This document shows, piece by piece, positions 1 through 64,000 of a stretch of DNA of 64,000 nucleotides (positions within the stretch are counted from its first letter, which is position 1; every line of letters starts with the position of its first letter). This stretch comes from Octopus sinensis. Its lineage: Eukaryota. The stretch is from NCBI RefSeq assembly GCF_006345805.1, contig NC_042998.1, positions 91,698,001-91,762,000 on the forward strand. The letters run 5' to 3'. Both the position numbers and the translations under genes were made by a program. The notes below the pieces were generated by a model that saw only the letters and a program-made list of their open reading frames with translations, had not been told where the DNA came from and made no database searches.

Positions 1-120
1 AGCTTCATGTGCCAAGACTGACTGAAAACACAGAATATTTCTTCAGAGTTATTGCTGTTAACAAAATTGGAAAAAGTCCTCCTTTGGAAAGTGAGGCAGT
101 AACCCCCAAGAGTCCATACT
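1..120 (+). CDS. Exon 1 (5' truncated), FN3 domain 1, type C
   Basis: LHVPRLTENTEYFFRVIAVNKIGKSPPLESEAVTPKSPY; donor GTAAGT at 121. Confidence 0.9.
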
Positions 121-599
121 GTAAGTTTCAAAATGTTTTGAATTTATAAGTCTATTTTGTAACATAATTAATCAAAGACATCAATATTCATCATTTGTAA
201 CGTTGTTTTAACATCAATTTTCCATGTTAACATCACTTTGAATGGTTGTTCCATATAGTAAACTACAATTTTACTTGGTCCTGAATTATCTGGTCTATGT
301 AATAGAGGCCCAAGACCCTCAGGTCTAACTTCCCACATCTTTCCCTATCTTTTATAAATTTTGCCTGATTCTAGTGTATTCTACTGTCGGTTCACAGCAG
401 TTTTTTGTCTCTTAGCAAATACTATCCATTAGATGTTTATACGTTATAGTTACTCCTTTCCACAATAGCTAATGTCTTTAATACTAACAGTAAATAGATG
501 TTGCATAGCCCAGCAATCATGATCAATGTATTCCTCTCCAGTCTTATCAAAGATTCTTTATTTAATGCACATGTCTCTCTATATTGATGTATCCCATAT

Positions 600-960
600 T
601 TTTAACACACTTTTGTACATTCTGTTCTCTTACTGAAAAAAAAAGCATTTTGTCACCAACAAAAGCTTTTCTAACACTTTACCAATTTTTAATTTCACTC
701 GATCAATTTCTGCAATGAGTATATTAACTAGTAAACAAAACCATATACAGTTCCTAGTTAGGCATAGAAACAGATTATGGATTTCATTTCATGTGTGCTC
801 TTGCTTTGATATACTCCTATATAACTGGAGCAGCCAATATTCTAGTTTGTTGTTAGTTTTTAACAGATTCTGCAATGAGAGCTAGGTCCTCAACACATAG
901 AGTACTGAATAATAGTAAACTCTCCAATAAATGCTTGAAATGAGGGTCACTATTGACATT
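600..960 (-). mobile_element. Highly decayed LINE (RTE-like) reverse transcriptase remnant
   Basis: Minus strand near 867-903 reads TLCVEDLALIAES, resembling the RT motif LLYADDLALIAES, with an upstream FQAFIGEF segment; frames are broken; boundaries approximate. Confidence 0.4.
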
Positions 961-1437
961 CATTCATTCTATCAATATATAGCTTGAGTTGCACTCAGAA
1001 GCTGCACTAAACTACTTTTAATGTTCTTTTTCCTATCAATCTATGAAACAAAAATCTTGACAAATAAAACTAAAATCTTGAAAAATAATACCTAACCTTA
1101 GTCAATAAAGCCTAGTGATGTAATCTATGGAAGTTGGGATATAGGACAAGTTATTTTGTGAGTGATGATGGTGTTGGTAGGGATGATGGTAGTAGGACTA
1201 TAATGCACATGACATCACCTCAGACGTTAATGATTTCAACTTGATGGAAATTTATAGAGAATCCAAATTTATCATTAATAATTCTCCTCGGTTTAAATAT
1301 GCCTTTTGCCACATTGAAATGTAAGCTGTTTAGCTCCATATTATTATTAAAAGATGACCTGATAAACTTTTTATAATGTAAAAAGCTATAATATCTTCAG
1401 ATTCTTGACAGACATTCTTTTTGTATTATTTTTTCAG

Positions 1438-1743
1438 CTGTTCCATCAGCTCCTATTGGACCTTTGGAAATAAGCAATGTCACTGTAAACTCTGCTGATC
1501 TTGAATGGAAGAAACCTAAAAGTGATGGTGGTCTTCCTATCACAGGTTACATAATTGAAAACAGGACAGCAACCAGATCAACATGGGGAAAATGTGGCAA
1601 TGTTGATGGTAAAACATTAACTTTCACTGCAACTGGTTTGCTGGAAGATACAGAATATATTTTCCGTGTTAGTGCTGTAAATGATGAAGGTGTCGGAGCT
1701 CCTCTTGAAGCTACTGATACAACAAAACCAACTAGAAAAATTG
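1438..1743 (+). CDS. Exon 2, FN3 domain 2, type A
   Basis: ttttcag acceptor; VPSAPIGPLEISNVT...TKPTRKI; GTAAGA donor; 306 nt. Confidence 0.92.
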
Positions 1744-2320
1744 GTAAGACATATTTAATGTTCTACTTCATTCCTATTTAAAACATTGACTAACAGCACC
1801 ATTTCCTTGCAATAATTCTAATTCCTATTAGTTTTTGCATATAATGCCAGTCAATCAGGCATGGTGATTTAAAAGTATCATTTAATCTGAACATTCCAGA
1901 CACTGATTATAGAAACACATTACTAGAACTGGAACTTTGCTAGACAATACTGGTTATGATTAGGATTTTGTCAGTTTTTCTATTTTTAAAGATATTTCAT
2001 GCAGTATAGTATTTATGAAAAACAATATAGGTGAAAAATTGAAACAAAAATAAGGTGAACATGTTATAACTTATATGCAAGTATATGCAGTACATACTGA
2101 TATTTTCAAAATGTTGAATATCCTCAAAAAGAATTGGCATAAAAAAGATTCTGAATCTTAACAAAGAGTGGATTACCATTAAATAATTGAAGTTATATCC
2201 TTTTGGTTTAATCAGATTACAATATTGGCCTTAGAGGTGCAATAGTAATTCCTTATATAAACATTTGATAATGGTGTGGTTTGTTAATTATAATAATGTG
2301 TGTGTTTTTTGTAATATCAG

Positions 2321-2620
2321 AGCCTCCTGGTCCACCAATCAAGTTTACTGTTGACAAAGTTGGTGCAGATTTTGCTACTCTGCAATGGAAAGCACCAAAA
2401 GTTGATGGAGGTTCCAAGGTTACAGCTTACCACTTGAAGAAGAAAGTAAAGGCAACTGGTGATTGGGAGAAAGTGGCCACCACTAGTGAATTTGAATTTA
2501 CCTACAAAGTTAAAGGCCTCAAGGAAAATGTTGAGCATTACTTCTCTGTATGTGCTGAAAATAGTGCTGGTGTTGGTCCAGCTGCAGAAACAGAGAAAGT
2601 AGTACCAAGAAGAGAACCAA
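2321..2620 (+). CDS. Exon 3, FN3 domain 3, type B
   Basis: atatcag; PPGPPIKFTVDKVG...PRREP; GTAAGT; 300 nt. Confidence 0.92.
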
Positions 2621-3017
2621 GTAAGTAATCTTTGATTATATATTTTGAGACCCCTATATCAAATTAAATATGGACATATCACATATATCAATAAATTGCC
2701 ATTTAATAACAATAATAATAATATATAACAGTACTTGTTGATGCTCAAGTTATTGCTAGGCTACTGCTGAACATTTTATGGATTTAATTATTTAATTTAA
2801 TTTAACTCACTTAAATCAATTATAGTTTTCATCCCTATGTGATACATGTATCACCCCAATTTTTGTAAACATATTTCAACATTCTGTCCTTAATTCATAC
2901 TTGCTATGAAACAACTTACTTCAGATTTCTCTGTTTCTCACATGAGTATCATAAAGACTCTCATCTTCATCTTTCTTTGACTCTCTTTTTATTCATGTGT
3001 ATGCTTGTGTGTGTATA

Positions 3018-3197
3018 AACATACATACATACATACATACATACATACATACATACATACATACATACATACATACATACATACATACATACATACATAC
3101 ATACATACATACATGCATGCATGCATACATGCATGCATGCATGCATGCATGCATACATACACACATACATACACACATACACACATACATACATACA

Positions 3198-3231
<34 letters not shown>

Positions 3232-3236
3232 CATAC
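3018..3236. repeat. Compound (ACAT)n/(GCAT)n microsatellite
   Basis: About 220 bp of tetranucleotide repeat; source of the MYVC/YIHT pseudo-ORFs. Confidence 0.97.
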
Positions 3237-3657
3237 TGAAAGACAGACAGATAGAAAGATACACAGACACATGTATGTGTTGGCTCAGAGGAAGCTATAA
3301 GATGTTGCACAAGCACTTATTTCTGAATGTATGCTTCTTATTGCAGAAATAGCTGTAAGCTAATGAAAGTAATTACACAATTTTTGTTGTTATTCATTAA
3401 TTGACATTTATAAATATGTATATTTATGCATAGATGTATTATGCATGTGCATATGTGTGTGTTTGGTTATTTATATGCATATAGCCTTAAAATATTTGTC
3501 TGACCTTCATAATCTTAAATTTCATCCAAAGCTTTTTTTGCATACAAAATATGGTATGTTCATCAATACTATTGCCCGTTTTCACCTGATATTCTTGTAA
3601 CTTTGGAAATAATAAATTCTGGATTTTATAATCATTATTTTATTTATATTTTTGTAG

Positions 3658-3963
3658 CTGCCCCTGGCAAACCTGTGGGACCTATTGATGTCATTGATGT
3701 CCAACGAGATAACATCACAATTCAGTGGAAAATGCCTGAAGATGATGGAGGTTCTCCCATCACTGGCTACATAGTAGAAAGGAAAGAACCAGCTCAAATG
3801 AAATGGCAACGAGTTGAAAAAGTGGATGAAAATACTACAAAATTACGTTGCCCATACCTTACTGAGAAAACAGAATATCTCTTTAGAGTAATTGCTGTCA
3901 ATAAGATTGGACAAAGTGAACCTTTAGAAACCAAAGATACTACTCTTGCAAGAAGTCCATTTG
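3658..3963 (+). CDS. Exon 4, FN3 domain 4, type C
   Basis: tttgtag; APGKPVGPIDVIDVQRD...LARSPF; GTTAGT; 306 nt. Confidence 0.92.
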
Positions 3964-5200
3964 GTTAGTAACCCTGTAACTTGTAATTAAAATATCATAC
4001 ACTGCATTTCATATAAGTTTGTTCACTGGAATAGAAGTGGAGATAGATAGGGTAATAGATAACATCAAAGAAAGCAGAGGTTGTTTTGCATCCATGACTA
4101 AAGCAGCTAACTCAGAAAAGGCTACACTTCACCTAAATAATGGAGTGAAAGAACAAGTCAACTCTGTAACAATAACAACCTTTTTTGTATGGAGAAGCCA
4201 TTCCAGTATTTTACAGCAAACCAGAATTTTTACAGTTCTCTTAGTCTACATTGCTATGTAATTTGAACTGTTACTCTGATTATTAGATACATAAGCTCAT
4301 TGTTGTATTTTATAGTTGATAGATAGATAATGGGTCTGTTAAACTTAGGTATCCATCCCTCAGTGGAATTCTTCAGACACAAGTGATTTTCACTAGTCAC
4401 TACAATAAAATAGATACATAATTCAATAAATACAATAGTTGATCAACAGACAGCTTAAGTCAAACACTGAAACTTTAGACAAAATTTGAATGTTTTTTTC
4501 ATGCCACTAATTGATTTAGTCTAAGTCAGCTGTTTCTTTTCTTTTTTAATACAATGAATCAAGAATCCTGACCTGTCATTTGGTTTTCACATAATCATTT
4601 GTTCCAATAATTATAGTTGTGATAAATCTATAATAATATTCAGGGTTCATGGCCAGTGGCCTACATCACTTGATTGCATTGTCTCTAACACTACTATTTG
4701 ATGTAGCAATAACATATTTAACAAGGTTTCTCCTAAGGAGAATATTTCTAATACATAAAAATACAATTCTATTTGTACATTCCTATCAGAAAACTTTTAC
4801 ATCAAATGTCATTTGACATCATGGCATTATATAGAATTTGATATGTTATTTTGCATCATATGACTGTAAATCTTCTTGAAAATGATTACACAGATATTGA
4901 TAGGCATTAGCTTAAGATATTCACTGTCTCATATTCCATCGTGAGAATGAGCCTTTTGGTGTATGTTAAAGGTACTTCAGAGAATTGCATTAGATTTGTA
5001 GAATATTGTCTTAAGAGAATTATTTGGTTTTCTAGTTTTACAGCTCATTTACAATTACAAGTGTTGTAGTATTTCAGTTTGTCTAAAATATGATTACAAA
5101 TTTTACAGTGTATACACTTAAACACATACAAATGACATGATAATGTGATTTAACAATTTGTATAGTAAACTATACAATTATATGAATATATATATTTCAG

Positions 5201-5506
5201 ATGTTCCTTCAAAACCAAGAGGACCTCTTGAGGTAACTAATGTTACAGCAGACTCTGCTGATCTTCAATGGAAACCTTCAGAAAGTGATGGTGGAACACC
5301 AATTACTAGCTATATCATTGAGTATAAACAAGCTTCACGATCATCTTGGTCTAAAGCTGGCAGTGTTGATGGTAAAACTACAACATTTACAGTGCCTGAT
5401 CTATCAGCAGGAACAGAATATCAGTTTAGAGTGATTGCAGTCAATGCAGAGGGTAAAAGCGAGCCATTGGAGACTGCTGATGCAACCCTTATTAAAAAGA
5501 AAATTG
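5201..5506 (+). CDS. Exon 5, FN3 domain 5, type A
   Basis: atttcag; VPSKPRGPLEVTNVT...IKKKI; GTAACT; 306 nt. Confidence 0.92.
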
Positions 5507-5581
5507 GTAACTATTTTTTTTCTACACTATGTTTTCATATTTGTCTTATTTTTTCTTACAATCTAAAATTCAAATAACTGC

Positions 5582-5809
5582 TTAGCCCTTTAGCATTCAG
5601 ATTACTTTAACAAATGTAATGCTTATTTATTCACATAGTTTTAAATTAATCATGTATTATCTTGTAACTTTTAAGTTTCAGTGATGTGATTGTTTAGTTT
5701 TAAAGTGGAAGCTGTAGAGTAGGTGTGAGAGACCAGATCTCCTTGTCTGAACATAAAGCATATAGAATATTTGGGCCTGATATGGTCAGATCAAATGCTA
5801 AAGGGTTAA
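5582..5809. mobile_element. piggyBac-like MITE
   Basis: Left end ttag-ccctttagcatt, right end aatgctaaaggg-ttaa: inverted termini beginning CCC with TTAA-type flanks (left mutated to TTAG); second partial copy at 49053-49239. Confidence 0.75.
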
Positions 5810-5891
5810 TGACATGACTAATCTCTTCAATGTTTTACAACAGAAGTATTTTTGCAATATTTCTGACATTTTATGTGCATTTGCTTTTCAG

Positions 5892-6191
5892 CCCGACCAG
5901 GACCACCAATTAATTTGAAACCAACTAAAACGGGTGAAGATTTCATTGAACTTGAGTGGCAACCACCTAAGAATGATGGTGGATCAAAGATCACCCATTA
6001 TATTCTTAAAAAGAAACACAAAGCTAGTGACAAGTGGGAAGATGTTGCCAAAATTGATGAATATGACAGGAAGTATAAACTGAAAAATGCTGAAACTGAC
6101 ACCGATTATTATTTTGCTGTTTTTGCTGAAAATGAAGCTGGAATAAGCGATTCATGTGAATCGAAAAAGATTACTCTTGTGAAAAAGCCAA
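5892..6191 (+). CDS. Exon 6, FN3 domain 6, type B
   Basis: ttttcag; RPGPPINLKPTKTG...VKKP; GTAAGT; 300 nt. Confidence 0.92.
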
Positions 6192-6629
6192 GTAAGTTTC
6201 ATGCACAATTATACTAATGTTGTGGAGAGATTCACCTTACAATAACAGATGTATTATTAAATATGAATAAGGCTTATACTTTGATTTAGTGTAGAATTGA
6301 GCCTCTAACTTTTTCATTCTGTTGTTGTTTTAGATATACTCAGAGCATTTTTTGGATTTTAGTGTAATCAGAGGGGTTTTCATTTGTGTAAAATGATCTC
6401 AAACTCTTGATGTGATGTTCAGGATAGATGCTATCATTCTAGTTGTTATTGATTTAAGAATAATATTTCCTATTGCTTCTTGACAAATAGATATATTTAA
6501 GAACTAGATCATAGAAAATATTGTTAGGATTTTCTAAGATAAATGTTGTAATTTATTAAAAATAAAATAATTATGCAAAGTTAATATTTTATTCTATGTT
6601 ATATCTTTTGATATACATTCTGTAACTGT

Positions 6630-6890
6630 GTGGAGGCCCATTGTATGTATGTATATGTATGTGCGTGTACGTGTATGCACACTCATGAGTGTGCTTTTGT
6701 GTTTGTCTCCACCTCACCACCTGACAGCTAGTGCTGGTTTATTTGATCCCCATAATGTAGCAGTTCAGCAAATGAGACTAATAGAATAAGTACCAGACTT
6801 TAAAAATATGGGCTGGGTTTGATTTGTTTGACTAAGCCCTTCATGCTGGTACCCCAGCATGGCCACAATCCTGAAGCAAGCAAAATATGC
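6630..6890 (+). mobile_element. SINE-like family S2, 3' part
   Basis: gtgtttgtc..cc..accac...atagaataagtaccag.ctt...ccagcatggc is shared with 22770-22975. Confidence 0.6.
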
Positions 6891-7302
6891 AAAATAAAAT
6901 ATTTGAATTTAATCATAACCTCTTGATTATGATATTTCAAGAAAAATATTAAAAAATTTAAACAGCAATTTTATAAAAGACAAACTTCAGTTTGGTTTTA
7001 TCAAACAAAATTTCTCTATTATTTAAACTTGATAAAAGCAAAATATTTTCTTCAAGTCCTTTGTCTCCATATTTTAGGGACTGAAATCATAACTTCATGT
7101 TAACTATCAAATAAAGCTAACTTTAGGGTAACATCCCCACCCCTTTAATTATCAGTTATCATAAGAAGTATGTCTTGATAATAACAAAATATTAATTGAA
7201 ATAATTAATGATAAATCATTATTTACTATGAAAATTATTTTATATTTTATGCATATTTAAAACGGAAGTGATACTATATGTTATTTATCCTTTTTGTTTC
7301 AG

Positions 7303-7608
7303 AAGTCCCATCAATGTGTGTTGGTCCCATTGAAGTTACAGATGTCAAACGTGATGCCATATCTATCAAATGGAAAGAACCTGAAAATGATGGTGGTTCA
7401 CCAATTACAGGCTATATCATTGAATATAGGGAAGAATCTAAAGTAAATTGGACAAAGGCTGGCAAAGTCAATGACTCCACTTTAACCTACACTGCAACCC
7501 ATCTTACTGAGAAAACCAAATATCATTTCAGAGTGATTGCTGTTAACAAAGTTGGCCAAGGTCCTCCTTTGGAAACAAAAGAAGCAACCTTAGCTAAAAG
7601 TCCTTTTG
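7303..7608 (+). CDS. Exon 7, FN3 domain 7, type C
   Basis: gtttcag; VPSMCVGPIEVTDV...LAKSPF; GTAAGT; 306 nt. Confidence 0.92.
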
Positions 7609-8113
7609 GTAAGTTGATATTCATAACATATTTTTGAGCATATTTATAAGTCTAAATTGCTTTCTGTGTTTTCCATATCTTTATAATTTATTGTTTTGGC
7701 AGATATTATTATTATCGTTTATTTTAAAATAAATTAATTTTGTTCAATAAAATTAGAAAATATAATCTATTTTTATGATAGTTTAAGTAGTTTTGTTGAG
7801 TAAATTTGGCAAGTATTATTTATCTGTTCATATATTAAATTAGATAATTTTATTCAATAAAAATGTCAAATACTTTTATAATAAATTAAATAAAGTTCAA
7901 TAAAATTGTTATGAATATGAATTTTATGTTTCTGGTTTAATACAGATAAAACTAGATTTATCAACACTTGATTTTAATTAGTAGTCTATCACAATGGTTA
8001 ATGTACTTTAGTATGTTTAAGTATTTGAATAAACTGAATAAAGAAAATTAATTTTTAATATTGTAAGATATTTATGACATCTCTATATATGTAATTTCTG
8101 TTCTGTTTCAAAG

Positions 8114-8419
8114 CTTGCCCATCAATTCCAATTGGTCCTCTTGAGATCAAAAATGTCACAACAAATTCTGCTGATCTTGAATGGAAGCCACCCAAAGACG
8201 ATGGTGGTACACCTATTACAAGTTACATTATTGAGATTAAACCTTCATATTGCACTGGATGGAAAAAACTCAGCAGTGTAAATGGAAAGACAACAACTTA
8301 TACTGCAATGGCCCTTGAAGAAGGTACTGAATATTGGTTCAGAGTCATTGCTGTCAATGCAGAAGGACAGAGTCCTCCACTGGAAGCAGATGATGTAACC
8401 AAATGTACAACACGTATAG
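8114..8419 (+). CDS. Exon 8, FN3 domain 8, type A (absent from ORF track)
   Basis: ttcaaag; CPSIPIGPLEIKNVTTNSADLEWKPPKDDGGTPITSYIIE...TKCTTRI; GTAAAG; 306 nt. Confidence 0.88.
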
Positions 8420-8604
8420 GTAAAGTATTTTTTTGTAAATATGAAAATGCCTGGTATTTATATGTTTGATAAATGTTTTGCTCTAAGATTATGTTTTGAA
8501 ATACTTCATATAACTTTAATAGTCAATATAATTTATGAAAATAAATATTACATAGTAGCATGCCATTGAGCAAATGAACTGATTCCTTTAGAAAATGTAT
8601 GTAT

Positions 8605-8780
8605 GTGCACAGACATGGTTGTGTGTTTAAGTAGTTCATTTCTCAACCACATGGTTTTGGGCTCTGTCCCATTGTGTGATGCTTTGGTAAAATGTCTTCT
8701 AAAGTACCCAAAGCCTTGTGAATGAATTTGGCTGTTGGAAACTGAAAGAATTCTATTCATGTATGTGTAGTGTGCATATG
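8605..8780 (+). mobile_element. SINE-like family S2, 5' part
   Basis: ccaaagccttgt...ggaaactgaaagaa is shared with 22388-22431 and, reversed, with about 46110-46265. Confidence 0.55.
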
Positions 8781-8970
8781 TGTAAATCATTAGCAAAACA
8801 GATTTATTTATTTAAAATTAGATAGAGTAAATTTTGCCAGTATGGACAATGGACTTTAAATGATGATGATGTGATATAATTTGTATCAGTTACTATTAAT
8901 TGTAATTTCTATTTACAAAGTTAGGAAATAAACAAAGCTAATATGAATTATTTTTTGTTTTATTTAATAG

Positions 8971-9273
8971 GACCACCAGGTCCACCAGTTAATTTGGAGG
9001 TTGTCGAAGTTGGCAAAGACTTTGCTTCAATCACCTGGTCACCACCAAAACAGGATGGAGGTTCTCCTATAACACATTACCACATTTTCAAAAGAATTAA
9101 AAGAACTGGAGATTTGGTGAAAGTTGAAACTGTTGATGCTTTTAACACAAAAGCCAAAATACCTAAACTGCAAGAGAATGTTGAACATTACTTTGCAGTC
9201 TCTGCTGAGAACAAAGCTGGTATTGGTAAAGAAGCAATCACAGACAAAGCAGTTATTCCCAAGGCTGCTGCAA
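8971..9273 (+). CDS. Exon 9, FN3 domain 9, type B
   Basis: ttaatag; PPGPPVNLEVVEVG...PKAAA; GTATGT; 303 nt. Confidence 0.92.
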
Positions 9274-9306
9274 GTATGTATACATTCAGTAAAACATGCA
9301 TGTGCT

Positions 9307-9381
9307 CACACACACACACACAGACACACACACTCTCGCTCTCTCTCTCTCTCTCTCTCCCTTTCATACACACACACACAC
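9307..9381. repeat. (CA)n/(CT)n microsatellite
   Basis: Direct reading. Confidence 0.9.
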
Positions 9382-9934
9382 ATGCACATATCTTGTGAAA
9401 TGTAAATAGCTTAGTGATCAATTTTTAGGGAGAAAGGAAAATGATCCTGCCTATAACATTTGGAAATGACTCTGTTGTGAGCCTAAATGAGCAGATATCA
9501 TTGAATGGTATCAATGCTGCTTAGTATTGTGGGACAGAACTATCATACTGGAAGTTATTGAAATCATTGTCATCTCTTCATTTCTAATTATGCTTATATT
9601 AAGTATTATGTATAAAGAGTGTTGTTCTCTTTACGTTTTTTGCTATCCATATTCTGTCATATCTGCTATCCACCAAGACTAACCTGCTATAACAGAAAGG
9701 TAGTCAGAAGTTATGCTTGTCTTGAACAATTTCTACTGTTTACTTACACTTTTAGAATTAATCAGATGTACTAAGAAACAAATTTTTAGATTAACAATTA
9801 ATATCTTTCTAGTCTAATGAATTAATTTCAAATGGTATATGATAAAATAGACATTCAAGACAAATATGTAAATTTATTTTATATTATATTCACAAGAAAG
9901 ATTGTATTACATTTAATTTGGTCTTTACTTTTAG

Positions 9935-10240
9935 CTGTACCATCACCACCTCTTGGACCTATTGAAGTCACTGATGTTCAGCGAAACTCTATCAGCATCA
10001 GATGGAAAGCCCCGAAAAGTGATGGCAATTCACCTATCACAGGCTATATAATTGAAAAACGTCCAGCAAACAGTACTATATGGACATCAGTAGATAAAGT
10101 TGATGAGAAAACTTTTGACTTGTGTTGCAAAAAACTAATTGAAAAGACTGAATACTTCTTCCGGGTATTCGCTGTAAACAGTGTTGGACAAAGTGAACCA
10201 TTAGAAACAAAAGAAGCAACTCTTGCAAAGAGTCCATTTG
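9935..10240 (+). CDS. Exon 10, FN3 domain 10, type C
   Basis: cttttag; VPSPPLGPIEVTDVQRN...LAKSPF; GTAAAT; 306 nt. Confidence 0.92.
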
Positions 10241-10389
10241 GTAAATAACTTTAATTGTTTTATCTCATTATTTTAGACCTTAAACAAACAAATTACATTT
10301 ATTTTATTTCCTAGTTTCTGCTTTAGCTATGTTAAGTTTTGATAAGTTTTAGTATTATTTACCTCATTCTCACAAAATTCTGATATATA

Positions 10390-10683
10390 CATTTGAGCGA
10401 GGTTGTTGCCAGTGCCGCTGGACAGGCTCCTGTGCAGGTGGCATGTAAAAAACACCATTTGAGTGTGGCCATTGCCAGTACCACCTGACTGGTCCTCATG
10501 CCAGTGGCACGTAAAAGTACCCACTATATTCTCAAAGTGGTTGGCATTAGGAAGGGCATCCAGCTGTAGAAACTCTGCCAGATCAAGATTGGGGCCTGGT
10601 GCAGCCATCTGGCTCGCCAGTCCTCAGTCAAATCGTCCAACCCATGCTAGCATGGAAAGTGGACGTTAAATAATGATGATGAC
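10390..10683 (+). mobile_element. SINE-like family S1 with (GAT)n tail
   Basis: gtggttggcattaggaagggcatccagctgtagaaactct...catgctagcatggaaag.ggacgttaaa + (gat)n; close copies at 26471 (+) and 62344 (-). Confidence 0.8.
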
Positions 10684-10879
10684 ACTACATTATTACTATA
10701 ATTTTAGAAATAATTAATTGTTTGTATCTCCTCTTATATTATTTATACACCCTGGAGTTAGACACCTGGTAACCATCAGAGAGCAGACAATCAAAACATT
10801 GTAAAGATGTAAATATTAAAAAAAATAAAAGTTTTAACTTTGAAGATGTGGTTACAAGTTTTAAAAAGTATACTACGTA

Positions 10880-11292
10880 TCATGACTACTTGTCTGATAA
10901 GGGTACACTAAGCACATACATCACAACCATATCTGTGCAACATGGTGATCTCACGTAAAGATAAAAAGTGGATGACCTTGCAGGTGGGCCCCAGTTAGAA
11001 TTTTCTTCAGGCTGAGTAGCCCATCCTGCTCAAAAGGTCCCTGAATAAAGGTTGTTAAAGGAATTTGAACAAAACACCCATCTTTCCTGAGGTAAATATT
11101 TTTCAAACTCCAAAGAATTCCTCTCAACACATGACTATGATGCTCCCCCACTACTTCTGCTCATGATCAGAGATGCACTAAGGGACTTGGTTATGGTCAA
11201 CAACTGACAAGGAAATCTGTGGTATTGAGCAGAATATTTGCTGTAGACCATCTTTTATACCAAGACATTATTATTATTATTATTATTATTAT
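10880..11292. mobile_element. Interspersed repeat family R3, copy 1
   Basis: catgactac..gtctgataagggtacac...gaccttgcaggtggg...actacttctgctcatgatcagagatgca aligns with 29290-29845; (TTA)n flank. Confidence 0.75.
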
Positions 11293-11651
11293 CAATTGTG
11301 TAAATTGAAGAGCTTATATATTTTAATGTATTATTTCTTATATTTTGTTATATTTTTGAAACATATATCACATTCGTTAACACATTTACTGTTGAATCCA
11401 TATATTTTAGCTCTCTTTTATAGTTAATTGTATCTAATTCTTTTATCATACTTTTAATGGCTGATCACTGAGACTATTTCTCTGTATTCTTTTTATATAT
11501 TCTCTTCCTTTAATAACATCCAATTTACCGTTTTTATAGTTTAATTGCATACATCTATTCACATATTGTAGGGAACTTTGCACATCAATTTTTTAAAAAT
11601 TTGTTCTTTTGATTGATATGTTTTATTCATATATAATTCTTGATTCTTTAG

Positions 11652-11951
11652 ATGTTCCATCTGCACCAATTGGTCCTCTGGAAATCAGTAATGTCACAGA
11701 AAGCACTGCTGACTTAGAATGGAAAGTTCCTAAATCTGATGGTGGCACTCCCATTATTAATTATATTATTGAAAGTAAATCAAGAAATTCATGGTCAAAA
11801 TGTGGTACAGTAGATGGCAAAACATTGACATTTACAGCAACTAAACTTTTAGAAGGAACAGAATATCTTTTCCGTGTCACTGCAGTGAATGCTGAAGGTC
11901 AAGGCCCCTATTTAGAAGCAACTGATACTACCAAACCCACAAAGAAAATCC
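11652..11951 (+). CDS. Exon 11, FN3 domain 11, type A
   Basis: tctttag; VPSAPIGPLEISNVT...TKPTKKI; GTAAGA; 300 nt. Confidence 0.92.
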
Positions 11952-12107
11952 GTAAGATCCAAATTATTTTCATTTTATTCGAAATAATATTTCATATAAA
12001 GTATTTTTTAAAAATATCTTTTATGTTAATTCTTTGATTGATATTTTAGCACCTGTATTAGGATTGTTATTCCTTTGCTTATGATATTACTTTTATCTGT
12101 TTTATAG

Positions 12108-12407
12108 AACCTCCCAGTGCACCTGTTAACTTCCATGCTGACAAAATCGGACAAGACTTTGTCACCCTGCAATGGAAAGCACCAAAAGATGATGGTGGAT
12201 CTAAAGTTACAGGTTATCACTTGAAAAAGAAAATACGTTCTACTGGTGACTGGGAAGATGTTGCATCTCTTAAGGAAATTGATTTCACATACAAGATTAA
12301 AAGTCTCAAGGAAAATGTTGATCATTATTTCTCTGTGTGTGCTGAAAACAGTGCCGGTGTTGGCCCAGCTGCAGAAACCAAGAAAATTGTGCCACAAAGA
12401 GAACCAA
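12108..12407 (+). CDS. Exon 12, FN3 domain 12, type B
   Basis: tttatag; PPSAPVNFHADKIG...PQREP; GTATGA; 300 nt. Confidence 0.92.
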
Positions 12408-13255
12408 GTATGACTGCATTTTATTTATTTTAATCAGTTGAAATAAAATTCTAAAATTTCAATTATTAGTTGCAAACAATATTGTAGATGAGTAATAAGA
12501 GGAGATAAAAACCATAAATCTCATCTGATGATGTAGATGATTTTCTTGCACATAGAAATTGTCTAAATCGTCCATTGAAAATGAAGAGCTAGTGAGAACA
12601 GTTATGATATAAATTTAATAGGTAAAGTTTTGCAACTAGTTAAATAAATACAAAAATGATACAAAAATATGTCTATGGTTATATTCAAAACAAGCCACAA
12701 ATTCTATGCCATGTCTTCCAAGCTCTAAACTTACTCTATTACTCAAATTGAAGCTTCAGTAAAATATATTGATACTCATCATAACAGGCTGGCATTTGGT
12801 GTCATGGAAAGTGTGAACATAACTGAAGCTTCAAGCAACAAATAATTGTACTCACTCAAGTAATAACTGCTATGATATTAAGTGCATTGAGTTTTGCTCT
12901 GTGTATGTGTGTGTGTGCGTGTGTATGAAAGTGTAGTTGTCAGCTAAAGACAACAGTTCTCTCTTGTAGTGCTGAGCTGACCAGTACTGATGCTACCAAG
13001 GAAGGCATAGGTTTTTTTGGCCCATACTGCAGCATATTTTACACTCACACACACACACACACACACACACACATCATAACTTTGTGAGCTTTTTCTTTTT
13101 ATTACAATGCAAGAAACTGATGATAACTAAATGACAACACATCAAAATATTTAAGAAAAGTATAATAGACAGTATGTATAACAGATTGTGAAAATGATTT
13201 TATGACTGTAAAATTTAGTTTTCAATTTCATAAATCATTTTCTTTTTTTTTTTAG

Positions 13256-13561
13256 CTGTGCCAGGAAAATGTCAAGGCCCTATTGAAGTTACTGATGTTC
13301 AAAGGGATTCTATTAGCATCAAATGGAAGGAACCTGAGGACAATGGCGGTTCTCCCCTTACTGGTTACATTATTGAACAACGAGAAAATTCAAGCACAGT
13401 CTGGACTAAAGCTGGAAAAGTTGATCAGTTTACTACTGCATTTTGTTGCAAGTATCTAACTGAGAAAACTGAATATCATTTCCGAGTTTTCGCTGTTAAT
13501 AAAATTGGAAAGAGTGAACCACTAGTAACCAAAGATGCTACATTGGCTCGAAGTCCATTTG
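13256..13561 (+). CDS. Exon 13, FN3 domain 13, type C
   Basis: tttttag; VPGKCQGPIEVTDVQRD...LARSPF; GTATGT; 306 nt. Confidence 0.92.
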
Positions 13562-14082
13562 GTATGTGTTTCTTTTTTTTTTTTTTAGTTAATAATTTGT
13601 CTGTACTGTATTATGAAAATAATATCACTTGTTTATCAATATAAAATATTTAAAACTTGGATATCTAAAACCTAAACAGTTTAAATATAATGATATTTGT
13701 TAAATTCTGTTTTATCTTGGTATTGTTAGTGTGCTAGTAATAAACACTGATTCTGTTTCACTTAATGACATATTGAACCTCTTAAGATACATGTCTCAAT
13801 GCATGAGTTCATATCAAGAATCTTGTAAACCAAATACAAAATCAACATAAAATATTGTTTAATATAATATTTTTAGCTACTGTTTAGAAAGTCTTAATAT
13901 TTCAGCAAACTTAAATCCTTACTTCTAGAATTTAACTATTTTCTTTAATGATGTAACATTTTAAACATCTTTTGTGAATTTAGACATATCTACTTAATTA
14001 CTTATTTAATTTTTCATGCATAAGATTAGTTTATCATATTTTGATAAAGTAACTAATTATAGTTTATATTTGTTATTTTTAG

Positions 14083-14388
14083 ACGTTCCTTCTAAACCAA
14101 AAGGACCTTTGGAAATCAGCAATGTTACACATGATTCTGCTGATTTAGAATGGAAACCATCTGAAAGTGATGGCGGTACTCCAATCACCAATTACATCAT
14201 TGAATTTAGGCCAACTGATAGCAAAACATGGGTCAAATGTGGTACTGTAGGCCCTGATGTAACAAAATATACTGCTTCAGATCTAATTGAGAATACTGAA
14301 TATTTGTTCCGAGTTGTTGCAGTGAATGCTGAAGGACGCAGTGAGCCTTTAGAAGCTAAAGATGTCACGATACCTCGGAAGAAGATAA
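14083..14388 (+). CDS. Exon 14, FN3 domain 14, type A
   Basis: tttttag; VPSKPKGPLEISNVT...PRKKI; GTAAGG; 306 nt. Confidence 0.92.
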
Positions 14389-14853
14389 GTAAGGGACAAA
14401 TTTTCTATTTTTCCTATTGTTAGATGTTTAATTTTCAACAGTTGTTTTAATACGTCCATTTATACCATATTGTTGGCAAAAGATGCTTTCTTTTGCTTTT
14501 GTAAATAACTTAATTTTCTTTTTAATTTGTACAAAAATATTTTATATTAAGAAGTGATTCTAAGTAATTAAAACGTGCCCATTAGTCTTTGTTTCATAGC
14601 ATATTTTGTAGTTAAACTAAAATTACAAGATATTCACATACCCAATTCAACACTCACTAATATATTTGACATGTTATGAAAAGGCTGGAAGCATCCTATT
14701 TTCTTTATGTTTACTTGTTAAATTCTTATATTTTATGCTTAATTTTTTAAATGCGATAAATGTTTAACAAATTGTTGAGTATGAGTATTTTTCTGTTATG
14801 TTTTTAATTAGATGGACAATTAAACTTAAAATCTTTTTTTTTTCATTGAAAAG

Positions 14854-16680
14854 GTCCTCCTGGCCCACCAATTGATCTCAAACCTTCTAAAGTTGGTGCT
14901 AACTTTGTAGTTTTGAATTGGTCTCCTCCTAAGTCTGATGGAGGATCTCCTATCACAGAATACATCATTAAAAAGAAAGAGAAGAAAGGTGATTGGGAAA
15001 TTGAAAGCACTGTTTCTGATTATGACACATCATTGAAAGTTAACCGTATGAAAGAAGAAGTACCATATTATTTCTCTGTCTTTGCAAAGAATAAAGCTGG
15101 CATCAGTATACCCTGTGAGATGGCAGAACCTATTATTCTGAAAAAGGAACCAACTCCACCTTCCAAACCTGTTGGACCTATTGAAGTTATTGATGTTCAA
15201 TGTAACTCTATAACTATCAAATGGAAACCATCAACTCAGGATGGAGGCTCACCTATTACAGGTTATATTGTTGAGAAGCGAGAAGAGAATAAGACTTATT
15301 GGTCCAAAGTAGAAACTGTTGATCCACACACTACACAGCTTTGCTGTCCAAATTTGAGAGAGAAAACTTCCTATCATTTTAGAGTAATTGCAGTGAATAA
15401 AATTGGTCAGAGTGAGCCACTAGAAACAGAAGGAGCTACTTTAGCTAAGAGCCCATTTGATGTTCCATCAGCACCTCTGGGACCACTAGAAGTTACAAAT
15501 GTAACTGTGAATACTGCAGATCTTGAGTGGAAACCCCCAAAATCTGATGGTGGTTCTAGCATTACTGAGTACCTTATTGAAGTAAAAACTGTTGGCAGAT
15601 CCACTTGGTCAAAGGCTGGCACTGTGGATGGTAAAACTACTCAATTCACAGTTAAAAAGCTAATTGAAGATACAGAATATTTGTTCCGTGTTATTGCAAT
15701 AAATGCTGAAGGGAAGAGCCCTCCACTTGAAGCATCAGACATTACTAAGCCAACTAGAAAGCTCTCACCTCCTGGTCCTCCAAGATCAGTTGAGCCAACA
15801 AAAGTTGGAGAAGATTATGCTGTAATAGAATGGCATCCACCTAAAAGTGATGGTGGCTCTCCAATTACAAATTATATCTTATTCAAGCGAGAGAAGAAAA
15901 CAGGTGATTTTACAAAAGTAGTAACCCTGAAAGAATTTGATTCATTTTATAAAATACCAAATCTTAAGGAAAACACAGAATACTATTTCGGTGTTGCAGC
16001 TGAAAATAAAGTTGGCCAAGGTGAAATTGGAGAAACAGCAACACCAGTTATCCCAAAGAAGGCAGCAACAGTTCCAGGCAAATGTATTGGACCAATTGCT
16101 GTGACAGATGTTCAGCGTAATTCAATTAGCATTAAATGGGAACCTCCAAAAGATGATGGTGGTTCTCCAGTGACCGGCTATACTGTAGAAAAACGAGAAG
16201 CTTCAAGCTCCATGTGGACTAAAGTTAGCAAAGTTGATGAATTAACAACTCAACTAAAGGTTGGAAATCTTACAGAAAAGACTGAATACTATTTTAGAGT
16301 AACAGCTGAAAACAAAGTTGGAAAAGGACCACCATTAGAGACTAATGATGCCACTCTTGCTAAAAGTCCTTTCAACCCACCTTCTATTCCTATTGGCCCA
16401 CTTGAAGTCGATAATGTCACTCATAACAGTGCTGACCTTCACTGGAAAGCACCTAAAGATGATGGTGGATCACCAATAACAGGATACATAATTGAACACA
16501 AGGTAGCTTCCAGATCCACTTGGTCAAAGTGTGGTACAGTTGGTGAAAAAGTAAAAGATTTTACAGTTTCTGGATTATCCGAAGGCACTGAATATCTCTT
16601 TGGTGTCATTGCTGTCAATGCTGAAGGCCAAAGCCAACGTTTAGAAGCTACTGATGTTACTATCCCAACCAGAGTATCAG
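14854..16680 (+). CDS. Exon 15, six fused FN3 domains 15-20 (B-C-A-B-C-A)
   Basis: Poly-T tract then gaaaag acceptor; open 1827 nt = 300+306+306+303+306+306; GTATGT donor at 16681; matches the 603-aa ORF. Confidence 0.93.
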
Positions 16681-17179
16681 GTATGTTAATGCTATACTCA
16701 TTGCAATTTAAAAAAGATTCTTAAGAATTACTGAGTTCCTGACTATTATACCAAATGGGGATGAAGTTTTGTAGATATTCATCAATAAATATATGTGGGG
16801 TTTATCTTATTTCTATAAAAGTATCTGTTATTTTAAAATTCTTTCTAGTGAAGTCATACTGATTTTCAATAGCAGCAATAGTTTTATTTGATAAAGTTTA
16901 TTAAACTTTTATGAAATATTGCCAAATTGAGATTTAGTAGATTTAATGTTATGAAACAACGCATTCCTAATATTGGAATTAAGAAGTTGGTATTAAAAGT
17001 AAAATGAGAAATAAAAACAGGAGGATTTAATAAACTAGAAATAAAGGAGGATGAAAAGAAAGAAGGAAAGAAAAACATTGAATCTTCAGTTTTTGTTTGT
17101 AAAAAGACTAAATATATTATAGTTAAGCCTTGAATAAATTTAACATATGCAAATTTCTAGACACTGGAGTTTGTTATGT

Positions 17180-17372
17180 CATCAGCATTATCAGCATTTT
17201 GTCCACTTTCCATGCTGGCATGGGTTGGATCATTTGGCATGATCCAGTGAGTTGGGGAAGCACATCTGGTTTCAATGTTTCAGTTTTAGCATGGTGTATA
17301 TGACTGGATGCCCTTCTTAGTACCAACCCCTTTATAGAGTGTACTGGGTGCAATTTGTTGTGGTACCAGCAC
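17180..17372 (-). mobile_element. SINE-like family S1, degenerate reverse copy
   Basis: gtccactttccatgctggcatgggttgga...ctggatgcccttct is the reverse complement of the S1 core. Confidence 0.65.
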
Positions 17373-18261
17373 TATAGAAGTTGTTTTGCCTTTGACCATA
17401 CTAAAGCGTTCTCTTGATTCTGCATTGCCTCTCCTCAATTCAACAATCATTTCACACCAGTACTATATGTTTGAAAAGTATTTCATATTGAATACTAAAA
17501 TAGCTTGTATTTAAATATGAAAATATTGTACTAGAATTAGCAGCTTAAAATGAGGAATTGATATTTTGTCATGAATACCAAAATTCAGAATCTTAACATT
17601 CGTATCTTAGGACACTGTAGAGAAAATTGGAAAGCCAGTTTGATAATTTTTTAGATTTTAGAATCTTAATATAGTAAATATGGACTTAGAAGTTCATAAT
17701 GAATTCTGAAAGATAGCATTATAATTTTTTATTATTTAAGAAGCTTAGAACAGACTTTTTAGCTGTTGGGTTTGACAAATGAAAGTGAAAATAATTGCAC
17801 TATAAGCATAATAAGCAGTGATATTCAATGAAGCATAACAATTTGTTTCATAGTCCTTCTATTTAGCCAGTTAAATATTTGCTTTTATTGTTTGACAGTG
17901 CTTTAATGTAGGCATTGTTATTAAATACACTTCATATTTTTCAAATATTTTTTACCTTGCGTCAATATAGTTAAAATATTTTGTAATATACTTTTCACTT
18001 TATTCATGCTAAGTTGTGTTAACTTGCTATTAGAATCCATTTTCAAATATTTTTTATATTTCCTCAATTGTGTTTAGAAATCCAAAATTCATTATAGTTG
18101 TAATTTTAGGGTAATCCATGAAACAAACCATATGTTCTATTCCTTGTAATTTTCAATATTTAAAGTTATTTTCATTGATAAAAATATTTTTAATGGTTTG
18201 GATATCTAGTAATTTTAATGCAAAAGTACATCATTTACTTATATTTGACTTCTTATTTCAG

Positions 18262-18564
18262 TTGTTCCAGGACCACCACAGAACTTCAAACATACTAAAC
18301 TTACAGAAGATTATTGTTTAGTAAGTTGGAATCCACCTGAAAGTGATGGCGGTTCCAAAATAACTGATTATATTATCAAAAAGAAAGAAAAGAAAACTGG
18401 AAGCTGGACTGATGTAACAACAGTTAGTGGCTATGAAAATTCTTGTAAGGTGCCTAATTTGAAAGTGGGTGTGGAGTATTACTTCTCTGTCAGTGCTCAG
18501 AATAAAGTTGGTATTGGAAAGGCTGCTGAAACACAAAAGCCCATCATCCCACGAAAGGATGCTA
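18262..18564 (+). CDS. Exon 16, FN3 domain 21, type B
   Basis: atttcag; VPGPPQNFKHTKLT...PRKDA; GTAAGT; 303 nt. Confidence 0.9.
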
Positions 18565-18622
18565 GTAAGTCATAAGTTGTTTAATAAGATTGATTTGATT
18601 AATGTTGTTTATTTAGAAAATA

Positions 18623-19020
18623 CTAGCAGTATCGCCCGCCGTTGCTCGGGTTTGTAAGGGAAATAACTATATAAGCATTTTTAGAAAGTTATAGCCAAAA
18701 TATAGCAAAAAAATGCATTAAAAATGGGAAAAAAAATGATGGTAAATTTTTTTTTAAATCGTTGACTCATCGTAGACATTTTTAGAGAGTTACTTCCATA
18801 TAATAGCGAAAAAAATGCATTAAAATGGAAAAAAAATGATCGTAAATTTTTTTTTAAATCGTAGACTCATCGTAGACGTGCGCTAATACCTAGAAGGGCT
18901 CGATATGAATCACGACTGTAAGATACCCGGTTTTGGTTAAACTGCACCGCAAAATGTGGGAGTAGTTAGGAATCTAAATCATAGGAGATAGACACACAAC
19001 TTCTCTTCTATATATAAAGA
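18623..19020 (-). mobile_element. Non-autonomous Helitron, 398 bp
   Basis: On the minus strand it begins TC (tctttatatata), ends CTAG with a CCCG..CGGG hairpin just upstream, and sits between A18622 and T19021 with no target duplication; internal ~100-bp tandem duplication. Confidence 0.8.
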
Positions 19021-19232
19021 TATATTTTATTTCTTATGAAATAACAATTGTATTTGAGTTTATTTTTTGTTTTTGTGGGGAGGGGGCAGTTTTAAATATC
19101 ACTCAAACATGTTAAAATTATCAAATTAGGATTTCATATGCATTTTATATTCATATTTTATTGCTTAATATTTCAATATATTTTGATATTTAATTTCTAA
19201 TTACAAATCAATCTTTCTTTTATATTTTCTAG

Positions 19233-19538
19233 CTGCTCCATTTAAAGCAACAGGTCCTATTGTGGTTGTTGATGTCCAAAGAAATAGCATTACAATTAAA
19301 TGGTTACCACCAAAAGAAGATGGTGGTTCACCTTTGACAGGATATCTTATTGAGAAGCGAGAAGCTTCCAGTAAAGTATGGTCGAAGGTTGATAAAGTTG
19401 CTGATTTCATCACTCAGTACTGTGTGAAGAATCTTGAAGAAAAAACAGAATATCATTTTAGAGTAATTGCTATTAATGAAGTTGGACAAAGTGAACCTCT
19501 TGAAACTTCTGAAGCTACATTGGCTAAACACAAATATG
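19233..19538 (+). CDS. Exon 17, FN3 domain 22, type C
   Basis: tttctag; APFKATGPIVVVDVQRN...LAKHKY; GTATGA; 306 nt. Confidence 0.92.
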
Positions 19539-19840
19539 GTATGAAATTAATGAATCATAAATTAAATTTCAAAGCTACTCATTTACTTGTAATTTTCAAT
19601 AGATGTTTATCAAATCACTAATATAGAATATAATGTTCTCTTAATTTTAAGTGCTTTTAACAAAAACAATATTTCTATCCATTATACCTTTGTATTTTCT
19701 TGTAATGTCTTTCATTCGAAATTAAATGTATCTACTACTTTAGTTTGTTGTTTATAAAAATAAAAGTTGTTTTATCTCTAAAATAAGCAAAACTACTTCA
19801 TATGAATGAGTGTAATTAAAAACTTTTTTCTGTTTATTAG

Positions 19841-20146
19841 ATGTTCCATATAGTCCAAGAGGCCCACTTATTGTTGATAATGTCACTCACAACTCAGCTG
19901 ACCTTTCTTGGAAACCTCCTGAAAGTGACGGTGGTTCTGACATCATTAATTATATTATTGAAGTCAGTTCAACTGATCGTCCATCGTGGACAAGATGTGG
20001 TGTTGTAGCTCCTGATATAACAAAATACACAGCTCAGAATCTGACCGATGGCACTGTGTATCTTTTCCGAGTCAGTGCAATAAACTCAGAAGGAATAAGC
20101 AGGCCACTTGTTGCTCTTGATGAAACCAAACCAATGAAAGATTTGT
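19841..20146 (+). CDS. Exon 18, FN3 domain 23, type A (absent from ORF track)
   Basis: ttattag; VPYSPRGPLIVDNVTHNSADLSW...TKPMKDL; GTATGT; 306 nt. Confidence 0.9.
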
Positions 20147-20766
20147 GTATGTAGTTCATTCTTATAATTACATTATATTTTTGTAATTTACATGGAAATC
20201 TTAATAAAGTTTTCTCAACACCAACAAAATTCATTCACCAATAGCTTCCTATAGATTCTTGAATGCAAATCTAGAATTGAAATAATATGTAAGAATGTTT
20301 GAAATATATTCATTACTCATCTAAGTGAAAATATTTATACTTTATATTTTCAGGAACTAGTGCTCAACTACTCACACTTAAAATAGAATTACAACAAATT
20401 ATCATTACTAAGCAGAAAAACTTTTTATTTTGCACATAAAATAAATTATTTTTCATACATATAATACACATGCTCAATATAAGATAATTAAAAGAATAAA
20501 ATAATTGTAAGGAGTGTAATGGTTGAATGTAAGAAATTTAAGCAATAGCCTATAAAATATTCTATATTGTTAATTATCTTATATACATAACTCTTACTAA
20601 ATTTTAATCACATTTGGATGTCATTATTTTAAAATTATTATTTTATTTTCATAGTTAATTTGTAATAAATAATCTTCTACCATAATGATCAATTAATTAA
20701 CATTAAATAATTCTTTTTCTTTCAAATCTTTATTTACATTTTTGTTTTCTCCTTTTTTTAATATAG

Positions 20767-21060
20767 CCCCACCCGGACCTCCTACAAATTTGAAACCTGT
20801 GAAAATTGGAACCAACTTTGTAGACTTAGAATGGTTACCACCATTGAGAGATGGTGGTTCTAAGGTTACCAAATATATCATCAAGAAGAAAGAAGATGAC
20901 AAATGGACTAAAGTGACAACTGTTGAAGCTTTTGATAATTCTTGCAGAATTAAAGACTTGAAAGATGATACCAAGTATTATTTTGCAGTTTTTGCTGAAA
21001 ACAAGATTGGCTTAAGTGAACCTTGTGAAACAAAGCCTGTTAAACCACAAAAAGAATTAC
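20767..21060 (+). CDS. Exon 19, FN3 domain 24, type B
   Basis: aatatag; PPGPPTNLKPVKIG...PQKEL; GTAAGA; 294 nt. Confidence 0.92.
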
Positions 21061-21824
21061 GTAAGAGACTGTTTGTTTCATTAATAACTTTTTGTGTCCT
21101 GCTTATTTAATCATTGCTTGGATGAGTGGTACTGTGCTTTAACTGGGCCAATATACTGTTGAAAGATAATAAAACATCTGAAACTACACATGTTTGTATG
21201 AGAATCACTACAAAGGATATGATTTTCCATTTAAAATATTCACTTAAAATATAAACTATTGATTATTTAAAGATCTAATATTATGAAATGAGTTATTATG
21301 CAGATGATAATTGTCCAGAGTATTGAGTTACTTTTGGGAGTGTGAATTATATTCACATTGATTCAAACTCCAATTATCATAAGATGCCTTATTTCCGAAC
21401 ATGTACATTCATTCCATGAAACTTGAACTAGAACTTTTGATTCAAACAAAAGATTCTTAGCCACTCTGTCACATGTTCCAGTGTCTTAATATATGCACCA
21501 AGTGCTTAGTAGATTGGGAAGTTAACAATAAGATTTAGAAATAATGTGTCCTTGTTTGAATTTGGTTTGCAAATATATTTGAGATAAGGTACCTTATAAT
21601 AATTAGTAATAAAAACCTAATGTAAATATTAATATATTCTCAACAGATGAGATTAATTGTCTGAAAAATTATCCTCTAAATATGGAAGTCTTTTCCAAAA
21701 TGCAAAAAGAATCACAAGAATTACTGTCATCTTTATGCTACTTTATTGGCTGAGTTTTATGTTTCATGAGGGCAGTATTTATCATTTAATTAAAACTAAA
21801 CTTTCCTCTTTAAATATATTTCAG

Positions 21825-22130
21825 TTGCACCTTCAATACCAATTGGTCCAATTTCTGTCATTGATGTCCAAAGAAATTCAATTACTATTAAATGGAAAGC
21901 ACCTAAGGATGATGGTGGTTCTCCCATCATTGGTTATTTGGTTGAGAAACAAGAAGCATCTCGTAACAAGTGGTCTAAAGTTGATCGAACCAGTGCTTCA
22001 ACTACAGAACTCTGTTGCAAGAACCTTATTGAGAAAACTGAATATTATTTCCGTGTCTTTGCTGAAAATGAAATTGGACAGAGTCCTCCTTTGGAAACTG
22101 AAGGAACAACTCTTGCTAAGAGTCCATATG
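21825..22130 (+). CDS. Exon 20, FN3 domain 25, type C
   Basis: atttcag; APSIPIGPISVIDVQRN...LAKSPY; GTATGT; 306 nt. Confidence 0.92.
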
Positions 22131-22384
22131 GTATGTAAAATAAATTTTGGATCAATTAATTTAGAATTACATTTTGACATATTTGCTGTCCATGAAAATA
22201 ATTAGATATGTTTTGGTCCTTCAGTGATATTACAATATCTGTTATAATTTTATTAATTTCTGTAACTATACTATTAAAAGAACTTCTTTAAAAACTCATT
22301 AAAGAACCAAAAATATTTAAAAGAAGGATAACCTGTTTTCAGTGCTGGTTATTACAGCAGTAGTTTTCTATTATATCCCTTGGC

Positions 22385-22449
22385 TGGCCAAAGCCTTGTT
22401 AGTGAATTTGGGAGATGGAAACTGAAAGAAACCTCTCATATATATATAT

Positions 22450-22493
<44 letters not shown>

Positions 22494-22975
22494 AGAATGA
22501 GATAATAAATGTTTCCTTCTTGAGCCATGCCAGGCTTATGAGGGGCAGTTTCAATGGTGTATATATTCTCCACCTGGATGGGATGCCGGTCCGTTGCAAG
22601 ATTACTCATTTTTGCCAGTTGAGAGGACTGGAGCAATGTGAAATGAAGTATTTTGCTCAAGAACACAACGCATCACCTGGTCCAGGAATCAAAACCACAA
22701 TCTTATGATCAGGAGTCCACCACTCTAACCACTAAGCTACATGCCTCCACTATATATATGTGTGTGTGTGTATGTATGAGAGTGAGTGAGTGTGTGTCTT
22801 TGTGTTTGTATTTGTCCCCCACCACTGATAAACAACCAGTGTTGATTTGTTTACACCCCCTAATATAGTGGTTTGGCAAAAAAGATCAATAGAATAAATA
22901 CCAGGCTTAAAACTAAGGCAGTGTTCCAGCATGGCTGTGGTCCAATAACTGAATCAAGTAAAAGATAAAAGATAA
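22385..22975 (+). mobile_element. SINE-like family S2 copy interrupted at its (TA)n tract by a reverse-strand SINE
   Basis: S2 5' motif at 22388-22431, (TA)n at 22438-22491, and S2 3' part resuming at about 22752. Confidence 0.6.
22505..22750 (-). mobile_element. tRNA-derived SINE family S4
   Basis: Minus strand starts ggaggcatgtagcttagtggttagagtg (box A-like) then ggttttgattcc (box B-like); related + copy at about 59965. Confidence 0.65.
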
Positions 22976-23274
22976 GTGCAATAAGTCTGCTCAAGCTGAG
23001 CTGGCCATGGATGCCATTAAAAAAAACCTATCTTAATGTAATAAAAAGAATTTATATCCAACACCTAGTTCTCAAGAAATATAATTTATATGCACATCAT
23101 TAAAAAGTTAATACAGAAATTAATTTTTGGATAAATTTTATTGTAAAATAATATGATCTTAATAGGGTTTGATGTAATTGATGTTATGCTATACTTAGTT
23201 TCCGTTGTTATTTCTAACATAATTGGTTATGACTGCTTACTATTAATCTTGGTAATGCTTTTGTTCATTTCCAG

Positions 23275-23580
23275 ATGTTCCATCTCCACCAGTAGGACCA
23301 TTAAAGATCAGCAATGTTACATTTAACAGTGCTGACTTAGAATGGAAACCTTCTGAAAAGGATGGCGGGACACCTATAACTAATTATATCATTGAATACA
23401 AGACTTTAGACAGAACCACATGGTCTAAAGCAGGATCAGTTGATGCACATACCACAACATACACAGCAAAAGATCTCTTTGAAAATACTGAGTATCTATT
23501 CCGAGTCATTGCTGTCAATGCAGAAGGCCGCAGTGCTCCTTTGGAAGCTACAGATATTACAAAACCAACACGAGATCTAA
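23275..23580 (+). CDS. Exon 21, FN3 domain 26, type A (absent from ORF track)
   Basis: tttccag; VPSPPVGPLKISNVTFNSADLEW...TKPTRDL; GTAAGA; 306 nt. Confidence 0.9.
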
Positions 23581-23865
23581 GTAAGATTTTGCTTTAAAAT
23601 TTATAACAATTCTTAAAGAAAATTAAGTTTTTAGGCTATATCAACAGATTTTTAGCATGGTATGTGGATGTTAAATGGTGATGATTTATACTGTATAAAA
23701 ATTTTGTTTATAAAATTTATTGAATTCTCTCATGGAATAACTTTAAAAATTATTTCACATTTTCTATATTTTATATATTTTCACAAATATGTCTAATAAT
23801 ATATGGTTATTATTTAAAATATATGCTTTTGAAATTTTAAATATTAAAATTTTTTCAATTTCTAG

Positions 23866-24168
23866 AACCTCCAGAGCCTCCTATTGATTTAGTTCCAACC
23901 AAAGTAGGAGAAGACTATGCTTCATTAGAATGGAAACCACCAAGGAATGATGGTGGCAGTCCTATTACAGGCTACATCATTCAGAAAGCAGTCAATAAAC
24001 CTGACAACTGGAGTAAAGTTACAAAAGTGGGTCCCTATGAAACATTCTGTAAAGCAGTTTCTCTCCAGGATGGCACTGAATACTACTTCTCAGCAATTGC
24101 TGAAAACAAAGTGGGATTGAGTGAACCATGTGTGAGTCCAAAACCTGTGATACCCAAGAAAGGACCAA
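23866..24168 (+). CDS. Exon 22, FN3 domain 27, type B
   Basis: tttctag; PPEPPIDLVPTKVG...PKKGP; GTAAGT; 303 nt. Confidence 0.92.
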
Positions 24169-24356
24169 GTAAGTTTCAATCTGTTAGAATACATTTATAT
24201 TTTATATATAATCTATTTATGGAGATATTTTTAAACTCTAATTTCTAGTAACATTCTCATTTAAAATTATATTTAAAAATCATGTTGTAGATAGATGGAT
24301 ATATATATTTATCTTTGTATGAAATATGTTACATATTCCTAATTCTTGTTTTTCAG

Positions 24357-24662
24357 CTATTCCTGCTAAACCAGAAGGACCTCTTGTGGTCACTGATGTT
24401 CAGCGTACCTCCATTAGTATTAAATGGAAGCCTTCACCAGATGATGGTGGCTCTCCCATAACAGGTTACATTGTTGAGAAACGTGCTGCATCAAGCACGT
24501 TTTGGAACAAAGTTTCCAAAGTCAATGCATCCACTTTTGAATTGTGCTGTCCATATCTAAAAGAGAAAACTGAATATTATTTCCGTGTTATTGCTGAAAA
24601 CAGAGTTGGAGAGAGTGCTCCTTTGGAGACCAAGGATGCTACTCTTGCAAAGAGTCCATTTG
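24357..24662 (+). CDS. Exon 23, FN3 domain 28, type C
   Basis: ttttcag; IPAKPEGPLVVTDVQRT...LAKSPF; GTAAGT; 306 nt. Confidence 0.92.
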
Positions 24663-24884
24663 GTAAGTACATACTATACATAACTTAAAAGAATTTCACT
24701 TAAAGTCATCAGAATTTTAAAAATATATTTTAATTTCAGTTGCATCAGAATATCATAAAAAGATTACATCTGAAATCCCAAAGCTATAGTTGATGAATAT
24801 TTTCCAGTTTTGTAAAGTTGCTTTCATAAAGATCTACATTATTATTTATTAATCAAACTTCTGTTAATTTAGCCCAAACTCTGG

Positions 24885-25002
24885 CTCGATATTCCACTGA
24901 AGTCGACTTTGCCTTTCATCCTTTTGGAGTTGATAAATTAAGTACCAGTCGCGTACTGGGTCGATCTAATCAACTGGCCTTGTACCTAGAGTAGAAAAGA
25001 AT
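24885..25002 (+). mobile_element. SINE-like family S5 fragment
   Basis: gtcgactttgcctttcatcctttt.gagttgataaattaagtaccag recurs at about 30010, 33430, 33660 (+) and 43160 (-). Confidence 0.6.
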
Positions 25003-25241
25003 AGAATATTTAGTTAGAAATGTTTGATATGTATCACTGATATATTTTAAATGATTGTAATCAATAAAATTTCCTAGAAGACACCTTATGCAATCAAAAG
25101 TCCATATTCATTTTGAACAAGGATAAAAGTTTATAAGAAAAGTTTTAAAATCTCTCCCAGAAAATATTTGTTGATATATCATTTTAAATATTCATGTTTC
25201 ATTTATAGACTATAACATGATCTTTTATATAAATTTTTCAG

Positions 25242-25547
25242 ATGTTCCTTCAAGCCCACAGGGACCACTTGAAGTTGATAATGTAACTTATAATTCTGTT
25301 GACCTTACATGGAAGGCACCAAAGAATGATGGTGGCAAACCAGTAACTAGTTATATTATTGAATACAAGCAAGCCTCACGTACATATTACACTAAAGCTG
25401 GAACTGTGGATGGATCAACTCTTACTTTCTATGTTTCAAATCTAAACGAAGATACTGAATATTATTTCCGTGTTATTGCTGTGAATGAAGAAGGCCAAAG
25501 TCAACCACTGGAAACTTCTGATTACACTAAATTACCCAAGAAAGTTG
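25242..25547 (+). CDS. Exon 24, FN3 domain 29, type A
   Basis: ttttcag; VPSSPQGPLEVDNVT...LPKKV; GTAAGT; 306 nt. Confidence 0.92.
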
Positions 25548-25884
25548 GTAAGTTGAACTCAATTTTTGAAATATTCTCTTCCATTATGTATCAATGTGTA
25601 TCATCAAAAGCTCCAAATGATCATTAGAACTAGTGGTCAACTGTAATTCCTCTCTCTCTCTCTCTTCCTGTACCATGTCTACAGGTCTTAGTGGTCATGG
25701 ACCTCCATTCCAGAATCTCAAGATATATGTTTTTCTTGGGAACGATACAGCTCTAGTTTCCTGTTGCCATTCTGCCAATCTCTTACTCTTTGTTAGACTC
25801 TTGCTTCCCAAGCTTACTACTGAAGCACAATAACTATTCAACCTTCACAGGGTTTTTCATAGAGAAAACATTTTTAAAAAAAAT

Positions 25885-26200
25885 TCTTTTTCTAGTTTCA
25901 GTCATTAGACTGCAGCTGTGCTGGACCAATCACTTCAAGAACTTAGTTTATCATATCAACTCCTGGTATATGTTCCTGGCTAGAACTTACTTAGTCAGTC
26001 TCAATTTGTTAACTGCAAAGTTAGAGCATAAAAGAACACAAACAACATCACCACAATATAAACACACATTTTATACACATACAGATATGATTTCCATTTA
26101 CTAAATTCCATTCATGAAATGTTAATCAACCAAAATATTATCAGACTCAGAACCATGTAGTTGTGACTGTGAACTGAGCTAATAACGTCACAGTCATACT
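25885..26200 (-). mobile_element. SINE-like family S2, degenerate reverse copy
   Basis: gtttcagtcattagactgcagctgtgctgga is the reverse complement of the S2 3' end. Confidence 0.45.
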
Positions 26201-26470
26201 TGAGATCATATATTACAGAAATATAAGGAAAACTTAATTTGTATTCTGCAGAATGGACCAAATTCATTGATTAAAATAAACTTTTATGGAAATTAGATTA
26301 TGATTTAGCTGGCTAGACAGGTGTGGATTAAAGAGTTGCAGATCTTGCTAAAATTGATATTGACTTTATACATTTGAGATTAGTGAAATAAATATCTGGA
26401 GTGAACAGGGATAAAGTAGTCTTAATGCTGTAACACTGAATTGCTCAGTTGTTCAATTAATTTACTTTTG

Positions 26471-26686
26471 TTGCCAGTACCGCCTGACTGGCCCTCGTGC
26501 CAGTGGCATGTAAAGCACCCACTACACTCTCAGAGTGGTTGGTGTTAGGAAGGGCATCCAGCTGTAGAAACTCTCCCAGATCAGATTGGAACCTGGTGCA
26601 GCCATCTGGTTCACCAGACCTCAGTCAAATCGTCCAACTCATGCTAGCATGGAAAGCGGACGTTAAACGATGATGATGATGATGAT
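26471..26686 (+). mobile_element. SINE-like family S1 with (GAT)n tail
   Basis: Aligns with 10472-10683. Confidence 0.8.
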
Positions 26687-26851
26687 TATATAGATTTTCT
26701 TGACCTTACACGACTTGTCCTGTGAGGCAGATATAAAATGTAAGATAACAGAAACATTTTAAATGTAAATTTCTATATACCTCTCTGAGTATTTGATATC
26801 CAATGGAGTATATTTTTACATATTTCTAGTAAAATTTTATTTATATTTCAG

Positions 26852-27154
26852 ATCCTCCAGGTCCACCAGTTAACTTGAAATCAACAGCAGTTGGTGCTGA
26901 TTTCACTATTTTGGAATGGAAACCACCTCGTTCTGATGGTGGGGCAAAGATAACACACTATGTCATTCAGAAGCGTGAGAAAAAGAGTGATGAACGCCAG
27001 AGAGTTTCATCTGTCGAAAGCCACTTACTTACTGATAAAGTCACTGGTCTTAAAGAAAATATTGACTACTACTTCTCAGTATGTGCAACAAACTCTGTTG
27101 GAACGGGTGCACCATGTGATATGGATCAACCTGTCACTCCTGTGAAAGAACTCC
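26852..27154 (+). CDS. Exon 25, FN3 domain 30, type B (Trp-less subtype)
   Basis: atttcag; PPGPPVNLKSTAVG...PVKEL; GTAAGT; 303 nt. Confidence 0.92.
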
Positions 27155-27595
27155 GTAAGTCTTCAGAATCTTGTTTTATGTATTTAATATATTTAAAGTG
27201 CTGATTACTTTACTCCATCTTTGTCTTTTTGAACGTCACTTTCTGTTTTAATAAATAACAATTTTAGTATGTTTTAAAAGGTTCTGTCAGCTTATTTAGA
27301 TTTTATTTTAATTTGAAATAGAGTGTGTTTGATTTTCTTTCTTCTATGGAAGTCAAAATGTTTTAGATAATATCTTAAAATTAGCTCTGAACTTTTCTTT
27401 GCTATTTTCTAAAACTTATTTTTTTTCATCTGACTAATATCTTTAAAATATAATTGTTAATGAACAGCCATTTAACTTACTGTTTTCTTTTCTTTTTAAT
27501 TTGTTTCTAACTTTGATGCTGAAGTTTCAAATATATCTTTGTATATCACTCAGATAATTATGACAATGTAGCAACAACCATAATTTATATTTCAG

Positions 27596-27901
27596 AAAAA
27601 CCTTCTAAACCAAAAGGTCCTATTAAAGTGTTTGATATCCAGAGAACCGCAATGGGCATTACTTGGAAATATCCAGATAGTGATGGTGGTTCACCTATCA
27701 CAGGGTTTATTATTGAGAAAAAAGAAGCCAAACGCCAATATTGGAGCAATGTTGCTACAGTTCAATCTGATGTAACCTCTTATTGTGTTCAGAGCCTTTC
27801 GGAAGGAACTGAATATGAATTTAGAGTTATTGCAATCAACAAAGTTGGTCGCAGTGATCCATTAGAGACTGATGGAGCCACACTTGCAAAGAGCCCTTAC
27901 A
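27596..27901 (+). CDS. Exon 26, FN3 domain 31, type C (C' subtype)
   Basis: atttcag; KPSKPKGPIKVFDIQRT...LAKSPY; GTGAGT; 306 nt. Confidence 0.92.
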
Positions 27902-28943
27902 GTGAGTAGCTAGATATAATATATTTTTATTATTCTTTAATAAACATATGTATATAATTTCAATCTTCATAATTTTGAATTGCATAAATTTTCTAATTTA
28001 ACTTTTGTATGATGAATAACTTGATCAGGAAATTTGTATGTTGGCTTAAAATTTATAGAGACTTTAAATTTGAGCTTCATGCTCAGTGTCAGTCATATAT
28101 TATGGAAACTTATTGAGTTAAGTTAGGTATATATGTTGACTTATGATAAGTTTTGACCTTGTTATCATTAGTCTGGAGTATAATCATTCAGTAATTGATT
28201 ATGCAAACAGTAGCTAATTAATTTATAATAGAAATATATCAAAAATATGTTTATTCTATGAGATTCTTTTACAATCTTTTGAAATTTGATTATAAAGAAT
28301 TCATTATAATCTTATATGGATTTGATGTATCCATAGCCAGGAAATATAAGCTTTAACAAACATAGATTGTCAAGAATGAACATATATTGAAAATTTTGTT
28401 GGAATGGTAAATAAAGTACCAGATCAATGTTTAGATTTGTCTGTCTAAGTTTGAATTCAAATTCTTTTGAGTTGAGTTTACCTGTTATTTGTATACAGTC
28501 AGTGAAATAAGTACCAGTAATTTACTGTACTTATTTTTTTACTTACATTCTTAATGAAAGAAAGAATAAGCCTTGTATAGATTTAAAGTATCTGTACAGT
28601 TTAAGCAACAAATTGATACTTTTGTATTTACTCTTTGACGCTTGTAATATCTGATTAGCATAATGTAAAATTCTATCACATCTGATTTGTGTTATTTCTG
28701 AATATCTGATTAGCATAATAATTTCATCTTTTGTTTTTTTTTACTTGCTTTCTTCTATATCTTTACTTTTCTTAGTTAATTCTATCCATTCATTATCAAT
28801 AAAAAAATTTTAAACTATAAAACCTCCCTTTCCTGTGTTCCATAACTGAAAATATATTAGTAAAAATTTGAGAATATTCAAACATAATTAATTTTCTGTT
28901 GCAACTCTTTGTTAAAAATTGCTGTATATTTGTTTCCTTGCAG

Positions 28944-29249
28944 ATGTTCCTGGACATCCTAAAGGACCATTACAAGTAACTGCTGTGTCCCATAATTATG
29001 TGGATCTTGAATGGAAAGCTCCCAGTGAAGATGGAGGACAACCTATTACTAAATACATCATTGAATATAAATCTGCCTCTCGTTTAACCTGGAATAAGGC
29101 TGGAGAGGTTGATGCAAATACTCTTGAATATCGTGTTACAAGTTTAGTTGAGGATACGGAATACTACTTCCGTGTTATGGCAGTAAATGCAGAAGGCGAG
29201 AGTCCTCCACTAGAAACAACTGATGCAACAATTCCAAGGAAGGAAATAT
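28944..29249 (+). CDS. Exon 27, FN3 domain 32, type A (A' subtype)
   Basis: cttgcag; VPGHPKGPLQVTAVS...PRKEI; GTAAGT; 306 nt. Confidence 0.92.
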
Positions 29250-29289
29250 GTAAGTAGTTATTATTATTTTGATTATTATTATTATTATT

Positions 29290-29845
29290 GAGTGATATAG
29301 CAGTGCATGTCATCAAACTGACACTGGGGTAAAATATACGAAACCCAGTATACCCATCATGACTACCCGTCTGATAAGGGTACACCAGATACATGCATCA
29401 CAACCATATATGCGTAACATGGTGATCTCATATCAAGTTAAACTGTGTATGACCTTGCAGGTGGGGCCCAGTTAGAATTTTCTTTGTGTTGAGTAGCCCA
29501 TCTCACTCAAAAGGTCCCTGAATCAGGGTTGTTTAAGGATGTTGAACAAAAACCCCATCTTTCCAGAGGTGAATTATCCAAATGCCCCATAATTCCTTTC
29601 AATACGTGGCTATGATGCTCCCCAACTACTTCTGCTCATGATCAGAGATGCACATATCATCAGTCGCTAAGGGACATGCTCAACTGGTTAAGGTCAAACA
29701 ACTGACAAGCAAATCTGTTATTGAGCAGAATATTTGCAGGAGTCTTATCTTTTATACCGAAACAAAACATGTACATGATAACACTTCCAATGAGTTAAGA
29801 TCAGAAGCCATGAGAGCCACTGCCTGGTACTGCATCAGGGTATTT
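29290..29845. mobile_element. Interspersed repeat family R3, copy 2 (longer)
   Basis: Aligns with 10880-11270; flanked by (TTA)n and (CTT)n. Confidence 0.75.
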
Positions 29846-29933
29846 CTTCTTCTTCTTCTTCTTCTTCTTCTTCTTCTTCTTCTTCTTTTTCTCCTCCTCC
29901 TCCTCCTCCTCCTCATCATCATCATCATCATTA
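29844..29933. repeat. (CTT)n(CTC)n(CAT)n microsatellite
   Basis: Direct reading; source of the poly-L and poly-R pseudo-ORFs. Confidence 0.95.
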
Positions 29934-30385
29934 TCAACAAGGTTGCTGAATTATTAGCATGTCAGGCAAAATTCTTTGTGGCATTTCTTCTGGCTCTTTA
30001 CATTCTGAGTTTAAATTCTGTGGACATCAGCTTTGCTTTTCAACCCTTTAGGGTCAATAAAATAAAATCAGTTAGAAAGAATTATTATTATAATATGTAC
30101 ACACAAAGTTACAAATATTAATGTGTGTGTGTGTGTGAAAGAGAGACAGAGACCAGCATGGCCATATCCAAATTACTGGAATCAGTAAACAAGCACATTA
30201 TTAACAAAACAACACCAGCAACATAATGTTTTCTTTACCTTTTTTGTATTTGTACTTACAATTGTTTTCTTATAAAATTATTTGAAATTATTTTTGTAAA
30301 TGAATTTACTAATAATATTATATAAAAATCAGCTGCTAATTTTTTATTATTAACTTTATATAAATATATATTTTTTTTAATTTAG

Positions 30386-30688
30386 CACCCCCTGGACCTC
30401 CATTAAATTTCACAACAACCCAAGTTGGAAAAGATTTTGTTTCTTTACAATGGAAACCACCAACAGAAAATGGAGGTTCAAAGGTAACAAAATACATCAT
30501 CCAGATGAGAAAATCAAAGAAAGATAACTGGGAACGTCTCATGACAGTTGATTCTTTTGAACATAGCTGGAAAGTGACTGACCTCACTGAGAATGTTGGT
30601 TACTATTTCGCTGTGTGTGCTGAAAATAAAGCTGGTACTGGACCGTTAGCAGAACTCTCAGATATCATTACACCAAAGAAAGAAGCTG
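30386..30688 (+). CDS. Exon 28, FN3 domain 33, type B
   Basis: aatttag; PPGPPLNFTTTQVG...PKKEA; GTTAGT; 303 nt. Confidence 0.92.
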
Positions 30689-31299
30689 GTTAGTGTTTAA
30701 CTTTAGCATTAAATATTTGCTTTTCATATACAGCTTTTGATTATTAAATGCATAATATAGCTGTTGCAGTGTGGGGTTTAGCATAAAACTATAGGTTCCT
30801 CTAAAATAAGCTGTCATATTCCTTTTTCTGTTTTTTCATGGTGGTTCTTTGTTACTGCATAAATTTTGTTAGCTGTACCTTCTTTTCTATTTTTCTTGAT
30901 ATTTCATGCTAAATAACGTTGTTGCCAAATGGGAATGTTTTTATCTAAACTTCCCCAAAATTACTCTTTAAAATATTGATTATCATAATTTTAAAACACA
31001 TAGTAATTTGATTATGCAGTGATTTTCCTTTAATAATGTCTGATAAAAAGTACAAGTTTCTTTTTAATAGTTGTTGGAAATTGTAGATTTTTGAAACAGG
31101 TCTAAAATAGTACTTAATCATAAACTTATAAAGAATTTAACTTTAGATCAATATAATTATCTAATCTTACTGTTGTTATATAAGTCTCTTCTAATTAAAA
31201 TTAATATCATACACATGTGTACATATAATATTTGTTATTTAATTATGTGACAAACAAATGTTACAAATGTATATAATTTCTTAACAAAATTTCTTTTAG

Positions 31300-31605
31300 G
31301 CTTGCCATCTCCTCCTATTGGACCACTTGATGTGTTTGACATTAAACGAACATCAATCAGCATTAAATGGAAGCCACCAGCTGATGATGGTGGTTCTCCT
31401 ATAACTGGATATTCTATTGAGAAGAGAGAAGCTTCTCGTTCTTCCTGGAGTAAAGTTGAGAAAGTGAGCGATCAAGTGACAGAGTTCTGCTGCAGAAACC
31501 TCATTGAGAAAACTGAATACTTCTTTAGGGTTATTGCTCACAATTCTGTTGGTGCAAGTAAACCTTTGGAAACAGTTGGTGCAACATTAGCCAGAAGTCC
31601 TTATG
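31300..31605 (+). CDS. Exon 29, FN3 domain 34, type C
   Basis: cttttag; LPSPPIGPLDVFDIKRT...LARSPY; GTAAGA; 306 nt. Confidence 0.92.
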
Positions 31606-32618
31606 GTAAGAATATTAAGCATTTATGATATTAAATAAAGGAATTAAAGCATTTACTGTTAAAATATATGCATATATAAGTGTTTTTCTGTGTATATGTG
31701 CATGCATACCTATTTTCTCACATACACACATGCACATGCATGCACACACACACACACACACACACTCTCTCTCTCTCTCTCAAACAAACACACATTGAAA
31801 ATTATTTTTGGATCATTAGACAAAGTAAATTAACCTGCACTTTACATAATTTTCACTCTGAAGTTATCCGTATAAAAGTTTTAAATGCCAGTATTCTAGA
31901 CTGTCTTATGAGTGAAGTATTTTCACACAATAAAAACTTTTCAAATATATACAGTTTATTGATACTTTTTAAGAATATATGAAAAATATACTCACGTAGT
32001 TCTGTGCTCTCGTTACTATGCACTATGGCTCATTGAGAAGGTCTGATAAAACTGAAACAAGTTTGATGTCACCATAGCTACCAAATATCAAAGTTACTTC
32101 TCTCAGTGTCTCCTTTTAATTTTCAGCCAACTCAAATTTCAGAGTTCACTTTTTTGGTCATTTTGAGAAGAATTTTCTTTAATGCTAATTAATCTTCTTC
32201 TCATAATAGGTATAATATCAACTGATTAAAAATCATTTCTACTCACAAAGTGTGTTAATGCAGACTTGACTATAAGCATGCACACACGCACACACAAACA
32301 CACATCATAATACTATTAAGTAAATATAGTTCTGGTTGATATTATTTTACCTAACAAATCTTTAATACAAGATTTAATTAATCTGATGTTTGATTTAGAA
32401 TAATCAAAAATATAACCATAAATCAATATTTCACTTTATAGAAATAGTTCCTTTATAATTAATTCTGTAGAAATGTAATATTAAGATGTATTATATGTGA
32501 TTTTGCAATGATAGCGTCAATAAATAACTTTTTTGTATGATATCACATGTTAAATGCAATAAAATTGTCAGGCTGCATTTCAGATAACTTATGAAATTTT
32601 TGCTCTTAATATTTTCAG

Positions 32619-32924
32619 ACGTCCCATCAGCACCTGTTGGTCCTCTAATTATTGACAATGTGACACAAAATTCAGCTGACCTTCAATGGAAACCACCAGA
32701 GAAGGATGGAGGTTTGCCTGTGGTTAACTATATCATTGAATATAGGACACCTACTAGGACAACCTGGTCTAAATCTGGAACAGTTAGTGGAACAACTACA
32801 AAATATACTGTTAAAGACTTGCTTGAAGATACTGAATACCTTTTCCGAGTCATTGCTGTTAATGATGAAGGCCCAAGTCATCCACTGGAAGCAACAGATA
32901 TTACCAAACCAACTAGGAAAATAT
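32619..32924 (+). CDS. Exon 30, FN3 domain 35, type A
   Basis: ttttcag; VPSAPVGPLIIDNVT...TKPTRKI; GTAATT; 306 nt. Confidence 0.92.
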
Positions 32925-33053
32925 GTAATTACATTTTTATAGTTTAATTTGCAGTTTCCCAGTAAATAATTACACTATTCTTAATATAGACAGCAAATTG
33001 TTTCCTATCTTTCTTGAAGCTAACACTAAATTCGTTGTTTCTGTGCACTCACA

Positions 33054-33167
<114 letters not shown>

Positions 33168-33379
33168 CTATTCAAAGAAATTTTTGAAAGTAAGGAAATA
33201 CATTGAAATCATTTCAGCCAAAAACTTTTGGAAAGAAAAAGTCAGTGAAAAGCAAAACATAGAAAGGGTTAATCATGGAGAATTATTTAGCTCATATGTG
33301 AAAAATATCAATGCTGATAGTTGACAGGGAAAAGTTATATTTTTCTCTAATATACTTTAAAATTAGCCATCAAAGTACG

Positions 33380-33775
33380 ATGTGGTATTTAGTTTCAGCC
33401 CTTCATGTACTAATTATGAATCTTCCCGTGGTTAACTTTGCTTTTCATTTTTTTCTGATGATGATGAAATAAGTGCCAGTCAAGCAATAAGATAGACATA
33501 ATCAACTATACTTTTCCCACAAATTTGAAACCTGGTGCTTATGTTGGGTCAATATTTACTTCTTAGTATTTAAATTTATGGTAGCAGGGTGGCAGAATCA
33601 TTTGCATAGCAAGCTAAACGCTTAGCAGCATTTTGTCCATTTTGAGTTTAAATTCCATCAAGGTCAACTTTGCTTTTCATCCTTTCAGGGTTGATAATTA
33701 AGTTTCAGTTGTGGACTGGGGTCCACTTAATCCCTTCACAATAATCCCTTGTGTCAATATTTGAAACCAATATTT
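33380..33775 (+). mobile_element. Two adjacent degenerate S5 SINE-like copies
   Basis: The motif ggt.aactttgcttttcat occurs at about 33430 and 33662, each followed by a taagt..cagt motif. Confidence 0.55.
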
Positions 33776-33873
33776 AAACTTCCTAATGGATTTTAAACTA
33801 GAAAACATTAGTTTTGTAATTGCATGTTTATTCTAATCTAAACTGGCTCAATGTATTGATTTCTCTTTGTCAG

Positions 33874-34170
33874 ATCTACCTGGGCCACCTGTTAATTTGA
33901 GAGCTTCCAGAGTCGGTGAAAACTTTATTGAGATTGATTGGAATCCTCCAGAAAATAATGGAGGCACACCAATTACAGGTTATATTGTCAAAAAGTCTCA
34001 AGATAAATCAACTTGGACAAAGGTTGCCTCAGTTAATGCTTATGAAACATATTGCCGAGCAAGTAAACTACCTGAAGGTCAAGAATTTTATTTCCAAGTT
34101 TCTGCTGAAAACAAAGTTGGTGTTGGTGAACCTTGTGAAAGTAAACCAATCTCAACTAAGAAGGGAGCAA
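33874..34170 (+). CDS. Exon 31, FN3 domain 36, type B
   Basis: ttgtcag; LPGPPVNLRASRVG...TKKGA; GTAAGT; 297 nt. Confidence 0.92.
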
Positions 34171-34458
34171 GTAAGTTTAAAAATTTTTCATTTCATTTCT
34201 AAAATTGATAAGTTGCCAAAATTTTTTATGCAAAATTTCTTGAAAGCTTTTGATTATATAATAATTTTATATAATTATATAATAATTTTCTTGTACAAAT
34301 TTTTTCATGGTTTTGAATTATAACTTTATTCATTAATATGCTACAAAAATATAAATTTTAATGTTTAATGTTATTTAAAGAATGTACAAAAAATATTGAT
34401 TGTTTTTGTATATGTGTTTGAATAAAAATTAAAGATTTTACTTCTTTTTTTTTTCAAG

Positions 34459-34764
34459 CTGTTCCATCCAGACCGATTGGTCCAATTGCTGTAACCGATG
34501 TCCAGCGAGATTCTATAAGTATCAAATGGAAAGCATCTCAAGATGATGGTGGTTCACCAATCACATCTTATAATGTTGAGAAAAGGCCTACTTCAAATAG
34601 GTACTGGTCTCAAGTTGCTAAAGTGGATAATTCAACTTTCGAATTAACTTGCAAAGGTCTGAAAGAGAAAACTGAATACCACTTTAGAGTTATAGCTGTC
34701 AACAAAATTGGAGAAAGTGAACCACTTGAAACCAAAGATACCACTTTAACTCGAAGTCCATTTG
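34459..34764 (+). CDS. Exon 32, FN3 domain 37, type C
   Basis: tttcaag; VPSRPIGPIAVTDVQRD...LTRSPF; GTACGT; 306 nt. Confidence 0.9.
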
Positions 34765-34795
34765 GTACGTACAAGACCTTCCATTTAGTGTATTT

Positions 34796-34857
34796 CAAAA
34801 ACAATATGTGATTGATATGACATAATCAAAAACAATATGTGATTGATATGACATAAT
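34796..34857. repeat. Perfect 31-bp tandem duplication
   Basis: caaaaacaatatgtgattgatatgacataat x2. Confidence 0.95.
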
Positions 34858-35655
34858 CTACTTGGCTAGGTATTCAGTAGCGATGGACATTGTTTGATGC
34901 AGTTCCTTTATACAGATTATTTTATACATTGCAAATGTAATCATTCAACTAGAATATCTTTGAATTGAAAAACTTGACTTTAGAATTAATAAGAATAACC
35001 CTGTTAAGAAAGATTAGCATATTTTAATCATTAAAGCTACTTAATGCATGAAATATCAAATATTTGTACTAGCAGCAAAAAATGTTCTCAGAGCTTATAT
35101 TCTGTCTACCTCCAGGAATATTTTAAGCTCTCTTATGAGAACCAATATATAGAATGTCAACTACAGCATATTGAAAATGTAGTAGCTAATTTGATATAAA
35201 TGCATAAAGAAAAGTCATAATATATGCAGAAATTATGTTTGACATAATTTTATATATACAAAACTTTAGGTATAATGCATGAACAAACCTACACGCAGAT
35301 ATTTTTGTACAAACAGAAAGTGCTATAAACAGAGCAAATTTATGTAAATGTTGTTTGATATTACATACAGCTAACCTTAAATCCTCAAAGAAACATTAAT
35401 TGCCTTAAATGTAAGATTTGAATGATTTAAATGATCAAAAAGAAAGTAATTATTTGAATTAAGAAGAATGACCTCATTAGACATATAAAAAATATTGAAA
35501 CTACATTATATAATATTGAAACTACAATATATAATACAAACTACAAATATTACATTCAATAATATCCATGTTTTTGGTAAAAAGTATATTCTGAATCATT
35601 TTGTACATTACAATATTGCATTAATTATATGTATCATATAATTTGTTTCTTTTAG

Positions 35656-35961
35656 ATGTGCCATCATGTCCAGTTGGACCTTTAGTTATTGACAATGTCA
35701 CACATGAGAGTGCTGATCTTAAATGGAATCCACCAGAAAGTGATGGTGGTAGTCAACTCCTTGGATATATTATTGAGTCCAGATTAGCTTCACGAACATT
35801 CTGGAGCAAAGCAGGAACTGTTGATAGCAAAACAACCAAATTTAAAGCAACTAATTTGATTGAAAATACTGAATACTATTTCCAAGTCATTGCTTACAAT
35901 GCAGAGGGCAATAGTAAACCACTGGAAGCAAGTGATGTTACTAAACCCACAAGAAAACTAG
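35656..35961 (+). CDS. Exon 33, FN3 domain 38, type A
   Basis: cttttag; VPSCPVGPLVIDNVT...TKPTRKL; GTGAAT; 306 nt. Confidence 0.92.
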
Positions 35962-36829
35962 GTGAATTTTGCATTTGTTTAATATTATTATATTCATTAT
36001 CGAAATGAAGTTATTAATGTTTATACCTTAATAGGTTATAAGGTATAAGCTCGAAAATTTGTCAACTATAATTATCATTAGAAAAATAAACATACTTTGT
36101 TTTTTATGAACATTTACTGTTAAACAGTTTTTATAAGTGTTAGTTTTAAAACAATTTTGCATTATAATTTTTAGCATGCCATGGGGAAGGTGCAAAACTT
36201 ATTTCAAAACCATTTTGAGAAATATGAGACTGAAATTAATCCAACAACTGTTTGATATTTACCACTACAGAGGATAGAATTGCCCCACTCAGAATGCAAA
36301 TAGAAGTTTTATAGCATCCACTATTATGATCCATATTTCTGAGATACAATCTAACTGAACTTGATTTTGCCTTTCATCTTTGAAATAAGTAATATAATGA
36401 GGTAAAATCAAATCTCAAATCTCTGTATGTAAAATCCAGAGTTTGGTGCAAGATGTTTTAGTTTTGCAATACACATGTATTGTTCTGCAGATTGTAAGAG
36501 CTTAGAGCACCACTTTCAAAGGATAGCCTTAAATTATAGATTTTGTTTAGTAATATAGCAATCCTTCATGTTACAGAAGGGCTGCAGTCTTAGAAGTTTT
36601 GTCATAGTGAGGAAATACCATTATGCAAATCTATTTTCCTTTTGACTTGCATGTTAAAAATTGTGATGCATTTATAGAGAAACTTTTTGGAATAAAAATT
36701 ATACGATCACTTCCATAGCCATAATCAGAATTTTCATAATGTGGAGCTCCTTGTAATGTAAAACCTATAATTTTATCAATAACACTAAAAATCTATTTCT
36801 ATAATTATTATTATTTTTATTTGTAATAG

Positions 36830-37132
36830 CACGACCTGGTCCACCTGTTTATTTGAGGACAACCAAAGTTGGACACGATTTCACTGTGCTAGAATGGAAA
36901 GCACCAGTTTATGATGGTGGTTCAAAGATCACTAACTATATTATCCAGAAACGTGAGAAACAAAATGAGGAACGCCAAGATATCGATACAGTTACTGGTC
37001 ACGAACTCAGTAGCCACATTAAAGGACTCAAACAAGAGATTGATTATTACTTCTCAGTTTGCTCAAAGAATAAAATTGGTGTCAGTGATCCTTGCGATGC
37101 TGAACAGCCTGTTACTTTGAAGAAAGCATTAG
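36830..37132 (+). CDS. Exon 34, FN3 domain 39, type B (Trp-less subtype)
   Basis: gtaatag; RPGPPVYLRTTKVG...LKKAL; GTAAGT; 303 nt. Confidence 0.92.
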
Positions 37133-37649
37133 GTAAGTGGATTTACTTTCTTCTAATATACCAATTGTATCTTGTTGTATTTTAGGAAGGTACCAATAAT
37201 AAACATATGCACTAGCTCTATTCACTTTAGTTTTATTTGGCAATTGGTTAGCCATTTAACTAATTAATAAATTGTTTGATTAATTGTGTGGTTAATCAAT
37301 CAATAAGCTAGGTTTGTCATAGTCTATTTGTCACCAACTGCAACCTCATCAGTCATACACCTTCACTTCTTCATATCTTTGTCAGGTTTGTCTCTCTCAG
37401 ACAAATGTATTATCAGGCATTGAAATATTACATAGTTATAAAAATGAATTTTTATTCTTCTGTGTTATATGAAAATGTAATGCACTTTAACTTCTCAAAT
37501 CATTACTAAAGAGAAACTGTGGAAAAGTTGAATGATATTAAAAACTGAAAGTGAAAGTTAGACTTAGATACTATTCATTAATTAGAAATTACATTTTTGC
37601 AAAACTTTACTTAATTAACATACATATATTTTGTTTTCTTTTAAATCAG

Positions 37650-37955
37650 ATAAACCTGGTCCACCAAAAGGTCCTATTAAAATCTTTGATGTCCAAAGAA
37701 CAGCAATTGGTATATCTTGGAAGTATCCTGAGAGTGATGGCGGTAGTCCAATCACTAACTTCTTAGTTGAAAAGAGACAAAGTGGAAGACAATATTGGTC
37801 TAATGTTGAACAGGTTCCTCATGACATTACCAGTTATATGGTGCAGAACTTGACATCAAATTGTGAATATGAATTTAGGGTCATTGCTATCAACAAATTT
37901 GGACACAGTGAACCACTGATTACAGAAGGTGCAACTTTAGCAAGAAGTCCATTTG
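37650..37955 (+). CDS. Exon 35, FN3 domain 40, type C'
   Basis: aaatcag; KPGPPKGPIKIFDVQRT...LARSPF; GTAAGA; 306 nt. Confidence 0.92.
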
Positions 37956-38046
37956 GTAAGAATATATAAAAATAGTTATTGTCATCTTCGATCTATTATC
38001 CCTTTTATAATAAATATAATGCTAAATACTACATTACTGTTTTCAG

Positions 38047-38352
38047 ATGTGCCAGCACGTCCAAGAGGACCATTACAAGTTATCGATGTATCTCATAATC
38101 ATGTTGATTTACAATGGAAAGCACCAGAAAGTGATGGAGGCAGTCCAATCACTAAGTACATTATTGAATTTAAATCATCATCCCGTTTGAGTTGGCACAA
38201 GGCTGGTGAAGTGGATTCAAACACTCTTACATACAGAGTAAATGATCTAACGGAAGGAACTGAGTACTATTTCCGTGTGATTGCTGTCAATGCTGAAGGG
38301 GAGAGTCCACCTTTAGAAACTTCAGATGCAACAGTTCCCAGAAGGGAAATTG
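38047..38352 (+). CDS. Exon 36, FN3 domain 41, type A'
   Basis: ttttcag; VPARPRGPLQVIDVS...PRREI; GTAAGG; 306 nt. Confidence 0.92.
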
Positions 38353-38845
38353 GTAAGGATAATTTGTAATAAAATTTCATTTATATCTTAGAAGTTCTTG
38401 ATATTTAAGTTATGTCATAATGTTATAAAAAACTTAAAGATTTCTTAGTTTTGTAAATTTCATGATTAGTTATCATATTTTGACTTAAGCTCTTAGGTAT
38501 TTGCTTCTGAAATGATTCTCTATGTATTGAATCTTAATCTACTTATAAAAATTCCATAAAACTTAAACTGTCGAAAGGTATTTAGAGGCTGTCAAAATTT
38601 ATAAAATATGTTTTTCAAACTGAGAGAAAAATAAAGCAAATTATTCAGAGATGTTGAAAGTATATAATATATAATAATATGTTTAGCTGAATTTATTTAC
38701 AAGCTTTTAGTTATGTAAACATTTTAAAATAATCTAAATTCATATAAAAATATTGTCTATATGTGAATATTATAAAAGTATGTTTAATAAATTATTACCT
38801 AGAAAATTTATCTTATTTAATATAATTGCATTTGTTATTCTGCAG

Positions 38846-39148
38846 TTCCTCCTGGACCACCAGCTGAACTTAAACCAACTAGGATTGGAAAGAACTTTGT
38901 TGATCTCAGCTGGAAACAACCAAAAGATGATGGTGGTTCAAGAATAACGAAGTATACTCTTAAAAAGAGAAAAGACAGAAAAGATGAATGGCAGCATATT
39001 GTCACTTTAGACTCTGTTGAAAAGAGCTGGAAAGTCACTGAACTGGAAGAAAATATTGGCTACTATTTTGCTGTAGCTGCTGAAAACAAAGCTGGAAGAG
39101 GGAAAAACAAAGAGCTTATTGAGGTTATTGTTCCTCAAAAAGAAGCAT
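38846..39148 (+). CDS. Exon 37, FN3 domain 42, type B (correct frame absent from ORF track)
   Basis: tctgcag; PPGPPAELKPTRIGKNF...PQKEA; GTAAGT; 303 nt. Confidence 0.9.
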
Positions 39149-40014
39149 GTAAGTATCCTTTTAGTATATTTTAATATGCTTTACACGACAGTGATCAATT
39201 TAAAGTAGAAATAAATTTCTTTGAAAACTAATTTTATATAATCTGGCTAGTTCTTTAAGCAATGGTTTCCATCATAGGCAAAAAGCCAAAAATTATGGGA
39301 AATATAGTGAATTAACTTGACCTTATAAATAACGAGTACTTACTTTATTGAGCTGAAAATGATAGAGCACACATGTAACTAAATATATTGATACAACTTT
39401 ATCTGGTGCTCTAACAATTCTGCCAATCCACTTAAACTCTGTCATAAAACCACAAAATTTAAATTTTATTTCTTTATTATAACAATGATCAGAACAAAAT
39501 TTATATATTTTTTTCAGCTAATATATTATTCTTGATGAGAACAAAACTGATATATTACTTTACTAACAGTAGCAGATGTGAGTTGTCAATAATGAAGTCA
39601 TCATCGTCGTTTAACTTTCATTTAATTATTCTACTATTGACACACAGTGCATATCTACAACTGTTAGTAGAATCAGTTATGATATTAATATTTATTGGTG
39701 CTAAAAACATTCATGGATTGCTTATGACAATAAGTAGTGAAAATCTGAAAACTGTAAAGACACCATGAACATTATTTCTAAACTAGAAATTTTAGCTATT
39801 AGTGTTCAGTGGATAAGATTAGGAATTCAACTGTTAATCTTGCTTACAAGACAAGTGGTTCAGATTTCATGAATAACTGATAACAATGAAACCACTATGG
39901 AAGAGTCAATTAAGAAAAGAGTAATTGTTCAAATTTCTCAAACTTACTAAATTAAAAAATGAAATGTGAATGATGTTAATGGTGATAATTATATCATTAT
40001 TTCTTTCCATACAG

Positions 40015-40317
40015 CTGTTCCTTCCAGACCAAGAGACTTTGAAATTGTTGATGTGCAGCGCACATCAATTAGTATTAAATGGAAAGAACCTAAAGATGAT
40101 GGTGGTTCACCCATTACCGGCTACATTATTGAAAGGAAATATCCAAAATCTAAGGTTTGGAGTCGTGTTGATGAAGTTGATGCATCTACATTGAAAAGCA
40201 CTTTGACTAACTTATATGAGAAAGCTGAATATATGTTCAGAGTGACTGCTGTTAACAAAATTGGAAACAGTTCACCTCTTGAAAGTGATGGACCAATCGT
40301 TGCAAAGAGTCCATTTG
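40015..40317 (+). CDS. Exon 38, FN3 domain 43, type C
   Basis: catacag; VPSRPRDFEIVDVQRT...VAKSPF; GTATGA; 303 nt. Confidence 0.92.
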
Positions 40318-40687
40318 GTATGATCATATTATTTCATCATTTAAAATTATATAATCTTGAAATTCTTAATTATATAGTAAAGTAACTGAATACATTCTAG
40401 CAGAATTTAAATTGAAACCCTTGGCTATAATTGTTGTAGACAGTTCTGCTAAATTTACCTGCTAAATTTACTTACTTAATGTAGTCTATATCATAATTAT
40501 ATGTATTCTTGACACCATTAATAACACCTGCAATTTCAAAACTAGAATAATTTTCTTTAATTGGTGAGACTACCTTCATTAAACAGCATTTATATTTTGA
40601 AAATGTGTACAAAATGTTTGACATTTAAAATTCAATTAAATTGTATGAAATTATATTTTAAAGTTTTCCTTGCTTTCTAACTTGCAG

Positions 40688-40993
40688 ATGTTCCATCTCC
40701 ACCTATTGGTCCATTGGTTATTGATAACGTAACCCAAAGTACAGCTGACCTGCATTGGAAGGCACCTGAAAGTGATGGTGGTACACCTATCACTAGCTAT
40801 ATCATTGAATATAGAACAATTACCCGAACAACATGGTCAAAGGCTGGAACTGTTGATGCAAAAACTACTACATTTACTGTGGAAGATCTTAGTGTAGACA
40901 CTGAATATTTCTTCAGAGTCATTGCCACTAATTCTGAAGGCAATAGTGCACCTTTGGAGACCAGAGATATTACCAAACCAATGAAAAAATTAT
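40688..40993 (+). CDS. Exon 39, FN3 domain 44, type A
   Basis: cttgcag; VPSPPIGPLVIDNVT...TKPMKKL; GTAAGT; 306 nt. Confidence 0.92.
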
Positions 40994-41548
40994 GTAAGTT
41001 TTAAAATATTTTTGTTTTGTTGCAAAACAGTAAGTTTATTTATATAATGATATATTTAGCTTGAATTCAAAAAGAATACCAGACTCTGAGTTGACAATTT
41101 AAATAACATATTCATAAATTTCTTGAAATTATTCTTTCTTCTCTACAAAATAATTTCTGTTTAACATTTTACTACTTCTCAACCTTGAATACACTTTATC
41201 CTTTTGACAATTTTAAATGAAATGTATCATTTTTTTTTGTTTTGGTAAAAAGCCCTCAATCTGTGGGAATGTTCAATTGATTGAATCACTGTCTGGATCT
41301 GAAAGATCAAAAGAAAAAACTTCAATAATACTTTATTTTTTGTGTATGTGGAGTATATGCTTATTGCTTTTATTCCAAAGATTATTAAGTTGTTATCAAT
41401 ATTTGCTTCTTACTTTTTTGACCTTTGATACACAGTTACTCACACAAACACATATACATTTCCTTTTTTGTTTTAGAATTGTTACTTTTATTTTAGTTTC
41501 TTTATAAGTTTAGATATTCAATATTCTTTGATTTTCATATATTTTCAG

Positions 41549-41851
41549 TGCCACCAGGTCCACCAGTGAATTTCGAAGCAAATAGAGTGGGACAGAATTT
41601 CGTTGATTTACAATGGAGTGCTCCACTCTCGGATGGCGGGTCTGCAATTACAGAATATGTTGTCCAAAAGTCATCACCTAAAAAGGATGACTGGACCAAA
41701 GTTGCCTCTGTTTCTTCTTACCAGACTTATTGCCGTGCAAGCAATCTGTCTGAAAATACAGATTATTACTTTTCAGTGGAAGCCATTAACAAAGTTGGCA
41801 AAAGTGAACCATGTGAAATGAAAAATGCAGTAACTACTCAGAAAGGATTGC
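41549..41851 (+). CDS. Exon 40, FN3 domain 45, type B
   Basis: ttttcag; PPGPPVNFEANRVG...TQKGL; GTAAGT; 303 nt. Confidence 0.92.
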
Positions 41852-42348
41852 GTAAGTATTATACATTTTTGATTAATTATGTTATTAGAATAAGATGTTT
41901 AGAACTTTGTATTTATATTTTACTACTAGTTAACTTTTATTACATTTTCGAACTTTCTTATGATTTATATGATATTAAAGGTAAGGATAATTCTTGGTCA
42001 TAAAAATATGTTCATAATTTAATTTAAATATTAACATATGTTAACATTAGTTACAATGGGACTAGTAGCCAAATCCAATGACTTGGTCTGTTATTTACCA
42101 CTGCTTTCATTTTGGGAAACGTTTTACATTTTTATCAAAGAAATGAGTATTAATCTCATATTTTATTATTAATGACCAAATATGAAAGAAATGACTAAAT
42201 GAAAATAAGAAAAGAAGACATAAAATTGAAACTTTAGAGAAATTTAAAGGAATCCTTGTATTTAATTGCACAATATTTTAACAGTGTTCTTTGTGACTTA
42301 AAATACCACTGTAGTACTGTAGTTCTTTTCTTCCGTAATTGAAAATTT

Positions 42349-42380
<32 letters not shown>

Positions 42381-42667
42381 TCTAGTTGTAATGAATATAG
42401 AATATAGAAAACAGAATTTATCTTGTATTACTTCATAGCATTTTCTTTTGACATACAAAATTATCTGTCTTATTCAGGAGTGTTACATAGAATTCTTTTT
42501 CTAGTGAAATTTTTCTTGTAGAACAATGCTTAAATATTGTTACTTAGCTGTAATTAATTGTCACTTCTTAAGATCAGTTTGTAATTTAATAAAAGCTATT
42601 CTGAATTAAAGATTTAGAATAACAATAAGTGTTTTGTTATTATCATTATTTTTTGGCTTAATTTTAG

Positions 42668-42973
42668 TTTGTCCATCAAGACCTAAAGGACCACTTAATG
42701 TTACAAATGTTCAACGCAATTCTATGACATTGACATGGAAAGCCCCAGAAGATGATGGTGGTAGTCCTATTACTGGCTACATCGTTGAAAAGAAAGTTGC
42801 TTCAAGTAAATATTGGTCAAAAGTGGATAAAGTGTCTGAAAAGACTCTTTCATTACCTGTAAGTCAACTTGAAGAGAAAACTGAATATCACTTTAGAGTG
42901 ATTGCAGAAAACAAAATTGGTCAAAGTGAACCTCTGGAGACAAAGGATGCTACTCTAGCAAAGAGTCCATTCG
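42668..42973 (+). CDS. Exon 41, FN3 domain 46, type C
   Basis: attttag; CPSRPKGPLNVTNVQRN...LAKSPF; GTAAGA; 306 nt. Confidence 0.92.
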
Positions 42974-43064
42974 GTAAGAAGCATTCTACATTTTTAAAAC
43001 TATTTTCTAATAATAATAATGATGATAATGACGACAATGATGATGATAATGATGATAAATAATC

Positions 43065-43275
43065 CTTTATACTGGAAGCACAAGGCCTCAAATTTGGCAG
43101 AAGGGATTCAGTCCATTACATCGACTCCAGTGCATAAATGGCACTTTATTACTCTTCTGAAAGGATGAAAGGCAATGTCGAACCAGGCAGAATTTGAACT
43201 CAGAACATAACAGTAGATGAAATACTGCTAAACATTTCACCTGGCATGCTAACACTTCTGCCAGCTTGCTGTCTT
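43065..43275 (-). mobile_element. SINE-like family S5, reverse copy
   Basis: aaaggatgaaaggcaatgtcgaacc.ggcagaatttgaactcagaac is the reverse complement of the S5 core. Confidence 0.65.
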
Positions 43276-43414
43276 AATAATACTGATAAATAACAATCAT
43301 TAAATTATTATTCAAATCATTAAATATTTATTTAATTAAATATTTGTTTATTTAAATATCCTTAATATTTAAATAAAATGTTGATGATATTTTTTAAAAC
43401 TTTTAATATTTCAG

Positions 43415-43720
43415 ATGTCCCATCACGACCTATTGGGCCATTAGAAGTAACAGATGTTACCAGTAATTCAGCCAATTTGACTTGGAAAGCACCAGAAAAA
43501 GATGGTGGTAGTCCACTTATTAATTATATCATTGAATACAAATTGGCTTCAAGGTCCTTCTGGGCTAAAGCGGGCACATGTAATGCAAAATGTACCACTT
43601 TCAATGTCACAAGTTTGATGGAAGATTCAGACTACTTCTTCCGTGTTATGGCTGTTAATAAGGAAGGACAAAGCTTGCCATTGGAGACTCTTGATTCTAC
43701 AAGACCAACTAAGAAACTCA
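43415..43720 (+). CDS. Exon 42, FN3 domain 47, type A
   Basis: atttcag; VPSRPIGPLEVTDVT...RPTKKL; GTAAGT; 306 nt. Confidence 0.92.
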
Positions 43721-44021
43721 GTAAGTCAATATTTAGAAAACATATATAGATTCAAATTACTTGTAACATGTTGAAAAAAAAATACCACACTTATTGTTTT
43801 TACTTGTAATTTTACAAAATTTATGCATAATTTTTTAAACTTCTGCACAAACTCTCTGTATTAAAATTATTAGTTGTTAATAAATAGTAAATATACAATT
43901 GCATATTGACTATGTACAAATATATTCAGAGTGGTGAGAAATGCACATGCATACTTTAGCTTACATAGTCTTTTGTTTTATTGTGAATAGAAAATTTACT
44001 TAAAATCATTCATGTTTACAG

Positions 44022-44324
44022 ATGTACCAGATGCTCCAATTTACCTCCGCTCCACAAAGATTGGGTCAGACTATGCTATTTTAGAATGGAAACCACCAAT
44101 ACACGATGGTGGCTCAAGAATTACACAGTACACGCTTAAAAAGCGAGAATCACCTACTGATGTTGCCACTGATGTTCTTTCCACTAGTGGACGTGAACAT
44201 GTTGCAACAGTGAAAGGGCTCAAGCAAACCATCAACTACTACTTTTCAGTCGTTGCTGAAAATAAAATTGGATCAAGCAAACCATGTGAAGCGGATGATG
44301 CAGTGACATTATCAAAACCACTTG
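44022..44324 (+). CDS. Exon 43, FN3 domain 48, type B (Trp-less subtype)
   Basis: tttacag; VPDAPIYLRSTKIG...LSKPL; GTATGT; 303 nt. Confidence 0.92.
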
Positions 44325-44340
44325 GTATGTTTTGTTTTTA

Positions 44341-44394
44341 ATAAATTATTAAATGTCACTTATATATATAAATTATTAAATGTCACTTATATAT
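44341..44394. repeat. 27-bp tandem duplication
   Basis: ataaattattaaatgtcacttatatat x2. Confidence 0.9.
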
Positions 44395-45178
44395 AGATGA
44401 TCTTTTATTTTAAATCTTTTACTTATTTTATATTTCCTAGAATTTTATACCCATCTGTTTATTTCTTTACAACAAGTGAAATATTAAGTAACTTAACTTA
44501 ATCTGTAATAACTATAGAAGCCTTTCCCCTCTCATATTTATGGGTTTTTATTAAAACAATTGACTTTTTTCTTGAGCTAAAACCTATTCCAGGACTCATT
44601 TCTCAAGCCTGAGTAACTAACTTTAAACTAGGAAACTTGTGAAATTAGAAGGAAACCTTGTGTTAAGCTGTAACTTCCTGTTTTCTGACAATTATTAAAC
44701 ATTATTGTAGCTAATGATATTCTTACCATAATCATATTAATATGCTTTATTTTATCAATGAGTTCTAACTGGTTGCATCTTAGTGCACCAGTAAGTATCT
44801 CAACCATTGTTTGCAATGCATTGCGTTCCTAGAAAAGACACTCAATAATTGTAAAAAAAAAAACAATTTGAGATACATTTAGCTTTAAACTAAGAAGAAC
44901 AACTATTTTTATATTTTCTAATGAAATTTGATATAAATGAATAACAGTTGCATAGAATCAGCAAAAAGAGTACACTTGTTTTGAGTGGAAAATCCAGCAT
45001 TTCTGACAGAATCCTTCTGCACTGAACAGTTGACACGACTTTGTTTAAAATATTAGATTATCCACTTCCCATGGCAAGTTCATGGTATTTCTTTCTTTTA
45101 TTTTTTTGTCAATTTCACTAGATAATACAAGTCTTGCTAGTGCAGGCCAGCACCAGTCTTTTTGGATTCTGTTTTTTT

Positions 45179-45192
45179 TCTCTCTCTCTCTC

Positions 45193-45247
<55 letters not shown>
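45179..45247. repeat. (CT)n(CA)n microsatellite
   Basis: Direct reading. Confidence 0.95.
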
Positions 45248-45380
45248 AATTTCCATTGAATTATTTCTTCCAAAGCATCCCATTTTTTTACCTTGGCTTT
45301 TAACAATAATTTTAAATCATGTAAATAATGCTTATAACTTTAAAAACATCATAATTATATTTTGGGTTTCTATTTTAAAG

Positions 45381-45686
45381 ACAAACCATCAATGCCACGC
45401 GGACCACTGAAAGTCATTGATGTCGGAAGAACATCTATTTCGATTGCTTGGAAACATCCAGAAGACGATGGAGGATCTCCGTTGACTGGATTTATTATTG
45501 AGAAGAAAGAGGCTAATAGAAAGTACTGGAACCTGGTGGAACAAGTACCACCTGCAGTTACAAGTTATTCTGTTGAAAATCTTACACAGAATACTGAGTA
45601 TGACTTTAGAGTTATTGCTGTAAATAAAATTGGTCAGAGTGAACCTCTGCATACTGATGGAACCACAATGCCTAAGAGTCCATTCA
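45381..45686 (+). CDS. Exon 44, FN3 domain 49, type C'
   Basis: tttaaag; KPSMPRGPLKVIDVGRT...MPKSPF; GTAAGT; 306 nt. Confidence 0.9.
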
Positions 45687-46049
45687 GTAAGTGTCATTTT
45701 TTTTGTCTTAATGACTCTAATTTTGCCTCCTCCTCCTCCTCATCATCATCATCACCATCACCACCACCACCACCACCATCATATCATTGTTGTTTTTACA
45801 TCTACATTTTTTAATATGCTGAGATGGGTTGGACAAGAATACTTGAGACTATTGGCTACAGCCAGATTCCCTACCTGGTTCCAACTGTTATTTGATTTTC
45901 AAGTAAAATATATTTTTCCACTGGTCTTTTGCATATTGAACCACCAAACTGTGCAGTATGTTTGTTTATGCAAAAAGAAATGTTAACACTACCCTAGTGA
46001 TGTCAATGCAAATAAGTTGCAAAGACAAACACTCATACCCATACATGTA

Positions 46050-46265
46050 TAGACAGACACATACACACACATGCACATGTATGCATGCATGTGCACACAG
46101 TCTCACACATGATGGGCTTTCATACAGTGTCTGTCTACCAAATGTCATTCACAAATATTAGCTGACCCATGGTTATAGTAGAAAATACTTGCTTAAGTAA
46201 TCACAGATCAAACTCAAAACTGAGTTGTAAAGTGAAATGCTTGACCACACAGCCATGCCTGCACC
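46050..46265 (-). mobile_element. SINE-like family S2 5' part, reverse copy
   Basis: gggctttc..acagt.tctgtctaccaaat...accacacagccatgcctgcac mirrors 8605-8780. Confidence 0.55.
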
Positions 46266-46421
46266 TTCATGTGAAATATTCTCATGAAAACAAAAATGAC
46301 TTGTTTTATAAGGGTTAATTACAATTTTTTTATAATTATTCATCCAAAATTTAATTCTTGCTTATAAATTCAGTTTCTATTTATTTCATTTACAACATAT
46401 AATTTTTTTTTCTATTTCTAG

Positions 46422-46727
46422 ATGTACCAGGACGTCCTAAAGGTCCATTGGAAGTCATTAAAGTTTCCTATGACTATGTGGATCTTGAATGGAGAAATCC
46501 GGACAGCGATGGTGGTAGTCCTATTACAAAGTATATAATTGAAGTCAGAAATGCCTCACGCTTAACATGGCATAAATCTTCAGAAGTTGAACCACACATT
46601 ACTGTAGCCAGAGTTCAAGGCTTAAGTGAAGGAACTGAGTACTACTTCCGTGTGATTGCTGTTAATGCAGAAGGAGAAAGTCCACCCCTAGAAACAACTG
46701 AGACAACAAAACCAACAAGGGAAATAG
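46422..46727 (+). CDS. Exon 45, FN3 domain 50, type A'
   Basis: tttctag; VPGRPKGPLEVIKVS...PTREI; GTAAAT; 306 nt. Confidence 0.92.
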
Positions 46728-47194
46728 GTAAATATTTTCAATTTGCATTTTGAATTAGAATATTTTCCTACCAATATTATTATATCGAAACAAATTTAAA
46801 GTGCAATAGATAACTTAAAATTTTAAATGTACTTGTACAAAAAAATTATTTTGGTCTTCCCTAGATCTGTGGCCAAAATTAACAATTAATATTTTTGTTG
46901 GAATTACAATTTTTTCATATTATTTCCTTTGAGAAAATATTTGCAATTTAACTTCCATTTTATTTGTAAACTTTTTAAAACCATGTTTTCATTTGCATCT
47001 TAAAATTAAAAAGAAAATTTTTCTAATTTCATCTTTGACTAATTTGAAAATAATCTGTGTATTGTGATTTTATAATAACTATTTAAATAATCTGTTATGG
47101 ATCTGTTCTTTATGTAAATTATTTTTTCATAGAAGTTAATGTTTTGTTTTAAAATTTGATGTTGACCACTCTTTTGTTATTTCTATTTGTGTAG

Positions 47195-47497
47195 TTCCTC
47201 CAGGACCTCCTATCAACTTACATGCTACTAAGATTGGCTGTGACTTTGTACAACTTGAATGGCGACCACCAAGAGATGATGGTGGCAGCAAGATTACAAG
47301 ATATATTGTACAACAGAAGAAAAATCGCACTGATGACTGGACTCGTGTTACATCAGTGGATGGTGTGGACACATCTAATCTCGTTACCAATTTGAAAGAA
47401 GGAACTCCTTATTATTTCAGTGTTTTTGCTGAAAATAAAGCTGGACCTGGAAAACTCTGTGAAACTACAGATGCTATTGTGCCAACCCGGGAAATGA
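47195..47497 (+). CDS. Exon 46, FN3 domain 51, type B (absent from ORF track)
   Basis: tgtgtag; PPGPPINLHATKIGCDF...PTREM; GTAAGT; 303 nt. Confidence 0.9.
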
Positions 47498-48396
47498 GTA
47501 AGTAACACAATTTCAAAAATATTTTAACATCTCTAGCCTTAGACATAAACTAACAGCGATCTATCACATTTAAAATTTTAAATAATAAAAACTGAAGGAT
47601 TGCCCTTTGGAGTGATACTCTGTTCAATAGTGGGACTCCTCTGGAAAACCATTTCTGTTTGCACTTTTTAATTATCTACAAAACTATCTGGAGGAAGGTA
47701 CAGGTGGAATTTTTGTTAACCAGAACCCACTGTTTTCCACAAGCAGTAGAGTAAATTCCACTATAGGCAGCCCACAGATAAAAGGTGGTGTTAAACTTGA
47801 AGACTCATTAAAATATAACAGTAAGAACTATATTTATTTATCATGTCATCAATACTGATGATGTGGTGTTACCTATGCTGAGCAGTTTAATTTTGGAGTA
47901 ATCAGCTATAGAAGTCATTTTTCTCAATCTGAGTTAAGTCTCTGCATAGGAATATAGTACAAATTTCCAAGATACAAGATTAGGCAAAATTAAACAAAAT
48001 AATGATTTTATTTCAAATTTATTTTGTTTTACTAAAGTCATCATAAACCTACATATTACTGGAAATTTATTAATTAAATTTGAATTGTTAACTTGAAAGA
48101 CTTACATCACAAGTAATTTACATTTAGCCAAGATATGTTCCTTTAAAAGAGTTAAAGACCAAGAAATAAAATCTCATCTACAAATGAATTAAGTTTAATT
48201 AGTATATTTTAAATCATGAATATTTAAAATTAAAAATCAAATCTATATTCTAATTAAAATAAAATTAATTTGTCATTAAGTTACCTTTATAGCATATTAT
48301 ATATCTTCATAAAAGTATAGGTTATGGTAAGAATTTATGTTCCTCCTTGATTGGGACAAGAGCTAAGAAATTGAATCATGTTCTTTTCTATTTTAG

Positions 48397-48702
48397 GTGT
48401 TCCTTCTGCACCAGCTGGACCTCTTGATATCATTGATGTACAACGAACTTCCATCACAATCAAATGGAAGCCACCGAAGAATGATGGTGGCACACCAATT
48501 ATTGGTTACATAGTAGAGAAAAAGCATCCATCATCATTCCTCTGGAATAGAATGGAACAAGTTACAGCAAATACCTTGCAGTATTACTGTGAAAAGCTGT
48601 TTGAGAAAACTGAATATTTGTTCCGAGTTATTGCTGTTAACAATGTTGGAGAGAGTGTTCCTCTGGAAGCTGAGGGAGCAACATTAGCACGAAGTCCTCG
48701 TG
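48397..48702 (+). CDS. Exon 47, FN3 domain 52, type C
   Basis: attttag; VPSAPAGPLDIIDVQRT...LARSPR; GTAATT; 306 nt. Confidence 0.92.
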
Positions 48703-48847
48703 GTAATTAAATATTCAATTCAAAAAAAAAATTTTGGGGAAATTAGAAAGTTGATATATGTACAAATTAAAATAAGTTTGTGTGAAAACGAGTTTACATA
48801 AAACATTAACGTTTTTCATTTTTAACACCTGTTCATTCCACAACATT

Positions 48848-48893
<46 letters not shown>

Positions 48894-49052
48894 TTTTTTA
48901 AAATGTATATGTATGTGTTGTGTGTTAGTGTAGTTGTGTTTGTTTACATTATGCTCTATGAAAGTTGTGAGGTATGAGCAGTATTCTTCTTGTCATGTCT
49001 GCTAAAAGATTGTCTGTATACTTCATGCCTTCAAAGAAGTATGAAATAAGAG

Positions 49053-49239
49053 ATGTAATGCTTATTTATTCACTTTGTTTTGAATTAATTCTGTATTAGC
49101 TAATAGCTTGGGGATTTTTGATGATGTGATTGTTTACATTACAATGACATTATGAAGAGGCTAAATCTGGCCAGTTTTTACATAAATATGGGTAAAATAT
49201 TTTGGACTAGATATGCTGATTTAAATGCTAAAGGATTAA
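49053..49239. mobile_element. Partial second copy of the piggyBac-like MITE
   Basis: atgtaatgcttatttattcac...gatgtgattgttta...aaatgctaaagga-ttaa aligns with 5613-5809. Confidence 0.7.
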
Positions 49240-49505
49240 AGCTGGAAAGGAAGGGAGCTAACACCTTGCCTCTTAATCAAGTAGATTCAATTTTCTAGGA
49301 AACAATTTGCAATTTCCTGAAATTAATTTCCCTTGCCTTTGGAAGTCACCTAAGAATTCCTATTAGGTTTTTGTTTACTTTCTCCAGTTTAGATGCAGAT
49401 TTCAATTCATTAAGAGTTTTTTGCATACATCAGTCAGTACATTACCATTTACCTAAATATTACAACAGTGTGATGTATAGACACTGTTCCCTTTTGTTCA
49501 CAATT

Positions 49506-49670
49506 GTTTAACGTCTGCTTTCCATGCTAGTATGGGTTGGACGATTTGACGCTCAAGTGGTGTTTTTTTATGTGCCACCAGCAGAGGAGCCAGTCCAGTA
49601 GCACTGGCAACGACCTTGCTCAAATGGTTTTCATGTGCCACTGGCACAAGTGCCTGTAAGGCAATGCTGG
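49506..49670 (-). mobile_element. SINE-like family S1, internally deleted reverse copy
   Basis: gtttaacgtctgctttccatgctagtatgggttggacgatttgac...ttttatgtgccacc. Confidence 0.7.
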
Positions 49671-49788
49671 TAAAGAAACCAGCAGATTGATTTGCAAACT
49701 ATTGTTATTTAATTCTATATATTGCAACAACATTTTATAAACAAACTTTGGAAGTATTGAATGTGTTTGGTATTTTACAGAAAAGAAA

Positions 49789-49938
49789 GTAAATTCCGAA
49801 TGCAGCATAGCTGTAAAAACAGCAGAAAGATATTGGGTATTTTTACCTTTATAAGAAAAAAATAGTTTTTCCATTTTATAAGGGTAAAATACCCAATCTT
49901 TCTGTTGTTTATTCAGTTATGCTGCATTCAGAATTTAC
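49789..49938. repeat. Long imperfect inverted repeat (about 65-bp arms, about 20-nt loop)
   Basis: gtaaattccgaatgcagcatagctg...ttacctttataa pairs with ttataagggtaa...cagttatgctgcattcagaatttac. Confidence 0.9.
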
Positions 49939-50204
49939 ATTTTTGTCTATGTATTGTTATTTTGTTTTCTACTTAAACTTTTACAATGCTGAAGAACCCA
50001 ACAACATATTAAATACTTCTTTAAGTTTTCCCTCTACTTCTATAATTTAGTTTCTAGCAACTATTTTTTAATTTTCAAATATTTACTCAGTGTTCAGTTA
50101 TGGTATAAATAACAAAAATAATATGAAATAAATATATGTGCATTTACCTTTTGATAAATTGGATTTTATTTCTTTTAAAATGATTTAACTATACAACTTT
50201 TCAG

Positions 50205-50510
50205 ATGTTCCATCTCCTCCTGTTGGTCCATTAATAATTGATGGAGTCACAGAGCACACAGCAGATCTTGAATGGAAACCTTCTGAAAAAGATGGTGGCT
50301 CTCCTATTACAGGTTATCTGATTGAATATAGATCAGTAACCCGAAGCACCTGGTCTAAAGCAGGTACAGTTGATGCACATACAACTAGATTTACTGCTAA
50401 AGACCTGATTCCAGGAACAGAATACTATTTCCGTGTAATAGCCATGAACTCTGAAGGAAACAGTCGACCTCTTGAATCGAAAGAACTTATAAAACCAATG
50501 AAGAAACTAA
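50205..50510 (+). CDS. Exon 48, FN3 domain 53, type A (absent from ORF track)
   Basis: ttttcag; VPSPPVGPLIIDGVTEHTADLEW...IKPMKKL; GTAAGT; 306 nt. Confidence 0.9.
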
Positions 50511-51020
50511 GTAAGTTACTTAATTACAATATTTCAGATATATATGGTTTCTTAAAAAATGAGAAGAAACTGTATTAGTTTTTCTGGGTTTTTTTCCTGT
50601 ATATTTGCATAACTAGTTATCCTGTATAAGTAGCTGAAGGTTCATTAAATCAAATATTTTTACTGACTGGATATTGTATCTCTAGTAAAGCTACTCAGTT
50701 GTCTGAGTTGAGTAATAAGAATTGTTATAATATTGACATCTTGTATAGGATACAGTACTCATAAATTTAGAAAATTTAAGAAGTGGATAAATGTAAAACA
50801 TAGGGTTTATGCTAATGCCATGAAATTTAGAAATGTTTCTACAGCTGTAACATTTTAAGGCATTATAATGTCTTAAAATTGTTTACCTTTTTTTAAAGTT
50901 TACCTAATTTTATATTTGCATTTCAATATTTAACTGAATATCCCTTCTATTGATGTCTTATATTCATCCATTACATTCATGTTTTACTTTATAATTTGTA
51001 TTTATTAAATTTATTTGTAG

Positions 51021-51323
51021 CTATTCCTGATGCTCCTGTTAACTTACGAGCAGCAAGAATTGGTGAAAATTTCATAGAATTAGAATGGAATCCTCCAGTT
51101 AACAATGGAGGTACTCCAATCAGAACTTATAACATTGAAATTTCCTCAGGAGCACCAGATAAATGGGTCAAACTCGCCAAAGTTTCTTCACTTGAAACTT
51201 ATTGTAAAGCAACGAAGCTTGATGAAAACATGGATTATTTCTTTAGAGTCACAGCTGAGAATGATATTGGTGTCAGTCTTCCAGCTACAACACCAAAAGC
51301 AATTACAACTAAGAAAGGCCTAT
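51021..51323 (+). CDS. Exon 49, FN3 domain 54, type B
   Basis: tttgtag; IPDAPVNLRAARIG...TKKGL; GTAAGT; 303 nt. Confidence 0.92.
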
Positions 51324-51503
51324 GTAAGTAATTAATTAAATTGTAAATTGAAATGTAGTTAATACCTTTGAAATATAAAGAAACAAATAAAAATACAGTA
51401 TTTTTAATTTAATTATTGTAATGCTTAAATGTGTATTAAGTTTTAAAATAAATATCCAATATCAAAAGAAGGATGTCTATATAAATTACAAATTTACTTT
51501 CAG

Positions 51504-51809
51504 TGGTTCCATCCAAGCCAATTGGTCCTCTTAGTGTTACTGATGTCCAGCGTAAATCTATCAGCATCAAATGGAAAGCACCATCTGATGATGGTGGTTC
51601 TCCTATTACTGGATACATCATAGAAAAACGTCCTGAGTCTGCACGATTCTGGTCAAAGGTCGATAAAGTTCGTGCTGACGTCACAGATTATTGTGTTAGG
51701 GATCTCCAAGAAAGAACTATGTATCACTTCAGAGTGATTGCTGAAAACAAAATTGGAGAGAGTGAACCTTTGGAAACTAAGGATGCCACAACAGCCAGAA
51801 GTCCATATG
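51504..51809 (+). CDS. Exon 50, FN3 domain 55, type C
   Basis: ctttcag; VPSKPIGPLSVTDVQRK...TARSPY; GTGAGT; 306 nt. Confidence 0.92.
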
Positions 51810-52066
51810 GTGAGTTCAGTCATTTTTTTATTTAAAGGCATTTCTTGATTTGGTAAAATCTTAACATAATTGAAACAAAAATAAAACTTGGAAAATAAAC
51901 TTTAATACTGAATTGAACAAATGAAATTTCATTAAAAATAAGCCAATTCAATATGGAAAGTTGCTGTAAAAATGTTAAGATGGTGTTGTTGATGTTGTTG
52001 CTGCCGTTACTAACAAATGATGACACAAATACACAATCTATTATATATTTCCTTTCTATTTTTTAG

Positions 52067-52372
52067 ATGTGCCATCTGCACCAGTTGGTCCATTGGAGAT
52101 CACAAATGTCACCAATAATTCTGCTGACTTGAGCTGGAAACCATCTGCCAATGATGGTGGTACACCAATAACTGGATACATTATTGAACACAGAGTAGAT
52201 TCCAGAACCTTCTGGACTAAGGCAGGCACTGTTAATGAGAAAACTACCACATTTACAGTACCAAATCTTACAGAAGACACAAGTTACCATTTCCGTGTCT
52301 TTGCTGTTAATGCTGAAGGACAGAGCAAACCACTTGAATCTACTGATGTCACAAAACCAGTGAGGAAGATTG
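52067..52372 (+). CDS. Exon 51, FN3 domain 56, type A
   Basis: tttttag; VPSAPVGPLEITNVT...TKPVRKI; GTGAGT; 306 nt. Confidence 0.92.
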
Positions 52373-52504
52373 GTGAGTAATAATCTATTTCTCATTAGAA
52401 TTTTGTCTTCAGATTTTCAGAAGCTTTGTATTTATATGGTAGGATATTAAAGATTATCAGAGAATTTTGTGTATTAAAAATATTTTATTGGAAATGTTTT
52501 TCAG

Positions 52505-52810
52505 AACCACCAAGTGCACCAATTTACTTCAGAGCTACACAAGTTGGTCCTGACTTTGCAGTCTTGGAATGGAAGAAACCACATTCAGATGGAGGTTCTA
52601 AAATCACCAATTACATCATATCTGAAATGGGTGGTACATCATCTGATGTGAAGACTAAAATGAAAACTGTATCAGCTTATGAACATACTTGTCATTTGAA
52701 AGACTTGAAACAGAATTTGTCCTACTACTTCTGTGTTCAAGCTGAGAATAAAGCTGGTCTAAGTCCTTACTGTAATGCAGAATATGCAGTTACACCAATG
52801 CGACCTCTTG
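52505..52810 (+). CDS. Exon 52, FN3 domain 57, type B (Trp-less subtype)
   Basis: ttttcag; PPSAPIYFRATQVG...PMRPL; GTAAGA; 306 nt. Confidence 0.92.
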
Positions 52811-52930
52811 GTAAGATATTTGATATCTCTGTGTAATTTTTGTTTATAGATCTTAAACTTTCTTGGTATTTGATGTGAGTAAAACTTGAGAGACATTATT
52901 TTATCATTGTGTACTGTTTTGTATTTTTAG

Positions 52931-53236
52931 AAAAACCATCGAAACCAATTGGTCCTCTGAAAACCTATGATATTGAGAAAACATCTATTTCCATTTCCTG
53001 GAAAGCTCCAGAAGATGATGGAGGTAGTCCTCTCACTGGTTACATTATTGAGAAGAAAGAAGCTAATAGACAATACTGGAACAATGTGGCTAAGGTAGCA
53101 CCATCAGTGACCAACTACCGTGTTGAGGATCTGAGACAGAACTGTGAATATGACTTCAGAGTTACAGCAATCAATAAAATTGGTCTTAGCGATCCATTAG
53201 AGACCGATGCTTCAACAATGGCAAAGAGCTCATTCA
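52931..53236 (+). CDS. Exon 53, FN3 domain 58, type C'
   Basis: tttttag; KPSKPIGPLKTYDIEKT...MAKSSF; GTAAGT; 306 nt. Confidence 0.92.
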
Positions 53237-53801
53237 GTAAGTCATATATTTGGATTAATATTTTATGCCTGAATGCCATCTCTATCTGTTTATTTGATTT
53301 TCTTTGGTACACATACATAGGCAACTGCAATTTAGAGCTGTTCTAAATATGTTTACTCATGACGTTTTGAAGAAAAGCATATTTGTCAATGAAATTTTGC
53401 AGGGATATGTTTTCTAAGATGTGAAGTGCTGTTATGGTGATAGAATTTATAGAAGTGATTTTTTTGATGGAAGAGATTAAAATCATTTTCTCCTACCTCA
53501 GTTTCCCTAAATATATATGCTTAAACTACTTATATTATATAATCTACATTCATAAAAAACATTTCTGCAAACTTTGCTCTCAAAATATAAATCTTAAAGA
53601 GTTATGAAGAAACAAAGTCAAGAGATGGGGGGAATGATCCAAAACTTCTCAAAAAGTTTTTTTTTGTATGTCATCAGTATAATCTTAATCTATGTTATAA
53701 AGAATATACCAATGCAAACTTCATTAATAGCTATGCATTTTTCAGAAAGTTATGAAGAAAGAATATTGTGGGGTGGGGACAGTGCCAGAATGTGATTTTG
53801 C

Positions 53802-53836
<35 letters not shown>

Positions 53837-53945
53837 ACTTTTTATTCTAGAGTACCACATTTAAATATATTTTAGGGATATACTTTTATGAATACTTATG
53901 AACTTGTTTTCATTAATTTGGTAATTTCCTTATTTCTTATTGTAG

Positions 53946-54251
53946 GTGTACCATCTCGTCCTAAAGGACCTCTTGAAGTTACCAAAGTCTCTTATGACTA
54001 TGTGGATCTTGAATGGAGAGCTCCTGACAGTGATGGAGGCACTCCAATCACTAAATATATTGTTGAAGTAAGATCTGCTGCACGTTTGTCTTGGAACAAA
54101 GCAGAAGAAGTTGATGCCAAATCTACTGTTGCCAGAGTTACAGGTTTAGTCGAGGGTACAGAATATTACTTCCGTGTGATTGCTGTCAATGAGGAAGGAG
54201 AAAGTCCACCCTTGGAGACATCAGAATCTACGATACCAACAAGAGAAATAA
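53946..54251 (+). CDS. Exon 54, FN3 domain 59, type A'
   Basis: attgtag; VPSRPKGPLEVTKVS...PTREI; GTAAGT; 306 nt. Confidence 0.92.
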
Positions 54252-54401
54252 GTAAGTCAAAAAGTTATTCATGTATGTATTTATGTGTGATTGTATGTTT
54301 GGGTGAATTTGAAGAATAGACAGTTCTTTTACTAAATTTCTGAGTAATTGCTTCATTTTTCTAAGAAACTATATTTTGATTATCATATTTTACTTTATTA
54401 G

Positions 54402-54704
54402 TGCCACCTGGACCTCCTGTTAATCTTACGGCTACAAAGATTGGTAAGGACTTTGTGAATCTTGAATGGAAGCATCCTAAGGATGATGGTGGTTCTAAGA
54501 TAACCAAATATGCAATAAAATCAAGGAAAGACAGAAAGAGTGAATGGCAAACTATGATGTCTATTGATGGTAGCAGCCGAAGTTTCAAAGCAACAGATTT
54601 GAAAGAAGGCACTGAATATTACTTTGCTGTCTGTGCTGAAAACAAAGCTGGTTTTGGCAAGATGGCAGAAATTTCTGAAGCTATCATCCCTCTTAGAGAA
54701 GCAA
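54402..54704 (+). CDS. Exon 55, FN3 domain 60, type B
   Basis: ttattag; PPGPPVNLTATKIG...PLREA; GTAAGT; 303 nt. Confidence 0.92.
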
Positions 54705-54842
54705 GTAAGTAAAACATTTTATTTTATCCTCTATTTGGTTCATCTTTATTTATGATTGATCTCATATATGTATTTAAGCATTGTATTATTCCAATCTATA
54801 TAATATATTTGATTTTTTTCCTTGCCTTTGAAAATCTTTCAG

Positions 54843-55148
54843 CTGTACCTTCTATACCAACTGGTCCTCTTGATATCACTGATGTTCAACGTACCAGCAT
54901 TAATATTAAATGGAAAGCATCAAAGGATGATGGTGGTTCACCAATTATCGGATATAGGGTGGAAAAGAAACATCCCAGAGCACTGTTATGGAGCAGAGTT
55001 GATCAAGTGGATGCCTCAACATTTGAAATGTATATTAGAAATCTATATGAAAAGAATGAGTACCTATTTAGAGTCATGGCTATAAATGCAATTGGTCAGA
55101 GTGTCCCACTTGAGTCTGATTCTCCTATACTTACAAGAAGTCCTCATG
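54843..55148 (+). CDS. Exon 56, FN3 domain 61, type C
   Basis: ctttcag; VPSIPTGPLDITDVQRT...LTRSPH; GTATGA; 306 nt. Confidence 0.92.
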
Positions 55149-55434
55149 GTATGACCTCTTCTGTTACTTCTGGTTCAACTGTTTAACATGAATTATATTT
55201 CCTTGTTAACATGTCTTTTAATTTTTATACATTATATCACTATCAGTAAGTCTACCAAAAAATTCATAATTTTCTTGCAATACATGTTTAATTTTCCAGA
55301 AAAAACATACATTAAAACTTCAATTAAAGGTATTTGTAATAGCAAGTAATTATTATTGTATAATAAAATAAAATCCTTATCATCTCATTGTATTCCAACA
55401 TGATGCACAATGTCATCCTACTTTGTATTTACAG

Positions 55435-55737
55435 ATGTACCATCTCCACCAATTGGGCCACTTGCTGTTTCAAATGTCACCTATGATTCAGCTGATCTTG
55501 AATGGAAACCATCTGAAAAGGATGGTGGAACACCTATAACAGGATATTTGATAGAATACAGAACTGCTACTAGATCTACATGGTCAAAGGCAGCAACAGT
55601 GGACCCAAAACAGACAACATATACATGCAGCAATTTGATGGAAGGAACGGAATATTTCTTCAGAGTTATTGCTGTCAATGCTGAGGGACACAGCCGTCCT
55701 TTGGAATCAGATTCTGTTAAACCAATGAGGGAGCTTG
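55435..55737 (+). CDS. Exon 57, FN3 domain 62, type A
   Basis: tttacag; VPSPPIGPLAVSNVT...KPMREL; GTAAGT; 303 nt. Confidence 0.92.
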
Positions 55738-56029
55738 GTAAGTTATAGTTAACTAATGTTGAGTATAATATCGAAATTTAAACAAAATTATGTAGAACGT
55801 GTCTGTAGTGAGCTGATGAACCATGTCATCAGGTAGTTCAAGAAATTTACTTTATCCTACCCATTGTAAACAATATACGTAAACATAATTTACTTAATAT
55901 GCAATAGCTAAAAGGCCACATGGAAACTATTATAATGGTGGAAAGATATATGAGATCAAAAAATATGGGAGTTCAATTTATAACAGCATACATACACACA
56001 CTCACACAAACATACAAACATGCTTGCGT

Positions 56030-56100
56030 TCATTCATACATACATGCATAAATACATACATGCATACATAAATACATACGTACGTACATACATACATTCA

Positions 56101-56131
<31 letters not shown>

Positions 56132-56140
56132 GTACATATG
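56030..56140. repeat. Degenerate (ACAT)n microsatellite
   Basis: Direct reading. Confidence 0.9.
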
Positions 56141-56482
56141 TAAGGTCTGTGTATATATGTAATGTCACCATTGAAAATGATTTAATCTTGTCACTACATG
56201 TCAATATCCAGTTAGTTGGGTGTTACTACACAGCTTTTTCCCTTTCCTTAATTGACTCTAAAACCAATTAAATTCTCAAGAAAGGAATTAATATTGTACC
56301 CAAATGACAATTTATTGAGAGCGAAAATATATGACTTATAAATTAAAAGCTGAAAATCATTGACAGAAAATACATACTTACATTTTTAATGTATTTCACA
56401 TCATACCTTATCAGTATTTGTCAAACCCTAGTATCCTAATCTTAAAGTGTTTAAAATAATACAATGTTGATATTTTTTCTAG

Positions 56483-56785
56483 CTCTACCAGGACCACCTG
56501 TCAATGTCCGAGCTAGCAGAGTTGGTGAAGACTTTGTTGAACTTGAGTGGAATCAACCAAAATCAGATGGAGGAACACCAATTATTAAATACCATGTTGA
56601 AATATCTCCATATAAATTAGGAAACTGGACTAAACTGGCAACTGTTGGAGCTTATGATACATTCTGTAAAGCTACGAGACTTGAAGAAGATATGGACTAC
56701 TATTTCTCTGTATGTGCTGAAAATAAAATTGGAAAAGGTGAAGCTACTGAAACATCGAAACCTGTCACCACAAAGAAGGGACTTT
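56483..56785 (+). CDS. Exon 58, FN3 domain 63, type B
   Basis: tttctag; LPGPPVNVRASRVG...TKKGL; GTAAGT; 303 nt. Confidence 0.92.
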
Positions 56786-56930
56786 GTAAGTATTTTCACT
56801 TGAATATTTGCAGAAAAATAAATTTATACTTGAAATTAGAATATCATGTTTATTTAAATTATAATCTAGTTAAAAGTAGACAGAAGTGTTAAAAGAAAGA
56901 TGTTTATATAAATTATAAATTTACTTTCAG

Positions 56931-57236
56931 TGATTCCATCCAAACCAATTGGTCCTCTTACTGTTACCGATGTCCAACGTAAATCTATCAGCATCAAATG
57001 GAAAGCACCATCTGATGATGGTGGTTCTCCTATAATTGGATACATCATAGAAAAACGTCCCGAGTCTGCTCGATACTGGTCAAAGGTTGATAAAGTTCGT
57101 GCTGACACCACAGATTATTGTGTTAGGGATCTCCAAGAAAGAACTATGTATCACTTCAGAGTAATTGCTGAAAACAAAATTGGAGAGAGTGAACCTTTGG
57201 AAACTAGGGATGCTACCATGGCCAGAAGTCCATTTG
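56931..57236 (+). CDS. Exon 59, FN3 domain 64, type C
   Basis: ctttcag; IPSKPIGPLTVTDVQRK...MARSPF; GTAAGT; 306 nt. Confidence 0.92.
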
Positions 57237-57443
57237 GTAAGTTTAGTCATTATATATTGAATGTATTTCTTGAAAATTTTGCTTTTAATAGTAAAACAAA
57301 ATGTTACATTCAAAATAATTAAAATAACAAAAGTATTTTCATTGAAAAGGCAAAATAATGAGCCACCTGAATTTCCATTAATATTCATCAATAACTGCAA
57401 TATACTGAGTGTTATATTACATATATTCCTATTTATTTCTTAG

Positions 57444-57749
57444 ATGTGCCATCTGCACCAATTGGTCCATTGGAGATCACAAATGTCACCAATAATTCTG
57501 CTGACTTGAGCTGGAAACCATCTGCCAATGATGGTGGTACACCAATAACTGGATACATTATTGAACACAGAGTAGATTCCAGAACCTTCTGGACTAAGGC
57601 AGGCACTGTTAATGAGAAAACTACCACATTTACAGTACCAAATCTTACAGAAGACACAAGTTACCATTTCCGTGTCTTTGCTGTTAATGCTGAAGGACAG
57701 AGCAAACCACTTGAATCTACTGATGTCACAAAACCAGTGAGAAAGATTG
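57444..57749 (+). CDS. Exon 60, FN3 domain 65, type A
   Basis: ttcttag; VPSAPIGPLEITNVT...TKPVRKI; GTGAGT; 306 nt. Confidence 0.92.
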
Positions 57750-57881
57750 GTGAGTAATAATCTATTTCTCATTAGAATTTTTTCTTCAGATTTTCAGAAG
57801 CTTTGTATTTATATGGTAGGATATTAAAGATTATCAGAGAATTTTGTGTATTAAAAATATTTTATTGGAAATGTTTTTCAG

Positions 57882-58187
57882 AACCACCAAGTGCACCAAT
57901 TTACTTCAGAGCTACACAAGTTGGTCCTGACTTTGCAGTCTTGGAATGGAAGAAACCACATTCAGATGGAGGTTCTAAAATCACCAATTACATCATATCT
58001 GAAATGGGTGGTACATCATCTGATGTGAAGACTAAAATGAAAACTGTATCAGCTTTTGAACATACTTGTCATTTGAGAGACTTGAAACAGAATCTGTCCT
58101 ACTACTTCTGTGTTCAAGCTGAGAACAAAGCTGGTCTAAGTCCTTACTGTAATGCAGAATATGCAGTTACACCAATGCGACCTCTTG
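57882..58187 (+). CDS. Exon 61, FN3 domain 66, type B (Trp-less subtype)
   Basis: ttttcag; PPSAPIYFRATQVG...PMRPL; GTAAGA; 306 nt. Confidence 0.92.
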
Positions 58188-58307
58188 GTAAGATATTTGA
58201 TATCTCTATTTAATTTTTGTTGATAGATCTTAAACTTTCTTGGTATTTGATGTGAGTATAACTTGAGAGACATTATTCTATCATTGTGTACTGTTTTGTA
58301 TTTTTAG

Positions 58308-58613
58308 AAAAACCATCGAAACCAATTGGTCCTCTGAAAACCTATGATATTGAGAAAACATCTATTTCCATTTCCTGGAAAGCTCCAGAAGATGATGGAG
58401 GTAGTCCTCTCACTGGTTACATTATTGAGAAGAAAGAAGCTAACAGACAATACTGGAACAATGTGGCTAAGGTAGCACCATCAGTGACCAACTACCGTGT
58501 TGAGGATCTGAGACAGAACTGTGAATATGACTTCAGAGTTACAGCAATTAATAAAATTGGTCACAGTGATCCATTAGAGACCGATGCTTCAACAATGGCG
58601 AAGAGCTCATTCA
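58308..58613 (+). CDS. Exon 62, FN3 domain 67, type C'
   Basis: tttttag; KPSKPIGPLKTYDIEKT...MAKSSF; GTAAGC; 306 nt. Confidence 0.92.
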
Positions 58614-59398
58614 GTAAGCAACAACTCTTTATAGTATCTTGTATTGTATTTGTTTCCATGTCACCTTTTTTGAAAATACAACAGTTTATTTCCAATAATT
58701 CAAACATACATTTAGATGTTGAAGAATGTAAATAAGATCCTTGAGTTAATCTATTTCAAAGAAATAAATGTGTGAATAGCACTTTTGAACAAAGATTATA
58801 AGATAATTTTACTTTAACCACTTTATGAAATTTAAAATATCTTTGGAACTCTAATTGTAGTCTGACTTCGCAGCACATATTGAGTTTCATTCACTTATTA
58901 CCCTGAAATGCATAAAACACATGTATACCTTTGTATTTTTAGATTTTCATAATTAATTTGATTACATAAAACTTTGTGTTCATAAACTTTTTTAAAATAA
59001 ATTTTTATGGTTGAATGTGTATCTAATGATCAGTGAATTTCTAAAGATATCTAAGTCTTTGAGTGGAGTATTCAATATTATTTACATTAAGTTTTCAAAT
59101 TTATCTACAAATTTTGAACAAATTTAGGTGTAAGAAGATCATAAATTATATTTCTACCCCGATATGTGTTTCACATGCATATTCCTTTTGTTATCATAAA
59201 CAGTAATGAACAGGATAAAATATATGTGAGAAAGCTATCACATTATAGAATTAATTTTAACTTCCTTCTTGATGCTTTTATAAACTGCTGAAAATAGATT
59301 TGTAAATAAAAAGAAATTACTCAAATTCATTTTTATCTTCATGTTTAATTATAGAGAATTATCTTAAAACATCCATTCTTTAAAATTCTTCATTTTAG

Positions 59399-59704
59399 GT
59401 GTACCATCTCGTCCTAAAGGACCTCTTGAAGTTACCAAAGTCTCTTATGACTATGTGGATCTTGAATGGAGAGCTCCTGACAGTGATGGAGGTACTCCAA
59501 TCACTAAATATATTGTTGAAGTAAGATCTGCTGCACGCATGTCTTGGAACAAAGCAGAAGAAATTGATCCAAAATCTACTGTTGCCAGAGTTACAGGTTT
59601 AGTCGAGGGTACAGAATATTACTTCCGTGTGATTGCTGTCAATGAGGAAGGAGAAAGTCCACCCTTGGAGACATCAGAATCTACGATACCAACAAGAGAA
59701 ATAA
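59399..59704 (+). CDS. Exon 63, FN3 domain 68, type A'
   Basis: attttag; VPSRPKGPLEVTKVS...PTREI; GTAAGT; 306 nt. Confidence 0.92.
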
Positions 59705-59708
59705 GTAA

Positions 59709-59710
<2 letters not shown>

Positions 59711-59799
<89 letters not shown>

Positions 59800-59830
59800 G
59801 TGTCTATCTATATGTATATGTGTGTGTGTG
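59711..59830. repeat. (TC)n(TATC)n(TG)n microsatellite directly after the exon 63 donor
   Basis: Direct reading. Confidence 0.95.
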
Positions 59831-59964
59831 TTAAATACATATTGTTTATATCAATTTAAACAGAGGAGTGTACAAATACATAAGGTTAATGTTAAAGTGA
59901 ATAAAAAAGTAATAGTCCATTGGAATCACATGAAAAAATTGTGTCTGTTGGTACCTTAGTGTGA

Positions 59965-60290
59965 AGGTGCATATCTTAGTGGTTAGGGTATTCAGCTGTT
60001 GGTCATAAGGTATGAGTTCAATTTCTGGCGGCACTTTGTGTCCCTGACCAAGGCCCTTTATTTCACATTGTTCCAGTACACTCAGCTGGCAAAAATGAAT
60101 TGCACCTGTAGTTCAATGGGCCATACTTGTCACATTTAGTGTGACACATTGAATATCCCTTAGAACTGCATTAAGGGGTAGCATTTCTGTGGAGTACTCA
60201 GTCACTTGCACATTAATTTCACAGGCAGATTGTTCCATTGATCAAATCAACTGCAATACTTGTAATCATAACCTAACCGATGGAGAGTCA
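59965..60290 (+). mobile_element. tRNA-derived SINE family S4, forward copy
   Basis: cttagtggttagggtattc...gagttcaatt...tttcacattg.tccagt.cactcagctggcaaaaatga mirrors 22600-22745. Confidence 0.6.
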
Positions 60291-60973
60291 GCCCAGTGCA
60301 ATTCCCAATATAAGTTCAGTACTTGATATGTATGAATGTAAATTTATTCTCCATATTTGCACACAAATTGGAAGAAATTTGAAACTTGAAAAATTAAATT
60401 TGAATGTTGTATTTATAGAGATGAAGATAGTGGTTAGTTACAGGTGTTACAAAAATGTCTTTGAGTGTCTTTTTACAAAGAATAGGATGAAATTCAATTG
60501 TAAGAATATTACAAACTGTGGATATCATTAAATCAGAAATGTTGATGAACCAAATATACTGAAGTAGTTAACATCATGGCTCACCTTATATCAAAGTTTA
60601 TGGACTGCTCAGATCATATACAATGATGGAAAGGGTAGATAATAACTTCTGCTATCAGAATAATCCATTTAATAATGAGATGGATTTGGTGATAGCTTTG
60701 TAGTAGTGCTGTAGAAAAATAAGTAAGTGTTGAAATATATTTTGTCAGTTTCTCTTTCTCCCTTTAAATAGAAGACTATAATGTATATTTAAACATCAGA
60801 AAGTTGTGTAGAGAGATAGATATACAGACAGACAGATAGACACAGACAAGGAGCATATCTATATGCAAGTTTTGACTTTACATTCCAATACAAATAAAGA
60901 ATTTTATTTTTATATATGTTTGTATTCAATTTACATTACCTGCATTTATATACCAATGTTTCTCTCTTTTTAG

Positions 60974-61276
60974 TGCCTCCTGGAATTCCTGTTTCTTTCA
61001 TGGCTAATAAAGTGGGCAAAAACTTTGTTAATCTTCAATGGAGACATCCTAAAGATGACGGTGGTTCAGCCATTCTCAAATATATTATTAAAATGAGAAA
61101 AGATACAAAATCTGATTGGGTCAAACTGATGACAATTGATGGTAGGGAAACAGCTTACCGTGTACCTGACTTAACTGAGGGTACTGAATACTACTTCTCA
61201 GTTAATGCAGAAAACAAAGTTGGACCTGGAAAGTGTGCTGAACTTCCTGAAGCTGTTGTTCCAACAAGAGAAGCAA
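60974..61276 (+). CDS. Exon 64, FN3 domain 69, type B
   Basis: tttttag; PPGIPVSFMANKVG...PTREA; GTAAGT; 303 nt. Confidence 0.92.
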
Positions 61277-61453
61277 GTAAGTATCTCAAATGACACCTGT
61301 TTACAGATATATTCCATAAAATATTGATTTGAAATAAATAAAAAAAAATATTTATGAAAATAACTGAAGATACATAAGAATTTAAAGAATTAAATATGTT
61401 CATAATTCTAATTTTTTAATTTAAAAATATTGTTTGTACCTTGTTTTTTTTAG

Positions 61454-61759
61454 CTGTACCTTCATGTCCTACTGGTCCTCTTGACATTACTGATGTCCAA
61501 CGTACTAGCATCAGTATTAAATGGAAGGCACCAAAGGATGATGGCGGTTCACCAATTATTGCTTACAATGTTGAGAAGAAGCATGCTAAAGCCCATATAT
61601 GGAGTAGGGTAGATCAAGTGGATGCTTCAACATATGAAATGTGTGTTAGAGGCCTTTATGAGAAGAATGAATATCTCTTCAGAGTTATTGCTGTCAACAA
61701 GATTGGACAGAGTCCACCTCTTGAGTCAGACGCAGCTACTTTAGCTCGTAGTCCATTCG
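61454..61759 (+). CDS. Exon 65, FN3 domain 70, type C
   Basis: tttttag; VPSCPTGPLDITDVQRT...LARSPF; GTAAGT; 306 nt. Confidence 0.92.
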
Positions 61760-62343
61760 GTAAGTTTCTTTTAAAATATTTTAGTTCTAGTTTTGTTGTG
61801 AGTGTGGTGTTGATATATGAATAAAGTAAAATCTTTTGTGCTTACAAAATATTGTGTAGTGAAGATTACTGTCACTTACTATTCAGTAAATTTACTGGAT
61901 TGTGGTACTTCTCTTTCCACCTTACCTTCCTCTCCAACTTGATGGTGGTTTAGCCCTAGAATAAAATATCTGTCTTTAGGCCTTCCAACCTATCTACTCT
62001 ACACTAGATTCCATCATATCATCCAGATGGAAGAAAATTGCCAGAAATTACAAGCCAAAGGAAAAACAGAGTCAGTAGATATTGTTCGGCACTCTATGTG
62101 ACAATAGCTCCCACTATTCAGCGATACTCAGAAATTGAAATAAGGCATGCAAAATGATTTGCCATTCTCCATGCAACTTGCAACATGTCTGTGTTTCTAC
62201 ACTTATTTCAAATTAATAATTCCTATCATTAACACTGCCAGTGCTAACGATAGGCATTATTAGTTTTGAATAAAACTAAATACAAACGAGAAGACAATTA
62301 ATGTAACCATGCTAGTTGTCCCATAAATTAGTTACTGTATGAC

Positions 62344-62557
62344 CATCATCATCATCATCACCGTTTAATGTCCGCTTTCCATGCTAGCATAGGTTGGATG
62401 ATTTGACTGAGGACTGGCGAACCAGATGGCTGCACCAGGCTCCAATCTGATCTGGTAGAGTTTCTACAGCTGTATGCCCTTCCTAATGCCAACCACTCTG
62501 AGAGTGTAGTGGGTGCTTTTATGTGCCACTGGCGCGAGGGTCAGTCAGGCAGTACTG
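62344..62557 (-). mobile_element. SINE-like family S1, reverse copy with (CAT)n
   Basis: Reverse complement of 26471-26686. Confidence 0.8.
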
Positions 62558-63834
62558 TTGAATTATAAATAAGAAAGATGAACATGAAAATAAGGAACTT
62601 ATGAGAGGATTCAGAATATGTTACTGTAAATCTGATGTAGATAGAATAAATGTAGGAAAGCACTCTTAACATAGAAAATAGGCTCTGATGTTATCAAAAG
62701 AGAACAGATAAGAAAGTAATTAAATACAATGGATAAATTGAAAATATTGAACAGCTGAGGATAAGAAGAGCACACAACTGAAAAAGCATTGAAAATACAC
62801 AGCATAAAGAGCTTGAAAATAAGATGAAATATGTTTGGTGGATTAAACACTCTGGTAAAATTTCAGCAATATTGAATTAAATGTGAACTGAAGTCAAGTA
62901 TAGATTAAAATAATATAACCATAAGAGACTACATGAAATCTTATCAGACTTTCTAAGACGTAGTTAACAGAAATTGAGCAGAAATACCAAGGAATATCTA
63001 ACCACATTATCTCAAGACAGCTCATTTTATCTCCAAAAGAACATACACATAAACATGGCACTATCAAATTAGGATAAGTTACTAAAGATGGTTTGTATTT
63101 ACACAAACTTTGAACTAAAGAGATTATATTCTTGGACTGAACATTCCTCTCTATCCTTTAATATATTAGTTTTATTTCACAAGATCACTTCCAAGAGCTC
63201 AGTTTTGGCATTACTTTTAGTTTCATTTTCCTGTTTCATGAGAAAGAAGGAAAAGATATTGCTTAAATTTGAAGTTCAAATACATTCCAATGAGGCTAAG
63301 CTATTTTAAAATAGCATGGTAAAATAGGAGTAATTGAAACATGACAGCTTTAAAAAGAAAGAGTAAGAATAAGTATTTTAGAGTAGTGAACAGCAAATAT
63401 TATATTCATTTCAAACAAATTATATTCCACTAGCTTTCCATTATAATGAATTATATATTTTCTTTCAAAAACACATTTTGCTGATTAAAATAGTATTTAC
63501 CTTAAATTCTATTAAATTTGCTTTGAAAATAAGAATATTGTTCCAAATATAGCCAATATAAGTGATCTTTTTCAATTTTCATCTTCTCTTTTGCCTCATT
63601 ACAATAAACTTATAATAAAACTTTGAAAAATTATAGGTTCTTCACTCTATTTATAACTTTCATCATACTATATAGGTATATTAAAAAAATTTAGTAAGCA
63701 AAAACAAAATAGATCAATGAATTAACATTTCATATAATTGTATACTATTCAGCTTATTCTCCATTTTAATCTAAATTAACGCTTATCACTTTTCATATAA
63801 TTTATTTCTCCTACTTTTATTTGCCTATTTTCAG

Positions 63835-64000
63835 ATGTGCCATCTCCACCTGTTGGCCCACTGGTTATCTCAAATGTCACCTACAATTCAGCTGATCTTG
63901 AATGGAAACCATCTGAAAATGATGGTGGAACTTCCATTACAGGATATTTGGTTGAATACAGAACAGCTACCAGAACCACATGGTCAAAGGCAGCAACAGT
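63835..64000 (+). CDS. Exon 66 (3' truncated), FN3 domain 71, type A
   Basis: ttttcag; VPSPPVGPLVISNVTYNSADLEWKPSENDGGTSITGYLVEYRTATRTTWSKAAT. Confidence 0.9.
   Translation, partial: MCHLHLLAHWLSQMSPTIQLILNGNHLKMMVELPLQDIWLNTEQLPEPHGQRQQQ

Follow-up and report, generated by a model that had tools for sequence, protein, structure and literature searches.

Sequence organization of the window

Judged by its sequence, the window (the whole 64,000-nucleotide stretch of Octopus sinensis DNA analysed here) is part of a run of 142 FN3 domains inside an already annotated octopus titin/connectin gene. It is touched by 66 exons, 65 of which begin inside and one ~180 bases earlier, and the last is truncated at position 64000. 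Together they encode 71 FN3 domains, distributed over 65 one-domain exons (294–306 nt) and one six-domain exon. All have AG/GT boundaries and are in phase 1, and their in-script splicing gives a stop-free reading of 7,205 aa. The features are as follows.

1..64000, + strand: 66 phase-1 exons with 71 FN3 domains in strict C-A-B order, corresponding to domains 4–74 of 142
1..120, + strand: 3' part of a C-type FN3 exon whose start precedes the window
14854..16680, + strand: single six-domain FN3 exon, order B-C-A-B-C-A
21825..64000, + strand: within-window part of the nine-domain (3x3) super-repeat zone
52039..58621, + strand: recent tandem duplications of exon blocks, short introns included
63835..64000, + strand: 5' part of an A-type FN3 exon, truncated by the window end

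Leave-one-out classing assigned the expected C-A-B class to 71/71 window domains, with mean identities within classes of 0.59 (A), 0.43 (B) and 0.57 (C) and between classes of 0.32–0.43. The Pfam fn3 cut-off was passed by one exon of each class, and six fn3 stretches were recognized in the exon at 14854–16680. This six-domain exon is found wholly or partly in 20 of 24 listed sequencing runs, none recorded as RNA, and the observation has no bearing on expression. The closest sequence matches to one triad in PDB are chains of the titin C-zone and A84-A86, with E from 3e-132 to 1e-48. The original prediction of 71 consecutive FN3 domains of intracellular titin-family type in strict C-A-B order is thus borne out. 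It had also held that the pattern is neither the Fn-Fn-Ig of twitchin nor the 7/11 of vertebrate titin and that the annotation would be merely titin-like; the 142 FN3 domains without Ig have periods of 3 and 9, and the RefSeq protein XP_029652063.1 is named 'titin-like'.

Ig matches were found on neither strand over the entire 142-FN3 run, and a scan of its 137 introns (92,779 bases, + strand; 1,384 open frames) with an Ig profile made from search hits gave a best E of 4.3. The predicted absence of Ig therefore applies to window and run alike; it fails for the gene, whose nearest Ig exons lie 4.7 kb upstream of the window (Pfam I-set E 7e-18).

The titin/connectin locus

The window lies inside a locus of ~690 kb, read from one strand throughout, with the order Ig / PEVK-like / Ig / FFF-Ig2-FFF-Ig2 / FN3 x142 / Ig-Ig-FN3-kinase / Ig. 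The FN3 run starts 4.5 kb ahead of the window, ends 59 kb beyond it and reads through 14,402 aa free of stops. On G000:C2, the junction between the last upstream Ig exon and the first array exon spans 91,693,282 to 91,693,518, that between the last array exon and the next FN3 exon 91,821,101 to 91,829,506, and the stop-bearing exon is at 91,823,279. Ig domains total ~69, with ~27 + 30 upstream, and those of the N-terminal part form a tandem I-set series of the titin/connectin kind; the two at the junction with the run were confirmed by Pfam I-set. PEVK-like exons amount to ~16,000 codons and are proline-poor. The whole-frame P+E+V+K fraction of the E-rich frames is 0.41–0.52 (0.38 in one), compared with the >40% that marks a PEVK-type region in PMC12063666. 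The assembly has frame breaks in the upstream PEVK-like repeat exons. The Ig-Ig-FN3-kinase series followed by Ig is likewise of titin/connectin type. Counting solely FN3, Ig, PEVK-like and kinase sequence, the coding capacity would be ~38,000 aa, near or above that of human titin.

The database model XP_029652063.1 joins the Ig series to the run, and in the supplement of PMC12063666 its chain combines upstream Ig, two PEVK-like motifs and the window exons; one motif of the largest PEVK-like block is missing from it. Its N-terminal motifs are located 407–428 kb upstream. The model ends before the kinase, in an out-of-frame splice from the exon after the run to the next FN3 exon. A join of array to kinase, absent from the RefSeq model, is putative; the exons are frame-compatible with it, and Lingula proteins overlap in the corresponding part: the C-terminal Ig sequence of the FN3-run protein P0024 is the start of the Ig-Ig-FN3-kinase model XP_013419371.1. 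Pfam analysis of 8 single N-terminal exons gave one sub-threshold spectrin match and no SEC14; SEC14 and spectrin repeats upstream characterize 'connectitin' in PMC12198301.

The kinase encoded here is the one called 'octopus connectin' by Hanashima 2025, and its start reads identically to Os_CON XP_036371388.1 (supplement of PMC12198301). In the matrix of that paper, the Os_CON kinase shares 74% identity with oyster connectin kinase A1 and 57% with oyster twitchin. Our pairwise identities to twitchin kinases are 50–58%, with the extraction motif found in 15/20 comparison proteins. The locus has neither the Fn-Fn-Ig core nor the orthology of twitchin/projectin, and it has a putative I-band part of PEVK scale.

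A nine-domain super-repeat

In the central part of the run, triads are organized into a super-repeat of nine domains (3x3) with about ten units, whose zone continues ~37 kb beyond the window. Units begin at the C exons at 21825, 31300, 40015, 48397, 54843 and 61454. Identity rises from 0.35 off-phase to 0.47 at lags 3 and 6 and to 0.61 at lag 9, and 85/90 central domains fall into the expected class of nine when near-copies are excluded. Positions 52039–53241 and 57415–58618 share 98.1% DNA identity, and 56471–58621 shares 98.5% with a copy 9.4 kb downstream, just beyond the window. The repeats in the middle are the youngest and best conserved, and the run ends are divergent. The super-repeat grew by duplication in the middle of the run, and its expansion is recent. 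This level of organization was absent from the original prediction.

Older connectin papers exist on squid and annelids. A description of the FN3-only run and its super-repeat was found neither in the open literature, the search having largely covered journals outside subscription, nor, for the run, in the accessible parts of PMC12063666 and PMC12198301; octopus is absent from Table S1 of the former. The gene is known, and its repeat architecture is an undescribed variant.

Domain classes and FN3 runs in other animals

The suggestion that B fills the slot of Ig in twitchin finds no support, as A, B and C all score 1–3 bits on an Ig profile and B resembles the FN3 that precedes an Ig. Among twitchin positional profiles, the post-Ig FN3 was matched by 23/23 C and 23/24 A domains and the pre-Ig FN3 by 23/23 B domains. 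Unlike these, vertebrate positional profiles gave a mixed picture (best 'last' in 18/23 C, 18/24 A and 14/23 B). Two trees placed B differently. Octopus and limpet domains cluster by class (A at 98, B at 99 SH-aLRT); the classes have thus been distinct since the cephalopod/gastropod split, which suggests position-specific constraint.

Limpet, snail and oyster titins share the triad; in the runs of rotifer, leech and Lingula a triad period is weak or missing. Lag analysis found no nine-domain period in the limpet and snail fragments. Array length ranges from 8–14 FN3 domains (rotifers, P0371, P0396; these proteins end after the array without a kinase) through at least ~28 in oyster, counted by eye in a model that breaks off, and 40 in a Bulinus fragment to 142 in octopus; runs in rotifer and leech titins hold 13–14. 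Two word-index protein searches spanned 1,067–5,000 aa. Among the 150 matches listed in the representatives search there was no closer full-length orthologue, the longest listed being 7,602 aa. Oyster XP_034304301.1 and scallop XP_021365920.1 appear in Table S1 for Fig. 1A of PMC12063666.

A probable thick-filament segment

The FN3 run is likely the A-band-like, myosin-filament-binding segment of this giant muscle protein, and the upstream Ig and PEVK-like parts would serve as its spring. The run would lie along the thick filament, in one putative isoform ending at the stop-bearing exon past domain 142 and in another continuing to Ig-Ig-FN3-kinase. Domain spacing is 101.6 aa in octopus versus 98.8 in a fish titin fragment, and three linker residues correspond to ~1 nm and 11 domains to ~43 nm (PMC10665226), which gives ~4.8 nm per octopus domain. 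By this arithmetic, which applies a rule of thumb taken from a single paper, a triad of ~305 aa would come to roughly one myosin crown of 14.5 nm and a nine-domain unit to three, analogous to the 11-domain 3-4-4 repeat of vertebrate titin. A 14.5-nm repeat is present in the thick filaments of mussel (PMC2493523); the 43.5-nm helical repeat is a tarantula value, not a cephalopod one. Single-sequence AlphaFold modelling of a triad gave three beta-rich domains (pLDDT 66, pTM 0.34) with an r.m.s.d. of 20 Å to A84-A86; interdomain geometry was unfixed, so no length was taken from the model. The predicted run length is ~0.6–0.7 µm. Thick filaments of squid obliquely striated arm muscle measure 7.4 µm (PMC4757648), and thus the run cannot measure such filaments.

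Alternative readings

That filament length, far in excess of the run, suits a rather unlikely alternative in which the run bridges Z-body and thick-filament tip as a passive spacer or another spring and the periods of three and nine are the footprint of exon-block duplication. The spread of array length from 8–14 to 142 domains, the recent near-identical copies in the centre and the easy duplication of one-domain phase-1 exons all point this way, and, with the nine-domain period absent in limpet and snail and the triad weak elsewhere, that period could be neutral. Against it stand the A and B classes kept distinct between octopus and limpet and the position of the run just before Ig-Ig-FN3-kinase, which is the site of the thick-filament segment in vertebrate titin. 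An assembly artefact, by which some central units are spurious and the true run shorter than 142 domains, is quite improbable: some domains nine apart are 97–100% identical, and upstream repeat exons contain frame breaks, but the copies are graded in DNA identity (78–98.5%), the longer between-block introns are mostly unalignable and the nine-domain period persists among units of 55–80% identity.

The original prediction saw a distinct Ig-free, all-FN3 giant protein, which is contradicted by the upstream Ig, the PEVK-like exons and the kinase in the locus and by the RefSeq splice from Ig to window. The lack of Ig in the run and the FN3-only database fragments from Lottia (P0001) and Bulinus (P0121) would suit such a product, for example from an internal promoter, but the database entry from Lottia is flagged as partial, the run opens with an internal phase-1 exon ~235 bases past an Ig exon, and single oyster, rotifer and leech chains hold the junction from Ig2 to FN3 run; we consider it highly improbable. 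The chance that the window is an octopus twitchin gene with an enlarged core is negligible. Its kinase identity to twitchin kinases and the shared C-terminal order FF-Ig2-F-kinase-Ig speak for this, but O. bimaculoides twitchin P0215 maps to G000:C7:17.30–17.45 Mb in 62 pieces at >=85% identity, which cover 3,466/4,558 aa within the 190 kb compared, and reaches <=56% at the titin locus. Twitchin is thus a separate gene and this reading is refuted.

Wider significance

A broader proposal, which we regard as doubtful, is that octopus has one titin in full vertebrate-style order whose FN3-only thick-filament segment evolved independently, its 3x3 repeat tuned to 14.5-nm crowns, with Ig-free runs arising again in echinoderms and hemichordates. 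If true, the segment would be a convergent answer to the titin ruler, and the I-band titin of the bilaterian ancestor would already have had an A-band-type end and a kinase. PMC12198301 does not decide between a splitting of chordate titin in protostomes and a fusion in chordates, and in PMC12063666 mollusc titins are described merely as 'more mixed'. A locus in full vertebrate order in a mollusc that also has a separate twitchin gene bears directly on this question, and an FN3-only repeat region with its own periods of 3 and 9 is a natural test of super-repeat tuning to the myosin lattice. Cephalopod thick-filament length varies ~tenfold (PMC4757648), so that filament length can be set against array length and splicing. 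The gene and the FN3 runs of its orthologues had been deposited in databases and supplements before, and the finding is to that extent less surprising.

Comparison with known systems

XP_029652063.1 and XP_036371388.1 are the octopus locus itself, split over two records. Oyster titin shares the PEVK-like repeats, the Ig series, FFF-Ig2-FFF-Ig2, the Ig-free FN3 run and the same domain kinds, but its model has ~28 FN3 domains rather than 142 with a nine-domain super-repeat. Echinoderm and hemichordate proteins (Patiria XP_038047568.1, Saccoglossus, Diadema, Ptychodera) also have an Ig series followed by 12–40 FN3 domains without Ig. These domains match the middle/last FN3 type rather than the post-Ig type and are separated from the mollusc domains by a 97% SH-aLRT split, which suggests a separate origin; the AU test did not reject mollusc and ambulacrarian arrays as one clade (p = 0.19).

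Twitchin and projectin share the FN3 type and the C-terminal order with octopus, but their cores have <=3 FN3 domains between Ig in the examples compared, one fluke model excepted. Vertebrate titin resembles the octopus gene in the order Ig-PEVK-Ig-repeat region-Ig-Ig-FN3-kinase-Ig, in FN3 sequence type and in having its youngest and best-conserved repeats in the centre and divergent ends (PMC10665226). By contrast, the octopus repeat region is Ig-free, with periods of 3 and 9 in place of the mixed Ig/FN3 super-repeats of 7 and 11 domains that define the vertebrate A-band, its PEVK-like part is poor in proline, and its kinase has canonical DFG and catalytic motifs, whereas that of vertebrate titin is termed a pseudokinase (PMC12862963).

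FN3 domains and the surrounding locus

Six-frame translation gave FN3-like frames along the entire window on the + strand, and splice-site modelling placed 66 exons in or across it, all phase 1 with AG/GT ends. Of these, 65 encode a single domain each and one encodes six, which gives 71 FN3 domains; the first and last exons are truncated by the window edges. Spliced in silico, they read through 7,205 aa without a stop. All 71 domains belong to the class (C, A or B) expected from a strict C-A-B order, and of 1,384 intronic frames none scored as Ig-like, the best E being 4.3. Frames, splicing and classing all agree with the predicted run of 71 FN3 domains free of intronic Ig.

The reading of the window is altered by Ig, low-complexity and kinase parts in its surroundings. 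Profiles for Ig, FN3 and kinase domains, derived from search hits, were run over 500 kb of upstream and 300 kb of downstream flank, and all parts lie on the same strand as the window. Coordinates marked C2 refer to the window's contig, on which the window itself occupies 91,698,001-91,762,000.

Features of the locus
window 14854-16680, +, six-domain FN3 exon (splice-site modelling)
C2:91,408,072-91,501,414, +, ~27 Ig (profile scan)
C2:91,485,598-91,629,125, +, eight Glu/Val/Ile/Lys/Thr-rich frame blocks, ~16,000 codons in total, with frame breaks (frame scan)
C2:91,612,081-91,681,021, +, second series of ~30 Ig (profile scan)
C2:91,681,780-91,693,282, +, FFF-Ig-Ig-FFF-Ig-Ig (profile scan)
C2:91,693,518-91,821,101, +, FN3 run (profile scan, splicing)
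C2:91,823,279-91,823,886, +, exon bearing a stop
C2:91,829,506-91,862,014, +, three further FN3
C2:91,862,150-91,866,010, +, Ig-Ig-FN3
C2:about 91,868,400-91,881,550, +, kinase
C2:91,929,958-91,963,171, +, ~six C-terminal Ig, possibly five (profile scan)

The uninterrupted FN3 run comprises 137 exons and 142 domains and, spliced in silico, encodes 14,402 aa without a stop. Pfam bore out I-set for both Ig tested and Pkinase for all three kinase exons tested. The kinase, made up of six exons, is predicted to be active because the glycine loop, AAK lysine, HLDLKPEN and DFG are all retained. If every part were used, the FN3, Ig, low-complexity and kinase parts would sum to ~38,000 aa, a rough figure because flanks and breaks are counted in with the low-complexity frames; human titin with all exons has 38,138 aa (PMC12198301).

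A known titin-like gene

The gene is already known. Four of five locus peptide motifs matched the RefSeq model XP_029652063.1 ('titin-like'), the fifth being interrupted by line ends, and in this model the upstream Ig passes directly into the array and then into the window exons. In a second set, four of six motifs matched: a pair of PEVK-like motifs, an Ig motif and a motif from a window exon; one from the largest repeat block and one from the kinase were not found in the model. The N-terminal motifs of the model map 407-428 kb ahead of the window, with the start at C2:91,269,757, giving a locus of ~690 kb. The FN3 run is genuine but belongs to a known gene that contains Ig, and the distinct Ig-free protein of the original prediction very probably does not exist as such. 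A twitchin gene was also ruled out, octopus twitchin being a separate gene on another contig (C7).

The RefSeq model finishes with an out-of-frame splice from the exon that follows the run to the FN3 exon after it. The former contains a stop of its own and is similar to the short tails closing rotifer and other relatives after 8-14 FN3, which makes an octopus isoform without the kinase plausible. The start of the locus kinase is identical in reading to the octopus connectin kinase Os_CON (XP_036371388.1) of PMC12198301. In the Lingula FN3-run protein P0024, the final Ig is the first Ig of the kinase-bearing Lingula model, an overlap that supports a joining of array to kinase.

Several other features lie along the contig. 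A 17-kb block (C2:91560108-91577526) holds repeats of ~32 residues (E/I/K/T/V) with many frame changes; it either carries indels from the assembly or is an exon in decay, and a search of the RefSeq model did not find its motif. An IQ-like motif at C2:91616664, carried by that model, adjoins the last PEVK-like exon on its upstream side. Inside the second Ig series, a unique charged frame of 395 codons (C2:91676477-91677661) without a Pfam match is a candidate alternatively spliced insert. Long frames occur within introns at C2:91846821-91848518, resembling by eye a non-LTR retrotransposon reverse transcriptase, and at C2:91953070-91954380. Between kinase and C-terminal Ig lies a Ser/Asp/Tyr/Arg-rich tandem repeat with a ~10-residue unit (C2:91929166-91930158); weak I-set matches on it may be spurious, hence the possible count of five. 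A Glu/Ser/Thr/Val-rich frame of 2,076 codons (C2:92048543-92054770) lies on the same strand 85 kb beyond the last Ig, its first 1,152 aa giving a single sub-threshold apolipoprotein match.

A nine-domain super-repeat and relatives of the run

Mean identity between domains of the octopus run is 0.35 off-phase, 0.47 at lags 3 and 6, 0.61 at lag 9 and 0.57 at lag 18. From window position 21825 to ~37 kb beyond the window, 85 of 90 domains are of the expected one-of-nine class (near-copies excluded); at both ends of the run such matches are scattered. The strict triad is kept over the first 119 domains and decays afterwards. With its 3x3 super-repeat, the 142-domain run represents a variation on titin architecture that lends itself to testing. 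No account of either was found in the literature searched; published figures may already show the FN3 runs of titins from oyster, scallop and sea urchin.

The best match of the six-domain exon is an FN3-only fragment from Lottia (49%), and a Bulinus fragment has 40 FN3 domains. The A domains of octopus and limpet form a group with an SH-aLRT of 98 and their B domains one with 99; the C domains group at 97 in a FastTree run and are ungrouped in the SH-aLRT tree. Domains of ~100 residues give poorly resolved trees, and the position of the B class differs between the two. Oyster titin, among the proteins listed for Fig. 1A of PMC12063666, shares the junction of the octopus protein, there leading into ~28 consecutive FN3 (counted by eye). 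In proteins of rotifers and a leech, FFF-Ig2 units give way to 13-14 FN3, in which the triad signal is weak or absent. The FFF-Ig-Ig unit, repeated several times in nemertean P0018, leech P0183 and titin P0371, is a second spiralian super-repeat type; it precedes the FN3 run, and the Lineus fragment stops short of any run.

Ig-free runs are also present in titin-like proteins of echinoderms and hemichordates, where the domains instead match the middle/last FN3 type. A 97% split divides ambulacrarian from mollusc FN3 domains; a common origin of the runs was not rejected (AU p = 0.19). Similarity at lag 3 also occurs in echinoderm runs (P0101, P0122; 0.78 versus 0.54 in Diadema, weak in Patiria) and is absent from hemichordate runs.

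A proposed thick-filament role

The octopus run has 101.6 residues per domain versus 98.8 in a fish titin fragment, about three more, and three linker residues are estimated at about 1 nm (PMC10665226). On this basis a domain would measure ~4.8 nm, a triad 14-15 nm and a set of nine domains 43-44 nm. The vertebrate 11-domain repeat spans ~43 nm in a 3-4-4 pattern, with crowns 14.3 nm apart (PMC10665226, PMC10665186). Mussel thick filaments have a 14.5 nm repeat (PMC2493523) and tarantula filaments a 43.5-nm helix (PMC2112506); a cephalopod value was not found in the literature searched. The best PDB matches of one triad are titin A-band chains. From this match and that of length to crown spacing, binding of the run along the thick filament is inferred as most likely; alternatively, it may be a passive spacer. 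A general length ruler is ruled out, as the run would reach ~0.7 micrometre versus squid thick filaments of 0.81 to 7.4 micrometres (PMC4757648). The central units are recent duplicates (DNA identity 78-98.5%), and the middle-out growth of the octopus run parallels the vertebrate C-zone pattern reported in PMC10665226.

Follow-up and report, generated by a model that had tools for sequence, protein, structure and literature searches.

Across 64,000 nucleotides of octopus DNA, the modules of one long FN3 gene are encoded one to an exon, except for a single exon in which six consecutive modules are joined without introns. The clear reading is that five adjacent introns were lost there, each exactly at the module border. 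The loss was probably brought about by one internally primed, RNA-templated replacement in place, in what was probably one germline event.

The six-module exon and its host gene

The window, by which we mean the whole stretch of 64,000 nucleotides analysed (1..64000, + strand), is the interior of one gene and contains FN3 modules only, both ends of the gene lying outside it. An exon model was built from the module motif, splice sites and open frame. It comprises 69 whole modules, the first (m1) at 1438 and the last (m69) at 61759, and two partial modules (1-120 and 63835-64000), 71 consecutive modules counting these, and the spliced model is open over 7003 codons. The modules follow an A-B-C triplet order with a 9-module super-repeat across the array, and the mean identity between modules is 0.637 at lag 9 and 0.52 at lags 3 and 6. 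Outside m14-m19, each module is one exon of 294-306 nt with phase-1 introns. Of the 70 module junctions, 65 carry a phase-1 GT-AG intron, in line with an earlier sequence-only reading (its module numbers are ours plus 1) that had described such introns at every other junction; the remaining five are fused and are all adjacent. Intron lengths range from 91 to 1581 nt, with a median of 555 (63 measured). The fused exon and its flanking introns are composed as follows:

14389..14853, + strand: intron 13, kept upstream, 465 nt, GT..AG, removed by splicing in RNA runs X17 and X20
14854..16680, + strand: fused exon, m14-m19 (A-B-C-A-B-C), 1827 nt, phase 1 at both ends, six Pfam fn3 stretches
14854..15153, + strand: m14, class A, 300 nt
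15154..15459, + strand: m15, class B, 306 nt
15460..15765, + strand: m16, class C, 306 nt, the module that the single-module ORF P0243 matches best
15766..16068, + strand: m17, class A, 303 nt, grouping with the intron-flanked m8 (support 85/85)
16069..16374, + strand: m18, class B, 306 nt
16375..16680, + strand: m19, class C, 306 nt, with a normal donor at its end
16681..18261, + strand: intron 19, kept downstream, 1581 nt, the longest of the 63 measured, skipped in RNA contigs

The frame is open through the fused exon, with an acceptor just before 14854 and a donor just after 16680. The coordinates, the six module lengths and the joining without extra bases had been described from the letters alone, and all stand, with no insertions or deletions relative to the spliced paralogues. 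In an alignment of the block with 10 paralogous six-module blocks that are spliced, the split codon of each of the 5 junctions shared its column with the paralogues, and the fused row had no gap at 14 or fewer residues from a junction. GC3 is 0.18-0.28 in the fused modules, close to the rest of the array (0.26, sd 0.04), and is therefore uninformative. For five independent losses among 70 junctions, the probability that all are adjacent is P = 5.5e-6 by exact calculation (8 of 2,000,000 simulated), a value to be read as that of a case chosen post hoc. Within the window, the coding sequence 3' of the fused exon adds up to 15,234 nt, or about 15.4 kb with the partial last exon, which agrees with the at least 15.4 kb given previously.

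As for the family of the host gene, the top 6 of 9 matches to solved structures (PDB) were to titin, and the best was to titin A-band FN3 tandems. The closest named protein is LOTGIDRAFT_176120 (P0001) of the limpet Lottia gigantea, which is 49% identical over the whole six-module block and has the A-B-C triplet too; the remaining named matches are titin-like or twitchin-like models at 28-42%. Among the 150 matches listed, which are cluster representatives, there was no full-length close relative, only the Lottia protein and more distant ones; one of the protein searches covered proteins up to 3040 aa. The spliced contig of a relative (RNA run X20) agrees with the FN3-only model at three anchors in the stretch from m10 to m54. 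The host array has titin-type FN3 domains, as judged by the six Pfam fn3 stretches and the PDB matches. In titin and twitchin, however, Ig domains are interspersed with FN3, whereas no Ig domain was found among the 71 consecutive modules in the window, all of which are FN3; the gene ends, where a C-terminal kinase domain would lie, fall outside the window. By domain content, the product appears to work like a titin-type FN3 rod, and we have left membership in titin/twitchin proper unassigned. A muscle role is suggested by the domain type.

Several other features of the array were noted. In m54-m58 (51464-54257) and m63-m67 (56891-59710), modules separated by nine positions share 93-99% of their nucleotides. 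The likeness falls in three patches: 385 nt at 91.7%, 1204 nt at 98.1% with two introns included, and 325 nt at 97.5%; the 1.2 kb patch of about 98% pairs 52039-53241 with 57415-58618. Between the patches the introns have diverged (about 56-58%), and neighbouring modules show 66-71%. This pattern looks like repeated in-register DNA gene conversion, with misassembly as the lesser possibility. At the window edge, m61 (55426-55600) and the partial m70 (63826-64000) are 87% identical, another nine-apart exchange. The spliced X20 contig (13,441 nt) stops, by the model, some 40 nt after the start of m54, where the near-identical repeats start, and the relative may share these repeats. In the limpet protein, later A-B-C triplets are nearly identical, so that this array has also been homogenised, with a 3-module rather than a 9-module unit. 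High-copy genomic repeats, recognised by very high contig depth, lie in introns 19 (17170-17540) and 12 (13655-14024), and intron 20 contains a 100-nt unit in two copies that are 88% alike (18676-18877).

Genomic reality and the ancestral state

A search of sequencing runs listed 24, of which 19 hold at least half of the sampled words, and four (X12, X16, X17 and X20) were examined. A single contig spans 13962-17227 with 6 other letters in X12 (study P5), and another spans 14691-17227 with 5 other letters in X16 (study P8). Both are genomic, because intron sequence is present on each side of the exon, and neither is recorded as the origin of the window sequence. In the RNA contigs of X17 and X20, 465 nt (intron 13) and 1581 nt (intron 19) are skipped and the block is one exon. 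X20 comes from a relative, in which the block differs at 122 of 1824 nt and the flanking exons at 21/303, 20/304 and 21/306. All six modules are also covered at 94-99%, with 17 changes inside the exon, by a 599-aa ORF from assembled reads (P0121). Since its tail continues into sequence resembling the start of intron 19, P0121 is taken as a genomic, fused copy in a diverged genome, about 3% diverged in protein, and all five junctions are fused there. The fusion is therefore a confirmed genomic feature, present beyond one animal. The sequence-only reading had named a transcript-guided assembly artefact as one way in which it could fail; this was rejected, because two independent genomic contig sets, with single contigs running intron-exon-intron, and P0121 are all fused.

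Whether introns were lost or never present was judged from homologues. A metagenome scan gave 64 homologous loci, and 11 of them, chosen by eye for spaced FN3-only patterns, were inspected for exon borders. In these 11 loci, 32 modules are each encoded by one phase-1 exon of about 300-321 nt, whose start has a constant position relative to a conserved Trp. These loci are distant family members rather than orthologues, with a best module identity of typically 40-61% among the matches listed. At L018 3791-4405, one two-module exon lies among five single-module exons, an independent single intron loss in a distant homologue; in two similar loci (L007 2897-3859 and L010 2056-2994), an additional intron interrupts one FN3 module each.

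In the module trees, whose deep branches are mostly weak, the fused modules are placed among intron-flanked ones, including m17 with m8 as listed above. In none of the 3 classes did the two fused modules group as sisters (0% of 200 bootstrap trees each). Tandem doubling of a fused triplet was tried and rejected: m14-m16 versus m17-m19 gave 48, 62 and 64%, and no pair came out as sisters in the trees. On a 127-kb contig there is an ORF with one class C module, P0243; it has its best match in m16 (74/96 identical; next m1, 67/96) and ends one residue past the module end, like a read-through into a donor. This gives a weak hint of an intron after m16 in an outgroup. Among 12 candidate single-module ORFs around m17 there were 3 matches and no m17 orthologue, and among the homologues found no outgroup carried all five orthologous introns, P0243 speaking to one junction.

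Because distant homologues keep one-module phase-1 exons, we read the fused state as loss and not as ancestral absence. The paralogous junctions (65/70), the distant loci, the trees and P0243 together make intron loss the clear reading of the derived state. Ancestral absence with introns gained everywhere else, another circumstance that had been set against the first reading, is contradicted by the introns of distant homologues at the same module position and by the trees. Nothing was found in favour of it or of an assembly artefact, and the two together have almost no probability.

Template, site and priming of the loss

Since adjacent introns were lost exactly, a spliced template is the likeliest. 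The earlier attribution to recombination with a reverse-transcribed spliced mRNA is borne out to this extent: an RNA template accounts best for exact junctions at 5 of 5 sites and for their adjacency. In the favoured reading, cDNA of the gene's own spliced RNA would have replaced about 1.3-1.8 kb of coding sequence together with the five introns, in place, in one germline event primed internally. DNA copying would have proceeded upstream as far as m14; with the exchange points within m19 and m14, introns 13 and 19 would have been spared. If so, transcription of the gene in the germline is implied, as follows by logic from an inherited RNA-templated change.

A template of DNA only would require five separate deletions by end joining at splice-site microhomology. 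End joining is a recognised route to precise single-intron loss and predicts AG|GT borders (available text of PMC3020277). In the present sequence, however, AG|GT is found at 0 of 5 junctions (neither AG before nor GT after), the ancestral borders being judged from paralogues; border homology is 1 nt or less in 53 of 63 intact introns; and the adjacency is again that of P = 5.5e-6. We regard this route as extremely improbable.

The loss could also have come in steps, by at least two RNA-templated events of 1-4 introns each, the growing exon easing the next adjacent loss. Single fusions are known in the family (L018), two separate blocks would abut by chance in about 3% of cases and oftener if a first fusion favours the next, and the fusion is old enough to be common to a genome about 3% diverged in protein. 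Against this, no other loss is seen at the 65 window junctions, indicating a low background rate, so that repeat events at one spot need a local bias, and protein searches of thin coverage yielded no partly fused ORF. Stepwise loss is thus unlikely, though the least so of the rival readings.

Replacement in place had been preferred to insertion from the 9-mer register of the modules, and that preference is upheld on other grounds. The pairings named for it (modules 15 with 6 and 24, 18 with 9, and 20 with 2 and 11, in the earlier numbers) hold as best or near-best: m14-m23 0.53 and m14-m5 0.49, m17-m8 0.57, m19-m10 0.65 and m19-m1 0.64. Compared with 18 same-phase six-module windows, the block matched best at +9 (0.612), followed closely by -9 (0.595), -6 (0.583) and -12 (0.581). 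A register test from the flanks only (modules 1-13 versus 20 onward) did not separate lags 9/18/27/36 from 15/24/33, and so did not distinguish a change in place from six added modules. The weight of the register is therefore thin, and it is no more than suggestive of a change in place. More weight lies on three other points: both exon ends are ordinary module splice sites that are used in RNA, no direct repeat of target-site type was found bracketing 14854-16680, and no donor copy was found, as modules in the window reach at most 71% nucleotide identity to any fused module. A poly(A) remnant was likewise not found around 14854-16680.

These points bear on the alternative that six processed modules were inserted, or that the block was converted from a spliced paralogous copy elsewhere in the gene. 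In its favour, nine-apart paralogues do exchange sequence, as in the 1.2 kb patch described above, the flank-only test was flat, and the gene ends lie outside the window. Its probability is nevertheless small when the splice sites, the missing repeat, remnant and donor, and the best matches, which are the local +9 and -9 blocks and not ones far downstream, are considered together.

For the replacement in place, internal priming is indicated because the coding sequence continues for at least 15.4 kb beyond the exon. For the same reason a full-length poly(A)-primed cDNA would need at least 17.2 kb, and the poly(A)-primed route is very unlikely for the long mRNA. Such a cDNA, if the introns downstream came back through later meiotic recombination or lay beyond the conversion tract, corresponds to a model proposed for internal losses in Cryptococcus (available text of PMC2395259). 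The distances reported there have a median of 672 bp with extremes above 4 kb, however, and introns are kept at all 51 downstream junctions in the window, leaving this model a very small probability. The X20 contig matches model positions exactly at three anchors (m25, m27 and m45), and therefore the mRNA of the relative extends 10.4 kb or more beyond the exon. The earlier dismissal of poly(A) priming thus holds for the long mRNA and goes too far for a short isoform. The internal priming proposed with it follows from the downstream length, as a term covering several mechanisms that the data do not separate. We considered three internal routes: an A tract could have served as the priming site, a broken DNA end could have primed copying of the gene's own transcript, or the template could have been a short isoform ending in intron 19.

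The short isoform would end in intron 19 or soon after, and its poly(A)-primed cDNA would have recombined in place. It would account for intron 19 being the first one retained; read-through of the donor meets a stop after 13 codons, and AATAAA occurs at 16784, one of five such hexamers in intron 19. However, AATAAA occurs in the first 150 nt of 22 of 63 introns, its density in intron 19, 3.2 per kb, is close to the average of 2.0, and intron 19 is spliced out in both RNA runs. Most of intron 19 is without RNA depth in the two runs, which was not counted against the isoform, since contigs drop rare forms. On balance this route is distinctly unlikely.

Priming at an A tract would involve the following feature:

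18377..18396, + strand: A-rich tract within m20, with A at 16 of 20 positions; no window of 20-30 nt in the 21 kb of spliced coding sequence is richer in A

The tract is tied with others at windows of 12 and 15 nt and occurs in 1 of 23 class A modules. It is interrupted, lies within a Lys-rich motif common to class A modules (10-15 of 20 A in the others) and was found post hoc. Priming there would require a crossover in m19 to spare intron 19. As an internal priming site the tract is a possible, weak candidate. Intron 19 was also considered as a priming site on pre-mRNA, ranking 1 of 63 in A-richness at 80 nt and 30 of 63 at 15 nt; it was set aside, since the rank depends on the window and on the length of this longest intron.

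In the remaining route, a DNA break near intron 18 would have been repaired by copying on the gene's own spliced transcript, and five introns would have been erased upstream of the break, more than 15 kb from any poly(A) tail. The fused exon fits the pattern of consecutive exact whole-intron deletions at any position in a gene, a pattern that recombination with free cDNA gives as well. We give break priming a minor share of the RNA-templated replacement, by judgement and not by measurement, and only tentatively suggest that the exon is a fixed germline scar of such repair.

Whichever way the replacement was primed, the event was likely neutral, because the protein is predicted to be unchanged, and an effect on the protein is not expected. 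One predicted cost is that the six modules can no longer be spliced separately.

Comparison with known systems

The route by which internal introns are lost is an open question, as losses close to the 3' end are what the textbook route of poly(A) priming predicts. The octopus locus reveals no new mechanism; its value is as a clean test for internal priming or break-primed repair in the animal germline, because the distance to the 3' end is large and 65 paralogous junctions give the ancestral state within one gene. We found no published account of this gene or event in searches, mostly outside subscription journals, on intron loss combined with titin, cephalopods, mollusc titin-like proteins and long-distance priming.

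In the available texts of three papers (PMC3020277, PMC2395259, PMC12065846), the exact disappearance of several neighbouring introns is accepted as the signature of a spliced template. Clustered internal intron loss is already known (PMC2395259; Niu, Hou and Li 2005), and the cases described in the parts of those papers available are likewise precise, clustered and internal and leave a long exon. The octopus exon is a new, unusually clean case of it, notable for its 3'-end distance and built-in controls. In Cryptococcus (Sharpton et al. 2008, PMC2395259), the distances have the median of 672 bp and the extremes above 4 kb cited above, whereas the octopus exon is followed by at least 15.4 kb of coding sequence; this comparison is with the available main text, and tables and supplements may contain cases at similar distances. 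Unlike the members of this class in those texts, the octopus exon has an ancestral state that can be read from the 65 paralogous junctions of the same gene.

The other close parallel is RNA-templated repair of double-strand breaks. According to the available text of PMC12065846 (Nat Commun 2025), it produces exact whole-intron deletions in human cells, up to five consecutive ones in tumours; adjacent losses gather upstream of the break in CALR, and no poly(A) primer is needed. The authors left its evolutionary role undetermined there. The likeness lies in five consecutive introns lost exactly. The repair described is somatic, in human cells and tumours, and dependent on polymerase zeta, whereas the octopus change is inherited and old, and its sequence carries no legible trace of enzyme or break site. 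If the break-primed reading is true, the octopus exon would be the evolutionary counterpart of the five-intron deletions in human tumours, and giant one-exon-per-domain genes would serve as recorders with which such events can be counted.

Follow-up and report, generated by a model that had tools for sequence, protein, structure and literature searches.

A nine-domain super-repeat within a giant titin-like Fn3 gene of Octopus sinensis: candidate filament ruler or product of exon-block duplication

Why should a giant gene repeat its domains with a period of nine, and does such a period measure anything? The question is raised by the 64,000-nt stretch of Octopus sinensis DNA analysed here (the window), in which HMM search finds 71 tandem Fn3 domains, 69 of them whole, belonging to a single giant titin-like gene. 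Pfam fn3 was found in 4/4 pieces tested, and an Rfam search gave 0 matches. We number the domains r1–r71, from the partial exon at 1–120 (r1) to the partial exon at 63835–64000 (r71), with r26 starting at 23275. According to the Fn3 domain calls, no Ig domain occurs among the 71 consecutive domains, RNA-like contigs link r51 to r52 and r52 to r53 without anything in between, and the period is 3/9. Sixty-three exons encode one Fn3 domain each and have AG/GT borders, phase 1-1 and lengths divisible by 3, and one further exon encodes six. Domains of the C class mostly terminate in SPF/SPY. The first part of the window, from whose partial exon r1 it is clear that the gene extends further upstream, is organised as follows.

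1..120, forward strand: r1, partial C-type Fn3 exon (HMM match E=1.3e-11; GT donor at 121)
1438..22130, forward strand: r2–r25, eight A-B-C Fn3 triplets with a weak nine-period (domain calls, lag profile)
14854..16680, forward strand: six-domain exon r15–r20, lacking five introns (624-codon open frame; homologous borders without internal AG/GT)

A relative's fused ORF, P0375, is 97% identical to the six-domain exon. Exons r49–r53 are spliced in tandem. Four of 24 runs were compared with positions 44001–64000; X20 and X13 are presumably RNA, and the evidence used from them is their intron-skipping joins. In contig 14 (8110 nt) of run X20, r49, r51, r52 and r53 follow one another in order; r49 is preceded by 6202 nt and separated from r51 by a gap of 303 nt into which r50 fits. 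In run X13 r52 is spliced straight to r53.

From r26 onwards the triplets are themselves grouped in threes.

23275..31605, forward strand: unit 1, r26–r34, 915 aa (domain calls, silent-site and identity comparison)
32619..40317, forward strand: unit 2, r35–r43, 912 aa (domain calls, silent-site and identity comparison)
40688..48702, forward strand: unit 3, r44–r52, 915 aa (domain calls; r49, r51 and r52 in order in RNA-like contigs)
50205..55148, forward strand: unit 4, r53–r61, 916 aa (domain calls, silent-site and identity comparison)
55435..61759, forward strand: unit 5, r62–r70, 915 aa (domain calls, silent-site and identity comparison)
63835..64000, forward strand: r71, partial exon of A type that opens a sixth unit (HMM match E=2.2e-19; 87% DNA identity to r62)

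Over r26–r70, mean identity between domains is 50% at lag 3, 49% at lag 6 and 67% at lag 9, followed by 60%, 59% and 59% at lags 18, 27 and 36; lags not divisible by 3 give 35–37%. The lag-9 excess over lags 3 and 6 amounts to 17.3 points and was reached by 0/5000 within-class shuffles (p=2e-4). The closest relative of a domain lies a multiple of nine away in 42/45 cases, and exactly nine away in 34/45. A preliminary description of the locus had proposed a 3x3 super-repeat of A-B-C triplets, iterated five times from 23275, in which domains nine apart are each other's closest relatives, and had anticipated identity peaks at lags 3 and 9; all of this is borne out, and because r71 begins a sixth unit, five is a lower bound. 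The position-specific motifs that it listed fared less evenly when read strictly: GESPPLET (5/5) and R.FW.KAGT (4/4) recur without exception, the others incompletely (C' motif 3/5, RL.W.KA.EV 3/5, KKG 4/5, Y.T.C.A 4/5, YRT.TR.TW in 3/4 whole domains), and no strict match was found out of register. Unit length is nearly constant (912–916 aa). Unit 1 is the least differentiated, r29 and r34 hardly carrying the signature of their position, while units 4 and 5 are 83% identical in register and all other unit pairs 58–62%. Part of the lag-9 peak is supplied by a near-identical tract (r55–r59 vs r64–r68, 92–99%); the period is nevertheless present in the four older units by themselves, with an excess of 12.0 points without the last unit (r26–r61) and of 10.3 points in r26–r52 alone. 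Upstream, in r2–r25, identity is 56%, 58% and 61% at lags 3, 6 and 9 (excess 4.0 points, p=0.007).

Silent sites separate the older units from the near-identical tracts. At four-fold sites of lag-9 pairs in r26–r54, 338/568 differ (0.60), which is close to saturation (0.64) and leaves them no more alike than lag-3 pairs (0.57); between r55–r59 and r64–r68 only 0–17% differ. The tracts are these.

52039..53241, forward strand: homogenised tract copy 1, r56–r58 with two short introns (98.1% identical over 1204 nt to 57415–58618)
57415..58618, forward strand: homogenised tract copy 2, r65–r67 with two short introns (four-fold differences 0/52, 0/45 and 1/42)
53934..54257, forward strand: exon-limited homogenised tract r59 (97.5% to r68, 59386–59710; four-fold differences 2/52)
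51464..51848, forward strand: older exon-limited tract r55 (91.4% to r64, 56891–57273; four-fold differences 7/42)

In the r56–r58/r65–r67 tract similarity is lost almost at the outer exon borders, only a few bases away from them. The neighbouring domains are only 55% (r54/r63) and 62% (r60/r69) identical and the long introns are unalike, which fits gene conversion and not a recent copying of the whole block. Judged from these alignments, the exon-bounded tracts of units 4 and 5 are likely the mark of in-register conversion. Tracts 98% identical might be expected of an assembly artefact, and one domain per phase 1-1 exon of Dscam-like alternative cassettes. These readings are hardly credible, however: the six-domain exon and the X20 and X13 contigs, which join r49–r53 serially, speak against cassettes, the flanking introns of the tracts differ, and the four older units show the period alone. 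Mutually exclusive splicing and misassembly were rejected on the six-domain exon, the contig joins and the differing flanks.

The explanation that we favour, with rather more confidence than doubt, is that the window covers the middle of one spliced titin-type Fn3 gene, likely encoding a structural strut associated with the myosin filaments of mollusc muscle, and that its period likely reflects old tandem duplications of a nine-exon block, whose copies in-register conversion continues to homogenise in part. An ancestral mollusc C-A-B cassette would have expanded independently in gastropods and in the octopus lineage, and three diverged triplets would then have been duplicated as a block via unequal crossing-over. 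Such exchange works best between in-register copies, so that the period would be maintained, and since all exons are phase 1-1 these changes preserve the frame. Selection would act on fold and triplet, and probably on total length, rather than on nine-domain spacing. By analogy with the Fn3 tandems of the titin A-band, the run may lie extended along the thick filament.

Do individual positions of the unit carry constraint of their own? Fixed position-specific columns numbered 7, 3 and 4 in classes A, B and C, with 10.4, 6.9 and 6.3 expected from 200 simulations per class on fitted trees; within the window units, therefore, no excess of position-fixed residues over descent was found. Titin itself has few position-specific fixed residues. 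No charge constraint at the level of positions was found beyond that of the class (p=0.12, 0.27 and 0.33). Net charge was steadier within classes B and C than in LG simulations (p=0.005 each), a result of little weight, since LG does not represent charge. Some positions are nonetheless individual: 5, 6, 7 and 8 are distinct (bootstrap 94, 100, 99 and 95), position 7 carries seven fixed residues and is acidic in every copy (-4 to -6), and the customary C'-strand Trp has been lost at position 5 (5/5 copies). Outside the window, the four domains of P0391 follow the order of positions 3-4-5-6 at 54–68% identity. The steady unit length, the acidic position 7, the Trp loss at position 5 and the order kept in P0391 are observations that count against the explanation favoured here.

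Comparison with other animals suggests where the run came from. Rather than being titin or twitchin, the gene likely belongs to a family of kinase-less Ig/Fn3 proteins of spiralians, in which it is hyper-expanded. Relatives share an Ig run, (Fn3x3-Ig-Ig)n, an Fn3-only run and a tail of 53–74 aa, and a Pfam kinase was found in 0/5 of those scanned, the end of the octopus gene lying outside the window. Members are Bulinus Btru_006487 (P0265), Lottia LOTGIDRAFT_141663/141610/141638/176120, Helobdella HELRODRAFT_191479, rotifer P0323/P0337/P0328 and a Lineus titin-like protein; the polychaete 'connectin-like 1200K protein', on which our search found no literature, is a possible annelid member. The Fn3 run comprises 13–14 domains in leech and rotifers; Bulinus has 40 and octopus at least 71. 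By analogy with the Lottia models, which share one 478,504-nt scaffold, and with the Bulinus tail, we infer that the octopus gene would also possess the upstream (Fn3x3-Ig-Ig)n region and a short tail. Per-domain best-match identity to Bulinus is 40–63%, and the gastropod proteins (Lottia, Bulinus) carry the same C-A-B cassette inside their Fn3-only run (class margin at least 15 bits). Of 264 proteins compared, only Lottia P0001 and P0220 have a clear repeated ABC. Identity in the ABC zone declines steadily over lags 3/6/9/12 (65/56/48/46 in Bulinus, 78/71/61/58 in Lottia), so the nine-period is absent in 2/2 gastropods, whose gene models are either incomplete or contain no more than about five triplets. 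Going by these gene models the nine-period is not ancestral, which does not show it to be unselected in octopus. In the tree, gastropod domains fall outside the three clades into which the A, the B and the C domains of the window group (support 0.95, 0.84 and 0.98). Best matches did not recover rotifer-to-annelid colinearity, and homologue searches, one of which spanned 334–5000 aa and would miss larger proteins, returned no full-length cephalopod orthologue. Our literature search found no description of the octopus gene or its nine-domain repeat, and the available portions of the text and supplement text of PMC12198301, which has Octopus sinensis in its trees, do not mention the Fn3-only run.

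Whether nine domains could nevertheless measure a filament depends on the rise per domain. The actin crossover is 36–38 nm. The figures for titin used in the preliminary description are correct: PMC7427331 gives 3.98 nm for each domain and 43.8 nm for 11 of them. At titin's measured rise nine domains compute to 35–36 nm (40.5 nm at 4.5 nm) and three to 12 nm at 3.9–4.0 nm. Of its span estimates, 36 nm for nine domains stands, fitting 4.0 nm per domain, whereas 14.5 nm for three and 43 nm for nine would call for a rise of some 4.8 nm. It is unlikely, in our estimation, that the unit is a selected ~36-nm ruler offering one candidate binding site (e.g. the acidic position 7) for each actin crossover, or two for each 72.5-nm repeat of paramyosin. 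The arithmetic agrees with it (9 x 3.98 = 35.8 nm; 72.5/18 = 4.03 nm per domain), a 14.5-nm repeat within a period of 72.5 nm is reported for paramyosin cores (PMC12040844), and the constant unit length, the distinct positions 5–8 and the order in P0391 agree with it. Against it, no lag-18 excess over lag 9, as paramyosin would suggest, was found (60 vs 67; 58 vs 60 in r26–r54), nor a fixed-residue excess or position-level charge constraint, and gastropods share paramyosin and actin yet lack the nine-period. Further to that, at 3.89–4.5 nm per domain 10/19 periods of 2–20 domains agree with one or other of nine filament lengths considered, and a match thus comes cheap.

A ruler set by myosin, with three domains per 14.5-nm crown and nine per 43-nm three-crown repeat in the manner of titin's 11-domain repeat, is very improbable. 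It would need 4.83 and 4.78 nm per domain, compared with 3.89–4.02 nm in titin and 4–4.5 nm for single domains, and the difference in domain length (101.6 residues on average vs 98.5 in the titin C-zone chain) is not enough to make this up. A repeat of 43 nm, moreover, belongs to vertebrate filaments. The triplet itself is kept from the octopus lineage to gastropods, the SPF/SPY ends of C domains are like titin's [N/Y]PF linker, and a crown spacing of 14.53 nm is reported for Mytilus muscle (PMC2493523), all of which would suit such a ruler. The filament-ruler inference of the preliminary description is not supported: its upper spans exceed 3.9–4.5 nm per domain, gastropods are without the nine-period and fixed residues are not in excess.

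Run length varies widely within the family (13–14, 40, at least 71), squid thick filaments are reported to span 0.81 to 7.4 um (PMC4757648), and lineage-specific expansion with conversion would suit a spacer. These points would agree with an extensible or spacer tether off myosin, linking one filament to another or the thick filament to the dense body, in which total length matters. We consider this improbable too, as the elastic tandems of titin are Ig and its Fn3 tandems sit on the thick filament (PMC10665226), and the octopus domains are nearest to A-band Fn3.

Twitchin apart, knowledge of the titin-like proteins of invertebrates is reported to be very scant (PMC11285827). How invertebrate thick-filament length is set or supported without vertebrate titin is poorly known, and the octopus gene is a concrete candidate; the natural series of 13–14, 40 and at least 71 domains lets run length be compared with filament length. 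The boldest reading, which we hold to be doubtful, is of a third giant muscle protein lineage, stretched in cephalopods from 14 to 71+ Fn3, with a 36-nm nine-domain ruler (actin crossover or half of the 72.5-nm paramyosin lattice) and frame-preserving exons that tune length between muscles whose thick filaments differ about ninefold. A super-repeat that has arisen within one mollusc lineage and been homogenised in register is a caution against taking every higher-order repeat for a ruler.

Among known systems, Drosophila CG14964 (dMnM), an Ig/Fn3 protein of muscle for which a genetic interaction with myosin is reported (10.1101/2020.08.18.255760), is described as myomesin-like in domain number and arrangement, and is set beside the octopus gene by description only. 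The ambulacrarian titin-like/twitchin-like runs (Saccoglossus P0271 and P0007, Patiria P0266) are also Fn3-only, with 19–40 domains, but have flat lag profiles (about 50–59% throughout) and no ABC classes, and are likely a separate expansion. With twitchin/projectin the gene has in common membership of the invertebrate thick-filament Ig/Fn3 giants, a three-domain module and ~35% identity, whereas their Ig-Fn3-Fn3 repeats are absent from the array. Mollusc twitchin is reported to contain a kinase along with 15 Fn3 and 24 Ig domains (PMC12040844), and that of Octopus bimaculoides (P0355) is a protein apart, whose 15 Fn3 are interrupted by gaps and show no ABC pattern. The domains are of titin type, as had been proposed: titin chains lead both the sequence and the fold search of the PDB, those of the A-band giving the best sequence matches (E=2.5e-140), and the C-A-B triplet as predicted (pTM 0.64) overlays titin of the cardiac filament with a TM of 0.73 and an rmsd of 4.8 A over 304 columns. 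Common to both are titin-type Fn3, Fn3 triplets with typed positions, a predicted extended triplet, C-domain ends resembling the [N/Y]PF linker and hierarchical repeats, which in titin arose through serial duplication (PMC10665226); the human titin PEVK region is likewise described as containing a nine-exon block in triplicate (PMC9142044). The titin A-band, however, has super-repeats of 7 domains in the D-zone and 11 in the C-zone with interleaved Ig, whereas the octopus gene repeats by 3 and 9 without Ig, has one domain per exon and a computed ~36 nm per unit where titin has 43 nm.

The + strand of the window carries a row of ~100-150-codon open frames separated by AT-rich, microsatellite-rich introns. 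A motif scan recovered 69 complete Fn3 domains; the profile derived from them added two partial ones, one per window end, reproducing the earlier numbering r1-r71; no other credible Fn3 was found in the window with the same profile (three minus-strand matches, all with E above 2). Sixty-three domains occupy one exon each (294-306 nt, phase 1-1), and fn3 was the Pfam assignment for all four pieces tested. Among solved structures the nearest are titin A-band chains, and the closest named relatives are from gastropods. One exon departs from the single-domain pattern:

14854-16680, + strand, six-domain exon r15-r20

Five introns are absent from it at homologous borders, a pattern that intron loss via cDNA would be expected to leave. 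This fused ORF recurs in a relative at 97% (P0375).

We conclude that the nine-domain repeat is real. Across r26-70, identity is 35-37% at lags (distances in domains) that are not multiples of three. It rises to 49-51% at lags 3, 6, 12 and 15, and to 67, 60, 59 and 59% at lags 9, 18, 27 and 36, respectively. The lag-9 excess of 17.3 points was reached by none of 5000 within-class domain shuffles, and still amounts to 12.0 points without the last nine-domain unit and 10.3 without the last two. The preliminary description had proposed that closest relatives lie nine domains apart and that identity should peak at lags 3 and 9, with lag 9 exceeding lags 3 and 6; both hold, and the closest relative lies at a multiple of nine for 42 of the 45 domains and at exactly nine for 34. 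Within the unit, positions 5, 6, 7 and 8 each form a clade (bootstrap 94-100) and position 9 a clade of four of its five copies (bootstrap 98), while positions 1, 3 and 4 are not resolved as clades. The stretch upstream, r2-25, has a weak lag-9 excess (4.0 points, p=0.007), which stems from the pairs r2/r11, r3/r12 and r9/r18.

1438-12407, local lag-9 pairs r2/r11 (77%) and r3/r12 (74%), upstream of where the repeat had been taken to start

The pairs r2/r11 and r3/r12 suggest that nine exons were duplicated here earlier or in a separate event.

Among lag-9 pairs in r26-54, the fraction of four-fold sites that differ is 0.60, vs 0.57 at lag 3 and 0.64 expected at saturation, and the block duplications are therefore old. 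The exception is r55-r59 vs r64-r68, with four-fold differences of 7/42, 0/52, 0/45, 1/42 and 2/52. Here r56-58 and two short introns share 98% DNA identity with the partner tract, dropping at the long-intron borders, and the flanking pairs r54/63 and r60/69 have protein identities of 55% and 62%. As a recent duplication of a whole unit would copy everything, these tracts were probably made alike by in-register gene conversion acting in patches. The most likely reading of the nine-domain repeat, and on balance a probable one, is that it would be the product of duplication and conversion within a thick-filament strut. That the Fn3 run is a spacer seems improbable.

Contigs from four of 24 sequencing runs were compared with 44001-64000. 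Those of two runs, which we guess to be RNA, join exons in order across introns; record 14 of run X20 carries r49, r51, r52 and r53, leaves a space where r50 would fit, and has 6202 nt ahead of r49, the length of about 20 further domains. Such ordered, intron-skipping joins favour one tandem protein and disfavour alternative-cassette exons. In the DNA run X5, contig depth was 13-18 over unique pieces, 33 at r63, 53 at r65-66 and 35 at r69-70:

56482-56785, about 2x the unique level
57462-58253, about 3x
61060-61766, about 2x

Since neither r63 nor r69 has a close counterpart within the window, their raised depth hints at a sixth near-identical unit downstream, although contig depth is not copy number. 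Run X2 was noisier, with unique pieces at depth 19-85. The introns also contain repeats:

10472-10682, 26471-26686 and 62345-62557, dispersed repeat of ~210 nt whose copies are 89-92% alike, one of them in inverted orientation
10879-11267 and 29356-29764, repeat pair
5608-5696 and 49047-49136, repeat pair
10390-10466 and 49549-49626, repeat pair (79-85% range for the listed pairs)
60009-60675, repeat or high-depth stretch
18676-18877, a 100-nt unit present twice, head to tail, 88% matches

Depth is very high at 62010-62676, around the third copy of the ~210-nt repeat, a probable abundant mobile-element-like family.

Could the unit be a filament ruler? The titin figures invoked earlier (about 4 nm per domain, an 11-domain repeat of ~43 nm) agree with PMC7427331, which gives 3.98 nm per domain (C-zone 3.89) and 43.8 nm per 11. 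The predicted structure of triplet r16-r18 (pLDDT 94.9, pTM 0.64) superposes on titin of the human cardiac filament across the full 304 columns (TM 0.73, rmsd 4.8 Å) and more poorly on the A84-A86 crystal (TM 0.59, rmsd 10 Å), making a titin-like rise plausible. At that rise, the length would be 11.7-13.5 nm for three domains and 35-40.5 nm for nine. The actin crossover, at ~36 nm, matches the nine-domain span. So does half of the paramyosin period of 72.5 nm (PMC12040844). The proposed 36 nm fits on computed length. A 36-nm ruler is nevertheless unlikely: 10 of 19 small periods match some filament length on the list used, and the window domains show no lag-18 excess. The proposed 14.5 nm for three domains and 43 nm for nine are not supported. 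They would require about 4.8 nm per domain vs 3.98 in titin. The mollusc crown spacing is 14.53 nm (PMC2493523). A myosin ruler of 14.5/43 nm is very improbable.

The number of columns that are fixed at a single position and not shared by the others also speaks against a 36-nm ruler: 7, 3 and 4 vs 10.4, 6.9 and 6.3 simulated (five converted copies, r64-68, dropped), a weaker test in that the simulation trees were fitted to the same data. On the other side, position-specific residues are likewise very scarce in titin, a true ruler, where they gather at two positions (PMC10665226). Unit length is constant (912-916 aa), and all seven fixed class-A columns sit at position 7, whose A' domains (r32, r41, r50, r59 and r68; e.g. 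53946-54251) are always acidic (-4 to -6). If a ruler exists, position 7 would be the best candidate binding site. The position-5 B domains lack the conserved Trp before strand C' that is present at the other eight positions:

26852-27154, r30
36830-37132, r39
44022-44324, r48
52505-52810, r57
57882-58187, r66

The Trp is also missing from domain 3 of P0391, a four-domain protein matching positions 3-4-5-6 in order (54-68% identity), which may be either a further unit or from another cephalopod.

The C-A-B cassette is common to the window, Lottia P0001 and Bulinus P0265. Identity at lags 3/6/9/12 falls steadily in the ABC zones of Lottia (78/71/61/58, 14 domains used) and Bulinus (65/56/48/46, 16 domains used), and these zones include recent lag-3 copies, e.g. 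Bulinus domains 12 and 15 at 99%. Each of the A, B and C classes of the window groups apart from its gastropod counterparts in the tree, placing the expansion and the nine-domain period after that split. Long Fn3-only runs (18-40 domains) also occur in Saccoglossus (P0320, P0271, P0007, P0002) and Patiria (P0266); these hemichordate and echinoderm titin-like runs are without triplet classes and are likely an independent expansion.

No description of this gene was found in the literature searched, subscription papers lying outside its scope. A polychaete 1200K protein may be a known member of the family. In Lottia, ESO99761 (Ig plus Fn3), ESO99760 (ABC) and ESO99758 (a later Fn3 run) all lie on one scaffold. 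The Bulinus protein ends in 56 aa that can be aligned, though weakly, to the tails of proteins from leech and rotifers and of some unnamed ones, all laid out as an Ig run, (Fn3x3-Ig-Ig)n, 13-14 Fn3 and tail, and none of five relatives scanned has a kinase. Together with the shared cassette, these features, read through the gastropods, would place the window gene in a spiralian family that has no name as yet and differs from twitchin; O. bimaculoides has twitchin as a separate protein (P0355).
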